Origin: an uncultured Methanosarcinales archaeon
Lineage (GTDB): Archaea; Nanobdellota; Nanobdellia; Woesearchaeales; JAGVZT01
Reading direction: 5' to 3'
Length of the DNA: 64,000 bases
Assembly (NCBI GenBank): GCA_964354685.1
Contig: CAYHAM010000005.1
Span: 9,942 to 73,941, forward strand
The position numbers were made by a program, and so were the translations under genes. Below the pieces are notes generated by a model. It was not told the origin of the DNA and searched no databases. It saw only the letters and a list, made by a program, of their open reading frames with translations. Shown one piece after another: positions 1 through 64,000 of this stretch (positions are counted from its first letter, which is position 1; each line of letters begins with the position of its first letter).

Positions 1-378
1 GCAGGTAATGCCAGCTCTGTTAGTGGTGATTGGTGGATTTATGATAATACTGATTTGAATATAACAGATTCTGGTGATTGGAATCTGACCGTAAAATGTA
101 TTGATTCAGGGTCTAGCTCTGATACAGAGTCTGTTAATTGGAGTGTTGCTTGGGGTGTTCTTGTGCCTTATATTATTACTGGAAGTAGGGGTGCACAGAA
201 CAATAGCGGGTTTACATTTACTGCTGGTGTTAATTGCACTGTTGGTGAGTGTGGCAACATAAATGCTACTCTTGACCCATATAAATTGAGAGATATGATT
301 GAGGAAGAGATTAGGAAGTTGGATGCGACACAAACCATAACATCAAACAAAAAAGAGAGGGTGATAAAGAATGGATAA
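1..378 (+). CDS. C-terminal end of a secreted/surface protein that begins upstream of the window (partial)
   Basis: Frame 1 is open from nt 1 to the stop at 378. It carries N-x-S/T sequons like the surface proteins that follow. Confidence 0.35.
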   Translation, partial: AGNASSVSGDWWIYDNTDLNITDSGDWNLTVKCIDSGSSSDTESVNWSVAWGVLVPYIITGSRGAQNNSGFTFTAGVNCTVGECGNINATLDPYKLRDMIEEEIRKLDATQTITSNKKERVIKNG

Positions 379-569
379 TTTGTTAAGAAAAAAAGAAAGT
401 AGGTTCCATAACCTGGAATTGCCTAGGCATAGGAACCATTTGGCCTCACAGTTGAATGATAATAGAGATGAGGTGATATATAAACCTTTCCACGAATGTA
501 TCGGAAATATTTTGGAAAAGCAGGGTAAAGAGATATTAAGCATTTGTCCAGATATAATATCTGGACAAA

Positions 570-667
570 GCCGTGGTCGCATAATCTGGTATTGCGAATG
601 GTTCAGGACCATTTGGCCTCACAGCCATGCGGGTTCGAACTTCTTTGCGGAAGTCCCGTCCACGGCG
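570..667 (+). tRNA. tRNA-Leu (anticodon CAG), type II with a long variable arm and a ~14-nt insertion in or after the T-loop
   Basis: Acceptor GCCGTGG/CCACGGC with discriminator G. Anticodon stem AATGG/CCATT, loop TTCAGGA. Variable-arm hairpin TGGC-CTCACA-GCCA. T-stem GCGGG/CCCGT, T-loop TTCGAAC followed by extra TTCTTTGCGGAAGT. Confidence 0.7.
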
Positions 668-801
668 TCTAAACCTTTTTCTGGGTTTATTTTTGACACT
701 TTAAAGTCTAATAATTTTTTAATTGATAAAAATAATGAGTTTATATTCACAGATTGTGGATTTCTAAACAATAAAAAAATCAAAAACGAGGTGATTTTGA
801 G

Positions 802-2325
802 ATGAATAAGAAAAGAATAGTTCTAGGATTGGTGGCTTTGAGCCTAGTTTTTTTGTTGGCAGTTGGTGCAAGTGCTAGTTTTTTTGATGCGCTTGCTGAT
901 TTGTTTGGGATAAGATATGCGGCACCAGAGATTGTGAATATCTCTGTTTATCCACAGAAGGTGATGCCTGATAGTGTTATGCTGACAACTGTTGAGGTAG
1001 AAGATAAGTATGGTATTAGTGAGGCAATAGCAATTATACCTAATGAAAAGGGTTCTGACACAATAAAAATGCATTTGATTAGCGGCAGCTCTAAAAAGGG
1101 TGTTTATCAGTGCAGCTGGATTGAGCATGATGCAAAGAATGAGAAGTGGTATAATACAACAGTTATTGTTACAAATGTTAAAGGAATGAGCAGTGAAGCA
1201 AAGATTGAGTGGCAGGATCCAACAAAGAGTCATCCTGCAAGTGAGGTTACTGCTGGAACTTTTGATTCTGGGAATTTCAGTTTTCCTGACAGAGTTGGCA
1301 TAGGGACAACAAATCCTATAGCTAAGCTAGAGGTCAAAGATTCTGGAACCGGTGGATTATCCTTGAATGTGACTGGTGATTTGTATGTTAATGATACTGC
1401 TAACGGCGTAGGTATTGGAACAACAAATCCTGCTGGAGCACTTCAAGTTCTTGGTGATGAAGTTAGAATTGGAACCCCAACATGTTCGGATGCCTATTCA
1501 GCTGGTGACCTTTGTATGAATGGTTCTATTGAATCAGAAGGAGCAATTTTTGTGGGTGATATGTGGCACGTTGGTTCAAAATTAAGGATGGGTATGGATA
1601 CTATGTCAAGTAATCAAACTATTGTAGGCATCGCCACTAATGATGCTGGTGCAACCAATAGATATTACATAAAAATGTGGTCAGACGTTGATGGGACACT
1701 AGATGCAGAGTTTAGATTTGCAACTAATGGTACTGCCTATGCAGACGGCACGTGGCAGACAGGTGGAGCAGACCTAGCAGAAATATTTTATTTCCAGGAT
1801 ATCTCAGTTGAACAAGGTGATCTGGTTGCTTTTGTCGGAGAAGAAATCCTAGGTAAAAGTGGCGGCAAACCTTATGATTCGTCAATTGCTGGAGTAATCT
1901 CCACCAACCCAGGATTTTTGGGCGGAGTCAAAGAAGAAGAAGAAGAAAATCCTCATTTTAAACCTGTGGCTCTTATTGGTCGCGCACCGGTTAAAGTGAA
2001 TTTGGAAAATGGTCCAATTGAGGTTGGTGACCCACTGACATCTTCTTCTCAACCTGGAGTTGCAATGAAGGCAACCAAGCCTGGAATCATCATTGGAAAA
2101 GCATTGGAAAGCTTTGATGGGGAATGTAATGATTCAATTGTTGTTAAGCAGGAAGGAAAGGAATACAAGGTTTGTAAGATAATGACTTTTGTCAATGTTG
2201 GATATTGGGAGCCTGAAAACAATGATGATAGCAGTAAAGATATCAGTGAACTTGAGAATGAAGTTATGAAACTAAGGTATGAGGTTGCAATGTTGAGGAA
2301 AGAGTTGGCTGAAGTACAAAAGTAA
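802..2325 (+). CDS. Secreted protein with tail-fibre-like VGIGTTNP repeats and a C-terminal coiled coil
   Basis: N-terminal signal peptide (hydrophobic stretch, then ASAS). Two GIGTTNP..L.V repeats. C-terminal heptad region ELENEVMKLRYEVAMLRKELAEV. Confidence 0.5.
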   Translation: MNKKRIVLGLVALSLVFLLAVGASASFFDALADLFGIRYAAPEIVNISVYPQKVMPDSVMLTTVEVEDKYGISEAIAIIPNEKGSDTIKMHLISGSSKKGVYQCSWIEHDAKNEKWYNTTVIVTNVKGMSSEAKIEWQDPTKSHPASEVTAGTFDSGNFSFPDRVGIGTTNPIAKLEVKDSGTGGLSLNVTGDLYVNDTANGVGIGTTNPAGALQVLGDEVRIGTPTCSDAYSAGDLCMNGSIESEGAIFVGDMWHVGSKLRMGMDTMSSNQTIVGIATNDAGATNRYYIKMWSDVDGTLDAEFRFATNGTAYADGTWQTGGADLAEIFYFQDISVEQGDLVAFVGEEILGKSGGKPYDSSIAGVISTNPGFLGGVKEEEEENPHFKPVALIGRAPVKVNLENGPIEVGDPLTSSSQPGVAMKATKPGIIIGKALESFDGECNDSIVVKQEGKEYKVCKIMTFVNVGYWEPENNDDSSKDISELENEVMKLRYEVAMLRKELAEVQK

Positions 2326-2356
2326 AGGAGGTTTATAGTGGAAAAGTAATAACTGA

Positions 2357-4120
2357 ATGACCAAAACAAAGCGTGCATTAATTTTTGTATTTTTGTTTTT
2401 GCTAGTGTTAGTTCTTCCTAACCTAGCCAATGCTGCTTTGAATTGTAGTGTCACTAATGAAACTTGTAATTATGCTAATGTTTTCCATATGTCTAATCTA
2501 AGTAATGCCCATGCTGAGCAGAGCAATGAGTCTGATTACAACTGGAGTGTTTGTTGTTATGATGACGAGGGTGTTGCAACCTTAGGAACAGGTTGTACCG
2601 AGTATTCTTATACAATACTACATTTGTCTAATTCAACCAATGCGCATGTTGAGCAGAGCAATGAGTCTGATTATGTATATAATGTTTGTTTGAATACAAC
2701 TCATGATGATATTTCATGTGTTTATGCCTCAAGTTGCAGTGGTTATGATACTTGTGTTGCTTCTATTTCTAATCACAAAGATGCTCATATTGGGGATTGC
2801 GTAACAGATCCTTACTCAATCTTGATTTGTTGTAATTTGCAGAGCAAGGGGGTTATATCAACTACTGTGGGCACACAACCATTTTACACTACTTCAAGTA
2901 ATCCTCAGACTTATTTGAATGAGTCTTGTTTGCAGAATATGAAAAAGGGTAATTCCTGCAATGTTACATGGAATGTTGTTCCAACTGGATTAATAGGGAG
3001 TATTTGGCAGTTCTTTACAATATTTGAATCAACAAATTATTCATCTTATGTTAGCCAGCAACACACATCAAAGGGTAATATCACTATTTCTGGTAATACA
3101 GCACCAAGTATCTCTACTCCAACTATTAATCCTGATCCTGCTTATACAGATAATGATTTATTGTGTTATGCTAATGCAACCGATGATTTTAACACAACCT
3201 TGACAATAGAGTATTGGTGGTATAATAGCAGCATTTTGTTCGCTTCTGGAAATTATACTGGCGCTAGCAATGGTTCTAACACTTTGGTAAACACTCTTGA
3301 TTCAAGCTATACTGTTAAAAATGAGACTTGGAACTGTACTGTTAGGGCTTATGATGGAACTGATTATTCTAATTATGCTAGTGCAACAAGGACTATTAGC
3401 AACTCATTGCCTGAACAAGTTGTTTTGGATTATCCTGAAGATAATGATACCACATTTACAAACAGAACTCCAAGGTATAATTGGACTAATGCAACTGATT
3501 TAGATGGTGATTCTATTAGTTATCATATTGAGGTTAGCAAGACTGAAAACTTTTCTGATGAGACTGTTAATGAGACAAGTATAACCAACAATTATTATGA
3601 CCAGCCAACAGAGCTTGATTTTGCAACCTATTGGTGGAGGGTTAGGGCTAATGACTCGGATGGTTATGGTGAATTCAGTGATGTTTGGAACTTTACATTA
3701 GTTACAAGCCCAACTATAACATTGGTTACTGATGTTGTAAATTTCACCAATATGGAGGTTGGAGAGTCAAATGATACCTCTGATAATAACCCAATACCCT
3801 TCAAGATACAGAATGATGGCAATATAGCAGCCAATGTTAGTGTTAATGCAACTGCTTTGTGGACAAGTAGTTATGCTCCTTTAAACACTTCATATTATCA
3901 GTTCAAAGCAAATTACAGTGATGAGGCTAACTCTTTTGATTATGCTAATTCAGCAACCACTTGGCAGAATATGTCTGATGTGAACAAGGATGTTGTGGCT
4001 ATTTTGAATCATACTGATGCAAATGATGTTGTTAATATTGATATTGGTGTATTGGTTGCATTGGATGAGCCTCCTAACTGGAAAACATCAAATGTTTTGT
4101 TTACAGCTGTGGAAACATGA
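2357..4120 (+). CDS. Cys-rich secreted glycoprotein with an internal NAHxEQSNESDY repeat and an FN3-like segment (YWWRVRA)
   Basis: Signal peptide, many CC and C-x-C motifs, dense N-x-S/T sequons. Its stop overlaps the next gene (ATGA). Confidence 0.45.
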   Translation: MTKTKRALIFVFLFLLVLVLPNLANAALNCSVTNETCNYANVFHMSNLSNAHAEQSNESDYNWSVCCYDDEGVATLGTGCTEYSYTILHLSNSTNAHVEQSNESDYVYNVCLNTTHDDISCVYASSCSGYDTCVASISNHKDAHIGDCVTDPYSILICCNLQSKGVISTTVGTQPFYTTSSNPQTYLNESCLQNMKKGNSCNVTWNVVPTGLIGSIWQFFTIFESTNYSSYVSQQHTSKGNITISGNTAPSISTPTINPDPAYTDNDLLCYANATDDFNTTLTIEYWWYNSSILFASGNYTGASNGSNTLVNTLDSSYTVKNETWNCTVRAYDGTDYSNYASATRTISNSLPEQVVLDYPEDNDTTFTNRTPRYNWTNATDLDGDSISYHIEVSKTENFSDETVNETSITNNYYDQPTELDFATYWWRVRANDSDGYGEFSDVWNFTLVTSPTITLVTDVVNFTNMEVGESNDTSDNNPIPFKIQNDGNIAANVSVNATALWTSSYAPLNTSYYQFKANYSDEANSFDYANSATTWQNMSDVNKDVVAILNHTDANDVVNIDIGVLVALDEPPNWKTSNVLFTAVET

Positions 4121-5316
4121 AAATAAAAACAATATTGTGGATGATTGTAGCATTGGTTTTGGTTAGTCAAAGCCTTGCGCTTGGAGTTGCACCAGGCCAT
4201 GAGGATATTGTTTTTGCTCCAAATGGCGAGCATAGGGTAAAACTAAAGATAATCAACAATGACAACAATGATCTTAGAGTGGTTTTGTATGCAGAAGGCG
4301 AGCTTGCAGAGTTTGTCACTTTTGATGATTTGACTATGGATATTAGAGCAGATGAAAAAGAGAGCTTTACTTATTATACATTGAAATTGCCTGAGAAGTT
4401 TGATAAGCAAGGCTTGCATAGTGCTAACATTGTTGTTAGACAGATTCCTCTAGAGAAAGAGGGTGAGGGTATTAGCATGGCTGCTAGTGTTGCTATTATA
4501 CATAAGCTGAATGTTATGGTGCCTTATTCTGGGAAGTATGTTGAGATAACATTGTTTAGTCCAAACTTTGAGGTTGGCAAGCAGAGCAATTTTGCAGTTG
4601 AGGTTAGGAATTTGGGAACAGATGATATTTTGCAGGCTCAGGCGATAGTCGATATTTACGGGCCTTTGAATAACAAGCTTGATACTGTTTATTCTGATAT
4701 TCAGCCAATAGCAGCAAAGGACAAGAAGATATTGGTTGCAAAGTGGATTCCTGCATTAGGTGCTGGGAGTTATTATGCGGTTGCAACTGTTGTTTATGAT
4801 GAGTTGAATGTTAAGGATGAGGCTCAGTTTAATATTGGGACAATGATTATAGATGTTGTTGATGTTAGTGTTACTGACTTTAAGCTTGGAGGCATAGCAA
4901 AGTTTGATATTTTGTTTAGCAGCAACTGGAACATACCTGTTGAGGGGGTTTATGCTGAGACAACTATAACTGATGAGTCTGGCAAGGTTTATACAAAGTT
5001 TAAGACTGCTGATGTTGATATGCCTGCGTTTGGTAAGGAGCGTGTTGATGCCTATTGGGATACTGCAACAGTTGGGCCAGGCAAGTACAAGATGAATGTG
5101 TTGTTAAATTACTTAGATAAAACTTCTGAGAAGCTGTTTGAAATAATCGTTTCAATGGACAAGATCCAGGCTAGTCCTGTTGGTAAGCTTATAACACCAA
5201 TCCAAGAAGATGGTGAAGAGTTAAAGATAACCTCTTTGGTTTATATACTTGCATTCCTTGTTGTTTCGCTGATAATATTCAATGTATATATGTATTTTAA
5301 AAAGTTTAGAAAGTAG
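4117..5316 (+). CDS. Surface protein with signal peptide and C-terminal TM anchor; paralog of 7704..8855
   Basis: Shares the NLGTxxIxxAxAIxDxY core region with the 7704 ORF. C-terminal hydrophobic helix plus KKFRK tail. Confidence 0.5.
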   Translation: MKIKTILWMIVALVLVSQSLALGVAPGHEDIVFAPNGEHRVKLKIINNDNNDLRVVLYAEGELAEFVTFDDLTMDIRADEKESFTYYTLKLPEKFDKQGLHSANIVVRQIPLEKEGEGISMAASVAIIHKLNVMVPYSGKYVEITLFSPNFEVGKQSNFAVEVRNLGTDDILQAQAIVDIYGPLNNKLDTVYSDIQPIAAKDKKILVAKWIPALGAGSYYAVATVVYDELNVKDEAQFNIGTMIIDVVDVSVTDFKLGGIAKFDILFSSNWNIPVEGVYAETTITDESGKVYTKFKTADVDMPAFGKERVDAYWDTATVGPGKYKMNVLLNYLDKTSEKLFEIIVSMDKIQASPVGKLITPIQEDGEELKITSLVYILAFLVVSLIIFNVYMYFKKFRK

Positions 5317-5361
5317 TAGCTAATATTCTTAGTCTAATGATTTTTAATTTTAAAATTATAA

Positions 5362-5407
5362 TTAGCGAGTTGCCAGTGTCTAACCACAATATTGGCAACT
5401 CGTGGTG
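5362..5407 (+). repeat. Hairpin element copy A (TTAGCGAGTTGCC-N19-GGCAACTCGTGGTG)
   Basis: 9-10 bp inverted repeat with a ~19-nt loop containing AACCACAA. Immediately follows the AT-rich TTTTAATTTTAAAATTATAA. Confidence 0.75.
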
Positions 5408-5477
5408 ATTATTATTGGTTTTTAACTAATAAGAGATGAACAAGGTGGTTTATAAGAAACAAGGGTTAATTAACAGA

Positions 5478-5525
5478 AAAATTTATATATGTAATATATA
5501 ATTAGTTTGAATTAGTATAAAAACA
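5478..5525 (+). promoter_or_regulatory. Archaeal TATA-type promoter region shared by all three cassette copies
   Basis: TTTATATAT and GTATAAAA boxes 20-60 nt upstream of the ATG. The same sequence recurs at 6633..6680 and 9410..9457. Confidence 0.4.
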
Positions 5526-5543
5526 AAAAAAAAGGTTGATAAA

Positions 5544-6242
5544 ATGGCTGAAGAGATTTCTAATAGAACATTGGCAATTATGTTGATTGTTGTTATGGCA
5601 ATATCTTTGGGAGGTACTATAATTAGCTTGAATAGGCTAACTCAATTGGGCTTTCCTGGTATAACAGGTGCTGCAACTGGCACAGGGACATCAACAGTGA
5701 ATATAACATCACAGGCATCGATAATTTTTCATGCTGGCAATAACACGGTTGCTTTTGGTAATGGATGGGTGAATAGCACAGAGAGCAGTGGAATTTGTGT
5801 TATGAGTGCTGTAAATAATAGTATTGGTACAATAAGTGCAGCTTGTAAAGGTAATTGGGCTGCTGGTAAGAGTGGGTTTATAATAGAAAACAATGGAAAC
5901 GTGAATCTTAGTGTTGAGGTTCATTCAGACAAAAACGCAACTGAGTTCTTAGGTGGTCAAACCTCTGGAACTAATAACATGAATTTCACTTTTAGGGCTT
6001 ACAACAATGAAACAGCATCATGCGCTTATATAAACGATAGTTGTAATAGTACTGTGTGGCTTGCTTGGCCAAGCGATGATGCAAAAACAGGGATTTGTAA
6101 TACCACTGGGGGTTTGGGTTATGATGACACTAAAGACTCAATGGTTATTGACCTTAACTTAAGCATAGACTACAGAACCAATAAAACTGGTAATGGTACT
6201 CAAACAGCAACAATAACAGCTACTGGTACTGCCCTTATTTAA
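5544..6242 (+). CDS. Secreted/surface paralog family protein (232 aa) with N-terminal signal-anchor
   Basis: About 85-90% identical to 6960..7661 and 9737..10441. Charged N-terminus, ~20-aa hydrophobic segment, many sequons. Ends TATITATGTAL. Confidence 0.55.
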   Translation: MAEEISNRTLAIMLIVVMAISLGGTIISLNRLTQLGFPGITGAATGTGTSTVNITSQASIIFHAGNNTVAFGNGWVNSTESSGICVMSAVNNSIGTISAACKGNWAAGKSGFIIENNGNVNLSVEVHSDKNATEFLGGQTSGTNNMNFTFRAYNNETASCAYINDSCNSTVWLAWPSDDAKTGICNTTGGLGYDDTKDSMVIDLNLSIDYRTNKTGNGTQTATITATGTALI

Positions 6243-6411
6243 CTAGATTTTTTTATATCTTTTTTTGTTTTTGGAAAAGAGAAAATGAGATTATTTTTTT
6301 CAATGTTATACTTACAAAAACTTATGCGGCTTGTTGTTCTTTTTATGAAACTTTAATAAAATTTAAACTTAGGTTGCTGATAGTCATTATTTTTTAATAT
6401 TATTATGATAA

Positions 6412-6461
6412 CTAGGGTCGCCTGATAAGTGCTCAAACATGTTATGTCAGGCTCCTGGTGC
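6412..6461 (+). repeat. Hairpin element, divergent copy with compensatory stem changes (GGTCGCCTGA..TCAGGCTCCTGGTG)
   Basis: Same architecture, different stem sequence, still perfectly paired. Followed by the conserved tail GTTTCTCTCTATACTCAAGGAGACAAGAAAC. Confidence 0.55.
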
Positions 6462-6700
6462 TTTTGTTTCTCTCTATACTCAAGGAGACAAGAAACCTTA
6501 GACCTTTACCCGCGGGTTAATTGAACGTGGTGTATAATTTGCACTGAATTATTTTAATAGTCTATATAACAGTCATTTGTAACCATTAAGGAATAAACAA
6601 CTGTTTTTTGTAAAGAATAATGGTTAATTAACAGAAAAATTTATATATGTAGTATATAATTGGTTTAAATTAGTATAAAAACAAAAAAAAGGTTGATAAT

Positions 6701-6955
6701 ATGGCTCAAGAGGATATTCCAAAAAGGGTGATTTTTGTTCTTTTGATTTTGACAATTGTTATTTCTGTTTTAGGAACTTGGACTGTTCTGGATGCTGTAA
6801 GCAGTGCCCAGCCAAGGGCTTTGCCAAGCACAGCACAGGGTAATGTTAATATTAACATTTTACCACCAAATTCTGGTCAACAAGAACCTGCAATACAAAA
6901 AGCTGAAGCTCAAGGTGTTGTGGGTTTAACAATTCTTGAACAAAAAGGAGGATGA
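6701..6955 (+). CDS. Small membrane-anchored/secreted protein (84 aa), present in two identical copies
   Basis: MAQEDIPKR, then a hydrophobic helix, then a Q/P-rich tail. Identical to 9478..9732. Confidence 0.45.
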   Translation: MAQEDIPKRVIFVLLILTIVISVLGTWTVLDAVSSAQPRALPSTAQGNVNINILPPNSGQQEPAIQKAEAQGVVGLTILEQKGG

Positions 6956-6959
6956 TAGA

Positions 6960-7661
6960 ATGGCTGAAGAGATCTCAAATAGAACATTAGCTATTTTGTT
7001 GATTGTTGCAATTGCAATATCTTTGGGAGGCACGATAATTAGCTTGAATAGACTGACACAAATGGGTTTTCCTGGTATAACAGGTGCTGCACAAACTGAT
7101 ACAGGGACAGCAACTGTTAACATAACATCACAGGCATCGATAATCTTTCATGCTGGCAATAACACGGTTGCTTTTGGTAGTGGATGGGTGAATAGCACAG
7201 AGAGTAGTGGAATTTGTGTTATGAGTGCTATAAATTCTAGTGATGGTACAGTAAATTCGGCTTGTAAAGGTAGTTGGGCTGCTGGTTTGAGCGGATTTAT
7301 AATAGAAAACAATGGAAACGTGAATCTTACTGTTGAGGTTCATTCAGATAAAAACTCAACTGAGTTCTTAGGTGGTCAAACTTCTGGAACTAATAACATG
7401 GCTTTCACTTTTATGGCTTACAATAATGAATCAGCATCATGTACTAGTTTGAACATTACTTGTGATAATGAGTGGTTTGCTTGGCCAGATAATGATGCAA
7501 AAACAGGTATTTGTAATTCCACTACTGGTGGCTTGGGTTATGATGACACTAAAGACTCAATGGTTATTGACCTTAACTTAAGTATAGACTACAGAACCAA
7601 TAAAACTGGTAACGGCACTCAAACAGCAACAATAACTGCTACTGGTACTGCCCTTACTTAA
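6960..7661 (+). CDS. Secreted/surface paralog family protein; start probably the internal ATG (track ORF 6936 uses an alternative start)
   Basis: Alignment with 5544 places the start at MAEEISNRT. Confidence 0.55.
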   Translation: MAEEISNRTLAILLIVAIAISLGGTIISLNRLTQMGFPGITGAAQTDTGTATVNITSQASIIFHAGNNTVAFGSGWVNSTESSGICVMSAINSSDGTVNSACKGSWAAGLSGFIIENNGNVNLTVEVHSDKNSTEFLGGQTSGTNNMAFTFMAYNNESASCTSLNITCDNEWFAWPDNDAKTGICNSTTGGLGYDDTKDSMVIDLNLSIDYRTNKTGNGTQTATITATGTALT

Positions 7662-7703
7662 CTAGATTTTTTTATATCTTTTTTGTTATTTGGAAAAGAG
7701 AAA

Positions 7704-8855
7704 ATGAGATTATTTAAGAGTTTAGGGTTCTTTGTTGTTTTGGGAGTATTTTTTATTTTTGTTAGCCCATTTGCCTTGGGAGTGAGTATACAGCCTGCTA
7801 AGTATAGCATCAACTTTGAGCCCAATCTTGAAAAAGATTTTGGTTTTTACATTTGTGGTGCTGCTAAAATCGAGACTTATCTTGATGGAGATTTAGTAAA
7901 ATATGCAACAATCATAGATAATGAACCAAATAGCAGTTGTAGGGATATTGTTGTAAGAGTAAGATTGCCTAATAAAATAGAAAAGCCTGGTAAAAACATA
8001 TTGTTGGTTGGTGCCAAGGAATTGATAGAGGTTGGTAGTGGGGTGGCTGGCCGTGCTGCTATACAAGCACCAATTGTTATATTTGTTCCCTATCCTGGGA
8101 TGTATGTTGAATGGAATTTTGTAGCACCAAATGTGAATGAGGGCGAAACTGTGCATTTTATTGTATCTGTCAGCAACCTTGGAACTAATAACATCCAAAG
8201 CGCAAGGGCTATAATAGATGTTTATGATGATAACTCAAAAATAAAAAGTCTTAATACAGATGAAAAATCAATACCATCAAAAGAAAGCGCAGAGTTTCCT
8301 CTGGATATGGAAACAACAGGAATGAAGGCTGGTTCTTACAGGGTTGTTACAACCTTGTATTATGATGGGAGATCTGATTTAAAGGAGAAGTCTTTTAACA
8401 TAGGAAGCTTGTATGTGGCAATAAACAATTACACCAAGGTTCTAGAGCAAGGCAAGATCAATAAAGTTGGTATTGAGATTGAGAGTAAATGGAATAACAA
8501 TTTACAGGATGTTTATAGTGCGGTAACTATAAATGGTGTTAAGGTTAAAACACCAAACTATGACCTAAAGGCATGGGAGACAAAAGAGATAGCTGCTTAT
8601 TACGACACAACTGGAATGGACATCGGAGAGTATGATGCACAAATAACCTTGTATTATGGGGGAAAAACAACAACTGAAGAGGGAAAGGTTTATGTTGTTG
8701 AGCAGAGTGAAGTGCAAAGCTCTGAGGCAAAAGAGGAAAAACCATGGAATATAAGTTTTAATATAACACCAACTACCCTCTTAGTAGCTATAATTATTAT
8801 ATTGGTTGTTGTTGACATTGTGTGGTTGATTATAAGAAGGAAAAATAAAAGGTAG
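7704..8855 (+). CDS. Surface protein with signal peptide and C-terminal TM anchor (paralog of 4117..5316); start likely ATG at 7704 rather than TTG at 7683
   Basis: MRLFKSLGFF signal. C-terminal TM plus RRKNKR tail. Confidence 0.5.
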   Translation: MRLFKSLGFFVVLGVFFIFVSPFALGVSIQPAKYSINFEPNLEKDFGFYICGAAKIETYLDGDLVKYATIIDNEPNSSCRDIVVRVRLPNKIEKPGKNILLVGAKELIEVGSGVAGRAAIQAPIVIFVPYPGMYVEWNFVAPNVNEGETVHFIVSVSNLGTNNIQSARAIIDVYDDNSKIKSLNTDEKSIPSKESAEFPLDMETTGMKAGSYRVVTTLYYDGRSDLKEKSFNIGSLYVAINNYTKVLEQGKINKVGIEIESKWNNNLQDVYSAVTINGVKVKTPNYDLKAWETKEIAAYYDTTGMDIGEYDAQITLYYGGKTTTEEGKVYVVEQSEVQSSEAKEEKPWNISFNITPTTLLVAIIIILVVVDIVWLIIRRKNKR

Positions 8856-8864
8856 TATGTTATA

Positions 8865-9281
8865 ATGAGATTCAAACAACTTTTATTAATACTTGTTCTT
8901 ATAGCTGTTGTTTGTGTTACATCAACAATGTTGTTTTATTCTTTCTATATTGTGGAGGACGTGAAGGTTATCCCAATGGATATGGTTGTTAGTGATCATT
9001 ATGGTTTTAATCTTGATACAGATGCTATGCATTTTGGGATGTCAACCAGCCCAGGCTCTACAAAAAGGGCTTTGAATATTTCCCAAAATGGTGAGCATCC
9101 ACTAATGGTTGAGATCAAGACGTATGGGGATATTGGTAACTGGGTTTATCCTGAAGATAATGGTTTTGTTTTGGAGCCAGGTATAATTAAAGAGGTTATG
9201 CTCAATATAAATGTACCAGAGAATATAGGGTATGGACAATATAATGGGACAATAAGTGTTTTCTTTAAAAGAATAATTTAA
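8865..9281 (+). CDS. Hypothetical secreted/membrane protein (138 aa)
   Basis: N-terminal hydrophobic helix. ORF only. Confidence 0.35.
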   Translation: MRFKQLLLILVLIAVVCVTSTMLFYSFYIVEDVKVIPMDMVVSDHYGFNLDTDAMHFGMSTSPGSTKRALNISQNGEHPLMVEIKTYGDIGNWVYPEDNGFVLEPGIIKEVMLNINVPENIGYGQYNGTISVFFKRII

Positions 9282-9477
9282 TCTTATTATATTATTAATT
9301 CACTGATTTATATTAATAAAATTAATACTATCATTTTTATTGAGGGATATTAGTTGTAACTATTTAGGAATAAACAACAATGTTTTGTAAGAAACAAGGG
9401 TTAATTAACAGAAAAATTTATATATGTAGTATATAATTGGTTTAAATTAGTATAAAAACAAAAAAAAGGTTGATAAT

Positions 9478-9732
9478 ATGGCTCAAGAGGATATTCCAAA
9501 AAGGGTGATTTTTGTTCTTTTGATTTTGACAATTGTTATTTCTGTTTTAGGAACTTGGACTGTTCTGGATGCTGTAAGCAGTGCCCAGCCAAGGGCTTTG
9601 CCAAGCACAGCACAGGGTAATGTTAATATTAACATTTTACCACCAAATTCTGGTCAACAAGAACCTGCAATACAAAAAGCTGAAGCTCAAGGTGTTGTGG
9701 GTTTAACAATTCTTGAACAAAAAGGAGGATGA
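9478..9732 (+). CDS. Small membrane-anchored protein (84 aa), identical copy of 6701..6955
   Basis: 100% identity. Confidence 0.45.
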   Translation: MAQEDIPKRVIFVLLILTIVISVLGTWTVLDAVSSAQPRALPSTAQGNVNINILPPNSGQQEPAIQKAEAQGVVGLTILEQKGG

Positions 9733-9736
9733 TAGA

Positions 9737-10441
9737 ATGGCTGAAGAGATCTCAAATAGAACATTGGCTATTTTGTTGATTGTTGCGATTGCAATATCTT
9801 TGGGAGGCACGATAATTAGCTTGAACAGACTGGCACAGGTGCGTGTTCCTACTATAACAGCTGCTGCATTAACAGACACAGGGACAGCAACTGTAAATAT
9901 AACATCTCAGGCATCGATAATTTTTCATGCTGGCAATAACTCGATTGCTTTTGGTAGTGGATGGGTGAATAGCACAGAAAGCAGTGGAATTTGTGTTATG
10001 AGTGCTATAAATTCTAGTGATGGTACAGTAAATTCAGCTTGTAAAGGTAGTTGGGCTGCTGGTTTAAGTGGGTTTATAATAGAAAACAATGGAAACGTGA
10101 ATCTTACTGTTGAGGTTCATTCAGACAAAAACTCAACTGAGTTTTTGGGAAATCAAACTTCTGGAACTAATAACATGAATTTCACTTTTATGGCTTACAA
10201 CAATGAAACAGCATCATGCGGTCAATTGAACGCTAGTTGTGATGATGAGTGGCTTGCTTGGCCAAATGGGGATGCAAAAACAGGAATATGCTTTAATACA
10301 TCTAATGGTGGCTTGGGTTTTGATGACACTAAAGACTCAATGGTTATTGACATTAACTTGAGTATAGACTATAGAACCGTTCTCACTGGTAATGGTACTC
10401 AAACAGCAACAATAACTGCTACTGGTACTGCCCTTACTTAA
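9737..10441 (+). CDS. Secreted/surface paralog family protein (third copy)
   Basis: Paralog of 5544 and 6960. Confidence 0.55.
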   Translation: MAEEISNRTLAILLIVAIAISLGGTIISLNRLAQVRVPTITAAALTDTGTATVNITSQASIIFHAGNNSIAFGSGWVNSTESSGICVMSAINSSDGTVNSACKGSWAAGLSGFIIENNGNVNLTVEVHSDKNSTEFLGNQTSGTNNMNFTFMAYNNETASCGQLNASCDDEWLAWPNGDAKTGICFNTSNGGLGFDDTKDSMVIDINLSIDYRTVLTGNGTQTATITATGTALT

Positions 10442-10601
10442 CTAGATTTTTTTATATCTTTTTTGTTTTTGGAAAAGAGAAAATGAGGTTATTTAAGGAT
10501 TTATTTCTATTATTAAAATTATGATTAGTAAGTTGCTATAAAACTAGCTAATATTATCTTCTATTAATATAATGATATTAATAACAAAATTTTTAATGAT
10601 A

Positions 10602-10647
10602 TTAGCGAGTTGCCAGTGTTTAACCACAAAATTGGCAACTCGTGGTG
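10602..10647 (+). repeat. Hairpin element copy B, preceded at 10525..10555 by a degenerate half-copy (TAAGTTGCTATAA)
   Basis: TTAGCGAGTTGCCAGTGTTTAACCACAAAATTGGCAACTCGTGGTG. Confidence 0.75.
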
Positions 10648-10835
10648 CGTCTATAATTAGATATTCTCCATGTGGTTTTTCTTATTGTTGATTATCAACT
10701 TTTTTAGCCAATTATTTGTTTATTGTTGATTTTCAACAATATTCCTTGTTTATATATAAACCAATATATGTTTAATATCAACAACAAAAGATTTATATAG
10801 GGGTTTTGTTGATTATAAACAACTGATGTGTTTTT

Positions 10836-11162
10836 ATGTATATTGATGAGTTTGAAAGCATGGTTAATGAAAAAGAGGTTGTGGATTTATTAAAGAAGAG
10901 CTTTGGTTCTAAAGCCAAGTTTAGGTTGATTGTTTTGGTTACATATTCACTTGAAAATCTTAATCATTCTCAGAAAACCTTGTTTGGTTATGCTTTAAAG
11001 GGCAGAACAGGTCAGAAAGGGTTTTTGGATAAACTAGATGGAGAGGCGGTTGGCAGGAACAATGTTCTGATTCCAGTTGATAATCTAACTCAGTTAAAGG
11101 AGTTTTTTGCAACATGGAATGTAAAGTATAATGTTAGAAAATTCATAGAATTAAAAGAATGA
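10836..11162 (+). CDS. Hypothetical protein (108 aa) translationally coupled to the 915-aa surface protein (ATGA overlap)
   Basis: ORF only. Stop/start overlap. Confidence 0.4.
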   Translation: MYIDEFESMVNEKEVVDLLKKSFGSKAKFRLIVLVTYSLENLNHSQKTLFGYALKGRTGQKGFLDKLDGEAVGRNNVLIPVDNLTQLKEFFATWNVKYNVRKFIELKE

Positions 11163-13906
11163 AAAGAACATATAAGAAAAGGAAGGAGAAGCATTTTTCG
11201 AACAACTTAGTTGCGTTGCTTGCAGTTGCCTTTGCAATTATCTCCTTGATTTGTAATATGGAGGTGTATAAAGGAACAGCGAAACTTATGCCTGTTGGAA
11301 GAGCAGTTGCTCAGGGCACAGTTAGTTTCAACATAGCAGGTTATCAACCAGTTCCTTTTGTTACTTACCCAAATGGGTGTGAGGTTGTGAATGGAACTAT
11401 TATGATAAATTCAACAGTGACTGATAAAGATGGTAATGACAGCATAGCTAATGTTAGCTTTTATTATTCAGGCGCGTTTAATGAATCTGGCCAAACATAT
11501 GTTGGTATACAAGTTTATGATGGGGATGTTTATTATGAGCAGAGCTGGAACACAAGCAATGTTTCAGATGGGATATACTACAAAATAAGGATTAATTCTG
11601 TTGACAATAAATCAATAACTGCTCAAGACAAGTCAAACAATTTCTTTGCAGTTAATAACATTGATGAGGTACCAGAGTGGGAGGAGTTCAAGTATGGTGT
11701 TTCAACAAATCTAAGCACGTTGAGCAAATGGTGGAATGTGAGCAATTTGCTGCTTGGTAATAATTATGGAATGATAAACTTCTCTAGCCAAACGCTTAAT
11801 GTGGATGGTGTTAATCTTTCAGCGTATATAGAGATAACTTTTGCAAAAATATTTTTGGATGATGATTACTTGCCATGTATGAGTGTTCCTGCTTACCTTC
11901 ACTTTTTTAATGTGAGCTTGACTGATCCTAGAATATTGAGGGATGGCGTGGAGTGTTCAGCACCTGCTTGTATCTTGATTTCAAATAATGGGAACGATGT
12001 TGTTTATAGGGTTTTAACCTTCTCAACATATGAGGTTTTTGATAATGCACAGCTTGAGATTTGGGATGTTACAGACAAAGGTGTTTATAATGGTAACCAA
12101 ACAAGGTATAAGAATGAGCAAACCGAGTTTTATGCAAATTTAACTTCAAATGGAACAGCAGTAAATGATAATTACACAAGCTGTTGGATAAGGTTCAACA
12201 TATCCGCAGATGAAACAGAATGGGAGGAGATGGAATTTAAGGGAAGCAGTTATCTTTATGAATCCCATCGAAAGTTTAATAATCCTGGTATCTACCCTTG
12301 GAAGGTTGTTTGTAATAACACTCAATCTGTGTATTTCAACTATACTAGAAATGATACTGTTAATATTTCTAACAGAGCTCCTGTTTTGACTTCTGCTTTA
12401 CCAAATATAACAATGCTGGAGGATAGGCAGCTTCTGTATGTTGATCTTGATGATTATTTTGAAGATCCTGATGGTGACACTATGACTTATAATAGTTCTT
12501 ATGTGCCAAATATAGTTATAACAATTGGAATAGGTAATATTGTTACTGTGGCTCCTGCTCAAAACTGGTATGGTAACAGGAGTTTTTTCATTAATGCAAT
12601 AGATGCATTCAACGCAACAACACAGAGTAATAGAATTTATATAACCGTAATCGATGTTCCAGAACCTTTACCAGAAACTGGTGCTGGCGGTGGTGGTGGT
12701 GGCGGAGGAGGCTATACTGAGACAGAATACATTGAAAGACCAGATTGTGTTGATAAGTGGAGGTGTTCATCATGGTCTGCTTGTGAGTTTAGATGGCCTG
12801 ATATTGAGGTTGATGAGATAAATGAGAATGATGGTATAAGAACAAGAAGTTGTGTTGATGTTAATAAGTGCAACTATTTTTGGAAGAAGCCCAATGAGAC
12901 AATGGATTGTTTTTATCAGCCAACATGCGATGATCATATCAAAAACCAAAAAGAGGAAAAAGTGGATTGCGGTGGGCCTAATTGCCCTGTTTGTCCAACA
13001 TGTGAGGATGGGGTTCAAAACCAGAATGAGACTGGCATGGATTGCGGTGGGCCTTGTAAGAGTTGTCCAAGCTGTTATGACGGTATACAAAACCAAGGTG
13101 AGGAAGGGGTTGATTGTGGTGGGCCTTGTAAGAGTTGTGCTTTGTTGGAAAAGCCAGAGCCTATTTTTGATTGGTTGATGATTGGATTGTTTGTTTTGAT
13201 GCTTTCGGTTTTGTTGTTTACAACATACATATTTGTTAGGCCTTACATTGTTAGGATAACCTTGAGTATAATGGGGCTAAAAGAGAGGATAAGGAGGAAA
13301 GAGGTGCCAACAAAGAGTTTGCTTGATTTAGAGTTAGACACATTGTTCAAGTTAGACAAACTAATCAAGATGTTAGAAAAGGGTGATCTAGATGATATAT
13401 CAAAACAATTCAATGCTGTTTTTAGAAGGTTTTTGAAAGAGGCGCTTAAAATAGAGTATGAGTTTACATATGAAGAGTTACAAGAGGAGATTAAGAAGCA
13501 GAATCTGCCTAGGTTATTAAAGATTGCTTTGAGTAATTATGTAAAAGAGCTCACTGAGATTCAGTATGGAAAGAGAAAACTAACAAAAGAATTGTTGAGT
13601 ATGGAGATTAAAAGAGCAAAGGAGCTTGTTGATTTGATTGTAAAAAATCTTCCAAAAGAGGTGGTGGCTGTAGAGAAAAAAGCTAAAGTGAGAGAATCTA
13701 GAGTTGATATAATAAGTGTGTATAAGCTAATTGTGGATGCAGAGAGGGCTTTGGCAAAGAAGGATATTGAGAAGGCAGGTAAGGTTTATAGTGAAATAGC
13801 CTCTGTTTATAAAAGACTACCTGATAAGCAAAAGAGGGAGATTTATCAAAAGGTATCAAAATTGGTGAAAGATATTGATGGTATGTCAAAGGATATGAAA
13901 AGATGA
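11159..13906 (+). CDS. Large surface glycoprotein (915 aa). Has LPETG-Gly9, three DCGGPC-x-C repeats, a TM helix and a ~225-aa cytoplasmic tail with the YEFTYEEL domain
   Basis: Signal/TM near the N-terminus and many sequons. Repeats QNQxExGxDCGGPCKSC occur three times. TM IGLFVLMLSVLLF. The tail is homologous to the N-terminus of the 18137 ORF. Confidence 0.55.
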   Translation: MKRTYKKRKEKHFSNNLVALLAVAFAIISLICNMEVYKGTAKLMPVGRAVAQGTVSFNIAGYQPVPFVTYPNGCEVVNGTIMINSTVTDKDGNDSIANVSFYYSGAFNESGQTYVGIQVYDGDVYYEQSWNTSNVSDGIYYKIRINSVDNKSITAQDKSNNFFAVNNIDEVPEWEEFKYGVSTNLSTLSKWWNVSNLLLGNNYGMINFSSQTLNVDGVNLSAYIEITFAKIFLDDDYLPCMSVPAYLHFFNVSLTDPRILRDGVECSAPACILISNNGNDVVYRVLTFSTYEVFDNAQLEIWDVTDKGVYNGNQTRYKNEQTEFYANLTSNGTAVNDNYTSCWIRFNISADETEWEEMEFKGSSYLYESHRKFNNPGIYPWKVVCNNTQSVYFNYTRNDTVNISNRAPVLTSALPNITMLEDRQLLYVDLDDYFEDPDGDTMTYNSSYVPNIVITIGIGNIVTVAPAQNWYGNRSFFINAIDAFNATTQSNRIYITVIDVPEPLPETGAGGGGGGGGGYTETEYIERPDCVDKWRCSSWSACEFRWPDIEVDEINENDGIRTRSCVDVNKCNYFWKKPNETMDCFYQPTCDDHIKNQKEEKVDCGGPNCPVCPTCEDGVQNQNETGMDCGGPCKSCPSCYDGIQNQGEEGVDCGGPCKSCALLEKPEPIFDWLMIGLFVLMLSVLLFTTYIFVRPYIVRITLSIMGLKERIRRKEVPTKSLLDLELDTLFKLDKLIKMLEKGDLDDISKQFNAVFRRFLKEALKIEYEFTYEELQEEIKKQNLPRLLKIALSNYVKELTEIQYGKRKLTKELLSMEIKRAKELVDLIVKNLPKEVVAVEKKAKVRESRVDIISVYKLIVDAERALAKKDIEKAGKVYSEIASVYKRLPDKQKREIYQKVSKLVKDIDGMSKDMKR

Positions 13907-16900
13907 GTGAAAATAAGAGAAGAGGGATAGTGAAAATATTGTTGTTGGTTTTTGTACTAATATTAAGTATAGTTTTTTTGAATAGTGTAAAAGCCACTGA
14001 TCCATCTTTTGATCCATCGCCTCCTTCAATGTTTAATCTAACACAGGATGTAAATTTTTATTATGATTTGAACGCAACTGATCCTGACAATAACACACCA
14101 TTCGTATTTTCTGATGATGCTGCATCTAGGGGTTGGTACGTATTTTTGATGAATAATGTAACGGGTGAGATAAACTTTACTCCATCAAATGATGATGTTG
14201 GATCAAACCAAGTTACTCTAATTGTTACTGATAGTAATTTAGAGCAGGATTCTAAGCTTGTTAATTTCAATGTGTCGAATGTGAATGACCCTCCGAATAT
14301 AACAGGATATACACCAACAAATTTAACACCAACAATCTATGAGAATGATTCTATTGGGTTTACATTTAATTACAATGCAACTGATCCTGATCTTCCTTAT
14401 GGTGATTCATTAACAAACACGTGGTATATGGATGGGGTTAACCAATCAAACAACCAGTCTTGGACTTACACACCTGACTTTTGTGAACCAAGTAATAGAA
14501 ACATAACCCTGATTGTCTGGGATTTGTATAATGCTACTGACAGTGTTGAGTGGAATGTGACTGTTATCAATGTTAACAGGCCTGTTGAATTTAACTCAAG
14601 CAGTCCAATACAGGATATAACCTGGCCAGAGGACACAGACCTAATAAACAACATATCATTAAACAATTATTTCTATGATCTTGATTATTCTGAGTGTAAT
14701 GATTCTCTGAATTTCAGTGTTGTTGGCAATCAGAGTATTGTGGTTAATATAAGCAGTATAACACCTCACAATGTTAGCTTCCACACACTACCTGACTGGT
14801 TTGGGGTGGAGGTAATTAATTTCACTGCTTGGGATGGTTATGACAATGCAACTAGCAACAATGTTGTGCTCAATGTCACTGATGTGGAAGACGCGCCTGT
14901 TATTGAGAATATCTCTGACCAGGTTGCTTATGCTTATGCTCCCTTTAGTCTACAAGTGAATGCAAGTGACCCTGATAATGATACTTTGACTTATTATGAT
15001 AATACAACTATGTTTGATATCAATCCATCAACTGGTTTGATTTCATTTACACCCAACCAATCTAATGTGGGAAATTATTCTATTATGATTAATGTTACTG
15101 ATGATGCAAACAATGTTTTCACAACCTTTGATTTGACAATTTACAACAATTCTGTACCAGGCATAGATTTAATCACAGATCAAGTTGTTGAGGAGAGCAG
15201 TTTGTTCCAGATAACTGTTAATGGCTCTGATTCTGATGCAGACAATCTCACTTTCCAGACAAATTATTCTGCAATGATAAATCCTGTTTGGAGCAATGCC
15301 ACTTCTGCAACATTTAGCTTTACTCCGTACCAGTATAATGTTGGCAATCATTCAATTAAGGTCACTGTTTTGGATGAGCATGGTGCAAGCAATTTCACGA
15401 TATTTAATTTGAGTGTTACTGATATCAACAACCCTCCTGTTCTAGATTCAATACCAACTCCACAGATTGTGAAGATAAACAAGAGTTTCACAATGCAGTT
15501 AAATGCAAGTGATGCTGATGGTGATGAGTTGAACTTTACCCATAATGCTTCTCCTGTTGATTTTCCAAACTTTTATATGAATAGCAGTGGGTTTATCAAC
15601 TTTACAGCAAATGCATCTGATGAGGGCAATCATAGTTTGAATATTACTGTCTGGGATGTAACTGCTGTGCCAAAGCAGGATTCCCAGATTGTTTTATATA
15701 TAGTTACATATAACAGACCACCAATTATAGATGCAGTGGGTATGCAGAATGGAACAGAGGATGATTTATTTACCTTACAGATAAATGCAACTGATCCTGA
15801 CAATGATCCAATAGTATTTTATACAAACTCAACAATATTTAACATAAGCACTGGTGGTTTGATAAACTTCACTCCTAATGGAAGCCATGTTGGTTTGCAT
15901 AATATCTCTGTTAATGTTAGTGATGGGGATGGCGGGTGGGGGAATATTACATTTTTACTGAATATATCTGATAAGAATGATGCTCCTTACTTCGATCCTC
16001 CTCTAGAAAATTTGAGTATATGGAACAACATATATGAAGATTCGTTGATTGAGATATATGTTAATGCAACTGATGAGGAGAATGATGATTTGACGTTTAC
16101 AAGAACATTCTTAAATGGGTCTACTATATTCAACATAACAAAGATAGGAACAAATCAGGCTCTGATAAATTTCACTCCTACACAGGCTGATGTGGGGTAT
16201 AATTACTCTGTTAATATAACTGTTAGTGATGGTATAAACACAACATGGGTTGTTATAAACTTCAGTGTTTATAATGTGAATGATGCACCAAATATAACTA
16301 GAGTGTATCCTTATGGAACACCATTGTCGAATTATACTGTTTTTGGTTGGGCCAATCATAGCTATTTCCCAAATGGAAGTTGGATAAATGCTTCTGAGAA
16401 TATGAGTATTTTCTTTAATCATAGTAGTACTGATCCTGATAATGCAAGCTTGATTTATATATGGTATTTTAATGGTAATATTGTTAATAACCAATCATAT
16501 TGGAATTATTCTTTGAATTTTAGCTCAAATGGCACTCATAATGTAACTCTAGTTGTTAGTGATGGTAATTTGAGTGATAGCATGTATTGGAACTTGAGTG
16601 TTTCAAATGTGAATAGGCCACCTGTGTTTGGCAAAAAGATTCATGATGATTATGCTGACTTTTCAGGAGGGAGTTTTTATAGAACCAATGTAACTTCAGA
16701 TGGAAGAATAGAGTTAAGCGAGAACTCAAGCTATTATCCAAATGGTTTGTATAATTCCTCTGTTATTAATCTTGATATGGATGATGGGTTTAATTATAGC
16801 ACGATTAGCTGGTCAGCATATGTGCCTAATGGTACAAGTGCAGATATAAAGACAAGAACATCCACAGATGGTTTATCTTGGAGTAGTTGGAGCAGTGCCA

Positions 16901-18090
16901 TTAATATAACTGGTAATGGTAATGTAGAATTTCCCTCACTTAGTTATAGGTATGTTCAATACATGATAAACCTTTCAACATCAAACACATCAATAACACC
17001 TTATATTAGTAGCATTACAATAAATTATGTTGTATCAAACAAAAGTCTGGCTGAAAACCAAGATGTTAATTATGGCGCATGGATTGATTTAGATGATTTC
17101 TTCTATGACCCTGATGGTGATAGCTTAAATTTCAGTGTTGGTGGTGAGTCAAATATTGATGTTATAATACAGAACACAACAAACTTTGTTGGCTTGTTCC
17201 CAGTTAGTGTTGGTACTGATACAATAACATTTAGTGCAATTGATAGCAATGGGGATAACATAACTAGCAACTCTTTCTTAATAATAGTGACTGAGGCAAC
17301 TGGAACAGGGTTGCAAGAGACAAGTAGTAGTGGGGGCACAAGCGTGGTGATTAGGACAAAGGTGAAAGAGGAGGAGAAAGAGGTGGAGAAGATCATCAAC
17401 CTTGATATTATTGTGCCAGAGGCTTTGACGACTTATAGGAACTCAACGATTGTTTCTCCAATTAGACTTAGAAACACTGGAAAAGAGGTTTTGGAGAATA
17501 TTAATTTGTCAGCAAGTTCAAACAATACAGGGCTAACAATGGAGTTTACAAAGAGTTTCTTCAAGAGCTTGGGAGTTAATGAGGAAGAGAAAACAAATCT
17601 TGTTATAACCTCTCCTGAATTTTTAGGTAATTATGAGATTGTGGTGACAGCTAGTGTGCAAAACCCAGAGTTTGAGGATAGTGCAAAAATAATTTTGAAC
17701 ACACTTGAGAAGGGAGAGCTCAACAAGACTCAGCTCTATACAAAAATAACCTTTACTGAAGATTTGTTGCTTGCAAACCCAGAGTGTTTGGAACTGATGG
17801 AGCTTTTGAAGGAGGCTGAGAAGGCTGTGAATGAATCAAGGTTTGTTGATGCAAATGATCAGATAGAGAAGGCAATAAGGGGTTGTAGGTATTTAATAGC
17901 AGCAAAAGAAACCTTTTTAGAAGAGCCAAGTCCTATTGAGAGAATATATGATAGGATATTTGGATTGACCTCAAAGAACAGGGTGTTGAGTTATGTCTTG
18001 ATAATTGCGGGTATATTCACACTTCTGACTTTCTCGCTCTTGTGGGAGAGATTTAGAAAGGGGAGGGAGTTAAAGAAAAAGAAGTCTTAA
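13903..18090 (+). CDS. Giant surface protein (1395 aa) with cadherin-like / Dystroglycan-type repeats and a C-terminal TM anchor
   Basis: Recurrent NATDPDND, FYDPDGD and NVNDAPNIT motifs. C-terminal hydrophobic helix plus RKGRELKKKKS. ATGA overlap with the upstream gene. Confidence 0.6.
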   Translation: MSENKRRGIVKILLLVFVLILSIVFLNSVKATDPSFDPSPPSMFNLTQDVNFYYDLNATDPDNNTPFVFSDDAASRGWYVFLMNNVTGEINFTPSNDDVGSNQVTLIVTDSNLEQDSKLVNFNVSNVNDPPNITGYTPTNLTPTIYENDSIGFTFNYNATDPDLPYGDSLTNTWYMDGVNQSNNQSWTYTPDFCEPSNRNITLIVWDLYNATDSVEWNVTVINVNRPVEFNSSSPIQDITWPEDTDLINNISLNNYFYDLDYSECNDSLNFSVVGNQSIVVNISSITPHNVSFHTLPDWFGVEVINFTAWDGYDNATSNNVVLNVTDVEDAPVIENISDQVAYAYAPFSLQVNASDPDNDTLTYYDNTTMFDINPSTGLISFTPNQSNVGNYSIMINVTDDANNVFTTFDLTIYNNSVPGIDLITDQVVEESSLFQITVNGSDSDADNLTFQTNYSAMINPVWSNATSATFSFTPYQYNVGNHSIKVTVLDEHGASNFTIFNLSVTDINNPPVLDSIPTPQIVKINKSFTMQLNASDADGDELNFTHNASPVDFPNFYMNSSGFINFTANASDEGNHSLNITVWDVTAVPKQDSQIVLYIVTYNRPPIIDAVGMQNGTEDDLFTLQINATDPDNDPIVFYTNSTIFNISTGGLINFTPNGSHVGLHNISVNVSDGDGGWGNITFLLNISDKNDAPYFDPPLENLSIWNNIYEDSLIEIYVNATDEENDDLTFTRTFLNGSTIFNITKIGTNQALINFTPTQADVGYNYSVNITVSDGINTTWVVINFSVYNVNDAPNITRVYPYGTPLSNYTVFGWANHSYFPNGSWINASENMSIFFNHSSTDPDNASLIYIWYFNGNIVNNQSYWNYSLNFSSNGTHNVTLVVSDGNLSDSMYWNLSVSNVNRPPVFGKKIHDDYADFSGGSFYRTNVTSDGRIELSENSSYYPNGLYNSSVINLDMDDGFNYSTISWSAYVPNGTSADIKTRTSTDGLSWSSWSSAINITGNGNVEFPSLSYRYVQYMINLSTSNTSITPYISSITINYVVSNKSLAENQDVNYGAWIDLDDFFYDPDGDSLNFSVGGESNIDVIIQNTTNFVGLFPVSVGTDTITFSAIDSNGDNITSNSFLIIVTEATGTGLQETSSSGGTSVVIRTKVKEEEKEVEKIINLDIIVPEALTTYRNSTIVSPIRLRNTGKEVLENINLSASSNNTGLTMEFTKSFFKSLGVNEEEKTNLVITSPEFLGNYEIVVTASVQNPEFEDSAKIILNTLEKGELNKTQLYTKITFTEDLLLANPECLELMELLKEAEKAVNESRFVDANDQIEKAIRGCRYLIAAKETFLEEPSPIERIYDRIFGLTSKNRVLSYVLIIAGIFTLLTFSLLWERFRKGRELKKKKS

Positions 18091-18104
18091 TAAATTTTTT
18101 TATG
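18091..18104 (+). terminator. T-tract after the giant surface protein gene
   Basis: TAATAAATTTTTTTAT. Archaeal terminators are oligo-T. Confidence 0.3.
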
Positions 18105-18136
18105 AGTAATTTTTAATAATGAATAATAAAATAGAA

Positions 18137-19795
18137 TTATGTCAGTCGTGAGAGTTTAAGATCAATATCAATACCTGTTAGATCATAAGATATTCTCTTT
18201 GAGTCTTCGCTCTTGAGTCTTAGGTATTTTTTGATTTGAAGGGCTTTTGAGTATGTGTCCATTGCTGATGAATAATTTCCTTGGTTTATTAGGTGTTGGG
18301 TTGTTTGAATCAGGTTATCAAGGTCTTCAATTTGTAATTTTGAGGTTGGTTTTTTGATTGGTTGAGTGAGTTCTGTCTTTGTTGATTCTGATTTGGGTTT
18401 TGATATTAAAGTGGTTGTTTTTTCAGATGGGTTTGGTTGAGTTTGGATTTCGTGAGCATAAGATGAAACAAGAATAGACTTTGGTCTAAAAGAGGCGTCT
18501 CCTTTTTGGATTGATTCTAGTTCTAAGGAGGGTATGTTTTCTATTGTTGGTTGTTTTTCAAATTTGGCTTGCTTTGATGGTTGTTGAGGATAGAACTCTA
18601 GTTCTGGTTGTTCTGGTTTAAATTGAGTGGGAGCCTTTTTCTTCATTTCTAAATCAGGGATGACTGGTTTCTTCTTAATACGTGGTTTTAATGATTGTTG
18701 TACTTTTGGTTCACTTATTTTTGGTGTGACCATCTCAGGCAGAGAGTTAATATCTATTTTTGGAGGGGGTGGAGTAGGCATAAGTGGAGGTAGTTCCATT
18801 TCTTCAATGTGTTTTTTTGGTTTGAATAATGATTTCAAGAAAGATTTTTTTGTGGGTTGTTCTTCTTCTGATACAAGTTTCATTTCTTGAGATAGCTCTT
18901 CTTCTAATTCTAACCCAGGCATCGGAGGGGGTGGAGGTAGGTCCAACTCTGGTTGGGTTGTCGGCTTGGTTGTTGGTTCTGTTATTGGTTTTTCTATTGG
19001 CTCTGGCTCTTTTAATGAGTTGACTTCTTTTCTTAATTGTGTTATCTCTTTTTTGATTTGCCTTGCCTCAATAGGTGTAAGTGTATTGTATAGTGCATCT
19101 ATTTTTGATAGTTGTGATTCTGCTTTTGCAATGCGGTTGTTGCTTATATCCTCATAGCTTTCTGCCAACATACTATACAAAAAGGTTAATTTGTCTTGTG
19201 GTGTTTTTCTCAACCACTTTAATGTTAATGCTGATGTTAGGTTAAATTTGAGGTTGGTTATTGTTCTATTTAATTTTCCTTCAGATGGAGCCTTTTTCTT
19301 CAATTTGATTTTTGGTTTGGGAGTAGCAGTCTTTTTTATTCTTAATTTGACTAACAATCTAGAAAGCAAACCATGTTTTGTACTTGTTATAATAGCATGT
19401 TTCTCTTCTAAAACAAGGGGTATTAGGTTTTCAAACTTTTGAAGTTGTTGGTTTAATTCTTCTATGGTGTAGCCCTCTTGCTTAAACTCCATATTGGATA
19501 GATGCTTGAAAAATTCGGTGAGTTCTGATTTTAGCTCTGGGGAGAGTCTTCTATTCTCCATCTCTTTGACAAACTCTTCATAGGTGAAGTAATACCTGAT
19601 TTTAAGTAGTTTCATAAAGAAGAATCTGATAATTGCTGAGAATTCTGAAGAATGGTCTTTTTCAGGAGTGTCAGAGATCTGCTGTCTTAACTTTTGGAGT
19701 TTGTTTTTTGTTATCTCATCTACTCTTATTTCAGGTTCATTTTGTTTTTTGCGCTTAAACCTCTTTTTTAATCTTGATTTGATAGGAATAGCCAT
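18137..19795 (-). CDS. Pro/Lys-rich protein (552 aa) sharing the YxFTYEE domain with the cytoplasmic tail of 11159
   Basis: IRFFFMKLLKIRYYFTYEEF aligns with FRRFLKEALKIEYEFTYEEL. PPPPP and KPK low-complexity stretches. Confidence 0.45.
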   Translation of the reverse strand: MAIPIKSRLKKRFKRKKQNEPEIRVDEITKNKLQKLRQQISDTPEKDHSSEFSAIIRFFFMKLLKIRYYFTYEEFVKEMENRRLSPELKSELTEFFKHLSNMEFKQEGYTIEELNQQLQKFENLIPLVLEEKHAIITSTKHGLLSRLLVKLRIKKTATPKPKIKLKKKAPSEGKLNRTITNLKFNLTSALTLKWLRKTPQDKLTFLYSMLAESYEDISNNRIAKAESQLSKIDALYNTLTPIEARQIKKEITQLRKEVNSLKEPEPIEKPITEPTTKPTTQPELDLPPPPPMPGLELEEELSQEMKLVSEEEQPTKKSFLKSLFKPKKHIEEMELPPLMPTPPPPKIDINSLPEMVTPKISEPKVQQSLKPRIKKKPVIPDLEMKKKAPTQFKPEQPELEFYPQQPSKQAKFEKQPTIENIPSLELESIQKGDASFRPKSILVSSYAHEIQTQPNPSEKTTTLISKPKSESTKTELTQPIKKPTSKLQIEDLDNLIQTTQHLINQGNYSSAMDTYSKALQIKKYLRLKSEDSKRISYDLTGIDIDLKLSRLT

Positions 19796-19895
19796 TCTCA
19801 GAGAGGATATAAGTGTTGGTTTATTTAAATATTTCTGAATTGTTTTAGGAGTTGTTTACTATTTTTGAGTAGAACAATAACATATATATACTAGT

Positions 19896-20909
19896 TTGAT
19901 AGAATATGGCATCATGGCTGTTGGTGTAGAGGCTGATTTTGAAAAAAAGGTGAAGGATTATAAAAGTTATATTCTCAAGATAGAGAAAGAGATATCAAAG
20001 GTTGTTATTGGCCAGCATGATGTTGTAAGGGGTTTTCTGAGGGCGATGATTTGTAATGGTCATGTGCTTGTTGAGGGTGTGCCTGGAATTGGGAAGACAT
20101 TGCTTGTTAACACACTGTCAACAATAACTGGGTGCAAGTTTTCAAGAATTCAGTTTACACCAGATTTGTTGCCATCTGACATTGTTGGTTTGACAAGCTA
20201 TCAAAGGGAGGAGGGTTTTTACACAATAAAAGGACCAATATTCTCAAACTTTGTGCTAGCAGACGAGATTAACAGAGCCCCTCCCAAGGTTCAGAGTGCG
20301 CTGCTTGAGGCAATGCAGGAGCGTCAGGCAACTATTGGTAAAGAAACTTTTGAGATAACTCCTCCTTTTTTTGTTCTTGCAACTCAAAACCCAATTGAGC
20401 ATGCTGGTACTTACCCATTGCCAGAGGCACAGATTGATAGGTTCTTGTTTAAGATGTTGATGGGCTATCCTACAATAGAGGAGGAACAGAATATACTAAC
20501 AACAAATATACAGATAAAGAAATTCAATGAGTATGATCTAAATAAGATAATATCTCCAGAAGAAATAATAAGGATGCAACGTGAGATGCAGAAGGTTTAT
20601 CTTGATCCTAAGCTTGAAAAGTATATTGTTGCCTTGGTTGATTGTACAAGGCATCCAGACAAGTACAAGTTAAAGTTGAGCAAATATATTGAATATGGTT
20701 CATCACCAAGGGCTTCTATTGGTTTGTACATTGGATCAAAGGCAGAGGCTTTGATGAATGCCAAGGCCTTTGTTACACCACAGGACATTAAGAAGATAGC
20801 AAAAGATGTGCTAAGGCATAGGATAATTCTCAACTATGAGGGGCAGGCTGAGGGCATTTCCGCTGATCAGATTATAGAAGAGATCCTTGCTAGGGTTCCG
20901 GTGCCGTAA
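19896..20909 (+). CDS. MoxR-family AAA+ ATPase
   Basis: Walker A GVPGIGKT, Walker B LADEINRA, MoxR-type length. Confidence 0.8.
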   Translation: MIEYGIMAVGVEADFEKKVKDYKSYILKIEKEISKVVIGQHDVVRGFLRAMICNGHVLVEGVPGIGKTLLVNTLSTITGCKFSRIQFTPDLLPSDIVGLTSYQREEGFYTIKGPIFSNFVLADEINRAPPKVQSALLEAMQERQATIGKETFEITPPFFVLATQNPIEHAGTYPLPEAQIDRFLFKMLMGYPTIEEEQNILTTNIQIKKFNEYDLNKIISPEEIIRMQREMQKVYLDPKLEKYIVALVDCTRHPDKYKLKLSKYIEYGSSPRASIGLYIGSKAEALMNAKAFVTPQDIKKIAKDVLRHRIILNYEGQAEGISADQIIEEILARVPVP

Positions 20910-21806
20910 ATGAGAGTTAAGGAGTTGAGGCTTAATCTGAAGCCTTTGATCAAGAAGTTAGAAATTGGGCTAAAGAGGGGCCAAAGTGAAGAAACATTGA
21001 CATCTAGTTTTAAGAGTGTTTTCAAGGGCCGAGGGCTTGAGTTCGAGGGTTTTAGGGTTTATACAGCTGATGATGATGCAAAGGAGATTGATTGGAAGGC
21101 TTCTTTGAGGGCACAAGAGCTTTTGATCAGGGTTCTAACAGAAGAGCGAAATATTCATGTTTTTTTTCTTCTAGATGTGAGTGATAGTATGATATTTTCA
21201 TCCACTGATAAGTTAAAGTGTGAGTATGCAGCTGAGTTTATAGCAACCCTTGCCTATGGTGTTATTGAGGCTGGTGATAGTGTTGGGCTCTGCATATTTA
21301 ATGATAAGGTTGTTCAGCTAATTCAAGGAAATATTGGGATGAATCAGTTTTACAAGGTTACAAAGAATCTGAGTGATCCTAAGCACTATGGAGGTGGCTT
21401 TGATTTGAATTTTATTTTGAAGTATGCCACTAGTTTTTTGAAGAGGAACACAGTGGTTTTCATTGTGTCTGATTTCATTGGATTGAAGCCTGGTTGGAAG
21501 CAGCACTTGGAGATAATGTCAAAGAAGTTTGAGTTGGTTGGGATTATGATTAGGGATCCTCGGGATAATAAGTTGCCAAAGGATGCTGGGCAGTTTGTGC
21601 TGGGTGATCCCTATTCAAACGCAGACATTCTTGTAGACGTGAAACTAATAAAGGATAAGTATGAGGAGTATGCAAACCAGCAGATTGCAGAGGTCAAGAA
21701 TGCTTTCCAGGACTTGGGTGCAGACTTTTTGTTGGTGAATACAGATGAGAGTTTTGTTTATCCAATTCTAGAGCTTTTTAATAGGAGGAAGCAGAGATGG
21801 AGATAA
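20910..21806 (+). CDS. DUF58-family protein (MoxR partner)
   Basis: Position immediately after MoxR. FKGRGLEFEGFRVY motif typical of DUF58. Confidence 0.6.
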   Translation: MRVKELRLNLKPLIKKLEIGLKRGQSEETLTSSFKSVFKGRGLEFEGFRVYTADDDAKEIDWKASLRAQELLIRVLTEERNIHVFFLLDVSDSMIFSSTDKLKCEYAAEFIATLAYGVIEAGDSVGLCIFNDKVVQLIQGNIGMNQFYKVTKNLSDPKHYGGGFDLNFILKYATSFLKRNTVVFIVSDFIGLKPGWKQHLEIMSKKFELVGIMIRDPRDNKLPKDAGQFVLGDPYSNADILVDVKLIKDKYEEYANQQIAEVKNAFQDLGADFLLVNTDESFVYPILELFNRRKQRWR

Positions 21807-22732
21807 CTTTTCTTAGGCCTTTGTATTTAACATTCTTGATTAGCGTACCTTTTTTTGTTGTGATGCACTTCTTGATATTGCAGCATGTGAAGAGGCGTGC
21901 ATTGAAGTTTGCCAACTTTGAGGTTATTGAGAGAGCAACTGGTGGACAAATATTGAATAAGAATGTTGTTATCTTGATCATTAGGTTGTGCGCTCTTGTT
22001 TTGTTCACTTTTTCAGCAGCTGGAACAATATTTTGGTATGAGGGGCAAACCACTAATTTTGATTATATTATAACACTTGATGCTTCGAGTAGTATGCTTG
22101 CAGACGATTTTAGTCCAAACCGTATTGAAGTAGCTAAGCAAGCTGCTATTGAATTTGTTGAGATGTTGCCTCTCCAAACCAATATTGGTATTGTTAGTTT
22201 TGCTGGAACAAGTTTTGTTGAGCAACCTCTTACTGATGATCATGGTCTTGTTAAGGACAAAATAAATGAGATTGGTGTGAAGCCTGTTGGAGGTACTGAT
22301 TTGGGAGAGGCTTTGGTAACTGCATCTAATATGCTGTTGTCAGAAGAGGATAAAGCGCGATCAATAATTCTTTTGACAGATGGACAGAGCAATGTTGGAA
22401 CAGATCCTATTTTTGGTGCAGAGTATGCGAATGAGAATCAGATAACTGTTTTTACAATAGGTATAGCGACCTTAGAAGGAGGAAAGTTTTCTAAGGTTGA
22501 GGCTATTTCAAGGCTTGATGAGGACACATTAAAACTGATTGCTCAGAACACTGGTGGAGTGTATTATAGGGCAGAGAACAGGGAAGAGCTGCAGCAGGCA
22601 TATGTGAATATTGCTGCCTCAACAAAGCAGAAGATTTCTGTTAATTTGCAATTGCCATTGTTGTTGATTGCTTTGTTCCTCTTGTTTGTTGAATGGGGTT
22701 TGATTAATACGAAGTATAGGACATTACCTTAG
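21797..22732 (+). CDS. von Willebrand factor A domain membrane protein (BatA-like)
   Basis: N-terminal TM helices. VWA MIDAS motif DASSSM and GGTDLGEAL. Confidence 0.7.
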   Translation: MEITFLRPLYLTFLISVPFFVVMHFLILQHVKRRALKFANFEVIERATGGQILNKNVVILIIRLCALVLFTFSAAGTIFWYEGQTTNFDYIITLDASSSMLADDFSPNRIEVAKQAAIEFVEMLPLQTNIGIVSFAGTSFVEQPLTDDHGLVKDKINEIGVKPVGGTDLGEALVTASNMLLSEEDKARSIILLTDGQSNVGTDPIFGAEYANENQITVFTIGIATLEGGKFSKVEAISRLDEDTLKLIAQNTGGVYYRAENREELQQAYVNIAASTKQKISVNLQLPLLLIALFLLFVEWGLINTKYRTLP

Positions 22733-22797
22733 ATTCGTAGATGACCAATACTTTTCTAAATAGAATTTTTAAATACACTTAAATATTAAAAATCATT

Positions 22798-22843
22798 TTA
22801 GCGAGTTGCCAGTGCTTAATCACAATAAAGGCAACTCGTGGTT
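22798..22843 (+). repeat. Hairpin element copy C (plus orientation)
   Basis: TTAGCGAGTTGCCAGTGCTTAATCACAATAAAGGCAACTCGTGG. Confidence 0.7.
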
Positions 22844-22880
22844 CGTCAGTTACAATCTTTTTCAGGAATAAATAAAAAGA

Positions 22881-22933
22881 ATCACCACGGGGTTGCATAT
22901 AACTTGGTTGTGAACAAGCAACCCCGCGAGTTA
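22881..22933 (-). repeat. Hairpin element copy C', inverted, with compensatory stem changes (CGGGGTTGC/GCAACCCCG)
   Basis: Reverse complement reads CTCGCGGGGTTGC-N21-GCAACCCCGTGGTGATT. Convergent with copy C. Confidence 0.65.
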
Positions 22934-22996
22934 TTTTAATAATAATAAAATTATAGAATATCATATCAAACACGAATTATTGTTTTAATAATAAAC

Positions 22997-24142
22997 TCAG
23001 CTATCTCTAAAGTAATTTATCTGATTAACAGCATATATGAACAATCCAGAGCTCCATGCAAAGGGGTGTTCTGATTTGTATCTGGATCTTTTAACTGGTT
23101 TTCCATTTTGTTCGTATATTTCGTAGACACCATTGTGTCTTACTATGAGTTCTGCAATTTGGTTTAGTAGTTCTATAGCTTGTTTTCTCATTCCAATTTT
23201 GTTTTTTGCAACTGCATCTAAGCATCCAAGCCATAACCAGCTTAGACCATTGTGATAGTCTCCTATCCCTCCTATGTAATTGATTAGGCTAATTTTGGTA
23301 AAGGGGTATTTAGGATAATTTGTTTTAGAGGGTATGTGTTGATTTATCCTAAATTCTTGAATAGCCTTTTGGATTTTTAATTGTTGATTTTTGTTTGCAA
23401 TATCAAATAGTATGGCTAAAATGTTTCCATCTGTTGAAAAATAATCATATCCTTTCTTGTCTATCCAGTCTATGTAATAGTCCTGTTTCCAGAACAAATC
23501 ATTTATTTTTTGTTTAACATCTCTATGTAAATCTAAATAATGTTTGGAATCCTCTTTTTTTCCAATGGTTTTACACATGTCTGAAAATTCTCTTAGTGCT
23601 TCACAATGTAAAATATTTGTGTAGAGTACTTTTCCACTTTTTTTGATTGAGTCTGTCCATGCTGCGTAATGCTCTTCTTCTATTAAAAGGTCGTTATCTG
23701 TATCACGGGTTAGGTTCCATTGCATAGCCTTTTTCAGATTTGGGAAATATTTTTTTAGGAATTCTTTGTCTTTGGTTGTTTTGAGGTAGTTGTAGAATAA
23801 GATTACAAACAAAGAGTTTTGGTCAGTTGAGGTGTGGAAGAATTTGTCTTCGGTATACCTTGCTCTCATCTTCTGCACAGGTCTTATTCCGAATAATTTT
23901 AAAGCAATAAAGTAGTCACCTATTCGAAGAGGTATTTGTCCTTGTTTGTTTTGGTATTTGATGAATAATTTTAGGTTTTTTTTAACTATGTCAAAGTCTT
24001 TTAGATAAAGGGCGCCAAGGCCTGCAAAAAAACCATCTCTGGCCCAGTAATCATCAAAGTGATGGGACCCAGCTAGGATACCATCTTTAGAATAGCAACT
24101 CCTAAGGTTGTTCTTGGCAATAGCATATGCTTTTTCTATCAT
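22997..24142 (-). CDS. Six-hairpin (alpha/alpha)6 glycoside hydrolase, GDE_C/GH63-like (putative amylo-1,6-glucosidase/glucoamylase-type)
   Basis: Motifs typical of GDE_C-like barrels: GSHHFDDYWARDG, HNGLSWLWL, AWTDS. Confidence 0.45.
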   Translation of the reverse strand: MIEKAYAIAKNNLRSCYSKDGILAGSHHFDDYWARDGFFAGLGALYLKDFDIVKKNLKLFIKYQNKQGQIPLRIGDYFIALKLFGIRPVQKMRARYTEDKFFHTSTDQNSLFVILFYNYLKTTKDKEFLKKYFPNLKKAMQWNLTRDTDNDLLIEEEHYAAWTDSIKKSGKVLYTNILHCEALREFSDMCKTIGKKEDSKHYLDLHRDVKQKINDLFWKQDYYIDWIDKKGYDYFSTDGNILAILFDIANKNQQLKIQKAIQEFRINQHIPSKTNYPKYPFTKISLINYIGGIGDYHNGLSWLWLGCLDAVAKNKIGMRKQAIELLNQIAELIVRHNGVYEIYEQNGKPVKRSRYKSEHPFAWSSGLFIYAVNQINYFRDS

Positions 24143-24316
24143 ACACAGTAAAGGAAACCTCTATCTTAAGGTTGAGGTATCCTTCCTCCTTTACTTTGTC
24201 AAGAACCAAAGGTTCTTGATCATGATCAGAATTTTCCTTATTTCCCTATACGAAGTGTAAGCCACCAGTCAGAGACTGAATGGAAAATTCTGACATTTCT
24301 GGGTTTCCTTTACTGG

Positions 24317-24363
24317 TCGACCTCCTCCCATGGAAACCCACAACTTCAGTTGTGGGAGGAGGT
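24317..24363 (-). terminator. Perfect 12-bp stem hairpin abutting the stop of the 24363..25373 gene
   Basis: GACCTCCTCCCA-N22-TGGGAGGAGGTC. Confidence 0.35.
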
Positions 24364-25373
24364 CATTTGGAGTTATTGACAAAGTCTCTCCTTATTGTTC
24401 TTATGTAGCTTGTTCCATGGTAGATGTAGAATATCACACCAGAGACTATCCACATAAAGTCACGAGTTCGTACTAGTAAAGATAATGCTACAGCAACTGC
24501 TGGTGGAATACCAACAAGGATAGCTATACCGATCTGGCTGAGTTCTAATACACCGATAGATGCTGGTATGGGAAACATCATTGCAAAGCCTGTCATTGTG
24601 ACAACAAGGTATATTTGAGCAAGGGAAGCGTTATAGCCTACTATCATTAAAGCTGTTTTGAATTCCAGAATCATTAAGAACCACAGCAAGCATGATATTA
24701 TCAATGCAACCAAGAATGCTTTTTTTCTGTGATTGAAAAATCTGATTAGGTTTGTTTCTGTTTCCATTATCTTCTTTTTAAATGGTTGTAATTTTTTTAT
24801 TCTGCCCAATTTCAATTTATCAAATAAAGGGGTGAAGAAATATTCTTTATGATACATTTTGTAATAAAATACTATTCCAATAAACACAAGGATTGCAATA
24901 ATAATCGCCAGAAATACTAGTAGTAGTTTTGGTAGATCAAGTGTGTGTACAACTAAGAAGAACATAACACAAGCAAGGAAGAAGTTCATTGGTAGCTCTA
25001 CTGCCCGGTCTATTATCACTGAGGATATTGCATCTGTTAGTGGAACTTTGTGTTTTTTTAGAAAAAATGCCCTAACGGTTTCTCCACCTATATAAAAAGA
25101 GGGTATTACATAACCCACTGCATATCCCATTTGCCTGTACATGAAGAGATTGTGGAAGGGGATTTTGAATCCAAGGGCGTTTAGGATTAGTTTCCATTTT
25201 ATTATGAGTACTGTTACAAGAGTTGCTGATATCATCAAATAGAATATTATATGAGTGGGTTGGATTGTTTTAAATTGATTGATAATTGCTTGGATACCAA
25301 TAAATTTGATAGTTATTACAAAAAGGACAATACCTACTAAAAGTGATCCTAAACCAAATATTATTTTCTTCAT
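24363..25373 (-). CDS. Polytopic membrane protein, UPF0104/flippase-like (LPG-synthase TM-region family)
   Basis: About 8 TM helices. Family assignment from length and profile is tentative. Confidence 0.35.
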   Translation of the reverse strand: MKKIIFGLGSLLVGIVLFVITIKFIGIQAIINQFKTIQPTHIIFYLMISATLVTVLIIKWKLILNALGFKIPFHNLFMYRQMGYAVGYVIPSFYIGGETVRAFFLKKHKVPLTDAISSVIIDRAVELPMNFFLACVMFFLVVHTLDLPKLLLVFLAIIIAILVFIGIVFYYKMYHKEYFFTPLFDKLKLGRIKKLQPFKKKIMETETNLIRFFNHRKKAFLVALIISCLLWFLMILEFKTALMIVGYNASLAQIYLVVTMTGFAMMFPIPASIGVLELSQIGIAILVGIPPAVAVALSLLVRTRDFMWIVSGVIFYIYHGTSYIRTIRRDFVNNSK

Positions 25374-25451
25374 TTATATCCTCAAATGCCAAAAATGCTT
25401 TGCATTTTTGAGCATGCCAAAAACGGCTTTGCCGTTTTTTAGCATAATAAA

Positions 25452-25641
25452 CGAGCCTGGGGGGACTCTCGTGCTAATTAGCATTTCGAACCCCCGACCT
25501 ACAGCTTACTATGCTTCAGCTAGTTCTCTTCATACTCATTAGAGTACTACTCCGAGACTCTTCATAAGCTTAGGAGGCTTACAAAAGGTAAAATTAAGTA
25601 TTTTAACCTTTGTTGCCCTATCCAGACTAGGCTACAGGCTC
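25452..25641 (-). tRNA. tRNA-like gene with large insertions (about 190 nt); anticodon undetermined
   Basis: Perfect acceptor pair GAGCCTG/CAGGCTC. D-arm GCCT-AGTCTGGATA-GGGC. T-stem GGGGG/CCCCC with TTCGAAA loop, but about 100 nt of extra sequence. Confidence 0.45.
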
Positions 25642-25696
25642 AAAGCTCAGAAATAAGATAAGGTTTTAATATCTTTTGGATTTTTGTATATAAATA

Positions 25697-26656
25697 ATGT
25701 ATAAGATAAAGCAGCTGCCAGAGGATTTTTTTGTTGAGGAGATTAATAGTGTTCAACATGTCGAGTCTGGTAGTTTTACTTATTTCTTATTAACTAAGAA
25801 GAATTACACAACAGAAGATGCTATTCAGAGATTAGCAAGATATTTTAATATTAAAAGAAGGTTTTTTGGGTATGCTGGTAATAAAGATAAGAAGGCTTTT
25901 ACCAAACAGCTTTGTTCTGTTAAAGGTAAAATAAGGAATATTAAGTTAAGGGGTTTGGAGGTTGAGATTGTTGGTAGGGGTAGTAAACCAATAAGCTTGG
26001 GTGATTTAGAAGGTAATAGGTTTGAGATTGTTGTTAGAAATATTGACAGGCCACCTAATAAGATTGAGAGGGTTGTAAACCTTTTTGATAAACAAAGGTT
26101 TGGTATTAAGAAAAATAATCATTTAATAGGCAAAATTATTTTAAGGAGGGATTTTAGGAGGGCGGTTGGGCTTATAATAGAGGGCGAGAAAAAGAGAGAG
26201 ATATTAGATCATTTAAGGGACCATCCTAATGATTATGTTGGTGCCTTGAGGCTTATACCAAAGAAAATTCTGACAATGTACATCAATGCTTATCAGAGCC
26301 ATGTTTGGAATGAATGTGTAAAGGAATGTATCCAAGTAAATAAAGAGCCGGATTATTCTGTAGAGTTGCCTATTGTTGGTTTTGGTACAGAATTAAAGGA
26401 AGATAATATTGGGAAAGTGATAAAAGGTATTTTGAAAAGGGATGGATTATCATTGAAAGACTTTGTAATAAGGGAAGTTCCAGAGCTGAGTAGTGAGGGT
26501 TCTTCAAGAAAGGTTTTTGTTGAGGTAAATGATTTAAGGGTTGGTGGATTAGAGGATGATGAATTAAACAAAGGTAAGAGAAAGGTGAAGGTTTGTTTTG
26601 GCTTGCAAAAAGGGAGTTATGCTACCATAGTAATAAGGGAAATGTTTACTTTTTAA
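25697..26656 (+). CDS. truD: tRNA pseudouridine synthase TruD (Pus7-like)
   Basis: PEDFFVEE and the GxKDK catalytic motif (FGYAGNKDKKAFT). Confidence 0.65.
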   Translation: MYKIKQLPEDFFVEEINSVQHVESGSFTYFLLTKKNYTTEDAIQRLARYFNIKRRFFGYAGNKDKKAFTKQLCSVKGKIRNIKLRGLEVEIVGRGSKPISLGDLEGNRFEIVVRNIDRPPNKIERVVNLFDKQRFGIKKNNHLIGKIILRRDFRRAVGLIIEGEKKREILDHLRDHPNDYVGALRLIPKKILTMYINAYQSHVWNECVKECIQVNKEPDYSVELPIVGFGTELKEDNIGKVIKGILKRDGLSLKDFVIREVPELSSEGSSRKVFVEVNDLRVGGLEDDELNKGKRKVKVCFGLQKGSYATIVIREMFTF

Positions 26657-26957
26657 TAATTCCTGTTTTGTTTTTGTATTTTTTTGTTTTTTCTATAAAG
26701 CAGAATTTTTCCATGAATGTGTGTTGGATTATGATTCCAATTCCCAGGCCAATGAAGAAGATTTGAAGTGGAATACTTATTTTAAAGATATAGAGTAGTA
26801 AAGCAATGAGAAAGCTGATGACACAATACATGCTGTGATGGAAGTGGTAGCCTTTAACAACAAACATCATGTTTTTGGTTTTGTGGGTGTAGATGATCAT
26901 AAGGATTAAGCCTATAATAATTGAAAGAGAAAAGATATATGGATTGATGGTTTGCAT
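26646..26957 (-). CDS. Small membrane protein (103 aa)
   Basis: Three hydrophobic helices. ORF only. Confidence 0.3.
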   Translation of the reverse strand: MQTINPYIFSLSIIIGLILMIIYTHKTKNMMFVVKGYHFHHSMYCVISFLIALLLYIFKISIPLQIFFIGLGIGIIIQHTFMEKFCFIEKTKKYKNKTGIIKK

Positions 26958-26963
26958 TTTTTT

Positions 26964-27076
26964 AAAATGAAAAAGCCTCCGGAGGGAGTTGAACCCTCGA
27001 CCTGCGGATCACTTGCATAAGGGCTACAAGTTTCGGCTTTAGAAATCCGCCGCAATAGCCACTATGCTACGGAGGC
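26964..27076 (-). tRNA. tRNA-Arg (anticodon TCT) with a canonical-position intron (~30 nt)
   Basis: Reverse complement has GCCTCCG/CGGAGGC acceptor, GCGGA-TTTCTA-(intron)-A-TCCGC, and T-arm GAGGG-TTCAACT-CCCTC. Confidence 0.7.
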
Positions 27077-27094
27077 TTAGGGTAATGGATTAAA

Positions 27095-27115
27095 GCCTTG
27101 TTTATATAATTTTCT
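27095..27115 (-). promoter_or_regulatory. TATA box for tRNA-Arg (TTTATATAA about 25-35 nt upstream on the minus strand), preceded by GGATTAAAG
   Basis: The same GGATTAAA-N-TTTTATATA arrangement precedes tRNA-Asn at 30432..30450. Confidence 0.45.
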
Positions 27116-27148
27116 ATATGGTTTTTTAATTTTATTATAATAATCTAC

Positions 27149-27195
27149 TTTAGCGATTTGCTAGTGTTTAACCACAATAAGGGCAAATCGTGGTG
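27149..27195 (+). repeat. Hairpin element copy D (stem variant GATTTGCT/GGCAAATC) plus conserved tail 27196..27230
   Basis: TTAGCGATTTGCTAGTGTTTAACCACAATAAGGGCAAATCGTGGTG, then TGTTTCTCTATACCCAAGGTAGAAAGAAAC. Confidence 0.7.
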
Positions 27196-27323
27196 CTACT
27201 GTTTCTCTATACCCAAGGTAGAAAGAAACGACTGATAATTACACGCTTGATACTAGCATGCGGTAAATCACTCGTGAATTTAATAAAAAATTAAAATGAA
27301 GTCAACAATGATATTAAATATCT

Positions 27324-27929
27324 CTAACCAAACTTACGGTGTGGTTCCCACAAGAGCTCGCTTTCAGGTATGAACTTCTTCCTTTCTAGGAAGTTTTTGA
27401 TAACGCCTTGAAGGCGGTAAGCATCCTGTAGTAATAGCTCTTCTCTTTTTAGCATGTCTTCTTTAAATATTCTCTTTTGAAAGAAGGTGTTGAAGTGTTT
27501 TAATATTGGGTGCTTTGCCCACCTATCTTTGTAGTCATATTCTATCCAGGGTTTTATTGATATTGTTATTTCTCCATGTTGTGCCTTGTATTTTTCTCCC
27601 TCATGCATGACCTCAACATCTCTTGAACCTAACATCATAAAGTTAACGTTCATAAAATAGCGATAGTAACTGTTGCCTGTTGGCTTTTGCAGCCTCCACC
27701 ACACCCACAGCTTTTTATTACCAGGTGCGTGGTTGTCATATAATAAGGTTTCCTCGTACTCATCAGTTGTTGTTTCTTCCCAAGGGCCATTGCAGGGAAT
27801 CCAGCCCTCCTCGCGCCACCACGAGTGCATTGCAATGTAAAGGCTCTTTAAGTGAAAGACCTCTTGGTAAATCAGAACAAGATAATTGTGGGATTCTGGT
27901 TGAACATATATTCGGTTGTGATGGCTCAT
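27324..27929 (-). CDS. Hypothetical Trp/His-rich protein (201 aa) with locally elevated GC
   Basis: ORF only. Composition differs from its neighbours. Confidence 0.35.
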   Translation of the reverse strand: MSHHNRIYVQPESHNYLVLIYQEVFHLKSLYIAMHSWWREEGWIPCNGPWEETTTDEYEETLLYDNHAPGNKKLWVWWRLQKPTGNSYYRYFMNVNFMMLGSRDVEVMHEGEKYKAQHGEITISIKPWIEYDYKDRWAKHPILKHFNTFFQKRIFKEDMLKREELLLQDAYRLQGVIKNFLERKKFIPESELLWEPHRKFG

Positions 27930-27990
27930 ATTAGTCTTTTTTTTTGATTACACATATATAAATTTTTCGTATATCAGTATATATATCCCA

Positions 27991-29553
27991 TCATTTATAA
28001 TCTGCAAGGCTGATTTGGCCTTTTCTTTTTCTTGGCTTTACCTTTATCTTTGACTCAGCATAGTCTTGTCCAACTTGTTGCTTGATGTCAATTGCAATGC
28101 GCTTTCCCAATAGTTGAGTTAGGGTCATAATATTTGCGCTTTTAACATCTGCTATTGTTCTTACCTTGTTGTTGTATAGCCTTCTTGCTCTTACCCTACC
28201 TATGTTTCTGAGCTTTAATAAAGGAAGCAACTCTTCTTTTGCACCATGCTTTATCCTTAATCTTGTTTTGATTAGCTCTTTTAATAATGGTTTTAGTTGT
28301 AGGATTCTTGCAATCTCGTATGAAGAGTAGAGTAACCAGTCTGCTATCTCAAGCTTTACTCTAAGTTCGCCAGGTCTGATATCATATTTCTCTAATAGAT
28401 ATTCCTCTTCTTTTTCCTCAATCCAATCATAGAACATTAAAGCTGTTTTTATTGAGTTTAGAAAGTCTTCATACTCTGGGTCGTACAATGAAGGTTCATT
28501 TGACAAAATGATGTTGTCATATTCAACAATCTTTTCTTGGGTTTGCTCCCATTCTTTTGTTTTTACTCTGAGCAATGGCCTCATCTCAAGTGTTTGGGAT
28601 ATTATTTGTAGGAAGGAGAATTCTCTAACAAGCTTTGTTTTTGCTCTTTTTTGGCAAACAACTATTTGGTGTGCTGTTAGTGGATCAAGGTAGAGTTGTG
28701 CCACTCTTTTTCCAAGGTTTGTTGCATTTATGCATTCTTTGTCAAGTTGTTCTGCTGATACAAACTCTTTTCTAGAGGTTTTTATGAATTCCCATTCTTC
28801 TAGTTGTCCTAGTGTTTTTGTTATTATCTTCCTTAGCTTGGGCATGTCCTCAAACTGCATTGCCCAGAATGTTTTTGAGAAGAAGTCAAAGATTTGTTGC
28901 TTTGTTTTTACAAAATCCGTTGCTATTAAAGATAAGAGGTATGTTCTCAGAACTGGTTCTACTGCTAATTTCGAGTAGATTTCTTCTGGTTCTCCAAGGA
29001 TGTATTTTTCATAGATGTTGTTTTTTTCTGCACTTGAGGTTGCTATTGAAATTGCTTCGCCATATTTGTCAAAGCTTGGTCTGCCTGCTCTGCCTGCTTG
29101 TTGATGGTATTCCAAAACAGGTATCCAGTCTAAGCCATGATGTCCATATCTTTTTAGGTCTCGGATTATTGTTCTAAATGCTGGCAAATCTACGCCAGCT
29201 GCAAGTGTTGGTGTGCAGCATATTATTTTTATTGTGCCTTTTCTGAATTCATCTTCTATTAGGCTGCGCTGCTTTTGAACTAAGCCAGCATGGTGGAATG
29301 CAATTCCTTTTTTAGCAACCTCTGCAAGCCTTTCACATTGTTTTGTTGGTTTTGAGAGTGCTTTTAGGAGTTGGGTGGATAGCTGTTCATATTTTGGATC
29401 TTTTGTTTTGATCTTTTTTGCTATGTCTTCTGCACATTTTTCTGCACTGCGCTTTGTGTTGACAAATATTAATGCTTGTTTATTTTTTTTGGTTGTGTCT
29501 AATGCGAGGTCAATTACAGGGTTTGCAGTTATTTGCTCTATTTTCGTTTTCAT
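27991..29553 (-). CDS. Hel308/Ski2-like helicase, C-terminal two-thirds only (RecA2, winged helix, ratchet, HhH); RecA1 not encoded here
   Basis: Motif VI QQAGRAGRP. Helicase-C region IICCTPTLAAGVDLP. Begins at the RecA2 boundary. Confidence 0.65.
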   Translation of the reverse strand: MKTKIEQITANPVIDLALDTTKKNKQALIFVNTKRSAEKCAEDIAKKIKTKDPKYEQLSTQLLKALSKPTKQCERLAEVAKKGIAFHHAGLVQKQRSLIEDEFRKGTIKIICCTPTLAAGVDLPAFRTIIRDLKRYGHHGLDWIPVLEYHQQAGRAGRPSFDKYGEAISIATSSAEKNNIYEKYILGEPEEIYSKLAVEPVLRTYLLSLIATDFVKTKQQIFDFFSKTFWAMQFEDMPKLRKIITKTLGQLEEWEFIKTSRKEFVSAEQLDKECINATNLGKRVAQLYLDPLTAHQIVVCQKRAKTKLVREFSFLQIISQTLEMRPLLRVKTKEWEQTQEKIVEYDNIILSNEPSLYDPEYEDFLNSIKTALMFYDWIEEKEEEYLLEKYDIRPGELRVKLEIADWLLYSSYEIARILQLKPLLKELIKTRLRIKHGAKEELLPLLKLRNIGRVRARRLYNNKVRTIADVKSANIMTLTQLLGKRIAIDIKQQVGQDYAESKIKVKPRKRKGQISLADYK

Positions 29554-29555
29554 TT

Positions 29556-30107
29556 TTACAGCATACTCAACACCCTCTCAGCAAAGTGTGTGAAGAGGAA
29601 TAGGTTTATAAGCATGTTTAATGTGAAAGAAATAATACTATTTATTGGATTAAAGCCTAAAGCTAATATGTAAGTGGTATGAATAACTAAGTTAAAGACA
29701 AGTGTTAATATTATGCCTGCTATTGATACATTCAAACCCAAAAGAAGAAAAGAGAGCAAACAGATTATGAAGTAGGCAGCTATTTGAATAAACATTGGGA
29801 TGCATAGGCGTCCATTGAGAATTGAGCCAATAATTAACATGGTTGTTGCTGCAAGCATTGCAAACAATGGAGAAAAGGCAAAGCAAAATATTATTGTTAT
29901 GAATGTTATGAGCTCAAATCCCAATGATAGTTGAATGAACCTTTTCCAAAATATTGAGATTATTCCAATTGAGATTAGTAACAATGTTAGGATTATTGCT
30001 TTAAATCTTTGGAAGAGTATTAAAATAATGAGAATTGATACAAGTAGAATAACATACTTCTTGATGTAATTTTTAGCATCCTGTGATAATACGTATTTGT
30101 TTATCAT
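29556..30107 (-). CDS. Hydrophobic membrane protein (183 aa)
   Basis: About 6 TM helices. Confidence 0.35.
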   Translation of the reverse strand: MINKYVLSQDAKNYIKKYVILLVSILIILILFQRFKAIILTLLLISIGIISIFWKRFIQLSLGFELITFITIIFCFAFSPLFAMLAATTMLIIGSILNGRLCIPMFIQIAAYFIICLLSFLLLGLNVSIAGIILTLVFNLVIHTTYILALGFNPINSIISFTLNMLINLFLFTHFAERVLSML

Positions 30108-30170
30108 TTTTTAATATACAAATATTCTAGATTGGTTTATAAGTATTGTGTCAGAATGTTTTGTGAAAAA

Positions 30171-30303
30171 TGGGCCCGCGGAGACTTTCACTTTTAAAGT
30201 TTTGAACTCCGGACCACCCGATTTCTAAAGCTTTTATCAGTCGGGCACTCCAATACCCAATCTTTTACTTCTGTAAAAGTTTACCAGGCTAAGCTACGGG
30301 CCC
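30171..30303 (-). tRNA. tRNA with multiple non-canonical introns (tentatively Ile, anticodon GAT)
   Basis: Acceptor GGGCCCG/CGGGCCC. Anticodon stem CCCGA/TCGGG, loop CTGATA+A. T-stem CGGAG/CTCCG with TTCAAAA loop plus 16 extra nt. D-region insert of about 30 nt. Confidence 0.5.
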
Positions 30304-30329
30304 ATTAAAGCTAGCCACAAGGGCTAGAA

Positions 30330-30413
30330 CGCCCCGGGCCAGGTTTGAACTGGCGACCTTGCGGTTTCTAGGCAAGCTAACAGCCGCACGCTCCACCACT
30401 AAGCTACCGGGGC
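30330..30413 (-). tRNA. tRNA-Asn (anticodon GTT) with a 12-nt intron at 37/38
   Basis: GCCCCGG/CCGGGGC acceptor. TGCGG-CTGTTA(intron)A-CCGCA. T-arm GCCAG-TTCAAAC-CTGGC. Confidence 0.65.
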
Positions 30414-30431
30414 TTAGGGATATGGATTAAA

Positions 30432-30450
30432 TATCCTTTTATATAGTTTT
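30432..30450 (-). promoter_or_regulatory. TATA box for the tRNA-Asn / tRNA-Ile dicistron
   Basis: GGATTAAATATCCTTTTATATAG upstream of 30413. Confidence 0.4.
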
Positions 30451-30539
30451 CTATATATTATGTATATAAATGGTAATTTTTGTTTTATTAATAGAATTAA
30501 CGAGGTTGCTATTATCCTTTTTTTATTTTAATATAATAA

Positions 30540-30585
30540 TTAGCGAGTTGCCAGTGCTCAACCACAAAAAAGGCAACTCGTGGTG
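30540..30585 (+). repeat. Hairpin element copy E, preceded by half-copy at 30489..30508 (AACGAGGTTGCTATTA)
   Basis: TTAGCGAGTTGCCAGTGCTCAACCACAAAAAAGGCAACTCGTGGTG. Confidence 0.75.
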
Positions 30586-30696
30586 ATGGTGTTTGTAGAT
30601 ACCCTATGTATAAAGAGACTATAAAGAGACTATAAAGAAACAAAAGAATTTAACGATAGTTTTATATATAAAATAGGTATTTAGATTCTTGAAAAA

Positions 30697-31245
30697 ATGG
30701 TGAGTGAGAAGCAAAAGGAGTTTAATAAGTATATACACAGTTACTTGAAAAAGCTTCCAAAGGATAGGTATAAGCGTTCTGGAAGTGATTTTGTGCCTAA
30801 GAAAAAGCCTATGGAAGAGGCCGAGGTTCTTGAAGAAAAAGAGTTGGAAAGAGCAGATAAAGATGTTGCGAAGAGGGGTGTTTTCTCAAGGGTTTATGAT
30901 TGGGTTTTTGGTTCTAGGGCAAAGGTTGTTACAGAAGAGGATTTCGGTGATGAGGTTGAACACATAGAAGAAAAGCCTGATATCAAGGAGAAGAAGAGAA
31001 GATCCTACCTTAATTCAATAATGAAAACAGTGGTGAGAGAGAAGAGGACTCAAGTTGATTCTGAAGAACCAGAGACAGTTATAAAAAAGGTTGTTTTGGT
31101 TAGGCCAGAGATTGAAAGGGATATGAAGGTTGTTTTAAGCCTAGTGGATTCTATGATAGTGAAGATAAACACATATGACAGGGCCAAATTTCTAAAGTCT
31201 CAGGAGTATAAGGTTTATCAGGACTTAAGAAAAAGGTATAGGTAG
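30697..31245 (+). CDS. Highly charged Lys/Glu-rich hypothetical protein (182 aa)
   Basis: ORF only. Confidence 0.35.
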   Translation: MVSEKQKEFNKYIHSYLKKLPKDRYKRSGSDFVPKKKPMEEAEVLEEKELERADKDVAKRGVFSRVYDWVFGSRAKVVTEEDFGDEVEHIEEKPDIKEKKRRSYLNSIMKTVVREKRTQVDSEEPETVIKKVVLVRPEIERDMKVVLSLVDSMIVKINTYDRAKFLKSQEYKVYQDLRKRYR

Positions 31246-31280
31246 ATAGATTTAAATATTTAATAATTGCCAAAACTCCT

Positions 31281-32870
31281 ATGATTGAAAAAAAGAGGGT
31301 TTTGCTGTTGTTGTTGATATTTGTGTTTTTTGTTCCTACTGTTTTGGCAGCTTCTTATGATAAATGGGTTGTTGCTGGTGAAGATATAAGCTTTGATAAT
31401 ACAGTTTTCACAACTGCTATTAACCCAAGGTGGGATATTGCAACAATTGGTTTTGATTCTGAGCTTTTTCTTATTGGAAAGGGTGAGTGTCAGGCTAGTG
31501 CATTGTATAGGGTTTGTTTTAATGATACTAGGTTTGATGTGGTTAAGGGTTATGGGGTGTATAATGTAACAACAGATACTATGACACCTGAGCTTCATAT
31601 AATAATAAGTACTCTTACACCCACTGTTGAGATAACAAGGACTATTGATAAGACACAGCTTTTGATAAATGATGTGGCAACAATATCTGTTAAGGTTGCG
31701 AATGAGGGTGAGAAAAAGGTTTATGACCTCGAGTATATAGATGTTATTCCTAATGAATTCACAATAATAGAAAGGAAGGGTGTTGTTTCTGATGGTAATG
31801 CAATTAAGTGGATTTGGCCATCCCTATCAGGAGAGACTAGTTTTTCTTATAAGATCAAGCTTATTAAGCCTATTAATGTGAGTTGGAAAGCAAGTCTGAG
31901 TTATGTTTTTGAATCAAAAAGTGTTTTTAAAAATACAAGTAGTATAACTGTAAAGAAGATTGAAGCCACTAATCCTCTAAATGTTGAGAGATCATTATCT
32001 CCTACCAATATTAAGGTTGGTGAGGATACATTATATATAATAACTTTAAAAAACACTGATGAGAAGAATGATGTTGAAGTAGAGAGCTTTGTTGTTAGTA
32101 TTCCAAAAAAGGTTGAAATAAAAGGCTATGGTGAGCTTAAAAAAGATCAAAATGATTTAAGCTGGAGCGGAGTAATGGGTCCTGCTACCAACAAAACTTT
32201 TGAGGTTGAGTTAAAGTGTGACTACACTGGGGAATATAAAATAAATATTAGTTTAGAGAATTCTTTTTACAATGAGATAGAGAAGAAAACCCATACTAAA
32301 TTGCAGAACTATTCAAATACATTAAAATCTGATTTTACAAGGCTAGAGCCCTCTGTAAAGTTTATGTTTGACAAAAAAACACTGAATTATGATGATGAGT
32401 CCAATATAAGGGCATTTATTGAGAACAAAGATAGCAAGATTCCATTGTTTGAGGTTGAGTTTGAAGTTAAGAGTGAATTGTTTGATGATTTTGAGAACAC
32501 TTTGGAACACATTTTGCCTGGACAAAAGGTTGAAGCCTTTTATTATCCTTTTAGGACACCATCTTTGTTTGAGGATAAGGTGTACAAGGTAAAGTTTAGT
32601 GGTAGGTATAGAACAGTGTATTATGAGTATTTTAATTTTAGCTCTGAAGGTAGCATAACTGTAAAAAAGGATCCAGACGCGGTTTTTGAAGATGAGGAAC
32701 AACAAACCATTGAAGAAGAACAAGAGGTTGAGCAGACAAGCAACGAGTCTTTGCAAGAGGATATCGTTGTTGAGAAGAATGAATCAGGGGAGCCATTGAT
32801 ACAAAAGAAGGAGAATTTTTTTGTCAAGTTTTTCAAGGCATTGGCTAGTCTAATAAAAGATTTGTTCTAA
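31281..32870 (+). CDS. Secreted protein with DUF11/CARDB-like beta-sandwich repeats and acidic C-terminus
   Basis: Signal peptide. Repeated ..VANEGEKKVYD.. and ITLKNTDEKN.. modules typical of conserved-repeat-domain adhesins. Confidence 0.45.
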   Translation: MIEKKRVLLLLLIFVFFVPTVLAASYDKWVVAGEDISFDNTVFTTAINPRWDIATIGFDSELFLIGKGECQASALYRVCFNDTRFDVVKGYGVYNVTTDTMTPELHIIISTLTPTVEITRTIDKTQLLINDVATISVKVANEGEKKVYDLEYIDVIPNEFTIIERKGVVSDGNAIKWIWPSLSGETSFSYKIKLIKPINVSWKASLSYVFESKSVFKNTSSITVKKIEATNPLNVERSLSPTNIKVGEDTLYIITLKNTDEKNDVEVESFVVSIPKKVEIKGYGELKKDQNDLSWSGVMGPATNKTFEVELKCDYTGEYKINISLENSFYNEIEKKTHTKLQNYSNTLKSDFTRLEPSVKFMFDKKTLNYDDESNIRAFIENKDSKIPLFEVEFEVKSELFDDFENTLEHILPGQKVEAFYYPFRTPSLFEDKVYKVKFSGRYRTVYYEYFNFSSEGSITVKKDPDAVFEDEEQQTIEEEQEVEQTSNESLQEDIVVEKNESGEPLIQKKENFFVKFFKALASLIKDLF

Positions 32871-33901
32871 AAGAATAAACCTCCAAAAATATTTTTAAGG
32901 AAAACAGATAAAAAGGTGTATGAGAATATTGCTGTTACCAAATAGATTGGGATGTATTTTAATCCGCCTTTTATACTACCTGTGGTTATTTCAGAAACAA
33001 TCATTGATGAGCATACTGCAACAACACCAACTGCCACCCTAGAGAAAAGAACAAAGTCATCTATTTTTATTGAGAGGCTTTCAAAACTTAATGGCAAGTC
33101 CACTGCAGATGTTGTTAGAACGCCCATCTTGCCAGAGAGTGACTGGAGTATAAGAAGGAGCTGGTGGGAGAGTGCAAATAGTGCTGGGGCTATGATTATG
33201 ACTATAAAGGAGATGAATATCACATAGGTCATGTTTGTTGCAACAATATCCTGTTTTAGTAGTTTTGTTTCTATTATGTTGTCCACAACTTTGTCTATTA
33301 GTGTGGCCATTTCACCTCCACCTTTTGCGCCTTCGATTATTAGATCAAATGCTCTTCTTGTCATGGGTGAATCATATTTTAGGGTGAATTCTCTCAAAGC
33401 CTCTTCAACATCTTCACCTGTTGCAACCTTTTTTGAGGTAATCTGTATCTCTTTTGACAAAACCCCAAACTCTGGTTTTATTGCCTCCCATAGGGCTTTG
33501 TCAAGGCTCATTCCTCCTTTTAGGTTTTCAGATACAAAGCTTAGAAAGCTATCAAGCACATCTTCGATTTTTTTGGTTCTATTATATATAACAACATCAA
33601 GGTATGAGTAGATGGCGAGTATAAAAAAAGCACTTATTCCTATCTGTATCATGAACCAAACAGCAAAGGTTATTAACAAGAAGAAAAGCATATTGATTTC
33701 TTTTGCTTGAAGTAGGGGATAGACTAGGTAGAAATAAATAAGGTATGTAACTATAAGACTAACATAAAAGAGCAATCCAAAAAATTTGTAAGGAACTTCA
33801 GTTATGCCTGCTTTTAGTAGATACTTTCTTAGGTGGGGTCTGATTCTCTCTGGAACAAATGCCCTTCCAAACTCCTCTAAGAATAATATTTTGAGTTTCA
33901 T
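32867..33901 (-). CDS. T2SSF-domain membrane protein, TadC/FlaJ-like (second half of a split pair)
   Basis: GspF-like soluble domain (LDKALWEAI..ATLIDKV) flanked by TM helices. Confidence 0.55.
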   Translation of the reverse strand: MKLKILFLEEFGRAFVPERIRPHLRKYLLKAGITEVPYKFFGLLFYVSLIVTYLIYFYLVYPLLQAKEINMLFFLLITFAVWFMIQIGISAFFILAIYSYLDVVIYNRTKKIEDVLDSFLSFVSENLKGGMSLDKALWEAIKPEFGVLSKEIQITSKKVATGEDVEEALREFTLKYDSPMTRRAFDLIIEGAKGGGEMATLIDKVVDNIIETKLLKQDIVATNMTYVIFISFIVIIIAPALFALSHQLLLILQSLSGKMGVLTTSAVDLPLSFESLSIKIDDFVLFSRVAVGVVAVCSSMIVSEITTGSIKGGLKYIPIYLVTAIFSYTFLSVFLKNIFGGLFF

Positions 33902-34716
33902 ATGTCCACCATTGGCCTTGAAGACCTTATTATTGATATAAAGAATAGTTGTATAAGTGTTATAAAAAATAAGAAAATGAACAAGGTTGAGAGATCAAGT
34001 TGGAACTTCATTAGGCCTGCAATAATTATGAACATTGCTATTCCTAGTGAGGGCATTACACAAGCAATTATAAGGTAGAATAGTATGATGGAGTTGAGTT
34101 TTCTTGAGTAGGATTTTATTTCTATTTGCTGTTCTCTTGTTATTTCATCAAGAAGCTTTTTTAGAGATGTTGAGATATCTACTCCTGTCTTTAATGAATT
34201 TAGGATCTGTCTTAGTACCAACTTAAATGAACGTGAGGTGTTGTATTCAATGGCATCTTCTAGGGCTTGTTCTATTGGTTTTCCAAGGTTTATGTCGTCA
34301 ACTATCTCCTTGAAGAATTTACCACCAACGCCGTAGCCTTTTGATGCATCTGTGAGTGCATTTAGCAGGGGTATACCAGAGTCAATCTTTATTAGCAAAT
34401 AGCGTGTTGCAAATAGTACATCTTTGTTGATTTCTCTTTCTCTTCTTCTTATGTAAACCTTTGGGGTGTTCATAAAGAAGGTGTAGAGTAAGATAAATAA
34501 GACAGGAAATGACAATATTATGTAGCCTAGTGGGATTCCCCTTTTTGAGAATAGTAGAAAAAGCAAAAAAGCGAGACCAATTGAGGAGTATAATGAGACG
34601 ATAATGTTTCTTTTTATGAATTTTTTTGGTTTTATATCTAGGTGAGCTGCCTTGAGCATTAGCTTGAGCTTTCTGCTAGGCTTGAATAGCGCATCAAAAG
34701 GTTCTAGGTCTCTCAT
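33898..34716 (-). CDS. T2SSF-domain membrane protein, TadB/FlaJ-like (first half of a split pair)
   Basis: GspF-like domain (IPLLNALTDA..LKKLLDEITREQQ) plus TM helices. 4-nt overlap with the downstream gene. Confidence 0.55.
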   Translation of the reverse strand: MRDLEPFDALFKPSRKLKLMLKAAHLDIKPKKFIKRNIIVSLYSSIGLAFLLFLLFSKRGIPLGYIILSFPVLFILLYTFFMNTPKVYIRRREREINKDVLFATRYLLIKIDSGIPLLNALTDASKGYGVGGKFFKEIVDDINLGKPIEQALEDAIEYNTSRSFKLVLRQILNSLKTGVDISTSLKKLLDEITREQQIEIKSYSRKLNSIILFYLIIACVMPSLGIAMFIIIAGLMKFQLDLSTLFIFLFFITLIQLFFISIIRSSRPMVDI

Positions 34717-34717
34717 C

Positions 34718-36166
34718 TTAGATCTTTATCATAAGCCTTCCTGAGTAGTATTTTGCAAAGAACAAACCAAGCTTGTGGATATCAGTAACGTTGTTTTTTA
34801 CAAGTTGTTGGAGTATTGATTTCTTTTCTTCAAGGTCGTTTATTATCTCTTGTGAGGTTAGTCCAGTGTAAAGTGTTAGTGTATCTAACAGTCGTGTCCA
34901 TTCCCTTATTTTGTTGAATTGGTCTGTTTTGTGGTCATATTGATAAACCACTCTTGGGTCACCTGTTTCAGTTATTTCTGCGAACTGGAATGTTCTTCTT
35001 ATACCTGTTCTGCGATTTCTTGTTTGTACTAGTATTAGTGCAACTGCTGGCAGCATCATCTTTGGAATATTTATAGGAGGATTTGTTAGTCTAATCATTG
35101 TTTCTCGAGCATCATTGGCGTGTATTGTTGTGTATACACTATGGCCTGTGTGCATTGCCTCAAAGAGCACTTCTGCCTCGCGTTGTCTTCTTATTTCTCC
35201 AACAACAATTCTGTCAGGTCTCATTCTAAGGGAGTTAACAACAAGGTCAAGCATTGTAACTTCTCCTTTGCCTTCTGGGTTTGGTATCCTGGTTTCCATA
35301 GGTACCCAATGGAGGTTTTCTGGTAGTATTATCTCACGTGTATCTTCTATGCTTATTATTCTCTGGTTTGGTGGGAAGAAGTTACAAACCACGTTCAGGG
35401 TTGAGGTCTTGCCAGTGCCTGTTCCTCCTGCTATTATCATGGAGAGCTCGTTTTGAACTGCCATCCATGTTAAAGCAGCTGCTTCATAGGTTATTGTTTT
35501 GTTGTTGATGAAGTCTGTTATTGTCCATGGCTTTTCAGCAAACTTCCTTATTGTGATTGTGTTTCCCTTTGTTGAGATGGGATATAGAGTTGCATTCACT
35601 CTGTCTCCAGTAGCAAGATTTGCATCAAGTAATGGTTTTAGCAGTGTTATTTCTTTCTGGATGTCTCTACCAATCATGGTTGAGTAGTGTCTTATCCTTG
35701 CTTCTGATGGAATTCTAATATTTGTTTTTAGCCAGCCGTGTTTCTTGTGATAGACCCACAAAGGCTCTTTTGAATTGTTTACAACAATCTCTTCTAGTTG
35801 CCTGTCTTTTAGTAGTATCTCTATGTTACCCATTCCAATGTTCTCTCTCATCACATATGCGACCAATAAGTCTGAGTTTCTCTTGTCAATGTTTGGGAAG
35901 TATTTTTTTATCAGCAATTGTATCTCTTTTTGGAATCTTTGCTGAATGGCTTCTCTGCCACCAGATTCTGAAACTTGAATAGTTCCTGCTGCAACATTTG
36001 TTACAAACTCCTCTTTTAGCTTTTCTAAAATTATGTTGGTGATGGGGCTTATGTTTAAGATGGATATTGAGTATAAGGGTACAAAATCTTTTTCTTTGAG
36101 TGTTATCTCTACATTAACCATCATTTGTCCAACTTCTATTTTGTACGAATCTAGCTTTGTATCCAT
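34718..36166 (-). CDS. Type II/IV secretion ATPase, archaeal FlaI/TadA (GspE/VirB11) family
   Basis: Walker A IIAGGTGTGKTS. His-box region HTGHSVYTTIHA. Asp box. Confidence 0.8.
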   Translation of the reverse strand: MDTKLDSYKIEVGQMMVNVEITLKEKDFVPLYSISILNISPITNIILEKLKEEFVTNVAAGTIQVSESGGREAIQQRFQKEIQLLIKKYFPNIDKRNSDLLVAYVMRENIGMGNIEILLKDRQLEEIVVNNSKEPLWVYHKKHGWLKTNIRIPSEARIRHYSTMIGRDIQKEITLLKPLLDANLATGDRVNATLYPISTKGNTITIRKFAEKPWTITDFINNKTITYEAAALTWMAVQNELSMIIAGGTGTGKTSTLNVVCNFFPPNQRIISIEDTREIILPENLHWVPMETRIPNPEGKGEVTMLDLVVNSLRMRPDRIVVGEIRRQREAEVLFEAMHTGHSVYTTIHANDARETMIRLTNPPINIPKMMLPAVALILVQTRNRRTGIRRTFQFAEITETGDPRVVYQYDHKTDQFNKIREWTRLLDTLTLYTGLTSQEIINDLEEKKSILQQLVKNNVTDIHKLGLFFAKYYSGRLMIKI

Positions 36167-36167
36167 T

Positions 36168-38975
36168 TTATGCTGTTATGGGAGTATTTAACCTCTGTGC
36201 CTTATTTTCCTTTTTTGCAGATGTTATTTGCATCAAGATTTGCTTTGCCTCTGTGCTGTCTGGGTTTATTTCTAGAATCGAGTTTAGAGTTGATATAGCT
36301 TCTTGAAGGCGGTTTTGTTCAGCAAACTCTTTTGCTTTTTTTAGTTTTATATTTGTGAGCATATTTAGTCTCTCTTTTTTTCTGTCAACTGATGGTTGTG
36401 TTTTTGTTTCTAGTTTTGGTTCTTGTACTTGAGTTAAGGTTGTTGGTTCTTCTAGCTTTTTGTGCTCTGCTTTGATTTCCTTGAGCATTTCCCTCAACTC
36501 GTCTTTGTCTTGCTCTCTTGTGGAGTTATGCAACATTTTTTGTACATCCTTGAAGTTCGGGTCTTGTTTTTTTATTTCTCTAAATAGCTTTGTAGCATGG
36601 TAATAGTCTTTTTGTTCATAGTATTTTTTTGCATCTTTGTAAAGATCTTCTAAACTCTTTGTGTGGATTTCTCTTATTGGTGCTTGCTTGGTTTGGTGTT
36701 CTATCTTTTTTGTTTGCTTAATTACCATGGGTGTTTGTTTTGTTCTCTTTGGATACAATTGTAGGGGTGTTTCAACCCTTGTTAGGGTTCTGGTTTCTTG
36801 TTGTGATTTTACATTGGATATGCTTTTCTGGTATATATCTCTAGCTTCTAGAGGTTTGTTCTGATATTCTATCATGGATTGTCCTGATTTTGCTATTGGG
36901 TTGTTGGGCTCAAGATTCAATACTCTTTTAAATAGGTCTTGTGCAAGGTCAAGGTTGTTTTTGTTTAGATGATACTCTGCTTGGGATAGAAGATTTTTTA
37001 CAAGTTGTGGTGTTGAAGTTTTTGGCATCACAGGTTGGCTTCTGGAAAGTGGTTGAGGGGTTGTGTAGTAGTCAAGCTTTTGTCTGACAAAAGTGAATAG
37101 GTTTTCATCACCAACACAGACGCTCATGAGGGTGTTGTAAAGGTTGCTTGTTTGTTTTAACAAGAGGTTAAGCTCCATTGGATTGTTTTTGTTTTCATCA
37201 AGCTGCTTTGCTTTTTTGTACATATCTACCAAGTTTTGGAGCTTTGAAACCTCTTGTCTGAGCTTTGTATTCTGCTCCACGAGCGAAAATGGCAGATTAC
37301 CATAAATTTGTTTTATTTTTTCATACTCTGATTCAAATATTTCAAATTGTGATTCTTCTATGAATTGGTGCGCTTTGACTATCAAATGAACGAGTTGCTT
37401 GTATTTTTTGTCAGCAGCCTCATCAAATTCCTTTAAAACAGATTCATCTGATTTTAATAAGATTTCTCTGTACAAATCAAGTATCTGGACCCTTAAAGCA
37501 GTGTTGTGTTGCAAGAAGCCTTGTGGTAGAGAGGTATAGTTGTGTTCAATCTCACGGTGTATGCTTTCTGCAATCTCTGTTTCACCGATTTTCAAATGCT
37601 CTTTTGCTTTTTTTATCATAGAGTTTATCTTTTGTGTCCCCACCCCTAAGGTTGTTATGTGTTGTTGGTTTAATCTTCTTGTGATCTCTTTGTGAAGGTC
37701 TAGAATTTGTTCCTCAAGGTCAACTTTTGTTTTCAAAAATCCTGCTGGTAATTCAGTGTATAATCCTTTTAGTTGTTGGTATTGTTTGTCTGCTTCCTCA
37801 ACAAGATTTTTGTTTAGCAAATCTTTGGTTGAGATTAGCAATGATTTTATCTTTTGTGTGTTTTCTGCCACTTTCTTTGCAGAGAGTTCCTGTTTGTTTG
37901 AAACAAGCACAAGTGAAAGTTGTAATATTTCTCTCTCAAGCTGAGGATGGTCTTGTAAAAAGCCTTTTGGTATTTTGTTGTAGATCTTCCTAAGTTCTTC
38001 ATAGTTTTCAAAAGCCTTGTCAATGTGTCTTTCGTTTAGATCTGTTTTTATCTCCTGTACCAATATTTCTATTTCACTTGTTTTTGTTTCTATGTATCTT
38101 GTTATAAGGTGATTTTTATGTTTTACAAGAGTTTGGTAGGTGTCTAGAATATTGTTTTGGAGATGTGTTTTTTGTATCACAAAACCGTCTGGGAACCTTG
38201 AGTAGAGCTCTTCAACCTCTTTGAAGATTGATTCTGCTTTTTTGATATCCTTTTTTATTAATGAGAACTTTATTCTCCTTAACTCTGAGCTTATTAATTT
38301 TGATAGAAGATTTGCTTGCTTGGCAGATGCTCTATGCAGATTTATTGACATATCCTTGTTGAGCTTTGTTAGGTTTGTTTCTAGTTCCTTTTTCATTTCT
38401 ATAAAATTGGTTGGCAAGCCTTCATAGTTTTGTTTTATCATAGAATAAACATGTTGTGCACTTTCAAAATCACCTTTTTCAATGAATTCGTAAGCTTTTT
38501 CTAACAGATCATTCAACCCTTTTGTTAATTCTAGGTTTATCTCTATTGGCTTGAGTTCTGGCTTTGATTTTTTGAATCTTTTTGTAGAGATTTTTTCTGT
38601 TGTCTCGAGTTCTGTTTTTTCTTCAGCTTTTGGCTCAGCTGTTTTTTCAACAAGGTAAGGTGTTGTGAGTTTATATTTCACTGAAATAATTCCCTCCTCT
38701 TCTAAAAACCCTGCCCATGCCTCAATCGTTGCTAAACTAACTTTAAGTTGCTTTGCTGCATCACTCATAGAAATCTCTTTTTTTGTTTTTACAAGATCAA
38801 CTAGATCATCAACATCAGTTGTGATAACAAGATCAGAAGTGATTGTATGTAGAATTTCATTTGGTTTAGGCTCTTCCATTTTCGCTAACGCTCTTTTTAT
38901 TTCCACTATACTAGTATCTATATTGTATATAAGAACCACACTAGTATATAAAAGTTTTGATGGTTGATATAGCAA
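36168..38975 (-). CDS. Winged-helix N-terminus + long coiled-coil protein with six or more ~65-aa Y..LP.GF repeats and C-terminal TPR-like region (pilus-operon lead gene)
   Basis: wHTH-like AAKQLKVSLATIEAWAGFLEEEGIISV. Repeats (LYTELPAGFL, NYTSLPQGFL, IYGNLPFSLV, NYEGLPTNFI). TPR-like AEYHLNKNNLDLAQDLF. Confidence 0.45.
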   Translation of the reverse strand: MLYQPSKLLYTSVVLIYNIDTSIVEIKRALAKMEEPKPNEILHTITSDLVITTDVDDLVDLVKTKKEISMSDAAKQLKVSLATIEAWAGFLEEEGIISVKYKLTTPYLVEKTAEPKAEEKTELETTEKISTKRFKKSKPELKPIEINLELTKGLNDLLEKAYEFIEKGDFESAQHVYSMIKQNYEGLPTNFIEMKKELETNLTKLNKDMSINLHRASAKQANLLSKLISSELRRIKFSLIKKDIKKAESIFKEVEELYSRFPDGFVIQKTHLQNNILDTYQTLVKHKNHLITRYIETKTSEIEILVQEIKTDLNERHIDKAFENYEELRKIYNKIPKGFLQDHPQLEREILQLSLVLVSNKQELSAKKVAENTQKIKSLLISTKDLLNKNLVEEADKQYQQLKGLYTELPAGFLKTKVDLEEQILDLHKEITRRLNQQHITTLGVGTQKINSMIKKAKEHLKIGETEIAESIHREIEHNYTSLPQGFLQHNTALRVQILDLYREILLKSDESVLKEFDEAADKKYKQLVHLIVKAHQFIEESQFEIFESEYEKIKQIYGNLPFSLVEQNTKLRQEVSKLQNLVDMYKKAKQLDENKNNPMELNLLLKQTSNLYNTLMSVCVGDENLFTFVRQKLDYYTTPQPLSRSQPVMPKTSTPQLVKNLLSQAEYHLNKNNLDLAQDLFKRVLNLEPNNPIAKSGQSMIEYQNKPLEARDIYQKSISNVKSQQETRTLTRVETPLQLYPKRTKQTPMVIKQTKKIEHQTKQAPIREIHTKSLEDLYKDAKKYYEQKDYYHATKLFREIKKQDPNFKDVQKMLHNSTREQDKDELREMLKEIKAEHKKLEEPTTLTQVQEPKLETKTQPSVDRKKERLNMLTNIKLKKAKEFAEQNRLQEAISTLNSILEINPDSTEAKQILMQITSAKKENKAQRLNTPITA

Positions 38976-39056
38976 AAGTTTAAAAATGAATATTGAGAAG
39001 TTATGTATAATAATAAAAACAGTTTATATGTTTTTTTTTGAGCAAATAAGGATTTT

Positions 39057-39662
39057 TTGAATATGGTTGAAATAAAAGCGTTTAATAAATGGAGTACAGA
39101 TGGAATAGAGGTTAAAGACCTTGGTTTAAGGGGTTATATAACCTTAGAGCCAAAGATAGTTCCAAAAACAGGCGCTAGATATGCTAAACAGAGGTTTTAC
39201 AAGTCTAAAGTATTTATTGTTGAGCGTTTGATTAATAAGCTAATGGTACCTGGGCATAAGGGTAAAAAGCATTTTAAGACTTCTTATAAGAATACTGGCA
39301 AGGGGCATACTGCCTATGACCTTGTTGAGGAAGCTTTGAAGATAGTTGAGGCTCGTACTAAGAAGAATCCAATAGAGGTTTTGGTTAGGGCTATAGAAAA
39401 CGGGGCTCCAAGAGAGGAGATTATCACTATAGAATATGGTGGGGCTCGTTATCCAAAGGCAGTTGAGTGTGGACCTCAGAGAAGGGTTGATTTGGCTCTT
39501 AAGAATATGGTACAGGGTGCATATCAAAAAAGCTTTGGAAAAAAAATGCAGTCTGCTGATGCTTTGGCAGCAGAGATTGTTGATGCATATGAGAGCCAGG
39601 TTTCTTCAATGGCTATTTCTAAGAAGCATGAGCTTGAAAGGCAGGCAGATGCTTCTAGGTAG
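39057..39662 (+). CDS. rps7: Ribosomal protein uS7 (S7p/S5e)
   Basis: Archaeal S7 signature ARYAKQRFYKSKVFIVERLINKLM. About 200 aa. Confidence 0.8.
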   Translation: MNMVEIKAFNKWSTDGIEVKDLGLRGYITLEPKIVPKTGARYAKQRFYKSKVFIVERLINKLMVPGHKGKKHFKTSYKNTGKGHTAYDLVEEALKIVEARTKKNPIEVLVRAIENGAPREEIITIEYGGARYPKAVECGPQRRVDLALKNMVQGAYQKSFGKKMQSADALAAEIVDAYESQVSSMAISKKHELERQADASR

Positions 39663-39709
39663 GGCTTGGTTCTATTTATTTTTAGTATTTATTATGGTCC
39701 AATTTAAAA

Positions 39710-39755
39710 CTAGCGAGTTGCATGTGTACAATTACATGTTCTGCAACTCGTGGTG
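39710..39755 (+). repeat. Hairpin element copy F (stem variant GAGTTGCA/TGCAACTC)
   Basis: CTAGCGAGTTGCATGTGTACAATTACATGTTCTGCAACTCGTGGTG. Confidence 0.65.
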
Positions 39756-39772
39756 CTATATCTTGTATTTGC

Positions 39773-40687
39773 TTAAGTGATAAAGTTTATTCCTAATTTT
39801 TCAGCAAGTTCTATAACTTTCTCAAACTCCTCATGCTTTAATCTTCTGTTTATGTCTTCGTGTTCTTTTGCCCTGTATTCTGGTCTGTACTGGTCCATTA
39901 TGTTTACAACTGCCTTGTCTTTGAAGTTTTCTGAGATAAATTCCAGGATTGGTTTTGTGCAGCATTCAAAATGGTTTGGCAATACTAAATGGCGTATTAC
40001 TAGTTCTGAATCTTTGAATGCCAATAAGTGGTTTCTTTTTACAGTTTCTAGATAGTTTGGAGCCTTGCTTAGTCTTTCAGCGCATTTGTTGCTCCAATAC
40101 TTCCAGTCGCTTAGGTAAACATCAACTATGTCTTTTAGCAGTTCCATTGATTTTTCTGACATGTAGAAGTTTGAGTTCCACACAACTGGCATGTTGGAAT
40201 GAACGTGCTTTAAGGTTTGTAGAATGAATGGCAAATTGGGTGTTGGCTCTCCTCCCACAAGGTTTATGTTTTTGCAATGAGAGTTTTTGTCAATTATTTC
40301 TGCTAAATCTTTTGGCAAAAACATTATCCCTGTCTCTAGTCTTTGGCTAATGGTCCAGTTTTGGCAGAATTGGCAGCTGAATGTGCATGACCAGAAGAAT
40401 ATTGTAAAGCTGGGAACAAAGAAGTATTCTTCTCCTAAATGAGTAAAGTATGAATTGACAATTGCTTTATCACCCACTTGGCAAAAGCCTTTTTCTCCTT
40501 TTGTTCTGATGGCATGACATTTTCTTTCACAGAGTTCGCAGTTTTCTATGATTTTTAGTGCTTTTTTTATTTTTGGGTCTAATAATCTATAGTTTGTTTT
40601 GAATTTTGGTTTTGCTTTGTCATTTAGAATATCATAGTAATTCTTTAATGCCGATCTTACTTTTAGGTCTTGTTCTGTGGTGACCAT
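39773..40687 (-). CDS. Radical SAM enzyme, PflA/AmrS-like activase family
   Basis: CTFSCQFCQNW (C-x3-C-x2-C) and GGEPT glycine-rich motif. Confidence 0.55.
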   Translation of the reverse strand: MVTTEQDLKVRSALKNYYDILNDKAKPKFKTNYRLLDPKIKKALKIIENCELCERKCHAIRTKGEKGFCQVGDKAIVNSYFTHLGEEYFFVPSFTIFFWSCTFSCQFCQNWTISQRLETGIMFLPKDLAEIIDKNSHCKNINLVGGEPTPNLPFILQTLKHVHSNMPVVWNSNFYMSEKSMELLKDIVDVYLSDWKYWSNKCAERLSKAPNYLETVKRNHLLAFKDSELVIRHLVLPNHFECCTKPILEFISENFKDKAVVNIMDQYRPEYRAKEHEDINRRLKHEEFEKVIELAEKLGINFIT

Positions 40688-40725
40688 AAGAGAAACTAAG
40701 AATTAGAGATTTATAAAGGTTGTTT

Positions 40726-41460
40726 TTAATCTTCCTGTTTAAGCTTTCTTTTTTCCTTTACTGCAAACTTATGCGCTAATCTTACTGGCTCTGGGAGTTT
40801 GTTGCCTTCTTTAAGACAATACTTGGTTATTTCTAAACTTTTTTTTAGACTTACCTTGTGGCCAGGGCTCACGTATAATGGCTTTGCATGGTGTTTTGTT
40901 TCTAACAAAAATGCTCTTTGCTCGTTATCAATAAAAACCTTGCCTTGTTTTACTTCTCCACATAGCAATTTTTTTGCCACTCCAATTGTTGGTATATCTA
41001 GCAATAATCCAACATGTGATGCACAACCAATTCTTCTTTGGTGCAAGATACCATTTGCATCGCACATTAGTATGTCTGGTTTGTTTTCTAAAAGATTAAA
41101 TGCCTCAACAATTGGTGGTGATTCGCGATAGCTTAAGAATGTTGGAATATAAGGGATTTGGGGTTTGGTTATGATATGTTTTTCTTCTATTAGTTCAAAT
41201 GTTTTGTAGTCAAGAACAACCACAACTGCAACCATCTCATTTTCAGTATAAGCTAGGTCACAGCCCCCAATAGTTCTAATCTCAGAGAAATCATCCTTTA
41301 CAATTACCTTTTTTGCTAGTTTGAGCTGTTCCTCTTTTAGCTTCTTGATATCCATGTTCTCCACCCTTTTGGTATATAAAAAAGGTAGAAGTTTGGATAT
41401 AAATATCTTTTGTTTTGTTACTATCTTGTTGGGACTAATGATAAAATAAAAGAACTTCAC
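40726..41460 (-). CDS. nfi: Endonuclease V (deoxyinosine 3'-endonuclease); true start probably the internal Met (MDIKKLKEE, near 41355)
   Basis: GGCDLAY and YIPTFLSYRE motifs characteristic of Nfi. Confidence 0.7.
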   Translation of the reverse strand: MKFFYFIISPNKIVTKQKIFISKLLPFLYTKRVENMDIKKLKEEQLKLAKKVIVKDDFSEIRTIGGCDLAYTENEMVAVVVVLDYKTFELIEEKHIITKPQIPYIPTFLSYRESPPIVEAFNLLENKPDILMCDANGILHQRRIGCASHVGLLLDIPTIGVAKKLLCGEVKQGKVFIDNEQRAFLLETKHHAKPLYVSPGHKVSLKKSLEITKYCLKEGNKLPEPVRLAHKFAVKEKRKLKQED

Positions 41461-41858
41461 TACTTAGGTGGTTGCATATAGCCCTGATTATACAGATGGT
41501 TGTAAACTAATGCTCTCAAATGCATATTATCCCATGCTTGTGGATTTTGGTCATCCAATTCTCGGTCCTCCAATTTATGTACAACCAATGACTTCACAGT
41601 TTCAGAAAGAACATCGTCCTTGTCTAGTTGACCTGAATAAACCCTAAGAAGAGCTACATTAACCAGTCTAGATACGACTTGATATTGTCTACCTCCTATA
41701 TTAAGAGTACCATACTCTTTAATTGCTGTAACATTAGGTTCTGTAAAAATCTCATCAGCTGGGTTCGCTAAAATCTCACATAAAGATTTAACATCTCCTC
41801 CTGACAATTCTCCTAGTAGTTGAGAAAAAAATCCAACATAAGCTCGTTTATCTATCAT
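41460..41858 (-). CDS. Hypothetical protein (132 aa)
   Basis: ORF only. Confidence 0.3.
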   Translation of the reverse strand: MIDKRAYVGFFSQLLGELSGGDVKSLCEILANPADEIFTEPNVTAIKEYGTLNIGGRQYQVVSRLVNVALLRVYSGQLDKDDVLSETVKSLVVHKLEDRELDDQNPQAWDNMHLRALVYNHLYNQGYMQPPK

Positions 41859-41881
41859 TTTGGTTCACGTTGTGAAGGTTT

Positions 41882-42379
41882 TTATTGACTCTCTGCACCT
41901 AATTCTCCACCATGGAAATCAGTTATTTGAGATCCATACCTTGAACTGCGCCAATCATTAATCTTTGTTTTAGCCTTTCTGGCTAAATATGGAATTCCTA
42001 CACGAACTGAGTATGGAACTCCTACACGAAAAGCCTTACGCACATTCTCAAAGAGCAGAACTGCTCCTGTTGCTAATCCAGCCTCAACTATGAGCTCTTT
42101 ACAATTGTTAGCGTATTGTACATAAGGTGCTATGAATGCATAAGCCAAAAAAATCTTTGCTCCAGTAGTAGGATTAATTGCATTTTCAACCCAACCAACT
42201 TGTTCTCTTCCTCTATTAACCAAGGCTTCAACAGTCCCTGCTGCAGCACTTAATCCAACGATACTTGCAGTATACCTTCCAATATCTCCAATACTTGGAA
42301 TAACTTCCTGTATTATATTCGCCTCTTGGAGATGATTTATCATATCAGTAAGTTCATTTGTAGCTATTAATCCACTCAT
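41882..42379 (-). CDS. Hypothetical protein (165 aa), Gly/Ala-rich
   Basis: ORF only. Locally higher GC. Confidence 0.3.
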   Translation of the reverse strand: MSGLIATNELTDMINHLQEANIIQEVIPSIGDIGRYTASIVGLSAAAGTVEALVNRGREQVGWVENAINPTTGAKIFLAYAFIAPYVQYANNCKELIVEAGLATGAVLLFENVRKAFRVGVPYSVRVGIPYLARKAKTKINDWRSSRYGSQITDFHGGELGAESQ

Positions 42380-42523
42380 TTTTAACCACCCTTTAATGAT
42401 AAAAATAACTATTAGAAAAGGAGAGTTGTATATAAAGGTTTGGTTTTTTATAATTCAGATATTTTGTGATTACTTATAAATAGTAATATTTAGAAAAATT
42501 TATATATATGGGAAAATTCCCAA

Positions 42524-43252
42524 GTGAATATGGATATCTATGGAGAATTTGTTGGAGCATGGTCTTTGGAAGAGCTATGTGACAAAGCTGAGTCTCCACA
42601 AGATTTTGTTGATATATATGAAATATTCAAAGATATATTCCACATAGTACAAGGATATCGAGGATGGTATAAATCAACTTTACCCGTACTAGAATCAAAA
42701 TCAGATTTAATGATCAGGGCCATATTGATAGAAGAGGGGTATAAAACACTTCTCAGGGATTATTTAATGCTTGCCAAATTGGCTGGTGATGTTGAGGATA
42801 TGCAGGTTGATAGTGAAGGAAATGTTATGAGATTAAGATTATATGGTCAAGATGAGGGTTATGTGCCTATATGGCCTATCCAGTTTGAGTCTTTGGTTTT
42901 TGCTGCTTATATTATGCATGAGATAGGGGTGGCATATTTTAAAAGTGAGATGTATGAAAAAGCTTTTGGATTTTTTCAAAACGCTATTTTGATTGAAAAA
43001 GAGGCAGGCATGGTTTATGATGATGATATTGATGGATTCGTGAGGCTGTGTAATCTACCTAATCAGTCTGAGCTTAAGCCACGTGAATTAGAATATATCA
43101 AAAAAACACTGGGAGAGTTTAGTGATATGTTTGAAAGAGATAGGAAAATAAACTTTGATAACTTAGTGGATTTAGCAGACCCAGCAACATTGGGTGAGGA
43201 TGATCCTTTAAAGATAAGATATAGGGGCCCAATTATAAGAGAGAATAATTAG
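42524..43252 (+). CDS. Hypothetical protein (242 aa)
   Basis: ORF only. Confidence 0.3.
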   Translation: MNMDIYGEFVGAWSLEELCDKAESPQDFVDIYEIFKDIFHIVQGYRGWYKSTLPVLESKSDLMIRAILIEEGYKTLLRDYLMLAKLAGDVEDMQVDSEGNVMRLRLYGQDEGYVPIWPIQFESLVFAAYIMHEIGVAYFKSEMYEKAFGFFQNAILIEKEAGMVYDDDIDGFVRLCNLPNQSELKPRELEYIKKTLGEFSDMFERDRKINFDNLVDLADPATLGEDDPLKIRYRGPIIRENN

Positions 43253-43275
43253 GTTTCTTGATTAAATTATAGAGG

Positions 43276-44511
43276 TTGGATTATAAAATGAAACGTCTGA
43301 AACGTCCAAAACTCTCTTTTTTGGAAAGAGCAGGAATGGCTTTGTCAGCTGGATTTTTTTGTTTTGGTATATTTTATTGTGGGTTGGAATTGTATAAAGC
43401 AAGACCAGTTTCAGCACAAATCGACAAAACACCTACTCCGACTGTTAGTTTTGAAAGAACACCAACTCCAGATTTTCCTCTTCCTAGCCCTACTTATCCT
43501 GCTGATCCTACATCAACAAGCATAATAACACCAACTCCTACTATAACCCAAGAGAGTATAGATGATGTTGTTGAGCCTCCTACTCCAACACCTACAGTTT
43601 TAACTTTAGATCAAGCAAATGTTTCACAAATACCTGATTTAGGTATGGGTACAGAGGTTCAAAATGCTTACTGTAAGATAATTGTTCCAAGGAGTGTTCT
43701 TATTAATCCAACCTTAGCTGATTGGCCAAATCATGTTTTCAAATATCAACATATGCAGCCTGGTTGGATAGTTGATATTGATAGATTGCATATTGAAGAG
43801 GGTCAGAGGTTTTGTGAAGGAGATTATAGGATTTGGGCAAGGATAGATATCAAAAGTAATACAAATCAAGAGCTTGATCAAGGCTGGTTTTTGGTAAGGG
43901 ATAATGACGAGATATCTGCATTGTGTGGGAAGTGGTTGGTAGAAGGGGAAGACTTACAACAACGTGTTAATCAATATCTAGCAAATCATTCTGGGCTTAG
44001 CAGTTTTGATTATAATAGAAATGGTACCTATACTATCCATTTTAGAAATCAGGAAGAGGCTCTTTTGTGGACTTATATTTTATCAGAGGGTAATTATGAT
44101 CCAAGTATACAGGCTTTACCACAACCATTTATGCAACAACAGTATGATTTGGCTGATGGAGCTATATTGAATGTGTTACAAAATGACATGGAACTTCACA
44201 ATGATACAGTTGTTGCAAGGCTTGCTTCTGGCAGGTATTATGGTGTTTTATATGGTGACCCTTTCAATAATTTATACATACAATCATTGAATCATCCATG
44301 GGATATTACAGTTAGTGCAGCAAGTATTAGCCCAGAGCGTGCTGAAAGGGTGAGGGCAATAATTTCAATTGAACCCCAGGTAATTCCAGATGGTCTCTAT
44401 ATTTACATTATTAATCCGAAATATGATCACGTTAATATGCCTGAGGTACTTAATTTACTAAGAGCGCTTTTGGAAGGACCAATAGGACTGCATTGCTATG
44501 GTAGTGCTTGA
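43276..44511 (+). CDS. Membrane-anchored extracellular protein with Pro/Thr-rich linker (411 aa)
   Basis: N-terminal TM. TPTPT.. linker. Confidence 0.35.
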   Translation: MDYKMKRLKRPKLSFLERAGMALSAGFFCFGIFYCGLELYKARPVSAQIDKTPTPTVSFERTPTPDFPLPSPTYPADPTSTSIITPTPTITQESIDDVVEPPTPTPTVLTLDQANVSQIPDLGMGTEVQNAYCKIIVPRSVLINPTLADWPNHVFKYQHMQPGWIVDIDRLHIEEGQRFCEGDYRIWARIDIKSNTNQELDQGWFLVRDNDEISALCGKWLVEGEDLQQRVNQYLANHSGLSSFDYNRNGTYTIHFRNQEEALLWTYILSEGNYDPSIQALPQPFMQQQYDLADGAILNVLQNDMELHNDTVVARLASGRYYGVLYGDPFNNLYIQSLNHPWDITVSAASISPERAERVRAIISIEPQVIPDGLYIYIINPKYDHVNMPEVLNLLRALLEGPIGLHCYGSA

Positions 44512-44619
44512 GAATTCTGGTTTTATCAATAATAAATTAAAAAATAAAAAGGCTCCCTTAAATCTTTTCCGAGAGAGGGGTTAATGGGGTGGTAAAGAAG
44601 ACAGCAGGGAGCCTTATGA

Positions 44620-44982
44620 TCAGGATTTGCCAAACTCTTCTATCCACATCTCAGCTATCTTTTGAATAGCTGAGGCAAAGTTTTTTGATAGTGAATATGT
44701 TCTTTTGTACATGTCATAGTTTACTATGCCCATCGCCTTCATTGGAGTTAGTATACGATCATAAAATTGACGCTTGTTGTATGAGATGTTTTTGCCTTCA
44801 TGCTTGATTTTGCCCTCATGCAAATCAGTGGCAAAGCTTGACATCTCTGCCTTGTTAACAGAGCCCTTGTGCTGTTTTATATATTTAATAAGGAGCTCTG
44901 CAACTACCTTTTGTTGCTCAGTTGCAAATATTACCTCATATACACTCTCTGGTAAGTTATACTGATCAAACAAAATAACCAT
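44620..44982 (-). CDS. Hypothetical protein (120 aa)
   Basis: ORF only. Confidence 0.3.
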   Translation of the reverse strand: MVILFDQYNLPESVYEVIFATEQQKVVAELLIKYIKQHKGSVNKAEMSSFATDLHEGKIKHEGKNISYNKRQFYDRILTPMKAMGIVNYDMYKRTYSLSKNFASAIQKIAEMWIEEFGKS

Positions 44983-45140
44983 GATATTTGGATAAGAAAG
45001 AATACTAGTATATAAATGTTTCTATTTGAGATATTAGTATAGTAAAATGTATATTAAATATTATATTGGTGTAATAGTTACTTATAAGTAACAATAAATC
45101 AAAAGATTTATAAAGATGAATTTTTAATAGTTTTTATTAG

Positions 45141-45659
45141 TTGTTCAAAATGACAAAAATAACACCTGAACAAGCACAGAAGATCTTAGAAGAACATCCA
45201 GCTGATAGTGATTTCTTAAATGCCCATCTAAGAGCCATCATAGACGGAACATTAGCCGAATACTATATCACCTTACTTAAAGACTCAAAAGACTATTCAG
45301 ATGAATTACCTCAAGGAAGATCTGTTGGTCCTTGGCACCCTGATTTCCCTTTTATGAAGTGTAGAGGTAATATAATAACATCCATAAGTCTTCTCCTTCA
45401 AGGAGTAATTGGTGATGGAATTATCCATGATGAAAGTGTAATTAATATAATAGAACAATATGTAACTCATGAATGGAATGCTTTTAGAGGAAAAAAATAT
45501 TGGACAACACCAGAGGAAATACAATTAATTAATGATACAATAGATGCTGTTATTGCTTGTATTGAACAAACACACACATTAGATCAGGATAAAATACGAT
45601 CAATTAGTGAAACACTAAATACTGCGAAAGCTCTTGAATATAATAAATGGTATGTTTAA
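45141..45659 (+). CDS. Hypothetical protein (172 aa)
   Basis: ORF only. Confidence 0.3.
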   Translation: MFKMTKITPEQAQKILEEHPADSDFLNAHLRAIIDGTLAEYYITLLKDSKDYSDELPQGRSVGPWHPDFPFMKCRGNIITSISLLLQGVIGDGIIHDESVINIIEQYVTHEWNAFRGKKYWTTPEEIQLINDTIDAVIACIEQTHTLDQDKIRSISETLNTAKALEYNKWYV

Positions 45660-45669
45660 GTACAAAAAG

Positions 45670-47541
45670 TTATTTCTTAAAAAACTCTTCCAACCTCTCC
45701 TTATACAGCTTTGTTATTACTATCTTCCATGTTTTTGGGAAGCACCTATAGTAGTGCTGCCAGGAGTAGCGTTCATCCAGGAATATTATAGCACCTCTGT
45801 CTGTCTCAGATCTTATAACCCTGCCTGCATTTTGCATTGCCTTGTTCATTGCAGGGAATACATAGCCATAATCCCATCCTTTGCCGAACTTTTCGTCATA
45901 GTAATCAATAAGAGCTTTTGTTTCCAAATCTGGAACTTGTAATGGCAAGCCTGCAACAACTGCTGCTTTTAGAAAATCTCCTGGCAGGTCAATGCCTTCT
46001 CCAAATGAGCCTGAGACAACTGCTAGCATTACTGCTCCTTGTTTGCTGTATTTTTTGAATTTGTCAAGAAACTCGCGTTTCTCGCGTTTGCTCATGTTTG
46101 ATATTTCTAAGAATGTTGTTTTTTTGCAGAGCCTTGTAAAGGTTTTATCTACCTTATCTCTGATTTCATAGCTAGGAAAATAGATTATTGTGTTACCAGG
46201 GATTGTATTAGCCAAATCTGAGGAAATTTCTGCTATTCTTTTGTATTGCGCTGCATTCCTTTCAGTGTATTTAGTTGTTGTCTCTGGAATTATTAGTGTT
46301 AGCTTGTTCTGCTCTGGAAATGGGCTCTTGTACTCTTGCATTTCTGCGTGCTCAAAGCCAAGAATGTCATTGTACATTGTTATTGGTGTTAATGTTCCGC
46401 TCATTACAATTGTTGAATAGGCATTATCTACAACCTGTTTTGATATCAAGCTTGGGTCAAGGCATCTATAACTCAAGGTTATAAAAGGTTTTTTGAGTTG
46501 TTTTTTGGAGATTATTCTTACAAAGCCAGAATCTTGTCCGAGCCATGCGTCAAGGAATTTTGATATAGAGCCAATATAGCTTTGCTTTTCTGTCTCGCGT
46601 ATGTCATCTGCAACAAATGCAAAGTCTGCTATTAATTGGTTGTATTCAGAGAACTCCTCGATCTCATTAATGAAATCCTGTTTCTTTGTTAGCTTTTCAC
46701 TGTTTTCTAAGCCATGTGCAAGTTCTTCAATTAGGGATTTTATTTTTTCAAGGTTTGATTTTGTTTCTTCATAGCCAAATTTTTTTGCCTCTCGGATTGC
46801 TCTGTCAAGCATGAACGTGGATAAGCGCTGTGTCATTAAATCACGCAATCTAAAAGGCAGGTTGTGGCCTTCATCAACAATTATTATTGATTTTTCTAGC
46901 TCTTTTCCAGTTTTTTTAAAGAATAAGTCTCTTATCTGGGGATTAAAAATATAATAATAATCTGTAATAACAACTAATGAGTCTTTTGCAAGTGCTGTTG
47001 CTAGTTCATATGGGCAGAGCTTTTCTTGTGCACATATTTTTATTAACTTTTCAGAGTGTGTTGGGCTAATCTGTTTAAGCTCTTTTAGAACCTTTTTTGC
47101 ATTTGGTGTTAGTCTTCCCTTTTTTCTTGTATTCAAGTAAAATTCACACTTATCCTCTTCTCTGACTGCTTTACAATAGTCTGCAAACTCGTTTGAGTAG
47201 AGATTTTCCACTCCAGGCACAGCACACATCCATTTTTTGCCAACAATGTCTGTTGTTATAATATCTAAATCATACTTTTCTTTGATTGCCTTCAGTGTTT
47301 CAATTGCAATAAGGTGTTGGGTGTGCCTTGAGGTTAGAAAGAATATTGTTAAATCTTTTTTGGTTGCATGTTTTAGTGCAGGGCTTAGCATTGCAACTGT
47401 TTTTCCTAGTCCTGTTGGAGCATGCACAATAAAGTTTTGTTTTTTTTCTAGGGTTTCATCTACTTTTTTTATAAGCTCATCTTGGGTTTGTCTTATTTTA
47501 GAAAAAGGAAAGAAAAGTTCCTCAAGTTTCTTATCTACCAT
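45670..47541 (-). CDS. xpd: XPD/Rad3-family 5'-3' DNA helicase with FeS domain
   Basis: Walker A HAPTGLGKT. DEAH box VDEGHNL. Four-Cys cluster (C..C..C..C) between motifs I and II. Confidence 0.8.
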   Translation of the reverse strand: MVDKKLEELFFPFSKIRQTQDELIKKVDETLEKKQNFIVHAPTGLGKTVAMLSPALKHATKKDLTIFFLTSRHTQHLIAIETLKAIKEKYDLDIITTDIVGKKWMCAVPGVENLYSNEFADYCKAVREEDKCEFYLNTRKKGRLTPNAKKVLKELKQISPTHSEKLIKICAQEKLCPYELATALAKDSLVVITDYYYIFNPQIRDLFFKKTGKELEKSIIIVDEGHNLPFRLRDLMTQRLSTFMLDRAIREAKKFGYEETKSNLEKIKSLIEELAHGLENSEKLTKKQDFINEIEEFSEYNQLIADFAFVADDIRETEKQSYIGSISKFLDAWLGQDSGFVRIISKKQLKKPFITLSYRCLDPSLISKQVVDNAYSTIVMSGTLTPITMYNDILGFEHAEMQEYKSPFPEQNKLTLIIPETTTKYTERNAAQYKRIAEISSDLANTIPGNTIIYFPSYEIRDKVDKTFTRLCKKTTFLEISNMSKREKREFLDKFKKYSKQGAVMLAVVSGSFGEGIDLPGDFLKAAVVAGLPLQVPDLETKALIDYYDEKFGKGWDYGYVFPAMNKAMQNAGRVIRSETDRGAIIFLDERYSWQHYYRCFPKTWKIVITKLYKERLEEFFKK

Positions 47542-47578
47542 CTAACAAAATAATGAAAGTTGGTATTTAAATCTTTAG

Positions 47579-48295
47579 CTAGTGCTTTGATCTTTCTTTC
47601 AGCTTTTTAGAAATATCTTCCTTTTTTGCCTTGAATTTTTCAGATAGAGTTTGTCTTTGTTCTTTTGTTATTTTGTCAATGTCCTTTGCAGTTTCCTTTG
47701 CAACTTTTATTGTCCTTCCAAGAATATTGTGGTCCCAGAGTACTCCACCCATGTCTTTTATTCTATGTACATTACCATAGCCGTTGAGGTAAACCATGTT
47801 CTCTAATCTTAGTCTGTATGTTGGCTTTGGCTTTTCATCTGGGTATCCAATTGGTAAGATAACCTGGGGGCGTGAGTTGTCTGGTATGCTAAGGGCTCTT
47901 TGTAGTAGGTTTTCCTCAAAAGCCCCCACCCAGCAGGTTGCTAGCCCAAGTGAGTGGGCTGTTAGTATCATATATGTGGCAGCAATAGCACAGTCCTGGA
48001 TTGAGTAAAGCCTTTCTCCCCTAACACCATATTGCCTTTTTATCTTGTCAATATCAGAGCATATTATTATTATGACTGGTGCCTTTGATATCCAATATTG
48101 TTTTAGAGCAGATTCTGCAACCTTTTTCCTGAGCTCTGGCTCTGTTATCACTATGAATTTCCAGTCCTGTACATTGCCAGCAGAGGGCGCAAGCCTACCT
48201 GCCTCTAGTATTTGACTAATCTTTTCCCATTCAACAGGTGAGTCTAGAAACTTTCTAACAGAATGTCGTTCGCTTATGATATCAAAAACATCCAT
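47579..48295 (-). CDS. Nitroreductase-family flavoprotein with C-terminal Lys-rich extension
   Basis: RHSVRKF, then PSAGNVQDWKFIV. Confidence 0.6.
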   Translation of the reverse strand: MDVFDIISERHSVRKFLDSPVEWEKISQILEAGRLAPSAGNVQDWKFIVITEPELRKKVAESALKQYWISKAPVIIIICSDIDKIKRQYGVRGERLYSIQDCAIAATYMILTAHSLGLATCWVGAFEENLLQRALSIPDNSRPQVILPIGYPDEKPKPTYRLRLENMVYLNGYGNVHRIKDMGGVLWDHNILGRTIKVAKETAKDIDKITKEQRQTLSEKFKAKKEDISKKLKERSKH

Positions 48296-48417
48296 AACAG
48301 GAAAATTATCTATCTACAATATATATTTTTTGGTTTTTAATCAGTATTTGGCTTTTTTTAATTATAAGTACTATAATTAATTGATTCAATAAAAAAGTTG
48401 AATAATTAAAAAACTCT

Positions 48418-48846
48418 CTATCCAATTCTTGGGAAGAGATATACTGTCATTATCAGCCCCACCAATAGGCCTATCAAAAACCCTGCTGCAAACTCTCTTA
48501 TGCCACAACCAATGTGCTCTTTTGGGCAAGCCTTTTCTCCAGATGAATGATGTATTTCCTTGATCCTTTTTCTTACCACTTTCAGAGCATCTTTTCTGTT
48601 CTTGGTCTCATGCAACATCAAACTTAGTTCTTTATCTTTGATAATATCTCCAACCCAGTTTGCAAAGTCGTTCCTATCTTCTGTAACATGGTGATTGTAG
48701 CTTTCATCACTCATTATCTCTAGTGCATCTGCCAATTCAAACAGGTTGTTTATCTCAATCTCTGTTTTGTGCAGCTTGAAGGTGTGCTCATTTGGCACAT
48801 CTCTTAGTAGGGGTACAGCATCGTGGCCATGTAGTTTTTCAGTCAT
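48418..48846 (-). CDS. Paralog 1 of a three-member family (conserved L..LA..LE...D..YxHHV...RNDFAxW domain) with C-terminal TM
   Basis: Aligns with 48851 and 49417 ORFs across about 65 aa. Confidence 0.45.
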   Translation of the reverse strand: MTEKLHGHDAVPLLRDVPNEHTFKLHKTEIEINNLFELADALEIMSDESYNHHVTEDRNDFANWVGDIIKDKELSLMLHETKNRKDALKVVRKRIKEIHHSSGEKACPKEHIGCGIREFAAGFLIGLLVGLIMTVYLFPRIG

Positions 48847-48850
48847 GTCC

Positions 48851-49420
48851 TTACCTCTTTTTTCTTTTTTTTATTTTTTTCTTCTTGATTTTTCTAACGA
48901 CTCTCTTTCCTATTTTTCTCTTTAGTCGTTTGCTTGGTTTTTTCTTAATGATCCTTCTTTCTTTTCTAATAGATTTTCTTTTTCTGATTGTTTTTTTAGG
49001 TTTTTTTACCCTTATTTTTTTCTTGGGCTTTTTCATTCCAACCTTTCTCTTTTTAACCTTTTTCTTTGGTCTCTTCTTAACCTTCTTTCTTTTCTTTGCC
49101 AATGTTTTGTATTTTGAAACAATTTCTCTTGATTCTTCAACCTTTTCTTTTATCTTCCTCACCAATGTTTCCTTTGTTTTTATCCTTGATATCTCTCTTG
49201 CAAAATCATTATCACCCACAACATCACGTACCCATGCGCTGAAATCATTTTTGTATTTGTTTACATGGTATCTAAACACATCGTCGTTTACTTCCTCCAA
49301 GGTATTGGCCAATGTGTTCAAGCTCCTTAGATCTTGATTTGTGCACAACCAAAAGCTTTGCTTAGTTGGAACAACGTTGAGCAAATTCTTTGCCCTAGAG
49401 AGATTTATCTTCTTACTCAT
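48851..49420 (-). CDS. Paralog 2, same conserved domain plus a ~100-aa poly-lysine/arginine tail
   Basis: RYHVNKYKNDFSAWV core. KKRKKVKKRPKKK tail. Confidence 0.45.
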   Translation of the reverse strand: MSKKINLSRAKNLLNVVPTKQSFWLCTNQDLRSLNTLANTLEEVNDDVFRYHVNKYKNDFSAWVRDVVGDNDFAREISRIKTKETLVRKIKEKVEESREIVSKYKTLAKKRKKVKKRPKKKVKKRKVGMKKPKKKIRVKKPKKTIRKRKSIRKERRIIKKKPSKRLKRKIGKRVVRKIKKKKIKKRKKR

Positions 49421-49794
49421 TTTATAAACCTCTTAATCATATGCTTCAAAATTTCAATTTGATGCCTTTCCTTTGAGTTAAGTTTTTGAAGCTTTTCAGC
49501 AAGCTCAACCTCTTTGAAGGTCTCCTTTGTCCAGGTTGCGAAATCATTCCTGAATTCATTTACATGGTGGTGGAAGATTTCATCAGTCATCTCGTCCATT
49601 GCTTCTACAAGTTCAAATAAATTTTTTAATGGCCTGCCATCAAGGAGTATAAAGTAGTGCTCTGGTTTTGCGTTTTTTAGTTTAACTCTTGTATTTTTCT
49701 CAGGAGATTTTTCTTTTACTCTCTTTTCAACTTCCTTAACTATTCTCTTCTTTACTTTAGCTTTTTTTATTTTTTCCTCTTTTTTCTTTGTCAT
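49417..49794 (-). CDS. Paralog 3, Lys-rich N-terminus plus the conserved domain
   Basis: HHHVNEFRNDFATW core. 4-nt overlap with paralog 2. Confidence 0.45.
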   Translation of the reverse strand: MTKKKEEKIKKAKVKKRIVKEVEKRVKEKSPEKNTRVKLKNAKPEHYFILLDGRPLKNLFELVEAMDEMTDEIFHHHVNEFRNDFATWTKETFKEVELAEKLQKLNSKERHQIEILKHMIKRFIK

Positions 49795-49804
49795 AAAACC
49801 ACCC

Positions 49805-51034
49805 CTAAGTCAAAGACTTTGCCTCTTCAAAGGCTTTGTTGGTTTCAACTTTTGAATTGTGTTCTTTGAGTCGTATAACCAAATCATTGAATATGTTCAT
49901 AAATGAAATAAAAGCATCATATGGGTTATCATACGGGTTAAAGTATTTGTGAACATCACCATCATTGAACCACTTTGTGCACATATAGTAAAAGTGGTCA
50001 CTAACTTGCAGTTTTCTCCAATCGGCGATTAACTCAGGATTGTTAGTTGCTAAGATTTGTTTTTCAATCATGTAGAGCTCTTTTATTGCTGATTGTTGCA
50101 TGCTATTGCCTAGCCATGCGCTCACATCTCTCTCAACATCTGCCCAAGAGACTATGTTGTGCACATCAAGCTCTGCAACTGTCTCATAATCCTTGATAAG
50201 CTCTGAGGGTGTTTTGAAGTTGTTGTCTGGGTGCCTTAGTAATTCAGGAGGTAAAGCGGACATAAACTTGAATATTCCGGTTGAGGGCCATTGGTGTTCA
50301 CCAAAGGTCTCATAGTCCATGAAGAGGTTTATTGTGTGGCCATTGCCATTTGCAGCATTCAACCATTGAACATATTTTGGAACAGTTAAAGGCCATTCTT
50401 GCCAGCTGCGTTCTGAAAATCTAAAGGCAATGTCATCACTTAGGCGATAGTTTTTGAGTAATAGCTTTATCTTTTCTGTTCCTTTTGGCCTGTATAGAAA
50501 GTTGGGTGAACGCCAACCAAGGATGTGATCTGCACCTTCTGCTAAAATACCTTTATATCCAAGCTTTTCTACAAGCATTGCAAGTTCATTGTTGTAGATG
50601 AGCTCGGTGTTTCTAAAAACCTGAGGGGTTTTTTTGAAGAGTTGTTGTATCCTTTGTCTGTGCATTTTTATTTGATTAACAAACTCCTCTTTTGAGTAAA
50701 GGAATGCAAGTGAATGGTAATATGTCTCATCCAGAATCTCAACATTACCTGTCTTTACCAGCTCTTGGAATGACTGGAGTACATCTGGAGCATGCTCTTC
50801 AAATTGTTCAAGTATTATTCCTGAGAATGAGAAGCTTGCTTTGAAGTTGTATCTGTTAATCAAGCTCATTATGATGTTATTCATCGGGATATAGCATTTT
50901 TTTGCTACTTTTTCTAGTATTGCAAGATTTTTGCTGGTGTCAAAGTAATTGCTGTTGTTGCCAACATCAAACACAGAGTATTTTCTAAGTCTATATGGCT
51001 GGTGAACATGGAAGTAGAAGCATACACTAACCAT
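49805..51034 (-). CDS. Glycoside hydrolase family 57 enzyme (alpha-amylase/glucanotransferase/branching-type)
   Basis: N-terminal FHVHQPYR signature of GH57. Confidence 0.65.
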   Translation of the reverse strand: MVSVCFYFHVHQPYRLRKYSVFDVGNNSNYFDTSKNLAILEKVAKKCYIPMNNIIMSLINRYNFKASFSFSGIILEQFEEHAPDVLQSFQELVKTGNVEILDETYYHSLAFLYSKEEFVNQIKMHRQRIQQLFKKTPQVFRNTELIYNNELAMLVEKLGYKGILAEGADHILGWRSPNFLYRPKGTEKIKLLLKNYRLSDDIAFRFSERSWQEWPLTVPKYVQWLNAANGNGHTINLFMDYETFGEHQWPSTGIFKFMSALPPELLRHPDNNFKTPSELIKDYETVAELDVHNIVSWADVERDVSAWLGNSMQQSAIKELYMIEKQILATNNPELIADWRKLQVSDHFYYMCTKWFNDGDVHKYFNPYDNPYDAFISFMNIFNDLVIRLKEHNSKVETNKAFEEAKSLT

Positions 51035-52223
51035 TGTTCATCACCAACATATGGTTGTAAACATCAATGCATTTTCTTGCTGGCTCATTCCAACCAATTC
51101 CTGTTACTTCAAATGATGCATTCTCCATGAGTGTGTGTGCAAGTGAGGGGTATTTTAAAACACACACTATCTTGTTTGTTAGTTCATTTATGTCCCAGAA
51201 GTCAACTTTCAAGCAGTTTTTGATGACCTCTGAAACTCCAGATTGCTTTGAGATAATTACTGGAGTCCCATTTGCCATTGCCTCTAGAGGTGTTATACCA
51301 AATGGTTCTGATACAGATGGCATCACATAAACATCTGCCATTCTATACACTCTGTCAACATCCTTTCCACGTAAAAACCCTGTGAATAAAACATTTTTGC
51401 TTAGGCCAAGCTCTGCCACTTTGTTTATGATATAAGACTCCATGTCACCAGAGCCTGTAATAACAAACTTCACGTTTGGCATTTGTTCAAGAACCTTTTT
51501 TGCAGCATAGATAAAGTAATCTGGGCCTTTTTGAACAGTGATTCTTCCTAAGAACAAAACTATCTTGTCCTCTTTTTTTATGCCAAAGTCATCTTCAATT
51601 GAATAATTATTTATTTCAACAGCATTGTGAACAACATTTATCTTTTCTGGGTTAATTCCATAGTGGGTTGTTATCTTGTTTTTTGTGAAGTTGCTTACTG
51701 CTATTATTGAATCTGCCTTGTGCATGCCCATTTTCTCAACCTCATAGACAATCTGGTTCACATTGTTGTTAGCTGTCCTATCAAACTCAGTTGCATGAAC
51801 ATGTATTACTAGTGGTTTGTTGGATACTGTTTTTGCATTTATTCCTGCTTGGAATGTCATCCAGTCATGGGCGTGTATTACATCAAAGTCTTCTTGCATT
51901 GCGATTTCAGCTACTCTTTTTGAAAATCTGTAGACCTCTTTGAAGAGATCATAGCCATACATTGAGGATGTGCTTCTTAAGAATGTTTTTTGATAGCCCT
52001 CTGATGTCATGTAACCTCTAATCGGAGAGTCTACTGGAACTATCTTGATGTTTGCTCCTATTAGCTTTACAAACTCTGCCTGTATATTATCCCTGAGCGT
52101 AGGTAATACAAAGGTTATGTCCACTCCTTGGTTTGAAAGGCCTTTTGTGAGGCCATAACAGGCAGTTCCTAAGCCACCTGTTGAATAGGGCGGGAACTCC
52201 CACCCAAGCATTAACACTTTCAC
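51027..52223 (-). CDS. Glycogen-synthase-like glycosyltransferase (GT4/GT5, GlgA-type)
   Basis: KVLMLGWEFPPYSTGGLG N-terminus. C-terminal E-x7-E-type region. Confidence 0.65.
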   Translation of the reverse strand: MKVLMLGWEFPPYSTGGLGTACYGLTKGLSNQGVDITFVLPTLRDNIQAEFVKLIGANIKIVPVDSPIRGYMTSEGYQKTFLRSTSSMYGYDLFKEVYRFSKRVAEIAMQEDFDVIHAHDWMTFQAGINAKTVSNKPLVIHVHATEFDRTANNNVNQIVYEVEKMGMHKADSIIAVSNFTKNKITTHYGINPEKINVVHNAVEINNYSIEDDFGIKKEDKIVLFLGRITVQKGPDYFIYAAKKVLEQMPNVKFVITGSGDMESYIINKVAELGLSKNVLFTGFLRGKDVDRVYRMADVYVMPSVSEPFGITPLEAMANGTPVIISKQSGVSEVIKNCLKVDFWDINELTNKIVCVLKYPSLAHTLMENASFEVTGIGWNEPARKCIDVYNHMLVMNNG

Positions 52224-52369
52224 TCTATCGCCTCTCTTTTAGAGTTATAACTACTTTATTTAAGAAACAGAACTAGCTCATATATAATATTTGTTTATAA
52301 CTAATAAGTGACACAGTTATATTTAAGTTATATATAAAGATAAACAAGGGTCATTAATAAATGTTTGGG

Positions 52370-52990
52370 TTAGTTTTTGTTCAGCTTTTCTAGGATTGGA
52401 ATAATTTCCATTGGGTTGTTGATATTAAAGTTTCCTTTAACATCTTTGTTTTTGTAGATTATTGAGGGCATTCCAGCGTTTTTTGCTGCCAAAGCATCTG
52501 TTTGTGCATCACCAATGTAGATTGCTTCTTCTGGTTTGACACCAAACCTTTTTGAAGCTAACAATAATGACTCTGGATGTGGTTTGTGGTGTTTGACATC
52601 AAAGATTGTAACTGCATGTTCAAAATAATGATCTATTCCAAGGTGCTTGAGTACATTAATAGATACACGGCTTGTAACAATACCTAAATGATAATTTTTT
52701 GAAATTTGCTTTAATAGTTTTTCAACATATGGCTCAAGTTTAACATACTTGTAGAACTTCTTGTAATTTTGCGCACCGTAGTTTTCTATTGATCTAACTT
52801 TTGATGGAGGAAGATCTGGTCTTATTCTTAACGTCTGTTCTTTTATTGAGAGATGGTGTAGTTTTTTGTATTCATCAAGGGTTATACTTGTATTAAAAAA
52901 TTTACCAAAGATGTGTTTATAAAATTCAAAGTTTGCTTTTACTGAGTCAATTAACACCCCATCTATATCAAACAGAACAACTTTTATCAT
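52370..52990 (-). CDS. HAD-superfamily hydrolase (beta-phosphoglucomutase/phosphatase-like)
   Basis: Motif I VLFDIDGVL. Motif IV GDAQTD. Confidence 0.6.
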   Translation of the reverse strand: MIKVVLFDIDGVLIDSVKANFEFYKHIFGKFFNTSITLDEYKKLHHLSIKEQTLRIRPDLPPSKVRSIENYGAQNYKKFYKYVKLEPYVEKLLKQISKNYHLGIVTSRVSINVLKHLGIDHYFEHAVTIFDVKHHKPHPESLLLASKRFGVKPEEAIYIGDAQTDALAAKNAGMPSIIYKNKDVKGNFNINNPMEIIPILEKLNKN

Positions 52991-52992
52991 TT

Positions 52993-55428
52993 TTATTTAA
53001 AGAATTTATCGAGCTTTTTCTGATCAAGGCTTGCTAGCAAGTCTTCTTTTGAGTAGCCAAGAACCTCAAAGATCTTTTCCACTGATGGTATGATTTGGTT
53101 GTTGATGTAGTAATCAGCATCATACTCTCCTTCTCCACATTCTTCTGGGAGTCTTGCTTTGTCACGAATTTTGTCTCCTGTTGAACATATAACATATCTT
53201 ATCATTGTGCCTGGTCCAACATCATAGCCTTGTTGCTTGAGCCTTTTTGCAACTGCAACATGAGGGCCAACTGATTCATACTCTTTTATTGTTTTTTTGA
53301 GCTGGGTGTAAATAATAACCTCTTGGATTGGAATCTTTTTCTTCTTGATCTTGTCAATAACTTCTCTGACATGGTTGAATGCTTTTTGTGTGTTGTTATC
53401 TTTTAAAATTATATTAAGGATTTCCTCTTGTGTGTTCTTTGCAACTTCAGAGATGTTTCTACGCACTGTTTCAAAACCTATTATTTTAATTTTTCCGTCT
53501 TCATTTAGCAGAGCATACTTTTTCTTTGCACCATAGGTGCCAATCTTTGCTGACACAAATATGCCTCTTGGGTAAAGGCCCTCAAACTCAAGCTCCATGA
53601 GCTCTGGTAATTTGAGGTTGAACCCGTCAACAAACTTGATTGCATCTTTCCTTGTTTTTCCGTCAAGGGTTAAGAAGACAGAGTCTGTGTCACCATATAA
53701 TATTTGGAAGCCCTCTTTTTCTGCTTTTTCTATTAGTTGTTTTATGTAGTACCTTCCATATGCTGTTATGCTCTGTGCACACTCAAGACAGTACCATCTT
53801 GCCATAAAGAATCCAAGGTAGCCGTACATTGCGTTTGCTATTGTTTTTAGTGCATATTGTCTTGCAAAGAGTATTTTTGAGTCTTTAGTTTTTGTTATCT
53901 CTTTTATTCTCATTCTTCTTGTTATTAACTCTTCAATAACTGTTGAGATAAATCCCTTCTTTTTTTTGCAGAACCAGTTGTGCTCATCTGGTGGAACATC
54001 CTTTCCTTCACAACACTTGCAGTTCAATGTTTCAGGACTGATATTATGTGTAGTTATTATGCTTGGGTACAAGCTCCTGAAGTCAAGCACAACTATGTCT
54101 TTGTATAAGCCTGGCTTTGGTTTGTACACAAATGCTCCTTTGTATGTTACAGATTTCCTTGCTGTTATCTCTTCATGGGTTGGTTTGTTTGGTACAAGCT
54201 CATTTGAGTATTGACTTCTTTTGATTAAGTACCATTCAACTAGTTGAGAGTAGCCCATACGGCTTATATCATATATTGGTTGGCCAACAACCTTAACAAT
54301 CTCTACTATGTTTGGCAAGAGGTTTGTTGCGAGTTTGTGTGTTAGCTCTGCGTCTGTTAGGTTGTATTCGCAGAATTTGTCTAGATTCTCTGGTTTTTTG
54401 TCAAATACCTCATGTAGCTTGTCAATGTCAACATTCTCTTTTGTTTGGTCTAGTAGCTCTTTTGAAACAGAGTTAAGGTCATATGTTGGTGTTTCTAATG
54501 TCACTGCAAAAACACGTCTTATAAATTGGAAGATGTCTAGATACACTATTCCTGTTATTCTTGCATTTATGTCTCCTATTCTGTCAATTTCCAACTCTGA
54601 GTAGTCTAGGCCTAAGTCAAGTTTTATGTTGTTCTTGCTTGCCCTTTTTTCAATGTATGGTAAGTCAAAACCGTCTGAGAAGTATCCTGTTAATATGTCT
54701 GGTTTGTATTTTTCTATAGACTCTTTGAATTTTGTTATTAACTGAGCCTCGTTCTCTACTGGCTCAACATAATCTAGCTTTGTTTTGAATTTTTTTGAGA
54801 CAAATACCTTCTCGAAACCTTTGCCATAAAGCGCAATCATCACAATAGGGTTTTCTTCTGGAAGCATTTGTTTTCCCAGTGGGTTGTAGGTTTCAATATC
54901 AAGTGCGAGGATTTTTAGGTCATTAATTATTTCAGTTGATGTTTGGGTTATTGAGTCAGCGTTTATAACAGAGACTTTTGATTTTTGGTTTACAAATTCT
55001 CCTTCAACCTCTGTGAGGACCATTGGTGTAATGTTTTTGTCAATTAGGTAGCGTCTTGTGAATAAGATATCAGACTCATATGCTTGGAAGTGGTCTTTGA
55101 GGTGGTTTCTTATTGTTGGAATGTCTTGAGGGAATCTTGTGTATGCTTTAATTAGTTTGAGCTTTTTGCCATTATATCTTTTTTCAACAATCTCTGTTTT
55201 TGTTATTGTTACTTTTCTTTCTCTTTTTTCTATACTCAAAGTTTTAAGTGTTTTTGATGCTTCCTCTGCATCTTTTTGTTTTGAATAAACATATAGGTAT
55301 GGCTCAAAGTTTGAATCCTGTACACAAATCTGTTTGTCATCGGTTGTTCTCCCATATAGCTGAACAACTGTTTTTTCTCCTAATGTCTTGTATACTATGT
55401 CAATTGGATAGAAGCTTATTTTGGGCAT
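52993..55428 (-). CDS. polB: Family B DNA polymerase
   Basis: Exo I LALDIET. Motif A DFRSLYPSII. Motif C YGDTDS. Confidence 0.9.
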   Translation of the reverse strand: MPKISFYPIDIVYKTLGEKTVVQLYGRTTDDKQICVQDSNFEPYLYVYSKQKDAEEASKTLKTLSIEKRERKVTITKTEIVEKRYNGKKLKLIKAYTRFPQDIPTIRNHLKDHFQAYESDILFTRRYLIDKNITPMVLTEVEGEFVNQKSKVSVINADSITQTSTEIINDLKILALDIETYNPLGKQMLPEENPIVMIALYGKGFEKVFVSKKFKTKLDYVEPVENEAQLITKFKESIEKYKPDILTGYFSDGFDLPYIEKRASKNNIKLDLGLDYSELEIDRIGDINARITGIVYLDIFQFIRRVFAVTLETPTYDLNSVSKELLDQTKENVDIDKLHEVFDKKPENLDKFCEYNLTDAELTHKLATNLLPNIVEIVKVVGQPIYDISRMGYSQLVEWYLIKRSQYSNELVPNKPTHEEITARKSVTYKGAFVYKPKPGLYKDIVVLDFRSLYPSIITTHNISPETLNCKCCEGKDVPPDEHNWFCKKKKGFISTVIEELITRRMRIKEITKTKDSKILFARQYALKTIANAMYGYLGFFMARWYCLECAQSITAYGRYYIKQLIEKAEKEGFQILYGDTDSVFLTLDGKTRKDAIKFVDGFNLKLPELMELEFEGLYPRGIFVSAKIGTYGAKKKYALLNEDGKIKIIGFETVRRNISEVAKNTQEEILNIILKDNNTQKAFNHVREVIDKIKKKKIPIQEVIIYTQLKKTIKEYESVGPHVAVAKRLKQQGYDVGPGTMIRYVICSTGDKIRDKARLPEECGEGEYDADYYINNQIIPSVEKIFEVLGYSKEDLLASLDQKKLDKFFK

Positions 55429-55569
55429 TGTAGTGTCAATATAAAGTTTAAAAGTTTATAAACCTTGCTGTGTGTGGATATATGAAAATGTTACTTTTAT
55501 TATTATAATAATTAGCGATGTTGCTATTAAAATACTCATTTTTATTACAAAATTATTACAAAAATTATA

Positions 55570-55615
55570 ATTAACGAGTTGCCAGTGTTCAATCGCATAA
55601 AAGGCAACTCGTGGT
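55570..55615 (+). repeat. Hairpin element copy G, preceded by half-copy at 55512..55530 (TTAGCGATGTTGCTATT)
   Basis: TTAACGAGTTGCCAGTGTTCAATCGCATAAAAGGCAACTCGTGGTG. Confidence 0.7.
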
Positions 55616-55687
55616 GATGTTGTTTCTATTTGCTTAGGTAATGAAGAGATAACAGATTTTCAAAATCTTTATAAATCAAACTGATAT

Positions 55688-55882
55688 TTGGGTGGTGTTA
55701 AGATGGATAGGGAGCAACCTGTTGATCCTTATAAGGAGATTATGGAGAATATTGACTTGCTTAGTCCTGTTAAGAGATGTCCAAAGTGTAATGCCTTGAC
55801 TTTGCAATATGATGAGAAGAGTGGCAGAATATATTGTGAGGATTGTGGCTTTGAGAGATTCTTGCCAAGAGTGAAAAAATGA
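55688..55882 (+). CDS. Small zinc-ribbon protein (64 aa)
   Basis: CPKC-x14-CEDC. Overlaps the start of the first EamA gene. Confidence 0.4.
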   Translation: MGGVKMDREQPVDPYKEIMENIDLLSPVKRCPKCNALTLQYDEKSGRIYCEDCGFERFLPRVKK

Positions 55883-56769
55883 GTTGGTTAATTTTTGCTT
55901 TGTTGGCTGCTTTGTTTTTTTCTATTGGTTATATCCTTGACAAAATCCTGCTTGATAAACATTTTAAGCATCCACTTACATTGCTCGTTTTCAAAACCAT
56001 TATCTGGCTGAGCATATGGTTAGTTTTGCCTTTTACTGGATTTAGTATCCCTAGCAAAGAGTTGTTGTTCTTTATTATTGTGATTAGCTTGATTGATACA
56101 CTAGCATTTTTACCTTTTTTAAAGGCTATGTCGTTGGAGGAGGCATCAAGGATTGCACCTTTGCACGAGCTTCGGGCAGTTGTTGCCTTTGTGTTGGCTT
56201 TTTTGTTTCTAGGGGAGAGATTGAGTTCTAATCAGTTGATTGCGTTTGTTCTGATTCTTATTGGTGGATTTATTATCTCAGTTAAGGATGTTAAGGGTAT
56301 TTTCAAGATTAGAAGGGCATTTTGGTTGATGTGCTTGGTTATTGTAATGCGGGGGACCAACATAATTCTTCTTAAATATCTTTTTACTAATGCAGAGTAT
56401 TGGTCTGCCATTGCTCTCCTCATGTTGTTTGATTTTTTCATAGCCATTTGTTTTTTGGTTATTAAGAGCATAAGGTCTGAATTTTTAAGGACGTTTAGAT
56501 CTGGTAAGAGTATTTGGTTGTTGATAATTGCAAATGGTTTGATGTACATAGGTGGTATTCTCGCGAATAATTACGCGCTCAAGAGTGGACCTGCATCAAT
56601 CATTTCTGTTATAGGTGGGGTTAGAACCTTGTTTGTTTTTTTGATTGCAATATTGATTTCGAGGTATCTACCTAAAGTTTTAAAAGAGGAGCTTAGTTGG
56701 AATGTTTTGTTAGTGAAGATCATCGCTATTGGAATGATATTTGTTGGATTGTATTACTTGTATATTTGA
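55879..56769 (+). CDS. EamA/DMT-family transporter (paralog 1 of 3)
   Basis: 10 TM helices. Duplicated EamA-domain pattern. Confidence 0.6.
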   Translation: MSWLIFALLAALFFSIGYILDKILLDKHFKHPLTLLVFKTIIWLSIWLVLPFTGFSIPSKELLFFIIVISLIDTLAFLPFLKAMSLEEASRIAPLHELRAVVAFVLAFLFLGERLSSNQLIAFVLILIGGFIISVKDVKGIFKIRRAFWLMCLVIVMRGTNIILLKYLFTNAEYWSAIALLMLFDFFIAICFLVIKSIRSEFLRTFRSGKSIWLLIIANGLMYIGGILANNYALKSGPASIISVIGGVRTLFVFLIAILISRYLPKVLKEELSWNVLLVKIIAIGMIFVGLYYLYI

Positions 56770-56772
56770 GGA

Positions 56773-57669
56773 ATGAAAATGGATTGGTTGATATTTGCTT
56801 TGCTGGCACCTTTTTTGTGGAGCTTTACGAATATATTGGACAGAATTTTGACTTCAAGATATGTAAATCCAATGCATTATATGATAATCGGTGGTTTTAC
56901 ATGGTTGGCTAATTTGGTGTTTTTCCCTTGGTCAAATCTTAAGATTATTAGCCTCACTTTTGTTTTGCTTGTGCTTCTTGTTGGGTTGCTGAGAATATCC
57001 ACTTTTTTGTTTTATCTCAAGGCAATGCAGATAGAAGAGGCATCTATAGTGGCTCCTTTAGGTAATCTGAGTACTTTGTTTATTTTGATTATGTCTGCTG
57101 TTTTTTTGAAAGAGATCTTAACTAAAAATCAATTAATTGCATTTTTCTTGATTTTGATTGGTGCATTTATACTTAGTGTTAAGAAGGCAAAGGGTCTGTT
57201 TAAGTTGAGAAAGGCTTTGTGGTTTATATTGATAAACACTTCTCTGTGGGCGGTTTCTTATGTGTTGTTGAAATTTGCCTACAAATATGTGACATTGTGG
57301 GATGCTCTTGTGCTGATAGCTATTGGAGAGGCACTTGGTTGCTTTCTTTTGTTGTTAAATAAAAAACAAAGAGACAGCTTTGTAAAGAATGTAAAAAGAT
57401 ACAAAAGAAATGTGTGGTTGCTAATAGCGGTAAGTAGTTTTTTTGCTATCTTGGGAGGATTGGCTTCATGTGCTGCAATTTTGCTTGGTTCAGTTTCACT
57501 AGTTTCAGTTGTTGGTGGGTTCCAAGGATTATTTGTTCTTATCATGGCATTGTTGCTCTCAAAATATTTCCCTAAAATATTGAAGGAAGAGTTGGATAGA
57601 AAAGTATTACTAACCAAGTTTGTTGCAATTGCTTTGATGATCATAGGATTATATTTTTTGAATTTATAG
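56773..57669 (+). CDS. EamA/DMT-family transporter (paralog 2 of 3)
   Basis: Conserved C-terminus PKILKEEL..LL.K..AI..M..GLY.L. Confidence 0.6.
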   Translation: MKMDWLIFALLAPFLWSFTNILDRILTSRYVNPMHYMIIGGFTWLANLVFFPWSNLKIISLTFVLLVLLVGLLRISTFLFYLKAMQIEEASIVAPLGNLSTLFILIMSAVFLKEILTKNQLIAFFLILIGAFILSVKKAKGLFKLRKALWFILINTSLWAVSYVLLKFAYKYVTLWDALVLIAIGEALGCFLLLLNKKQRDSFVKNVKRYKRNVWLLIAVSSFFAILGGLASCAAILLGSVSLVSVVGGFQGLFVLIMALLLSKYFPKILKEELDRKVLLTKFVAIALMIIGLYFLNL

Positions 57670-57678
57670 GAGATAAAA

Positions 57679-58575
57679 ATGGAATGGGTATTTTTTGCAG
57701 TGTTGGCAGCGTTGCTGTGGGCTGTTGAGAGTGTTGCTGATAAGATAATAATAAGCAAATTCATTAAGGATCCAAGTGTTATGACAATTATTTGGGGTTT
57801 TTTGCAGCTTCTTGTCTTCTTTGTGTTGCTGTTTCATAATTTGGATGTTAGTAATGGTCTTATAATTTTATTAGCAATAATTAGTGGTATGATCGGCATG
57901 CTTGCAGCTGTACCTTATTTCAAAGCTTTGAACCTTGAAGAGGCCTCTCGTATTATTCCAATCATATATTTTTCCCCATTAATTGTTTTGATTTTATCAT
58001 TTATTTTCTTGGGTGAGAGGTTGGGTTTTATTCAGATTATTGCATTTTTTTTGATTCTTATTGGTGGATTTTTGCTGTCATTGAGGAATATTAAAGATAT
58101 GTTTACACTAAAGCGAGCATTTTGGCTAATGGTGTTTGTGGCTTTTTTGTCTGCAGTTTGGCAGATATTAATGAAGCATGTGTATTCAAATATCACTTTT
58201 TTAGATGGATTTTTTTGGTTTAAGATAGGGGGATTTTTTGGGGGCATTATATTGTTATTGTTGAAGAAAAACAGGGTGTCTTTTATTCAGAACTTACAAA
58301 CAATCAAAAGCAAGGTTTTTATTTTTGTTATGTTAGGTGTAGGGTTAGTATCTCTCGCAGATAGTTTAAGTTATGGTTATGCTATTAAGCTTGGTCCTGT
58401 TTCATTAGTTTCTGTTTTGGATGGGATAGCACCTTTGTTTATTTTAATAATAACTATCCTATTATCAAAATACTTACCAAAAATACTTAAAGAGGAGATA
58501 GATAAGAAAATTTTATTAACTAAAGCGTTTGCCATTGCTCTAATGATTGTGGGGTTGTGGTTTTTGTACATATGA
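57679..58575 (+). CDS. EamA/DMT-family transporter (paralog 3 of 3)
   Basis: Same as the two preceding paralogs. Confidence 0.6.
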   Translation: MEWVFFAVLAALLWAVESVADKIIISKFIKDPSVMTIIWGFLQLLVFFVLLFHNLDVSNGLIILLAIISGMIGMLAAVPYFKALNLEEASRIIPIIYFSPLIVLILSFIFLGERLGFIQIIAFFLILIGGFLLSLRNIKDMFTLKRAFWLMVFVAFLSAVWQILMKHVYSNITFLDGFFWFKIGGFFGGIILLLLKKNRVSFIQNLQTIKSKVFIFVMLGVGLVSLADSLSYGYAIKLGPVSLVSVLDGIAPLFILIITILLSKYLPKILKEEIDKKILLTKAFAIALMIVGLWFLYI

Positions 58576-58578
58576 AAA

Positions 58579-59007
58579 ATGAAACCTGAGTATCATCTTG
58601 TGGCTTCTGCATTCCTTGGTTTGGTTGTGTTGTATTTTACAAAATCACCATTAGCAGCTTTGATGTGTTTTGTTTCAGGGTTTTTGATTATTGACCTTGA
58701 TCATTTTTTGGATTTTTGGGTTTACAAGAAAAAAATCACTTTTAGCAGAGAATTTTTTGAAAAGTATTGTGAAAGATCAGGAAAGATGTATATCTTTTTC
58801 CATTCATTCGAGCTTATTTTACTACTTTGGGTTTTGTTTGTAGTTTTTGATGTTGGTGTTGTGGGGATTGGGATAATGGTTGGGTTGCTATCGCATTTAT
58901 TAATAGATCTTTTAGGTAATGGTGTGCATCCTTTGGGTTATTTTCTAACCTATAGAGTTTTAAAAGGGTTTGATTTCAAACATTTTAATATAAAGGAGGG
59001 CTATTAG
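58579..59007 (+). CDS. Small membrane protein with His-rich motifs (possible membrane-bound metal-dependent hydrolase fold)
   Basis: IIDLDHFLD and SHLLIDLLGNG. Three TM helices. Confidence 0.3.
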   Translation: MKPEYHLVASAFLGLVVLYFTKSPLAALMCFVSGFLIIDLDHFLDFWVYKKKITFSREFFEKYCERSGKMYIFFHSFELILLLWVLFVVFDVGVVGIGIMVGLLSHLLIDLLGNGVHPLGYFLTYRVLKGFDFKHFNIKEGY

Positions 59008-59056
59008 GAAAGTTTTATTAATCAAAAGGTTTATCATAGCAAAAGAGGTAATTAAA

Positions 59057-59581
59057 ATGACAAGGCATAGAGAGCAACGAATAGGTGTTTTTGTGGATGT
59101 GCAGAATTTGTATTATTCTGCAAAGAATTTGTATAAGAGGAAGGTAAATTTCAGAATAATATTGAATGAAGCAGTTGATGGGAGAAGGCTGTTAAGGGCC
59201 ATTGCATATGTTATAAAAGCAGATGTTAAGGACGAGAAAAACTTTTTTGTTGCATTAGAGAATATAGGTTTTGAGGTTAGGGCCAAGGATTTACAGGTTT
59301 TTTGGGGAGGTGCTAAGAAGGGTGATTGGGATGTTGGCATAGCTATGGATACCATGAGGATTGCCTCAAAGCTTGACACTGTTGTATTGGTTAGTGGTGA
59401 TGGAGATTTTACTGACCTGCTTCATCATTTGAAGGCATTGGGTTGTAGAACAGAGGTTATGGCATTTGGGAAAACAGCTTCCTCAAAGCTAATAGCAGAA
59501 GCAGATTATTTTGTGGATTTGGATAAAAATATAAGAAAGTTCCTGATAGCACCAACTAAAACAAGTTCAAAACCCTTCTAA
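59057..59581 (+). CDS. NYN/LabA-like (PIN-related) domain protein
   Basis: GVFVDVQNLYYS and VLVSGDGDF motifs. Confidence 0.6.
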   Translation: MTRHREQRIGVFVDVQNLYYSAKNLYKRKVNFRIILNEAVDGRRLLRAIAYVIKADVKDEKNFFVALENIGFEVRAKDLQVFWGGAKKGDWDVGIAMDTMRIASKLDTVVLVSGDGDFTDLLHHLKALGCRTEVMAFGKTASSKLIAEADYFVDLDKNIRKFLIAPTKTSSKPF

Positions 59582-59905
59582 CCCATTAAGAACTTTGCTT
59601 AATTCATTAAAGATGTCTTTGATATTTGAGAAATCTCTTTTTAGACTTAGGTTGACTATGCCCTCACTCTCTTCAGCTAGTATAATATTCTTAACCTTTT
59701 CAATTAGATCTTCTAGGAATTCAAGATGGTCGCGAACCTCTTCAATGTCTTTGTAAGAACCTTCTTGAATTCTCCTTTTTATCTCTCGGCAAGATTCTTT
59801 ATCATGCCTTGGAAGCTCATACTCTTTTCCACCTTTTTTTTCATGCTCTTTGAATGGGCGACCATCTAGGTCATAATCATTATCTGGAGAGTTATGGTAT
59901 GGCAT
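59567..59905 (-). CDS. Hypothetical acidic protein (112 aa)
   Basis: ORF only. 15-nt overlap with 59057 ORF. Confidence 0.3.
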   Translation of the reverse strand: MPYHNSPDNDYDLDGRPFKEHEKKGGKEYELPRHDKESCREIKRRIQEGSYKDIEEVRDHLEFLEDLIEKVKNIILAEESEGIVNLSLKRDFSNIKDIFNELSKVLNGLEGF

Positions 59906-60036
59906 CTTTATTTATAAGATAAGAGATTTTATAAAATTTTCTACTATAGCCTCTAAAACTATTGAAAAAGGGTCTCTAGAACAGCTCTTTTTATATTAGG
60001 TCATATATATGAAAAATATATGAAAAATAAAAAATT

Positions 60037-60183
60037 TATGCTTTTCCAATGATCCTACTAACCTTAGTACCACACTTTGGGCATAAGCCCATGACCATTT
60101 TCATCTTATTTTTTGTTACTCTTTCTTTTGGATCCTTTATTTCAACCTGTTTTTTGCATTTCATACATCTTCCTTGTACCATA
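60037..60183 (-). CDS. Unannotated 48-aa zinc-ribbon protein (DUF5679-like; MVQGRCMKCKKQVEIKDPKE..GLCPKCGTKVSRIIGKA)
   Basis: Hand-translated minus-strand ORF below the 60-aa track cutoff. Two C-x2-C pairs. Resembles a small protein family widely conserved in archaea. Confidence 0.45.
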
Positions 60184-60292
60184 TACTTCACCTGTTTTTT
60201 ATTTGATATATAATCAAATATACATTTAATATATAAATTTATGTGTTTTTGACATCAAAAAATATAAAAACACAGCTACATACGTATATAAT

Positions 60293-60622
60293 ATGGAAAG
60301 AGGCAGGCCTGTTTTTAGCCAGATAAGGCAGAATATTATTGAAATACTCTATTTTTTGGGTAAAAGCTATGGTTATGATATTTACAAGGTTTATATGGCT
60401 GTTTTTCCAAAAATAACAATGAGGAGTGTTTATTATCAGCTTAGAAAGGGTGTAGAGCTTGGGGAACTTAAGGTTGAAAGGGTAATTAAGGAGAAGGGCA
60501 ATTACTCTTGGGGTTCTGAGGCTGAGAAAATATATTATAAGCTTGGAGCAAATGCCAAACCTAGTGGAGATAAGAGGATAAGGGAGTATTTGGAAAAGAT
60601 TGGAAAACATGGTAAGGGTTAA
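60293..60622 (+). CDS. Winged-helix DNA-binding protein (109 aa)
   Basis: SVYYQLRKGVELGEL recognition-helix-like segment. TATA (AATATAAAAA) about 25 nt upstream of the ATG suggests a leaderless mRNA. Confidence 0.4.
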   Translation: MERGRPVFSQIRQNIIEILYFLGKSYGYDIYKVYMAVFPKITMRSVYYQLRKGVELGELKVERVIKEKGNYSWGSEAEKIYYKLGANAKPSGDKRIREYLEKIGKHGKG

Positions 60623-61247
60623 GATTTGTGGGATTACTAATGAAAAAGATGCTCTTTCTATTGCAAAGTTAGGGGTTGATGCTCTTGGTTTTGTGATAAC
60701 AGAAGGTAAATTTCCAAATAAGATCTCTGTTGAGGATGCAAAGAAGATTGTTGCTAAGTTGCCTCCTTTTGTGAGTTCTGTTATAAGTAGTAATCTTGAT
60801 TTAGATAATTTTGTCGAAATCTGTAAAACAATAAGGCCAGATGCTGTTGAGATACATTCTGATATGTGTATTAAAGACTTGAAATTAATTAGGAAAAGGC
60901 TTGAGGGAGTAAAACTAATAAGAACAGTGTTTGTTAAAGATGAAAGTGCTATTAAAGTTGCTAAAAGTATCAATGATTATGTTGATGCAATAACTTTAGA
61001 TAATCCACAAGGTATCTCTGGTGTCCTTGACTGGGATATCTGTAGTGAGATTGTCAAGCAATGTTCAAAGCCAGTTATACTAGCTGGTGGATTAAATCCA
61101 AACAATATTAGAGAAGCTATTCTAAAAGTCAAACCCTATGCTGTTGATGTTATATCTGGTGTTGAGAAAGAGCAAGGGAAGATGGATTTAGGGAAGGTTG
61201 AGAAATTTGTTAGAATTGCTAAGAGTGTAAATCTACCAAGGGTTTAG
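60600..61247 (+). CDS. trpF: Phosphoribosylanthranilate isomerase
   Basis: VKICGIT N-terminus. (beta/alpha)8-barrel PRAI pattern. About 215 aa. Confidence 0.7.
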   Translation: MENMVRVKICGITNEKDALSIAKLGVDALGFVITEGKFPNKISVEDAKKIVAKLPPFVSSVISSNLDLDNFVEICKTIRPDAVEIHSDMCIKDLKLIRKRLEGVKLIRTVFVKDESAIKVAKSINDYVDAITLDNPQGISGVLDWDICSEIVKQCSKPVILAGGLNPNNIREAILKVKPYAVDVISGVEKEQGKMDLGKVEKFVRIAKSVNLPRV

Positions 61248-61838
61248 TCTTGAAGTTAGGTTTCTATCAACCCTTCCTTTTGGTGCAGGGCTCATAAATA
61301 ACAGATTTAATGCTGGGGCTTGATAATTTCTAATTTGATGTGCATGTCCAGGTTTAACAGCTCTCCATTTAACATGTCTATCTTTCCTCCCTAGGGTTAT
61401 GATCTCATTTTCATCATTTAATCTTGATTGTCCACCTAAGGGTACATAAACCTCTAATGAAGGTGTTGCAGACTTTTGGTGTTCATGTTCATCTGATTCG
61501 TACGATGGAGCAAGTATTTGGACTAAATATAAAACAACATGATCCGGTCCTCTTGTTTCGCTCCACGGTACATAACCTGTTTTTGTACTGGTTGGTCTAA
61601 TAATTTCTCCTCTGGAATCTTTGTCCAATAACAATAAGTGATAACAGTGATAACAATATTTTCCACTCTCAATCAAAAAACCTTCTGCTATTCCAACATC
61701 CCCATAACAATCAATTAGTATAGGATCACAATCTTCCATTGGTGTTGTCACTGTTACAAAATATCCCCTTCCCATAGATTTCCGGATAATTCCCTGTAGT
61801 CCAGTATATGCTGCTCCAATTTCATCAACTATTCGCAT
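61233..61838 (-). CDS. Hypothetical protein with GHAHQ motif (possible metallophosphoesterase-like); may be the 3' part of a frameshifted gene extending to about 61990
   Basis: Upstream frame-1 ORF MELDVLVLPKHNQ.. (61990..61900) runs into frame 2, which continues into this ORF without a start codon. Confidence 0.3.
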   Translation of the reverse strand: MRIVDEIGAAYTGLQGIIRKSMGRGYFVTVTTPMEDCDPILIDCYGDVGIAEGFLIESGKYCYHCYHLLLLDKDSRGEIIRPTSTKTGYVPWSETRGPDHVVLYLVQILAPSYESDEHEHQKSATPSLEVYVPLGGQSRLNDENEIITLGRKDRHVKWRAVKPGHAHQIRNYQAPALNLLFMSPAPKGRVDRNLTSRLNPW

Positions 61839-62066
61839 GGATATTAAAGAGAAGCCCCTAGATGATGCACTTTCGAAATCTAGAGCATCATCAATACCCT
61901 CAAAATTTCCATAGACCTCTTCTATTGGGTAATATTCAGAAAATTATCTTGAATCTCTGCTAACACTTCTTCTCTTTGGTTATGTTTTGGAAGGACTAGT
62001 ACATCTAATTCCATTTTATAATATAAAAACTGTAACATATATATAAAATTTGTTATTTTTTAGTAG

Positions 62067-62753
62067 TCACTTTTCAAGTTTTCCCAAAAATCCTAGCAAT
62101 GCAAAGGCCTCTCTTTTTGTGAGCATTGATTTTGTTATTAGGCGCTTCCACACTTTTCTTTGGGTTTCTCGTTTTTGTTCTGTTGCAAAGTACATCTTCT
62201 CAAGTATATTGTCAACCTTTTTTAGTATAACCTCTTTTTCCTTTTTTGACATTGGTGTTATTTTGTCACCAAGTTTTGTTTTTTTAGAGCTTTTGAATAA
62301 TTCATACAGCACAATTGCAACTGCATGGCTTATGTTCATTGCTGGATAGTTTTTAGAGGTAGGTATTGTGATTATAAAATCACATAACTTTAGTTCGTGG
62401 TTTGTTAGGCCATGGCTTTCTCTTCCAAAAAGTAAGGCAATTTTAGCTTTTTTGTTTATTGTTAGTGCAAACTGTTCTGGACTAATAGGCACCCTCGGAA
62501 TATTGTAATCAGAGCCTATCTTTGAGGTTGTTCCAATCACATAATCAAATTTTTTAAAGTAATCAAAGCTTGCTATCTTTGCTTTTTTTAGGATTGATTT
62601 GGCATGCTTTGATCTGTCAAGAGCTTCTTCAGCTAATGGCTCACATTCTGGGTTTATTAGAACCAAATCATTTAACCCAAAGTTTTTCATTACTCTTGCT
62701 ATTGCTCCTAAATTTCCTGGGTTCTGAATACCTACTAACACAAGCGTTATCAT
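62067..62753 (-). CDS. SpoU-class RNA 2'-O-methyltransferase (TrmJ/TrmH-like)
   Basis: N-terminal VLVGIQNPGNLGAIARVMKNFG. SPOUT knot motifs. Confidence 0.7.
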   Translation of the reverse strand: MITLVLVGIQNPGNLGAIARVMKNFGLNDLVLINPECEPLAEEALDRSKHAKSILKKAKIASFDYFKKFDYVIGTTSKIGSDYNIPRVPISPEQFALTINKKAKIALLFGRESHGLTNHELKLCDFIITIPTSKNYPAMNISHAVAIVLYELFKSSKKTKLGDKITPMSKKEKEVILKKVDNILEKMYFATEQKRETQRKVWKRLITKSMLTKREAFALLGFLGKLEK

Positions 62754-62786
62754 AGATCAAAGAAAGGGTAAATTGTATATAAATCT

Positions 62787-63971
62787 TCACCTAAACAGAG
62801 GGAGTAATATACCTAAAGCAATATTCATTATCAGCACAACTAGACAAAGTATGCTAATATTTTTCCAGAGTTTGTTTCCTTTTTTTGTACCTATTGTGTT
62901 TTGTAGTGAGATTTGCAACATTCTACCTCCATCAACAAGGCCTAATGGCAAGAGATTGGCAACACCTATGCCTAAGCTTAGGAAGAACACTAGACCCAAA
63001 ACTTCGGTTAGAATGAGTAAAATATGGTAAATAGGATTTATGTTCTGAAAGTTCTGCTTAAGACTGAATTCATTTTTTATTCCTAACACACCAATGTATG
63101 CTTTTTCAGGATCTTCTGAGTGTTTGGTTGTGGTTATTGTGAATGTTTGTTGCTCTGTGCTTAGGGTGATTACTTGACCAGGTTTTGTTTTGTTCAATAA
63201 TTCAATAAATGGCTCATAACCTGTTATTGGCTCTTCATTTACCATATTAAAGATCATTCCTGGCTTTAGCCCAGCAAGTTCAGCAGGTGTTCCAGGTTCT
63301 ACCCCCTCTATGGAAAAACCAATCGGCTCTGTTATCTTATCCATGGCTGGATTTATTGAAAATTGTAGAATAACGACAATTAGGAGAGCTAGGATTATGT
63401 TAGAGAAAGGCCCTGCTGCAAAAACAGAGTACTGTACAGCGTCTGATTTTTTTCTTAGTTGTTTTTCATCAGGCTCAACAAATGCCCCCATCAAAGGACC
63501 AAAGAAGAAAATGCCAGATGACTTAACATTGATTTTATGTGCGATGGATACAATTCCGTGTGAGAACTCATGAACAAGGATAACTAAGAATAATGCTATC
63601 CACCCAGATATTAGAGGTATGAATATAGGCGAACCAGGAACTTTAACACCAGGCAAGACAAGTGCAATTGCTGGTTGCGCATTTGGTAGTGTTGCTAACT
63701 CATACAGATTTTTTATTAGTAGATAAGAAATATAAAACATAAACAAAAAGCCAACACCTATTCCAATATAACCAAGTATTTTTACTAGCCCTTTTTGTTT
63801 TGTGCCAATGTTCTTGATTACTTTTAAACCAAACTTTGTTCTGTATAAGGCGATGATTTTTGATTGAAAATCAAACTTCTTTCTATTAACATAGACAAGA
63901 AAAATTATTGCTGTGTAGAAGAGTATAACAAATTTGTGTTCTAAAAAGAAATTCAATATTCCAAAACCCAT
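62787..63971 (-). CDS. Site-2 protease (M50 family) with PDZ domain
   Basis: HEFSHG (HExxH) in a TM helix. LDG motif NLLPLGLVDGGRM. PDZ-like GVEPGTPAELAGLKPG. Confidence 0.75.
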   Translation of the reverse strand: MGFGILNFFLEHKFVILFYTAIIFLVYVNRKKFDFQSKIIALYRTKFGLKVIKNIGTKQKGLVKILGYIGIGVGFLFMFYISYLLIKNLYELATLPNAQPAIALVLPGVKVPGSPIFIPLISGWIALFLVILVHEFSHGIVSIAHKINVKSSGIFFFGPLMGAFVEPDEKQLRKKSDAVQYSVFAAGPFSNIILALLIVVILQFSINPAMDKITEPIGFSIEGVEPGTPAELAGLKPGMIFNMVNEEPITGYEPFIELLNKTKPGQVITLSTEQQTFTITTTKHSEDPEKAYIGVLGIKNEFSLKQNFQNINPIYHILLILTEVLGLVFFLSLGIGVANLLPLGLVDGGRMLQISLQNTIGTKKGNKLWKNISILCLVVLIMNIALGILLPLFR

Positions 63972-64000
63972 CTTTACCTCTTTTTTTGGGCGCTTATTTC

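Follow-up and report, generated by a model that had tools for sequence, protein, structure and literature searches.

The Thermoproteales are the classic case of non-canonical tRNA introns in Archaea. Such introns occur at many positions of the tRNA, are handled by splicing endonucleases of broad specificity, and present either the strict hBHBh' motif or one of its relaxed forms, HBh' and hBH (PMC3239211, PMC5829648); the 3-4-3 definition of the bulge-helix-bulge (BHB) motif used in this study is that of PMC3239211. In ARMAN-2 (Ca. Micrarchaeum), pre-tRNA-Cys(GCA) carries a 13-nt hBH (also called bulge-helix-loop, BHL) intron at position 59/60, which was cut in vitro by the epsilon2 endonuclease (PMC3239211), and the same substrate was used again in PMC5829648. 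The endonucleases of DPANN archaea have an insert, termed L3, that is associated with more disrupted tRNA genes; also, the tRNA sets of these archaea are incompletely predicted, and undetected disrupted tRNA genes are expected among them (PMC5829648). Surveys of DPANN/Nanobdellota count 26-54 tRNAs per genome, with tRNAs for all 20 amino acids in 96 of 208 complete genomes (bioRxiv 10.64898/2026.05.13.725050).

Two further systems are relevant here. In Caldiarchaeum subterraneum, a 5' fragment of tRNA-Thr is found upstream of the intron-bearing tRNA gene and was attributed to mobile-element integration (Sugahara et al., PMC3293823). In Candida, tRNA-Ser(CAG), and in nematodes, the so-called nev-tRNAs, are class II tRNAs in which the anticodon is mismatched to the identity elements (PMC2246281, PMC3333845).

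In this study, we describe a tRNA gene in an archaeal contig, of which a 64-kb stretch (hereafter the window) was analysed. The gene resembles that of ARMAN-2 in the 59/60 site of its intron, in intron length (14 nt against 13 nt), in a relaxed motif that keeps the helix on the T-stem side and the 3' bulge with the 5' site in a loop, and in its DPANN host. Unlike the ARMAN-2 gene, however, it encodes a class II tRNA with the anticodon CAG in a Woesearchaeota-like lineage, and its splicing is predicted from sequence. As described below, we consider it probable that the tRNA is functional and undergoes splicing at 59/60.

Results

The tRNA gene and its host

The sequence at positions 570-667 (+ strand) reads, as an earlier note on this DNA had claimed, as a class II tRNA gene with a long variable arm, the anticodon CAG and 14 surplus bases in the T-loop (Table 1). 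The precursor is laid out as GCCGUGG-UC-GCAU-AAUCUGGUA-UUGC-G-AAUGG-UUCAGGA-CCAUU-UGGCCUCACAGCCAU-GCGGG-UUCGAA-[CUUCUUUGCGGAAG]-U-CCCGU-CCACGGC-G. It comprises an acceptor stem of 7 bp (GCCGUGG/CCACGGC), an anticodon arm with a 5-bp stem and a 7-nt loop (AAUGG-UUCAGGA-CCAUU), a variable region of 15 nt with a 4-bp stem (UGGC-CUCACA-GCCA), and a T-stem of 5 bp (GCGGG/CCCGU). The D-stem is made of 3 bp and a U13.U22 mismatch; while this had been described as weak, a 3-bp stem with a 13:22 mismatch is normal, and U13.U22 is also found in tRNA-Arg of the window, as well as in one tRNA from a related archaeon. When 640-653 are excised, all of the tertiary bases are in place, namely U8, A14, G18 G19, U33, U54 U55 C56, R57 (G57), A58, and G53-C61.

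Table 1. Features of the tRNA locus and other tRNA genes in the window
Feature	Position	Strand	Description
144-codon open frame	371..805	+	runs across the tRNA; gene-calling artefact
Degenerate direct copy of tRNA positions 5-55	402..451	+	17-nt exact match, 435-451 = 608-624
Perfect 11-bp hairpin TTTGTCCAGAT-ATAAT-ATCTGGACAAA	543..569	+	abuts the tRNA 5' end; candidate 5' leader element
5' exon	570..639	+	tRNA positions 1-59, acceptor 5' strand through T-loop UUCGAA (ARAGORN, covariation)
Anticodon CAG	604..606	+	loop UUCAGGA with U33 and G37 (sequence, ARAGORN)
Helix H, 5' strand	634..637	+	U54 U55 C56 G57; pairs with 648-651
14-nt intron CUUCUUUGCGGAAG	640..653	+	between tRNA positions 59 and 60; top BHB geometry
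Helix H, 3' strand	648..651	+	intron CGGA; followed by a 3-nt bulge with the 3' splice site between A652 G653 and U654
3' exon	654..667	+	U60, CCCGU, CCACGGC and discriminator G73 at 667; CCA not encoded
3' trailer TCTAAACC, then T-runs (TTTTT, TTTATTTTT)	668..696	+	probable archaeal transcription stop
tRNA-Arg(UCU)	26974-27076	-	30-nt intron at 37/38; U13.U22 mismatch also present
tRNA-Asn(GUU)	30330-30413	-	about 12-nt intron at 37/38

Standard tools do not call this gene. ARAGORN on the raw window left 570-667 uncalled and found only one tRNA, located elsewhere, and the Rfam tRNA model (RF00005) at its gathering threshold found two other tRNAs in the window but not this one. In E-value mode, Rfam returned a truncated match of 21.8 bits to 570-626, without the T-arm; the same mode applied to the whole window gave no hidden tRNAs beyond the two already known. 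ARAGORN does call tRNA-Leu(CAG) once 12-16 nt are deleted in silico from the T-loop region. A better intron-free fold was given by neither program: at the 80% threshold, ARAGORN proposed an 83-nt "tRNA-Leu", which we rejected because its acceptor stem and T-arm contain mismatches, and the 21.8-bit Rfam alignment is not better than the spliced fold. Furthermore, two independent Logan assemblies, from the sequencing runs ERR3804373 and ERR3804374, match the region 330-830 of the window at 100% identity, and the insert is thus not an assembly artefact.

The window is chromosomal DNA of a DPANN archaeon with a G+C content of ~35%. It encodes archaeal PolB, XPD, a Hel308-type helicase, ribosomal protein S7, endonuclease V, and a FlaI-like ATPase, and the closest named homologues of XPD belong to metagenome-assembled genomes of Candidatus Woesearchaeota / Nanoarchaeota; some DPANN lineages are among those for which introns at 59/60 had been mentioned in the earlier note.

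The splice motif

All pairs of cut sites in the 98-nt precursor were scored for BHB geometry; namely, a helix H of 4 bp, a helix h in the exon beside it, and cuts that fall two bases inside each of the 3-nt bulges. The position of the cut within the bulge is general background and was checked against the two introns at canonical positions in the window. The top-ranked pair was 70/84 of the precursor, corresponding to cuts between 639 and 640 and between 653 and 654 of the window, with H of 4 bp (U-A, U.G, C-G, and G-C, formed by 634-637 with 648-651) and h of 5 bp. The 3' splice site is in a bulge between AG and U60 and adjoins the 5-bp T-stem (h), and the 5' splice site, between A58 A59 and C, is two bases past H within a 10-nt loop. 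The motif is hence of the relaxed hBH (BHL) form and not the strict 3-4-3 form. Excision of 640-653 leaves the canonical T-loop UUCGAAU and a product of 84 nt; an intron-less relative (L023, described below) reads TTCAAATCCCG, with TTCAAAT at the T-loop site. The idea of a T-loop intron is thereby borne out, but the boundaries first given for it (641-654) are one base off; 640-653 is best supported, and the T-loop is UUCGAAU, not UUCGAAC. In shuffles of the 14-nt insert, a fully paired H in the required register arose in 2.6% of trials for the window alone; multiplying this chance figure over the four homologous loci introduced below, which are not fully independent, gives 8e-7.

Relaxed motifs are the norm here, since helix H in the introns of both tRNA-Arg(UCU) and tRNA-Asn(GUU) has only three of the four pairs (partly checked by hand). 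Also, a related Woesearchaeon, with an XPD 57% identical to that of the window, has a tRNA with both an anticodon intron and a D-loop insert, the latter with a GUGG/CCAC helix in the same geometry. These relaxed-motif introns of the lineage and the ARMAN-2 precedent are counted as support for splicing at the window locus. A splicing endonuclease gene was not found within the 64-kb window.

We infer cleavage and ligation from the anatomy, motif geometry, conservation, and covariation observed in this study, and the following route is proposed. The gene of this Woesearchaeota-like (DPANN) archaeon would specify a class II tRNA whose anticodon CAG reads CUG, and its transcript would have a 98-nt body in which 14 nt of intron separate positions 59 and 60. 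U54-G57 of the T-loop would pair with CGGA of the intron and stack on the T-stem, which would leave the 3' splice site in the 3-nt bulge at U60 and the 5' site, after A59, in the 10-nt loop. The tRNA splicing endonuclease would then cut both sites, an RNA ligase would join the exons, and CCA would be added post-transcriptionally to give an 84-nt tRNA with the T-loop UUCGAAU.

Homologous loci and compensatory changes

An exhaustive search of 1.84 billion representative proteins with the translation of the open frame 371-805 as bait hit two distant "proteins", one on contig L013 (with L014) and one on L015, and in each of the contigs L013 and L015 a homologous class II tRNA was found, flanked by two genes of the same strand. 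Both loci are similarly arranged to that of the window, with the downstream gene of L015 having no significant similarity. A pattern scan of JGI metagenomes then added two loci: L028, an unrelated locus in an organism with 29% G+C, and L023, an intron-less tRNA-Ser(GCU). L013, L015, and L028 come from metagenomes other than that of the window, and all have an intron at 59/60. The intron is 13 nt in L013 (anticodon CAG, helix H UUCA/UGAA), 19 nt in L015 (GAA, UUCA/UGAG), and 20 nt in L028 (CAA, UUCG/CGAA), as compared with 14 nt in the window (CAG, UUCG/CGGA). The non-canonical intron at 59/60 that had been proposed is thus backed both by the scan of cut pairs and by introns at the same site in these three loci.

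Other searches for relatives were less productive. When 185,579 representative genomes were scanned for the pattern of the 5' half, GCNNARNNNGGNANNGCNNNNGGTTCAGGACC, seven matches were obtained, all bacterial and none a class II tRNA, and no orthologue of the window tRNA was found in this way; one of the seven resembled a tRNA with a short arm and had an identical anticodon loop. The closest homologue of the downstream protein (34% identity, L010) has no tRNA nearby, viral contigs scanned with the 3' pattern gave no match, and a profile search with the three "ORF" translations gave nothing new.

Helix H is paired in all four intron-bearing sequences, with a compensatory change from G57-C to A57-U, and the L028 T-arm, in its minimum-energy fold, adopts the strict hBHBh' motif (3-4-3), in which the inner helix has 4 bp. 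When the cloverleaf and H were placed on the alignment of five sequences, 99.1% of cells were paired, and 11 pairs had changed on both sides. None of 500 shuffles reached this, and controls in which the structure was slid had 31-46% of cells paired; as only five sequences are compared and three of them are related, these counts are support rather than proof. The T-stem of L013 has one U x C mismatch, and L013 has A37 while the window tRNA has G37 beside its CAG anticodon; like the Phe anticodon of L015 and the fast change described next, these features weigh against the reading that we favour.

The tRNA itself changes rapidly. The mature tRNAs of the window and L013 are about 66-69% identical, as compared with 78-83% identity in DNA for the flanking genes and 61% identity over 282 amino acids for the downstream protein; the exons of the two tRNAs (~66% identical) are nonetheless fully compensated. 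Namely, the shape of the tRNA is preserved and its sequence is not, with change outpacing that of the flanking genes, and in a housekeeping tRNA such a pattern is unusual.

With the homologues at hand, the hairpin formed within the insert can be assessed. The helix ACTTC/GAAGT had been taken as the BHB substrate, but we rejected it as the splice motif, because both splice sites are base-paired inside the helix in that fold; furthermore, it is not conserved across the homologues, being strong only in the window and L015. Nonetheless, this ACUUC/GAAGU hairpin is the thermodynamic optimum for the window precursor: the splice-competent fold of the whole precursor has an energy of -31.1 kcal/mol as compared with -34.5 kcal/mol for the insert-hairpin fold, and the T-arm in isolation has -4.0 as compared with -10.7. 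Positions 59 and 60 of a tRNA take no part in the contact between the T-loop and the D-loop. It is conceivable that the mature tRNA retains the 14 nt in the form of an additional small hairpin, which would protrude from the T-loop where these two positions meet, and the minimum-energy folds of the window (ACUUCU/GGAAGU) and L015 (8 bp) precursors as well as the pairable first and last bases of the intron in three of the four homologues would fit such a structure. We nonetheless regard retention as very unlikely. In L013 and L028, the insert forms at most 2-4 A-U pairs and in another register, and 78% of the cells of the hairpin are paired overall against 100% for H; L028 instead folds into the strict splice motif; the insert varies freely in length (13-20 nt) and sequence while the splice geometry is kept; and the equivalent insert of ARMAN-2 is excised in vitro.

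Elements flanking the tRNA and the overlapping open frame

The hairpin at 543-569 has a folding energy of -17.6 kcal/mol, as compared with -5.3 +/- 2.2 for shuffled sequences. In L013 and L015, there is an equivalent leader hairpin, in which the inner sequence differs and G.U pairs occur on the + strand; L028 has none. On the other side of the tRNA, conservation of the trailer TCTAAA extends to L013, L015, and L023.

About 120 nt upstream of the tRNA is the degenerate copy of its 5' part (402-451), which is unable to form the acceptor or the anticodon stem and is a decayed, non-functional tRNA 5' fragment. Every related locus (L013, L015, and L028) also has an upstream 5' fragment, and each fragment best matches the tRNA of its own locus (27 vs <=10, 17 vs <=13, 17 vs <=13, and 24 vs <=10). 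This co-variation of fragment and tRNA calls for an explanation by gene conversion or by repeated duplication. The arrangement is similar to that in C. subterraneum, where a tRNA 5' fragment likewise lies upstream of an intron-containing tRNA; there, however, the repeats flank a 1.8-kb element encoding a recombinase, whereas here the fragment and the tRNA are only 100-170 nt apart with no recombinase present. Unlike the case of C. subterraneum, furthermore, the arrangement is conserved across diverged loci with each fragment tracking its own tRNA.

Given such a fragment, the gene might be suspected to be dead, i.e., debris from mobile-element integration beside a tRNA fragment. A degenerate 5' fragment 120 nt upstream with a 17-nt exact repeat is the arrangement that is left by integration at a tRNA gene (PMC3293823), and the unusual discriminator and the fast sequence evolution would also suit a gene that has lost its function. 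Intact and compensated stems across the homologues, however, rule out a decaying pseudogene; every stem is preserved in this way, the universal tertiary bases are present, and the tRNA has stayed in place across loci with flanking genes that have diverged to ~80% DNA identity. Also, no integrase or recombinase was found near the tRNA locus, and when the neighbouring genes were compared with PHROGs for signs of a prophage, only two weak matches of unknown function were obtained. Taken together, we consider it highly improbable that the gene is dead, and a functional spliced tRNA is the reading that we retain.

The open frame 371-805, which spans the tRNA, is a gene-calling artefact and not a protein. 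Several of its properties would be expected of a genuine 144-residue protein to which the tRNA resemblance is incidental: the frame stays open for 435 nt in a genome of 35% G+C, it shares 8 nt and 4 nt with its two neighbouring genes, in the manner of coupled genes, it is predicted by public gene callers, and it has two distant "homologues". Among the 1.84 billion representative proteins, however, these two sole "homologues" stem from translating the same tRNA locus as it occurs in other organisms, and the orthologous frames differ by indels that shift the frame inside it and compensate one another, so that the amino acid sequence is unconserved over most of the tRNA while the RNA pairs are conserved. 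The 17-nt DNA repeat, furthermore, is read in two different frames, and the further profile search added nothing. There is accordingly almost no chance that this protein is real.

Amino acid identity of the tRNA

The discriminator base of the window tRNA (position 667) is G73, and G73 is also found in L013, L015, and L028; the base had not been mentioned in the earlier note. The long variable arm, G1-C72, and G30-C40 are likewise present in the window tRNA and its three homologues. A73 is the conserved main determinant of leucine identity in all domains of life, and G73 is an antideterminant for LeuRS in Haloferax volcanii and E. coli (PMC9976931, PMC13433404). G73 and G30-C40 are, in contrast, strong identity elements for SerRS of the bacterial and archaeal types (reviewed in PMC9976931), with G1-C72 as a further determinant for SerRS of the methanogen type (PMC9976931). 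A15-U48, which is an identity element for leucine in E. coli (PMC9976931), is present in the window tRNA and L028. Compared with a tRNA-Leu, therefore, the window tRNA has a leucine anticodon (CAG) and a long variable arm but not A73, and compared with a tRNA-Ser, it has the long arm, G73, G30-C40, and G1-C72 but not a serine anticodon (NGA/GCU). Of the earlier label tRNA-Leu(CAG), the anticodon at 604-606 stands, but leucine is not established by the identity elements, given that A73 is absent and that G73, G1-C72, and G30-C40 are determinants for serine. When the surroundings of one XPD homologue were looked up for a tRNA-Leu of the lineage, a two-intron tRNA with A73 was found, which was not tRNA-Leu.

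The decoding of CUG was examined from codon positions. CUG codons number 79 of about 14,000. In XPD, four of five CTG codons fall in columns with 92-95 leucines among 95 homologues, and in the FlaI-like ATPase, four of five align to leucine in the closest solved structure, including the leucine after the Walker A GKT. CTG is not specially avoided, its ratio to CTA (0.31) being similar to the values seen among other codon families. Reassignment of CUG was rejected on the evidence of the codon positions; CUG clearly means leucine in the organism of the window.

We also considered that the gene and the intron are as described above but that the tRNA is charged with serine; in other words, a serine-type body would have acquired Leu/Phe anticodons, and CUG would be decoded in an ambiguous or regulated manner. 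In favour of such charging are G73 in all four members of the family, the listing of G73, G30-C40, and G1-C72 as elements for SerRS, and the block that G73 imposes on LeuRS in H. volcanii (PMC9976931). The tRNA-Ser(GCU) of L023 is 66-77% identical to the intron-bearing family, about as close as the members are to each other (65-73%), and shares its entire acceptor stem and variable arm with L013; furthermore, the anticodon of the family is not fixed (CAG, CAG, GAA, and CAA). On the other hand, the leucine positions that CUG occupies in XPD, and near Walker A in the ATPase, are invariant, because of which efficient insertion of serine would be harmful, and the lack of any special avoidance of CTG does not favour it either. 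Three of the four anticodons (CAG, CAG, and CAA) are those of leucine, with GAA of L015 being that of Phe, which suggests selection for leucine decoding; A15-U48 is found in the window tRNA and L028, and G73 may simply be the local norm for leucine in this lineage. Serine charging is hence considered unlikely.

The combination of a long variable arm, CAG and G73, together with charging enzymes that ignore the anticodon, is reminiscent of the Candida and nematode tRNAs. In Candida, however, CUG codons are largely not at conserved leucine sites. In the window, they still are. From its anticodon and the codon usage, the tRNA most likely carries leucine, against which its discriminator argues; we regard it as most likely to be the CUG-reading leucine tRNA of a lineage in which LeuRS would tolerate G73.

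Discussion

The class of intron described here (59/60, hBH) is already known, and the window adds an example from Woesearchaeota with comparative support. The intron shares with other non-canonical archaeal introns a 3-4-3 or relaxed geometry, its shortness, and a position outside 37/38, with L028 having the strict form and the related Woesearchaeon having a D-loop insert; the host differs, however, in being a DPANN archaeon with low G+C. ARAGORN and the Rfam tRNA model miss the gene, while public gene callers put a fake 144-residue protein across it. Part of the incompleteness of the tRNA sets of DPANN archaea is due to T-loop introns of this kind.

More interesting than the intron are the leucine anticodon combined with a serine-type discriminator, the fast change that preserves the structure, and the upstream 5' copy that co-evolves with the tRNA. 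It is improbable, in our view, that the family represented by the window, L013, L015, and L028 consists of serine-type tRNAs with Leu/Phe anticodons, even with a tRNA-Ser(GCU) as its closest retrieved relative. If that were true, some Woesearchaeota would encode a conserved but fast-evolving tRNA that inserts serine at the codons CUG, UUG, or UUY, the splicing efficiency of a T-loop intron with a competing hairpin might limit how much of this tRNA is available, and this would be a case of natural ambiguous decoding in an archaeon. G73, the fast change, and the upstream copy bear on the rules of tRNA identity in DPANN archaea and also on the link that has been proposed between mobile elements and the disruption of tRNA genes.

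Results and discussion

Besides the guanine at window position 667 (G73), we noticed that the equivalent base is also G in L013, L015 and L028, the three metagenome loci with homologous tRNAs. Three of these G73 tRNAs have Leu-type anticodons (CAG, CAG and CAA), and the one in L015 has a Phe anticodon, GAA; next to the anticodon, furthermore, G37 accompanies the CAG of the window, whereas L013 has A37. Directly in front of the tRNA of the window lies an inverted repeat (543-569) with a fully matched 11-bp stem and a loop of 5 nt; its 3' edge exactly abuts the tRNA 5' end. A hairpin is retained at the equivalent place in L013 and L015, where the inner bases differ and the G.U pairs make sense on the plus strand only; no equivalent hairpin precedes the tRNA in L028. 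Candidate roles for it are a leader element, a processing element or an operator.

A 144-codon open frame (371-805) runs across the tRNA, overlaps the genes on both sides and is held in public collections (sources NCBI and Logan) as a predicted protein, P0122. Its two protein-search matches from other tRNA loci, the "homologues" P0123 and P0124, are as artefactual as P0122 itself. The tRNA lies within a same-strand run of large genes (1-5316, plus strand), the products of which give weak Ig-like and CARDB matches and look secreted or surface-located. In L013, the orthologue of the gene downstream of the tRNA encodes a C-terminal Peptidase_S74 (endosialidase chaperone) domain, as phage tail fibres do; no viral signal beyond this domain was found.

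Other tRNAs with introns or inserts were also identified (see table). In both tRNA-Arg(UCU) and tRNA-Asn(GUU) of the window, the splice motif forms only three of the four pairs of its central helix; ARAGORN did not call the former and returned the latter as "tRNA-???" with a 4-base anticodon. Another tRNA is found in L030, a locus of a related Woesearchaeon whose XPD is 57% identical. Its first insert is in the D-loop, where the Rfam alignment leaves 19 bases unaligned, and was placed at about 17 nt with a flanking GUGG/CCAC helix, and its second is at the anticodon; U13.U22 is also present in this tRNA.

As for the protein-coding genes, the Hel308-type ORF begins at the C-terminal helicase domain and has no N-terminal ATPase domain. 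Immediately upstream of it, on the minus strand too, is an ORF of 183 aa for which no Pfam match was found; these features could reflect a gene that has been split or frameshifted or has diverged strongly. The window also has two runs of tandem paralogues.

Locations of the features described in the text
Feature	Location	Strand	Details
tRNA-Arg(UCU)	window 26974-27076	-	30-nt intron, discriminator U73
tRNA-Asn(GUU)	window 30330-30413	-	intron ~12 nt
tRNA, anticodon apparently CAC	L030 14985-15085		two inserts, A73
tRNA 5' fragment	window 402-451
tRNA 5' fragment	L013 ~1090-1130
tRNA 5' fragment	L015 ~332-379
tRNA 5' fragment	L028 6806-6838
Hel308-type helicase ORF	window 27991-29553	-	520 aa
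183-aa ORF	window 29556-30107	-
Three adjacent DUF5752-like ORFs	window 48418-49794	-
Three adjacent ORFs	window 55879-58575	+	296-298 aa

Between the tRNAs at window 570-667 and L013 1241-1341, the exons are ~66% identical and the flanking genes 78-83% (DNA), with the differences compensated in every stem; the sequence thus turns over more quickly than expected of a tRNA. Furthermore, a decayed direct repeat of the 5' part of the tRNA is situated 100-170 nt upstream of the tRNA at all four loci, and the window copy shares 17 identical nt with its tRNA (435-451 = 608-624). Each fragment matches its own tRNA better than those of the other loci, which implies gene conversion or repeated duplication, or leftovers of integration.

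Follow-up and report, generated by a model that had tools for sequence, protein, structure and literature searches.

Gene content of the locus

The window analyzed here, a 64,000-nt stretch of archaeal DNA, contains a forward-strand block of surface-protein genes at 802-18090. Its first part (802..10441, + strand) encodes exported or membrane-anchored proteins of 507, 587, 399 and 390 aa (CARDB-like, C-terminal TM), along with three ~240-aa paralogues, two identical 84-aa ORFs and one 138-aa ORF, and the paralogous copies share 83-94% nucleotide identity. Relatives of the 399/390-aa, ~240-aa, 84-aa and 138-aa proteins adjoin membrane proteins with an FTYEE-type tail (described below) at the related loci L010, L011, L012, L026, L034, L035 and L040. 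Hydropathy analysis placed an N-terminal hydrophobic segment in all ORFs of the block except a 108-aa ORF, and N-x-S/T sequons occurred at 2-3.5 times the composition expectation in the surface-block proteins (35 in the ORF at 2357-4120, 13-15 in each of the three pilin-like paralogues), in agreement with the initial annotation, which had described mostly signal-peptide proteins, several of them sequon-dense. The 108-aa ORF (10836..11162, + strand) lacks a TM segment, overlaps the start of the next gene by 4 nt and had no match in Pfam, NCBIfam or PADLOC; its relatives (E = 8e-30, 4e-29) are found in L010, immediately upstream of a homologue of that next gene, and in L032.

That next gene encodes a 915-aa type I membrane protein (11159..13906, + strand), as assigned by hydropathy, domain search and homologues. 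A signal/anchor segment is followed by an Ig-like ectodomain predicted to be glycosylated, three juxtamembrane DCGGP-Cys modules (aa 603-665; 12965..13153, + strand; DCGGP starting at aa 603, 628 and 652), a TM helix (about aa 675-693; 13181..13237, + strand; hydropathy scan) and a cytoplasmic tail of ~222 aa, so the three Cys modules, TM helix and long tail proposed earlier were all borne out. All 28 sequons fall within aa 1-666 and none in the tail. The family fragments P0058 and P0070 likewise have a DCGGP-Cys module ahead of their TM helix, and colinear homologues of the 915-aa protein were found in L010 (2e-149), L009, L006 and L007. The tail carries two parts: module 1, the "FTYEE" domain (aa 706-834; 13274..13660, + strand; profile match 211 bits), and module 2 at the C-terminus (about aa 852-907; 13712..13879, + strand; HMM E = 1.3e-8 and 3e-16).

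The stop of this gene overlaps by 4 nt the start of a gene for a 1395-aa surface protein with cadherin/Big_9 repeats, 100 sequons and a C-terminal TM anchor (13903..18090, + strand), and the two are translationally coupled in the window. Pfam matches to Big_9 (1.5e-33, 7 stretches), Cadherin_5, He_PIG and Cadherin_4 confirmed the cadherin-like nature suggested for this protein. On two contigs, counterparts of the 915-aa and 1395-aa proteins are fused, in that colinear order, into one protein of 2285 aa (L006) or 2351 aa (L007), and in the latter the FTYEE domain forms the loop between TM2 and TM3.

On the opposite strand lies a gene for a soluble 552-aa FTYEE protein (18137..19795, - strand; BLASTP, phmmer and HMM matches). 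The protein lacks a TM segment, and its 3 sequons are about as many as its composition predicts. It consists of a basic N-terminus, module 1 (aa 8-132; 19400..19774, - strand), a first module 2 (aa 205-258; 19022..19183, - strand), a K/P/E-rich linker with polyproline runs, and a second, C-terminal module 2 (aa 489-539; 18179..18331, - strand), in which a weak TPR_1 match was detected at aa 504-522 (E = 0.095). A 100-bp AT-rich divergent intergenic region containing TTTATTTAAATA (19796..19895) separates this gene from moxR and may act as a promoter region common to both.

The 552-aa gene stands head-to-head with a forward-strand operon encoding a MoxR-type AAA+ ATPase (19896..20909, + strand; AAA_3 1.6e-59, AAA_lid_2 6e-18), a DUF58 protein of VWA-like fold with a DVSDS MIDAS-type motif and no TM segment (20910..21806, + strand; DUF58 2.8e-40), and a BatA-type VWA membrane protein (21797..22732, + strand; VWA 5e-21, BatA N-terminal region 1.6e-3). 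The last has TM segments near aa 9, 57 and 280, a basic KRRALK loop between TM1 and TM2, and a DASSS MIDAS motif, and its VWA domain is predicted to face outward. With AAA_3, DUF58, a TM-anchored VWA protein and MIDAS motifs, the operon is of the MoxR-DUF58-VWA (Bat-like) type.

A two-part cytoplasmic domain shared by membrane-anchored and soluble proteins

The initial annotation had proposed that the 915-aa tail is homologous to the N-terminal region of the 552-aa protein, and three tests agreed on this. BLASTP aligned the two at 32% identity over 98 aa (E = 3e-12), phmmer over all 551 ORFs of the window recovered the match at E = 4e-13 with no other ORF significant, and the score of 44.0 bits compared with a mean of 0.8 (SD 1.6, maximum 12.3) for ~2000 composition-preserving shuffles. 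As 44.0 bits is far above the shuffle maximum, the similarity is not an effect of Lys/Glu composition. The shared region comprises module 1 (~125 aa, a five-helix bundle) and module 2 (~55 aa). An AF2 model gave a 5-helix plus 3-helix arrangement (pLDDT 84.7 overall), with the five helices of module 1 in the 915-aa tail at pLDDT 85-95. F64, T65 and E68 of module 1 (F-T-x-x-E) were near-invariant in 60 diverse members, and the F-T-Y-E-E-L stretch at the start of helix 3 reads as a helix cap in which T is the N-cap, the Glu at N3 completes a capping box, and F and L form a hydrophobic staple.

A module 1 profile search returned 428 protein clusters with E ≤ 1e-3, of which 41 reached E ≤ 1e-10; this is a lower bound, counted as representative clusters at 50% identity. 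Among the best 150 of the 428 matches, 36 were C-terminal copies, 50 were N-terminal in soluble proteins and 64 were short, and module 1 started about 35-50 aa past a TM segment in all 36 of the C-terminal type. The tail-type members are signal-peptide/ectodomain proteins, some reduced to an N-terminal TM helix plus the domain, and in the soluble members an N-terminal module 1 is followed by long, largely low-complexity K/P/E-rich linkers. A scan of ten long soluble members found no Pfam domain and no kinase, HTH, nucleotide-cyclase or other output domain. The family combining modules 1 and 2 was found here solely in records labelled as Woesearchaeota/Nanoarchaeota-type DPANN archaea, the organism labels being those of the public records, some of which read "uncultured Methanosarcinales" and one "Alphaproteobacteria".

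Module 1 had no significant match in Pfam, NCBIfam, PADLOC or PDB. In PDB its profile came closest to a plasmepsin prosegment at E = 0.037, which is not credible, and Foldseek with the model gave a best E of 0.15 with query TM-scores ≤ 0.38. What the 915-aa and 552-aa proteins share is a real two-part cytoplasmic domain that lacks annotation; with no curated family describing it and its location on the cytoplasmic side of surface proteins, the earlier suggestion of an uncharacterized intracellular module holds.

In NCBIfam, 7 of 60 module 1 segments aligned in consistent register to positions ~333-437 of the 454 in NF047389 ("P-loop ATPase, Sll1717 family"; best E = 5e-4). Membership was rejected, the scores being 13-19 bits against a cutoff of 75 and confined to the C-terminal part of the model, with no P-loop domain present.

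Module 2 recurs in a protein of the pilus operon

A 935-aa protein (36168-38975, - strand) is encoded in a type IV pilus-like operon with a T2SSE ATPase and two T2SSF proteins, about 16 kb from the FTYEE genes. It has a winged HTH, six tandem 74-aa repeats of the module 2 type (37221..38522, - strand), with the Y of the Y..LP motif at aa 184, 258, 332, 406, 480 and 558, and then TPRs (TPR_14 at 1e-8). Pairwise comparison of the "YKRLP" region was weak (7.5 bits). Profiles matched in both directions: an HMM of the six repeats detected the 915-aa tail (E = 1.3e-8) and the 552-aa protein (E = 3e-4) and nothing else in the window, and an HMM built from FTYEE-family members alone matched the 935-aa protein at E = 6e-27 with 7 units, which upholds the claim that the Y..LP unit recurs there six or more times.

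In the AF2 model of the 915-aa tail, module 2 takes the form of helices 165-180 and 184-209 behind a long helix 133-161, and we describe it as a TPR-like "A..Y..i...Y..LP" unit with a predicted helix pair and capping helix. Its "A...Y..A...Y..LP" pattern resembles TPR helix B, and the six-repeat HMM weakly touches the bona fide TPRs of the 935-aa protein; however, the unit measures 55-74 aa rather than 34 aa, occurs as a single copy at the C-terminus, and no Pfam TPR model reached threshold on module 2 units. Of 158 members, 114 had a module 2 after module 1, and in 103 of the 158 it was C-terminal; 34 of the 44 members without a downstream copy have fewer than 50 aa remaining past module 1.

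The soluble FTYEE gene is paired with a MoxR operon across related loci

Four other members inspected directly were all divergent from MoxR-DUF58-VWA genes (4/4). We extended the comparison to GTDB species-representative loci chosen solely by the peptide YEFTYEEL, counting as informative an N-terminal-type gene with at least 1.5 kb of upstream sequence. A divergent moxR within 700 bp was present for 13 of 17 such genes; a nearby moxR was absent for the other 4 (L032, L038 and L040 among them), and 9 of 15 tail-type genes had no moxR inside the sequence covered. At 14 of 19 paired loci there was also a homologue, at least 500 aa long, of the 915-aa or 1395-aa protein, and the giant cadherin-like gene is usually convergent on the soluble FTYEE gene. 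Since the genes flanking the cassette vary among loci, mere inherited synteny is argued against. The conserved head-to-head placement of the soluble paralogue with MoxR-DUF58-BatA/VWA genes is the strongest line of evidence, and it favors an AAA+/VWA chaperone system over a generic scaffold. Neither this pairing nor the fused proteins figured in the initial annotation.

Proposed role of the FTYEE domain

MoxR-type ATPases act via VWA adaptors whose MIDAS binds an acidic residue of the client, as in CbbQ/CbbO-Rubisco, RavA/ViaA and NorQ/NorD. The present operon likewise encodes a cytoplasmic MoxR ATPase beside a MIDAS-bearing VWA-fold protein (DUF58), a possible client adaptor, whereas the clients of those systems are enzymes (Rubisco, fumarate reductase/respiratory complexes, NO reductase) and the one proposed here is an adhesin tail. 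We infer, with a probability of roughly 45%, that giant adhesins are served by an archaeal Bat-like MoxR/VWA system in which the FTYEE domain is the docking or adaptor module on the cytoplasmic side. The cytoplasmic MoxR ATPase would work via the cytoplasmic DUF58 protein, whose MIDAS-type motif is intact, and the two would engage FTYEE modules on adhesin tails and thereby assemble the adhesin complex, remodel it or anchor it. The soluble paralogue, which retains the basic juxtamembrane stretch of the tail, could be a membrane-proximal tether or a competitor acting through homotypic module contacts, and the outward VWA domain of the BatA-type protein may act on the ectodomain side. Module 1 itself offers no candidate MIDAS ligand, because its invariant T and E resemble helix-capping residues with a structural role more than ligands. 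In concept alone, helical-bundle adaptors that recognize the short cytoplasmic part of a single-pass adhesin recall eukaryotic integrin-talin and cadherin-catenin; the Foldseek matches to alpha-catenin, talin and FAT domains all had E > 1 and give no evidence of homology. Even in bacteria, the mechanism of Bat/MoxR-DUF58 systems is not established (PMC3557215).

The FTYEE domain on both adhesin tails and a moxR-paired protein is a concrete candidate target of the chaperone system. Bacteria and archaea commonly carry MoxR-DUF58-VWA ("Bat") operons, for which, to our knowledge, no client has been established. With their very small genomes, Woesearchaeota-type DPANN archaea probably rely on attachment to host cells, and we are not aware of any explanation for the assembly or control of their huge surface proteins. 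A further step, which we regard as rather doubtful, would be an "inside-out" adhesion of DPANN archaea, in which MoxR remodels FTYEE tails via DUF58, the disordered paralogue acts as tether or regulator, and host attachment is controlled from the cytoplasm; if true, the widespread MoxR-DUF58-Bat systems would gain their first defined client. The F-T-x-x-E module with its C-terminal TPR-like unit can serve as a sequence marker for adhesin cassettes in metagenomes, and the family, which numbers at least 428 clusters at 50% identity, could form a new domain-database entry.

Relation to bacterial Bat operons and alternative explanations

The bacterial Bat operons examined have the gene order MoxR-DUF58-DUF4381-VWA-VWA-BatD, and the MoxR (AAA_3), DUF58 and BatA-type VWA genes occur here in identical order. 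The predicted outward orientation of the VWA domain is a further likeness, that of the BatA-type relative BB0173 of Borrelia being periplasmic (PMC5700661), and the TPR-like module 2 has a parallel in the TPR partners BatB/C/E. The FTYEE genes differ in that they diverge from the operon and are not placed between DUF58 and BatA, a second VWA gene (BatB) is absent, and the associated membrane proteins are giant cadherin/Ig-repeat adhesins, predicted to be N-glycosylated, of an archaeal host (DPANN-type records). The leading alternative, unlikely in our estimate, is that module 1 is a highly diverged archaeal DUF4381 or BatD cytoplasmic tail and the locus an ordinary Bat operon with rearranged gene order. 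It agrees with the operon association, as FTYEE genes occur with MoxR, DUF58 and BatA-type VWA genes, and with the position right behind a TM helix, some members consisting, like DUF4381, of a TM helix and a helical domain of ~100 aa; the 915-aa protein resembles BatD in its signal peptide, beta-rich ectodomain, TM helix and helical cytoplasmic tail, a likeness of architecture alone and not evidence of homology.

Sequence and profile comparisons nevertheless gave no significant similarity of module 1 to either family. With E limits of up to 1-10, Pfam DUF4381 (PF14316) was detected in neither window copy, nor in 60 domain segments, 9 TM-anchored members and the consensus; about 80 members and the family consensus matched neither BatD (PF13584) nor DUF4381 even at E ≤ 10; the 915-aa protein had no BatD match in the Pfam scan; and HMM-to-sequence searches in both directions gave nothing better than E = 0.085. 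Comparing a 123-sequence FTYEE with an 82-sequence DUF4381 alignment, hhalign matched 32 columns over the last two helices ("..EY....") with a score of 17.8 (P = 0.027) and a probability of just 1.8%, and against 9 BatD tails the probability was 0.1%. The score of 17.8 exceeded 150/150 column shuffles (mean 8.9, SD 1.7, maximum 14.9; reversed alignment 8.7), a test that flatters any helix-to-helix match because column shuffling destroys helical periodicity, and a relaxed alignment (mact 0.05) was colinear across 111 columns. Homology of module 1 to bacterial DUF4381 or a BatD tail is not established, and such a relationship would be compatible with the docking-module reading, from which it differs just in calling the domain known.

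Less probable still is the scaffold model of the initial annotation, taken as a self-associating module independent of MoxR, in which adhesin tails would join a cytoplasmic lattice including the 935-aa protein via Y..LP units. Module 2 is common to the 915-aa, 552-aa and 935-aa proteins, the last being a rod of six such units plus TPRs, and the long, K/P/E-rich soluble paralogues without a Pfam domain would suit a tether. But module 2 is a generic TPR-like protein-interaction unit, so its sharing with the 935-aa protein is a weaker sign of a common pathway than the initial annotation implied; the pilus operon is distant, 39 related archaeal loci yielded no homologue of the 935-aa protein, and the conserved neighbor is the MoxR operon, not pilus genes.

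We consider improbable an outside-in signaling route in which an ectodomain ligand alters the state of the tail, which is then read by the soluble paralogue or the MoxR system, as in single-pass receptors. Variable ectodomains on a constant tail match single-pass receptor architecture, and the divergence of the soluble gene from the operon could indicate co-regulation, but the ten scanned soluble members lack an output domain and module 1 has no conserved catalytic-looking residues besides the capping motif. That the similarity is mere Lys/Glu-rich coiled coil or low complexity, as two K-, E- and L-rich, wholly helical regions might suggest, is ruled out for practical purposes by the 44 bits against a shuffle maximum of 12.3, the conserved F-T-x-x-E, the 428 relatives and an AF2 model showing a helical bundle with loops and no continuous coil.

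A two-module cytoplasmic domain shared by a surface protein and a soluble protein

The 222-aa cytoplasmic tail of the 915-aa surface protein (11159-13906, + strand) matched residues 32-129 of the soluble 552-aa protein (18137-19795, - strand) with 32% identity (BLASTP, E = 3e-12). Among 551 stop-to-stop ORFs of the window, the 552-aa protein was the sole significant non-self match of the tail (E = 4e-13), and the reverse search was concordant. The phmmer score between the tail and the 552-aa N-terminus was 44.0 bits, compared to a maximum of 12.3 bits (mean 0.8, SD 1.6) for about 2000 composition-preserving shuffles of that N-terminus, which rules out low-complexity Lys/Glu coiled coil as the source of the similarity and bears out the homology proposed in the initial annotation. 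HMMER aligned the two proteins over two colinear stretches: module 1, the FTYEE domain of about 125 aa, which includes FRRFLKEALKIEYEFTYEEL, and a weaker module 2 of about 55 aa, which includes AGKVYSEIASVYKRLPDKQKREIYQKV. In the 552-aa protein the basic N-terminus aligned with the tail's juxtamembrane basic stretch, and an LK.R..RK pattern common to both was invariant in alignment A1. The linker of the 552-aa protein (aa 259-488; 18332-19021, -) is K/P/E-rich, with polyproline runs LPPPPPMP and TPPPPK.

The 915-aa protein starts with a signal/anchor segment and an Ig-like ectodomain that weakly matched Big_9 and Big_7; three DCGGP-Cys modules (aa 603, 628 and 652), a TM helix from near aa 675 onwards and the tail follow. 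All 28 N-x-S/T sequons of the protein precede the TM helix and the tail has none, which fits an outside/inside split and the intracellular placement originally suggested for the module.

A profile of module 1, built from the two window copies and searched exhaustively against 1.84 billion representative proteins, retrieved 428 proteins at E ≤ 1e-3, 41 of which reached E ≤ 1e-10. The family was found solely in this way, as word-indexed homology searches returned nothing, whether the query was the tail or the two-sequence profile. The initial annotation had called the module uncharacterised, had proposed profile searches and had named the lack of a conserved core, or a match to a known family, as refuting: F64, T65 and E68 of the FTYEE signature were near-invariant in a 60-member alignment, and the searches left the module uncharacterised. 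Pfam gave no match for the two window copies, the 60 domain segments, the family consensus, nine TM-anchored members or ten long soluble members; NCBIfam gave none at threshold for the family and PADLOC none for FTYEE proteins. The profile found no credible relative among PDB sequences, only non-significant generic helical bundles, and tblastn of a module 1 sequence against plasmids found nothing credible. Ten relatives returned with source information had no precomputed Pfam domains and, where the source names them, are hypothetical proteins of 'Candidatus Woesearchaeota archaeon'. Searches of the literature on DPANN or Woesearchaeota with MoxR or VWA, and on Sll1717, turned up no description of the domain. 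The NCBIfam model NF047389 ('P-loop ATPase, Sll1717 family') matched 7 of the 60 segments (for example in P0010, P0015 and P0018) in a consistent register at model positions ~333-437 of 454, with weak scores of 13-19 bits against a cutoff of 75 (best E = 5e-4), and module 1 may, judged by sequence, be remotely related to the C-terminal helical region of these ATPases. The two modules define a new cytoplasmic domain family, carried both by the tails of adhesins and by a soluble paralogue.

Among the best 150 of the 428 matches, module 1 was C-terminal in 36, lying ~35-50 aa past a predicted TM helix in proteins with an additional N-terminal hydrophobic segment, and N-terminal in 50 proteins of 300-1300 aa without a TM segment; the other 64 were short proteins, of which some had a TM helix at the N-terminus. 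Module 2 followed module 1 in 114 of 158 members and lay at most 25 residues from the C-terminus in 103, and 34 of the 44 members without a downstream module 2 have fewer than 50 residues after module 1. Long soluble members carry 300-1100 aa of K/P/E-rich sequence between module 2 copies, and in the fragments P0058 and P0070, as in the 915-aa protein, DCGG.C modules closely precede the TM helix on its outer side.

The soluble FTYEE gene is conservedly paired with a MoxR operon and giant adhesin genes

The main new result is the conserved MoxR neighbourhood of this family, a link not picked up in the initial annotation. The 552-aa gene is divergent from, and 100 bp apart from, an operon encoding MoxR (19896-20909; AAA_3, 1.6e-59), a DUF58 protein (20910-21806; DUF58, 2.8e-40) and a BatA-type VWA membrane protein (21797-22732; VWA, 5e-21, plus a BatA N-terminal region), all on the + strand. 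The 100-bp intergenic region (19796-19895) is AT-rich and contains the TATA-like TTTATTTAAATA. All four other family members whose contigs were looked up were head-to-head with an operon of the MoxR type; on the same four contigs a large Ig/cadherin-like protein (762-2351 aa) converges on the FTYEE gene from the other side, and the genes outside this cassette differ. A GTDB scan of one genome per species, with the peptide YEFTYEEL alone as query, yielded 34 loci, the record titles of which were mostly Woesearchaeota or Nanoarchaeota, with some 'uncultured Methanosarcinales' and one 'Alphaproteobacteria'. Co-occurrence across related genomes had been proposed as a check. Of the 17 N-terminal-type genes for which 1.5 kb or more of upstream sequence was available, 13 had moxR divergent within 700 bp (as did two more near contig ends). 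Among the 19 paired loci in total, 14 encoded a protein of 500 aa or more that is homologous (E < 1e-10) to the 915-aa or the 1395-aa protein (13903-18090, +). Gene order was as in the window at L009, L010, L026, L034, L035 and L038, namely FTYEE-tailed protein, adhesin, soluble FTYEE gene converging on the adhesin and then divergent moxR, the last seen only where the sequence reaches that far. At two further loci, L028 (6710-8638, 643 aa) and L033 (2649-4640, 664 aa), both on contigs of one Woesearchaeota assembly, an FTYEE-tailed membrane protein gene converges directly on a MoxR-DUF58-VWA operon, meeting the 3' end of its VWA gene; the partners are the same but differently arranged.

In other genomes the two adhesin halves are fused. 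A single protein, of 2285 aa in L006 and of 2351 aa in L007 (also P0047), is colinear with aa 5-907 of the 915-aa protein and then aa 21-1350 of the 1395-aa protein. Module 1 lies mid-protein (~aa 693-854), and with predicted TM segments at 24, 657, 980 and 2319 the FTYEE region forms the TM2-TM3 loop, which places it, by prediction, on the opposite side to both ectodomains. These fusions and the 4-nt overlap of the two genes in the window make it very probable that the 915-aa protein and the 1395-aa protein each form half of a single surface complex. The 915-aa gene also overlaps by 4 nt a translationally coupled 108-aa ORF (10836-11162), which has no TM segment and no match to curated families; homologues of it are found in L010, where they immediately precede the 915-like gene, and in L032 and L031, and its product may contribute to the cassette as an additional cytoplasmic component.

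MoxR and the DUF58 protein have no TM segment, and the latter retains a DxSxS motif (DVSDS). In the BatA-type protein, TM segments lie near aa 9, 57 and 280 and the VWA domain bears a MIDAS motif (DASSS); the TM1-TM2 loop is basic (KRRALK), and the positive-inside rule therefore predicts a VWA domain outside the cell, in agreement with the experimentally periplasmic VWA domain of Borrelia BB0173 (PMC5700661). If so, MoxR and DUF58 are the only two components that can meet the FTYEE modules directly. By analogy with the MoxR-plus-VWA-adaptor systems CbbQ/CbbO, RavA/ViaA and NorQ/NorD, we infer that the FTYEE domain would be the cytoplasmic handle by which the MoxR/DUF58 pair acts on, or is recruited to, the adhesin complex, with the soluble paralogue as a tether or competitor. 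The interpretation given in the initial annotation is partly supported: the module is uncharacterised and intracellular, and its coupling of surface proteins to a cytoplasmic scaffold is a putative role. We class the locus as a Bat-like MoxR/VWA system of DPANN-type archaea, a known system type in which the candidate adaptor domain and the adhesin partners are new.

Comparison of module 1 with bacterial Bat components and its predicted structure

The Bat proteins of bacteria are believed to assemble into a membrane complex, and MoxR has been postulated to load the MIDAS metal, the mechanism not being established (PMC3557215). Our starting hypothesis was that module 1 is itself a DUF4381 domain or a BatD tail, the two architectures bearing module 1 resembling DUF4381 (TM helix plus helical domain) and BatD (signal peptide, ectodomain, TM helix and helical tail). 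The comparison set comprised bacterial operons from plasmids, with the order MoxR-DUF58-DUF4381-VWA-VWA-(TPR)-BatD, and 80 metagenomic DUF4381 loci, and left out three plasmid MoxR loci of other operon types (DUF3488, DUF4129 and SpoIIM/RDD). The FTYEE HMM found nothing better than E = 0.18 among DUF4381 and BatD proteins, the DUF4381 HMM nothing better than E = 0.085 among FTYEE proteins, and hhalign gave probabilities of 0.8% against eight DUF4381 sequences and 0.1% against nine BatD tails, leaving the hypothesis unconfirmed save for a weak local match. Against an 82-sequence DUF4381 alignment from the metagenome scan (probability 1.8%, P = 0.027), that match covered 32 columns in the last two helices ('..l...EY....') and scored 17.8, above the reversed alignment (8.7) and all 150 column shuffles (mean 8.9, SD 1.7, max 14.9), which lose the periodicity of helices and thereby make every match between helices look better than it is; a relaxed alignment was colinear over 111 columns. 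These sequence tests do not establish homology of module 1 to DUF4381 or to the BatD tail; we consider it possible but rather unlikely.

An AlphaFold2 model of aa 706-915 of the 915-aa protein, run with a 12-sequence alignment (mean pLDDT 84.7, pTM 0.55), predicted five helices for module 1 (16-33, 39-57, 66-75, 80-98 and 105-125; pLDDT mostly 85-95) and, past a low-confidence linker, three more (133-161, 165-180 and 184-209). Helix 3 begins at Y66 of F64-T65-Y66-E67-E68-L69, which would make T the N-cap, E68 the capping-box N3 residue and F and L a hydrophobic staple; going by the DSSP string, the signature is most simply a fold determinant. The invariant Glu was rejected as a MIDAS ligand, as it occupies the N3 capping-box position and is probably structural. 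Foldseek found nothing in the PDB below E = 0.15, returning non-significant generic helical bundles (HEPN, SbsC, catenin and FAT), and HEPN membership was rejected because the R-x(4-6)-H motif is absent.

Module 2 recurs in a pilus-operon protein

From its sequence pattern ('..kd.ekA...Y..i...Y..LP....k..iy..i') and predicted helix pair plus third helix, module 2 is a predicted TPR-like unit. The claimed recurrence of this Y..LP unit in the 935-aa protein (36168-38975, -), encoded upstream of the pilus ATPase, was reproduced in both directions. Six copies follow a strict 74-aa period (Y at aa 184, 258, 332, 406, 480 and 558), and an HMM built from them matched the 552-aa protein (E = 3e-4) and, more strongly, the 915-aa tail at its C-terminus (E = 1.3e-8), with no window ORF matched besides these three proteins; within the 935-aa protein it also gave weak matches to the bona fide TPRs of the C-terminal third. 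Conversely, a module 2 HMM from FTYEE-family proteins alone matched seven units of the 935-aa protein (E = 6e-27), one in the 915-aa tail and two in the 552-aa protein, at aa 205-258 and 489-539. The 39 related archaeal loci yielded no homologue of the 935-aa protein. Its layout is a winged HTH, the six TPR-like units and TPRs, and its pilus-like operon (32867-40687, -) further holds two T2SSF genes and a T2SSE ATPase gene, with a radical-SAM gene (39773-40687) just upstream.

The surface-protein block

The window has a G+C content of ~35% and archaeal gene content (Hel308-type helicase domain 4, TruD and the type IV pilus-like T2SSE/T2SSF operon). Between 802 and 18090, all + strand ORFs of at least 84 aa start with a hydrophobic segment, the 108-aa ORF excepted, and sequons in several are 2-3.5 times the composition expectation, with 100 in the 1395-aa protein, 35 in a 587-aa protein, the 28 of the 915-aa protein and 13-15 in each of three ~240-aa paralogues. 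The 1395-aa protein matched Big_9 (1.5e-33, seven stretches) as well as Cadherin_5, Cadherin_4, He_PIG and PKD models, and ends in a C-terminal TM anchor. At the window edge, a 107-aa ORF (55-378) with 6 sequons resembles the end of another surface protein; the 144-aa ORF overlapping it (371-805) lacks both sequons and a TM segment. Within 5526-10495, the genes of the three paralogues, ~0.75 kb each (5544-6242, 6936-7661 and 9713-10441), are 83-94% identical at the nucleotide level and encode N-terminally anchored products. A duplication with a spacing of 2777 bp bears two identical 84-aa ORFs (6701-6955 and 9478-9732), and the set looks like recently amplified surface-protein genes.

Follow-up and report, generated by a model that had tools for sequence, protein, structure and literature searches.

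A short hairpin recurs between the genes of a Woesearchaeota genome (a DPANN archaeon) and raises the question of whether its copies are RNA genes, parts of neighboring mRNAs, or repeats that spread as DNA. The original prediction, made from the 64-kb stretch analyzed here (the window), took them for a structured small RNA or cis-regulatory RNA. The part of that interpretation that stands is a real family with a kept hairpin that is not in Rfam; as argued below, however, the overall profile looks like that of a REP/MITE-like repeat.

Nine intergenic copies in the window

The window holds nine hairpin copies, eight on the plus strand and one on the minus strand, all of them intergenic, at a density of ~1 per 7 kb. 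Every copy lies where it had been predicted, with a slight shift of the last one, which fits better at 55571-55616 than at 55570-55615. The conserved core, HP1, is 46 bases long, with a 10-bp stem flanked by unpaired YTAG and TGGTG in all nine copies. A covariance model trained on seven copies and run over the 64 kb with filters off returned exactly the nine known copies and nothing else. Seven scored 64 to 77 bits, the minus-strand copy at 22881 scored 22.3 bits (E = 6e-5), and the copy at 6412 scored only 9.5 bits (E ~1.5); we count the last as a family member because its 3′ part matches the family profile (nhmmer E = 3.7e-17). All nine fold into the hairpin as predicted, at −13 to −24 kcal/mol (z −2.0 to −5.2). 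The 3′ half, GGCAACTCGTGGTG, occurs nine times in the window at up to three mismatches (seven of these are family copies), against a mean of 1.6 in shuffled controls, and none of 100 shuffles reached nine. The hairpins are a real multicopy family.

Two of the nine copies are full length, three are truncated from the 3′ side, and four consist of HP1 only. The full-length copy at 27149..27285 (+; 70.6 bits; 3′ part nhmmer E = 1.4e-22), whose parts all fold, comprises HP1 (27150-27195), HP2 (27201-27229), and HP3 with the right end (27231-27278); it is identical on Logan contig L001. The other, at 6412..6556 (+), is divergent and was assigned on its folds and alignment as well as on its scores: its HP1 (6412-6461) has an entirely different yet pairing stem, and beyond it lie HP2, the 3′ domain, and the right end TGAATTATTTTA. 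Upstream of this copy, a half-copy read from the sequence at 6368..6385 (+), CTTAGGTTGCTGATAGTC, resembles the copy's own divergent 5′ arm, CTAGGGTCGCCTGATAAGT, and not the family consensus. Among the truncated copies, that at 30540..30640 (+; 76.7 bits) has HP1 and a degenerate HP2-like tail, with no HP3, no right end, and no match in a 3′-domain profile search; its half-copy, TTAACGAGGTTGCTAT, lies at 30497..30512 (+). The copy at 39710..39787 (+; 63.8 bits; orthologue alignment) has HP1 and a degenerate tail and belongs to a subfamily set apart by its loop and by an A-U pair at the top of the stem. The third, at 55570..55657 (+; 72.8 bits), carries HP1 and HP2, is truncated after CAGAT, and is preceded by the half-copy TTAGCGATGTTGCTAT at 55512..55527 (+). 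A Logan contig breaks inside this copy, and breaks of assemblies at copies of the element recur elsewhere.

The HP1-only copies lie at 5362..5407 (+; 76.3 bits; −21.6 kcal/mol, z −5.2), 10602..10647 (+; 76.0 bits; fold), 22798..22843 (+; 71.3 bits; fold; 3′ tag GGTT), and 22881..22933 (−; −24 kcal/mol, z −4.5; variant stem GCGGGGTTGC/GCAACCCCGT). The 10602 copy follows the half-copy ATTAGTAAGTTGCTAT at 10524..10539 (+), which completes the set of four upstream half-copies that had been predicted.

Architecture of the unit and pairing of its stems

The true unit is larger than the hairpin originally described: ~140 nt, or ~175 nt with the 5′ half-copy, and the shared downstream tail, correctly noted at the time, extends to ~90 nt. 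The unit runs from HP1 through GGTG, HP2, and the HP3 region to a right end, ATCACTCGTGAAT, which repeats the 3′ arm of HP1, making it an inverted repeat of the left end. The HP1 loop is 19 to 21 nt long and contains a 3-bp mini-stem, and the HP1 flanks show complementarity no greater than chance. HP2 has the base GUUUCU/AGAAAC beneath a variable upper stem. The TTGAT/CTTGATA motif of HP3 is frequent in this DNA in general, the window having 18 of the 7-mer against 13.9 expected. The half-copy, a partial duplicate of the unit's own 5′ arm, precedes many units by 45 to 60 nt. There is no ORF within the 140- to 175-nt element, and one copy carries another small repeat nested inside it. The copies form a graded series (full, 3′ truncated, HP1 only) in which decay differs in degree and always comes from the 3′ side; no orphan 3′ parts lacking HP1 were found.

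The paired substitutions quoted in the original prediction proved real when we checked the copies. In an alignment of 21 copies, 97% of the stem cells pair. Double changes occur at only three pairs (five cells), and 6 of the 10 stem pairs never vary, an invariance inflated by the fact that the 12 + 1 metagenome copies were fetched with a pattern fixing most of the stem. The stems of the 6412 and 22881 copies are largely or wholly different in sequence and still pair, and HP2 likewise shows compensatory change with its structure kept. These data support maintenance of the hairpin through compensatory change, with few independent events. The 3′ GTGG is invariant across copies, and the loop changes are transitions, equally compatible with the local GUG mini-stem and with the proposed CCAC/GTGG pseudoknot.

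One orthologous pair, the 39710 copy and its counterpart on sister-genome contig L139, shows no change in ~33 nt of stem and tags, whereas 6 of the 21 loop positions and ~12 to 20% of the flanks have changed. The two copies likewise share, letter for letter, the 25 nt from −36 to −12, a block that includes TATTTATTAT. On this comparison, the unchanged stem points to host-level constraint or to conversion between copies.

A mobile repeat or an RNA

A sister genome, the incomplete Ca. Woesearchaeota RBG_13_36_6, contains at least 12 copies and has a 2057-nt stretch in common with the window at 95% identity; 1 further copy was found in another metagenome. The ~134 kb sampled from relatives at 61 to 81% protein identity (PolB, 76/62/61%; eIF2-gamma, 81/78%) yielded no copy. 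Downstream of eIF2-gamma, the sister genome has ~280 nt with a full unit versus 3 to 6 nt in two relatives, and in relatives L126 and L127 the next gene begins 4 to 35 nt after S7, so that both comparable spots in relatives have almost no intergenic DNA. The ~185-nt block from half-copy to tail at 55570 is absent from the same intergenic region in relative L122. On the DNA sampled, the family is apparently confined to one species-level lineage.

Comparison with Rfam gave no family match, even at E ≤ 5 to 10. C/D-box and H/ACA RNAs were also rejected, as the original prediction had it, there being no C/D boxes, K-turn GA pairs, pseudouridylation pocket, or ACA box. A Pfam scan of 60 window ORFs found no transposase, integrase, or reverse transcriptase. 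Among the ORFs adjoining 13 copies elsewhere, which were read and not run against Pfam, none was recognizable as such an enzyme, and several remain unidentified. The original prediction had named mobile-element ends as evidence that would count against it. The right end is indeed an inverted repeat of the left, but the data revealed no target-site duplication and did not fix exactly where the element begins and ends. The relatives compared for presence or absence of the element are too distant for their spacers to be aligned.

We favor, with confidence that goes about halfway, the reading that these are lineage-specific, noncoding, structured interspersed repeats resembling bacterial REP/REPIN sequences and small MITEs, with HP1 as the 5′ core, and that they spread as DNA. 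It is supported by the dense and strictly intergenic copies, graded truncation, lineage restriction, neighbor-independent orientation, an inverted heterodimer, assembly breaks, the nested repeat, strand bias, kept structure, and the lack of an Rfam match. Copies would spread to new intergenic sites and then erode from the 3′ side, and the fold would be kept because the single-stranded hairpin with its flanking tags is recognized in the spreading step and perhaps also in some host use, for example as a 3′-end hairpin on neighboring mRNAs. The most likely agent would be an HUH/Y1-type enzyme (IS200/IS605 TnpA-like), encoded in trans and acting on single strands in a structure-specific way. Such an agent would fit the bias of copies to the G-rich strand (the lagging-strand template, by the usual skew convention): eight of the nine window copies lie on the strand that is G rich throughout the window, and six of the eight sister-genome contigs with a clear skew agree. 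Against the repeat reading, no mobilizing enzyme is present in the available data, no target-site duplication or exact ends emerged, and the HP1 flanks are not complementary beyond chance. The unchanged stem of the orthologous pair also counts against it, since a dead mobile copy is not expected to show that, as does the divergent 6412 copy, whose retention of every module needs long-term selection on structure. A further objection is that all reports of REP-type elements and RAYT-class enzymes come from bacteria (PMC3733652, PMC6006769).

Each copy could instead be a small noncoding RNA gene, with its own promoter in the AT-rich stretch and a start near the G of GCGAG. Its product, a 45- to 140-nt RNA (HP1-GGUG-HP2-HP3), would bind a protein or work in trans, and selection on the RNA would keep the hairpins. 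This is a doubtful but substantial alternative. The compensatory changes in HP1 and HP2 are in its favor, as are the G·U pairs, including a conserved basal one, on the element's own strand, the loop GUGYUYAAYCAC, kept even in a copy with an entirely different stem, and the orthologous pair, which keeps stem, tags, and the TATTTATTAT block while loop and flanks diverge. Neighbor-independent orientation fits separate transcription units, and T5 tracts lie 5 to 35 nt after the window's four HP1-only copies, but the full-length copies have no consistent T5 terminator. The TATA-like stretch predicted upstream of every copy is AT rich but does not match the window promoter consensus, GAAAAATTTATATA, at a usable distance, and a recurrent ATTATAA at −19 to −4 leaves too little room for transcription to begin ahead of the stem. 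Most copies have suffered truncation of varying extent, which is unusual for functional genes, the family appears in one species-level lineage with no copy in the sampled relatives, and dozens of paralogous sRNA genes would be unusual in a DPANN genome, typically of ~1 Mb.

It is improbable that the element acts in cis, whether as a 3′-UTR hairpin protecting or terminating the mRNA upstream or as a 5′ leader or attenuator whose half-copy vies with the 5′ arm for the 3′ arm. As read from the sequence, the half-copy could pair with the 3′ arm with one bulge. Six of the nine window copies do lie 46 to 170 nt past the stop of a co-oriented gene, five of them upstream of a T5 tract. Copies 5362 (46 nt past + gene 4117-5316, with a T5 tract ~15 nt downstream), 10602 (160 nt past + gene 9713-10441), 39710 (48 nt past the ribosomal protein S7 gene), and both members of the convergent heterodimer, 22798 (66 nt past + gene 21797-22732) and 22881 (64 nt past − gene 22997-24142), each pointing with its own gene, are among the copies past such stops. 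The remaining three and several sister-genome copies do not follow a co-oriented gene. As predicted, two copies lie beside tRNA genes; both are in divergent orientation, 27149 at 73 nt from the 5′ end of tRNA 26974-27076 (−) and 30540 at 127 nt from that of tRNA 30330-30413 (−), and the 55570 copy sits between the divergent PolB and Zn-ribbon/EamA promoters. Orientation relative to neighbors is mixed, with the L145 and L137 copies antisense to both flanking genes, which argues against the cis-regulatory RNA originally proposed. The neighbors share no function (surface proteins, S7, PolB, tRNAs, eIF2-gamma, PEP synthase), the gene that follows the 5362 copy is served by a promoter of its own beyond the element, the same genes in relatives lack the element, and in several copies a T5-7 tract separates half-copy from HP1, so that the two may not be cotranscribed.

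A classical DDE-transposase MITE, with left end TTAGCGAG and right end CTCGTGAA/CTCGCTAA as terminal inverted repeats and HP1 internal, is very improbable. The ends are complementary in all full copies (6 or 7 of 8 positions; a perfect 9 nt in L143), and the length of 140 to 175 nt, the lack of an ORF, and the lineage-restricted distribution would suit it. However, the complementarity is explained by the right end repeating HP1's 3′ arm, most copies lack the right end and keep HP1, no target-site duplication is identifiable in the AT-rich flanks, no IS with such ends was found, and the mechanism predicts neither strand bias nor structural conservation. Integron attC sites, which flank gene cassettes, offer a parallel in being imperfect palindromes with a single-stranded fold and a mostly uniform orientation, and Ghaly et al. 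2022 reportedly described integrons in DPANN archaea. The predicted flanking of each surface-gene cassette holds in part: three copies lie among paralogous surface-protein genes, but there is none between 7661 and 9713. The attC reading can hardly be right, being refuted by the features tested: the window has no tyrosine recombinase, the copies form no array and are dispersed on both strands among housekeeping genes, the outer ends lack the R″ (RYYYAAC)/R′ (GTTRRRY) arrangement, GTT and AAC being internal here and located in the 5′ and the 3′ arm, respectively, and the loop sequence is conserved.

Comparison with known repeats and RNAs

Rfam small RNAs and archaeal C/D-box and H/ACA guides resemble the element in being multicopy and in combining a conserved scaffold with loops that vary and stems that change in a compensatory way, but the element is not conserved beyond one species-level lineage. 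Rickettsia RPE, Neisseria Correia/NEMIS, and enterobacterial ERIC are MITE-like repeats, small and palindromic, that occur in reduced or compact genomes. They too are lineage-specific, noncoding palindromic units of 100 to 170 nt at high density in small genomes, possibly cotranscribed with their neighbors. In contrast, RPE has in-frame gene insertions, of which the element has none, Correia has a TA duplication and 26-bp inverted repeats, neither of which occurs here, and the conserved part here is one end (HP1), not both. RPE is mentioned in PMC3733652.

IS200/IS605 ends and their derivatives (PATE), which move as single strands by a Y1 HUH transposase, belong to the only TnpA_Y1 subclass known in Archaea (PMC6006769). 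The element lacks their two similar subterminal hairpins and the conserved tetra- or pentanucleotide at the left junction, and no tnpA or tnpB is present in our data, but it shares the hairpin with adjacent short single-stranded motifs and the bias to one replication strand.

The REP/MITE-like repeat that we favor differs from REP/REPIN sequences (GTAG or CGTC tagged; mobilized by RAYT/TnpA_REP) in its tags, TGGTG (3′) and YTAG (5′), in its conserved loop, in the 90-nt 3′ extension and 5′ half-copy of many copies, and in its host, a DPANN archaeon in which no RAYT was found. In common with them, it is a short imperfect palindrome, its 10-bp stem and 19- to 21-nt loop comparing with reported REP stems of 5 to 13 bp and loops of 2 to 20 nt (PMC3733652), and it has a conserved unpaired tag at one end. 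Like REPs, it occurs in tens of strictly extragenic copies, often just past stop codons, has subfamilies with different stems and a narrow, species-level range, and, where two genes converge, pairs up as an inverted heterodimer in the manner of REP dimers (PMC3733652).

Copies, stem evidence and the full unit

The original prediction placed the hairpin at nine positions, and all nine copies were found there, with starts at 5362, 6412, 10602, 22798, 27149, 30540, 39710 and 55570 on the plus strand and an inverted copy at 22881. A covariance model of the 46-base hairpin core (HP1; 10-bp stem, 19- to 21-nt loop), built from seven copies and run over the 64-kb window with filters off, recovered exactly these nine and no others. 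Seven copies scored 64 to 77 bits, the inverted copy scored 22 bits and the 6412 copy gave a marginal 9.5 bits. When up to three mismatches were allowed, the 3' half-site occurred nine times in the window, seven of them within copies, against 1.6 expected. The HP1 hairpin was predicted in each copy, with z-scores of −2 to −5.

Across 21 copies, 97% of the stem cells were paired. Two-sided changes were seen in three stem pairs (five cells), and 6 of the 10 stem pairs were invariant in these copies, an invariance that is partly ascertainment because most stem positions were set in the pattern used for the metagenome search. The case for structure is strongest in the two divergent window copies, 6412 and 22881. 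The stem of the 6412 copy is wholly different but its pairing is kept, as are the TGGTG tag and a loop resembling that of the family (AGTGCTCAAACAT); the 22881 copy has the stem GCGGGGTTGC/GCAACCCCGT. HP1 is flanked by conserved unpaired motifs, YTAG on the 5' side and TGGTG on the 3' side, which read CACCA and CTAR on the other strand.

Two additional pairings were considered. A pseudoknot between the loop CCAC and the 3' GTGG could form in 94% of cells, but two-sided change was absent and the pairing conflicts with the stem base; a local GUG mini-stem accounts for the data equally well, so that the pseudoknot is neither supported nor excluded. An AT-rich outer helix around HP1 was rejected, the flanks of the same copy giving 5.95 matches and those of different copies 5.80, which is chance level.

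The element extends beyond the hairpin originally described. Reading the flanks of the window and metagenome copies, we found that many continue for ~90 nt past HP1, for a full unit of ~140 nt in which HP1 is followed by GGTG, a second hairpin (HP2), an HP3 region and a right end. HP2 has GUUUCU/AGAAAC at its base; its upper stem varies by copy yet pairs (UACC/GGUA, UCCAUC/GGUGGA, UAGU/ACUA and others). The HP3 region reads CAGATAATTACACGCTTGATA...GCATGYGGTGTA. After it come the right end, ATCACTCGTGAAT, and then TATTTTAA. Because the right end is a repeat of the distal HP1 3' arm, it is complementary to the left end, TTAGCGAG. The window holds a full copy at 27149-27285 and a divergent full copy at 6412-6556, the 3' part of which matched the family profile with an E value of 3.7e-17. 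Copies 30540, 39710 and 55570 have only a partial HP2, and the four other window copies consist of HP1 alone; a search with the family profile found no 3' part without HP1. About half of all copies carry a half-copy (the 5' arm duplicated in part) 45 to 60 nt upstream, and the half-copy of 6412 is like 6412's own arm.

Other readings of these modules were rejected. Small open reading frames (ORFs) that would begin with the GTG in GGTG are short and unconserved on sequence reading. The tail GTTTC...GAAAC is not a CRISPR repeat, there being no array and only one occurrence of the exact tail, which is the base of HP2. The CTTGATA in HP3, considered as an HUH nick site, is a common 7-mer (18 occurrences in the window versus 13.9 expected).

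Genomic setting and range of the family

The window has a G+C content of 35.4%. Its archaeal genes encode a family-B DNA polymerase (PolB), a Hel308-type helicase in split form, TruD, ribosomal protein S7, the ATPase and platform proteins of a type IV pilus, glycogen enzymes and numerous large Ig-like surface proteins. For both PolB and eIF2-gamma, the nearest named homologues come from Candidatus Woesearchaeota/Nanoarchaeota, that is, from DPANN archaea. The helicase lies on the minus strand as two adjacent ORFs, 27991-29553 and 29556-30107. All 120 of the 120 best homologues of its C-terminal part are ~510 to 580 amino acids long, so the split is lineage-wide and not a frameshift, and stop-codon recoding was ruled out for the same reason. 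In the region of large Ig-like surface-protein genes, three paralogous cassettes (5446-6296, 6604-7715 and 9381-10495) each comprise a promoter and a gene of ~240 codons with no Pfam match; they are 83 to 97% identical in DNA and have the promoter GAAAAATTTATATATG in common.

All nine window copies are intergenic, at a density of ~1 per 7 kb. DPANN archaea have streamlined genomes, so that a structured noncoding repeat every ~7 kb is a notable burden. Six of the nine follow a co-oriented gene, beyond its stop codon. The remaining three are all in divergent promoter regions, and two of them sit beside tRNA genes, an association already pointed out in the original prediction. Orientations are mixed in the sister genome, where two copies are antisense to both neighbors. 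The genes next to copies are functionally unrelated. Pfam searches found no transposase, integrase or reverse transcriptase among 60 window ORFs, and none was recognizable in the ORFs beside the 13 other copies, which were read by eye.

Of the 16 4-kb bins of the window, 15 have a positive GC skew irrespective of gene strand, which makes the plus strand the G-rich one and suggests that the window belongs to a single replichore. Under the usual skew convention, the G-rich strand would be the lagging-strand template. Eight of the nine window copies are on this uniformly G-rich strand; among sister contigs whose skew is clear, six of eight agree, although these numbers are small and gene-strand composition confounds short contigs.

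Several features of the tRNA genes were noted in passing. The two annotated tRNA genes are 80% identical over a block (27059-27119 and 30396-30456) that reaches ~43 nt upstream of their 5' ends and includes TTATATAAA on their own strand; judging by sequence, it would be a conserved tRNA promoter block. For the minus-strand tRNA at 30330-30413, ARAGORN reported a four-base anticodon, "gtta," likely a short intron that it misparsed, and Rfam found a normal tRNA (56.6 bits). A further tRNA-like gene at 25443-25632 on the minus strand was missed by both ARAGORN and Rfam. Its T-loop carries a 19-nt insert (ATGCTAATTAGCACGAGAG), and with the insert removed, ARAGORN called a tRNA that has another intron of 89 nt. 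It is probably a multi-intron tRNA, with an uncertain anticodon assignment. Directly downstream, at 25385-25445, are two tandem A5-stem-T5/6 hairpins (GCCAAAAACGGCTTTGCCGTTTTTTAGC) that look like bidirectional terminators, and 42 nt of these hairpins (93% identical) is inserted in HP3 of a sister-genome copy (contig L144, 1942-2025).

A pattern scan of metagenome contigs gave 13 loci, 12 of them from data set Ga0154702, and all 13 were strong covariance-model matches. Ga0154702 is Ca. Woesearchaeota archaeon RBG_13_36_6 (GCA_001791825.1), which we regard as a sister genome because a 2,057-nt stretch on one contig matches window positions 39452-41507 at 95% identity. At least 22 copies were present in the ~110 kb examined (~64 kb and ~45 kb of the two genomes), and none was found in ~134 kb from relatives (PolB 76%, 62% and 61% identical; eIF2-gamma 81% and 78%). 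Individual sites were compared with relatives that are distant (61 to 81% protein identity). In the spacer between PolB and the Zn-ribbon gene, ~185 nt of the window (half-copy, AT-rich spacer, HP1 and HP2) is absent from the related contig L122. After eIF2-gamma, RBG_13_36_6 has ~280 nt with a full unit versus 3 to 6 nt in two relatives, and after S7 only 4 to 35 nt separates the next gene in contigs L126 and L127, where the neighboring gene is unlike the window's. Both the window and the 95%-identical genome carry a copy at the one site they share. As far as sampled, the family is limited to one species-level lineage. Copies coincide with assembly breaks, and one copy holds another small hairpin repeat nested in HP3.

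The 14-mer GGCAACTCGTGGTG, which is too short for the purpose, had only chance matches across the genome collection, all in bacteria. Scans of viral contigs returned chance matches of pattern length in GC-rich phage contigs and none with a loop-based pattern. Three related IMG/VR phage contigs (L130, L133 and L134; ~105 to 111 kb, 54 to 57% G+C) carry GCGAGTTGCCAGC...GCAACTCGTGGTA and, after it, a terminator hairpin, which we judged a chance likeness forced by the pattern.

Interspersed repeat or RNA genes

High copy number, strictly intergenic location, narrow range, graded truncation, nesting, independence of neighboring genes and a single inverted heterodimer together are the signature of a REP/MITE-like interspersed repeat, unlike that of a conserved regulatory RNA. 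The structured small RNA or cis-regulatory RNA originally proposed therefore holds in part: the hairpin is structured, constrained and undescribed. A cis-regulatory RNA is improbable, since the position and orientation of the copies relative to genes are inconstant and their neighbors are unrelated, and any small-RNA role is putative. From the hairpin with its short flanking motifs, the G.T pairs on the element's own strand and the bias of the window copies toward the G-rich strand, we infer that the element may be mobilized as single-stranded DNA by an HUH-type enzyme encoded in trans.

Some observations do not fit a purely selfish, decaying repeat. Window copy 39710 and its orthologue on contig L139 have no changes in ~33 nt comprising the stem, the TAG and GTGGTGCT, and differ at 6 of 21 loop positions and at ~12 to 20% of flanking positions. 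This constancy, the retention of all modules in 6412 despite complete stem turnover, and the half-copy that tracks its own copy leave room for conversion between copies, for a set of small RNA genes, or for a function at the host level (for example, as mRNA 3'-end hairpins, a role suggested for REPs). We consider it possible, though less likely, that the copies are small RNA genes. The block from −36 to −12 is conserved in one orthologue pair, but the AT-rich upstream stretches have no local BRE/TATA consensus (GAAAAATTTATATA) at the right distance, the recurrent ATTATAA motif is too near the stem and terminator T-tracts are inconsistent. If the copies were expressed RNAs under selection, they would be among the first lineage-specific structured RNA families in Woesearchaeota.

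A bolder proposal, which we make only tentatively, is that the family may be either a new class of structured RNA of ~45 to 140 nt (genes or domesticated copies, with the conserved HP1 loop and UAG/UGGUG flanks as a candidate host-protein site under purifying selection after insertion) or an archaeal REP-like system, the first of its kind, that would have its own tag and a single-strand enzyme other than a RAYT. In practical terms, the element fragments metagenome assemblies of this lineage and is a sharp marker for strain-level comparison.

Comparison with known element classes

Against Rfam 15, the only gathering-threshold matches in the window were two tRNAs; nothing lay over any window copy at an E value of ≤5, and nothing convincing was found for two full copies at ≤10. 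C/D boxes, H/ACA boxes and K-turn GA pairs were absent on sequence reading, and CAGAUAA differs from the hammerhead core CUGAUGA. A retron msr-like reading of the 5' UUAGCGAG with terminal inverted repeats was rejected, the element being multicopy and a reverse transcriptase absent. Integron attC sites were likewise dismissed: R''/R' core sites, an integrase (by Pfam) and an array are all absent, and the copies are scattered among housekeeping genes. Origin recognition boxes do not fit copies spread over 50 kb.

Turning to mobile elements, the left TTAGCGAG of full copies is complementary to the right CTCGTGAA/CTCGCTAA, as in the terminal inverted repeats of DDE-type MITEs, but here the complementarity arises because the right end repeats the HP1 3' arm, and reading the AT-rich flanks gave no consistent target-site duplication. 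The IS200/IS605-derived PATE elements have similar subterminal hairpins at both ends and insert 3' of a fixed tetra- or pentanucleotide, whereas HP1 and HP3 are dissimilar and the left junctions of our element are AT-rich and unfixed.

Taken as a REP/MITE-like interspersed repeat, the family is closest to bacterial REPs, which it resembles in stem and loop size, unpaired terminal tag and genomic habits (PMC3733652). Its 10-bp stem and 19- to 21-nt loop are compatible with the REP/REPIN ranges of 5 to 13 bp and 2 to 20 nt (PMC3733652), but its tag is TGGTG/YTAG instead of GTAG or CGTC. Inverted dimers are frequent among REPINs; here, one convergent heterodimer (22798/22881) was found among 22 copies. 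No gene for a RAYT (a Y1 HUH enzyme) was found among 60 window ORFs or recognized on reading the ORFs beside 13 copies. REP-type elements and RAYT enzymes have been reported from bacteria only (PMC3733652, PMC6006769), and the only Y1 transposases known in Archaea are of the classical IS200 type (PMC6006769). What is new here is a known kind of element, with a different tag, in a domain without catalogued examples; an archaeal counterpart of REPs with a tag of its own would bring a new domain into the range of such elements and point to a yet undescribed hairpin-recognizing enzyme.
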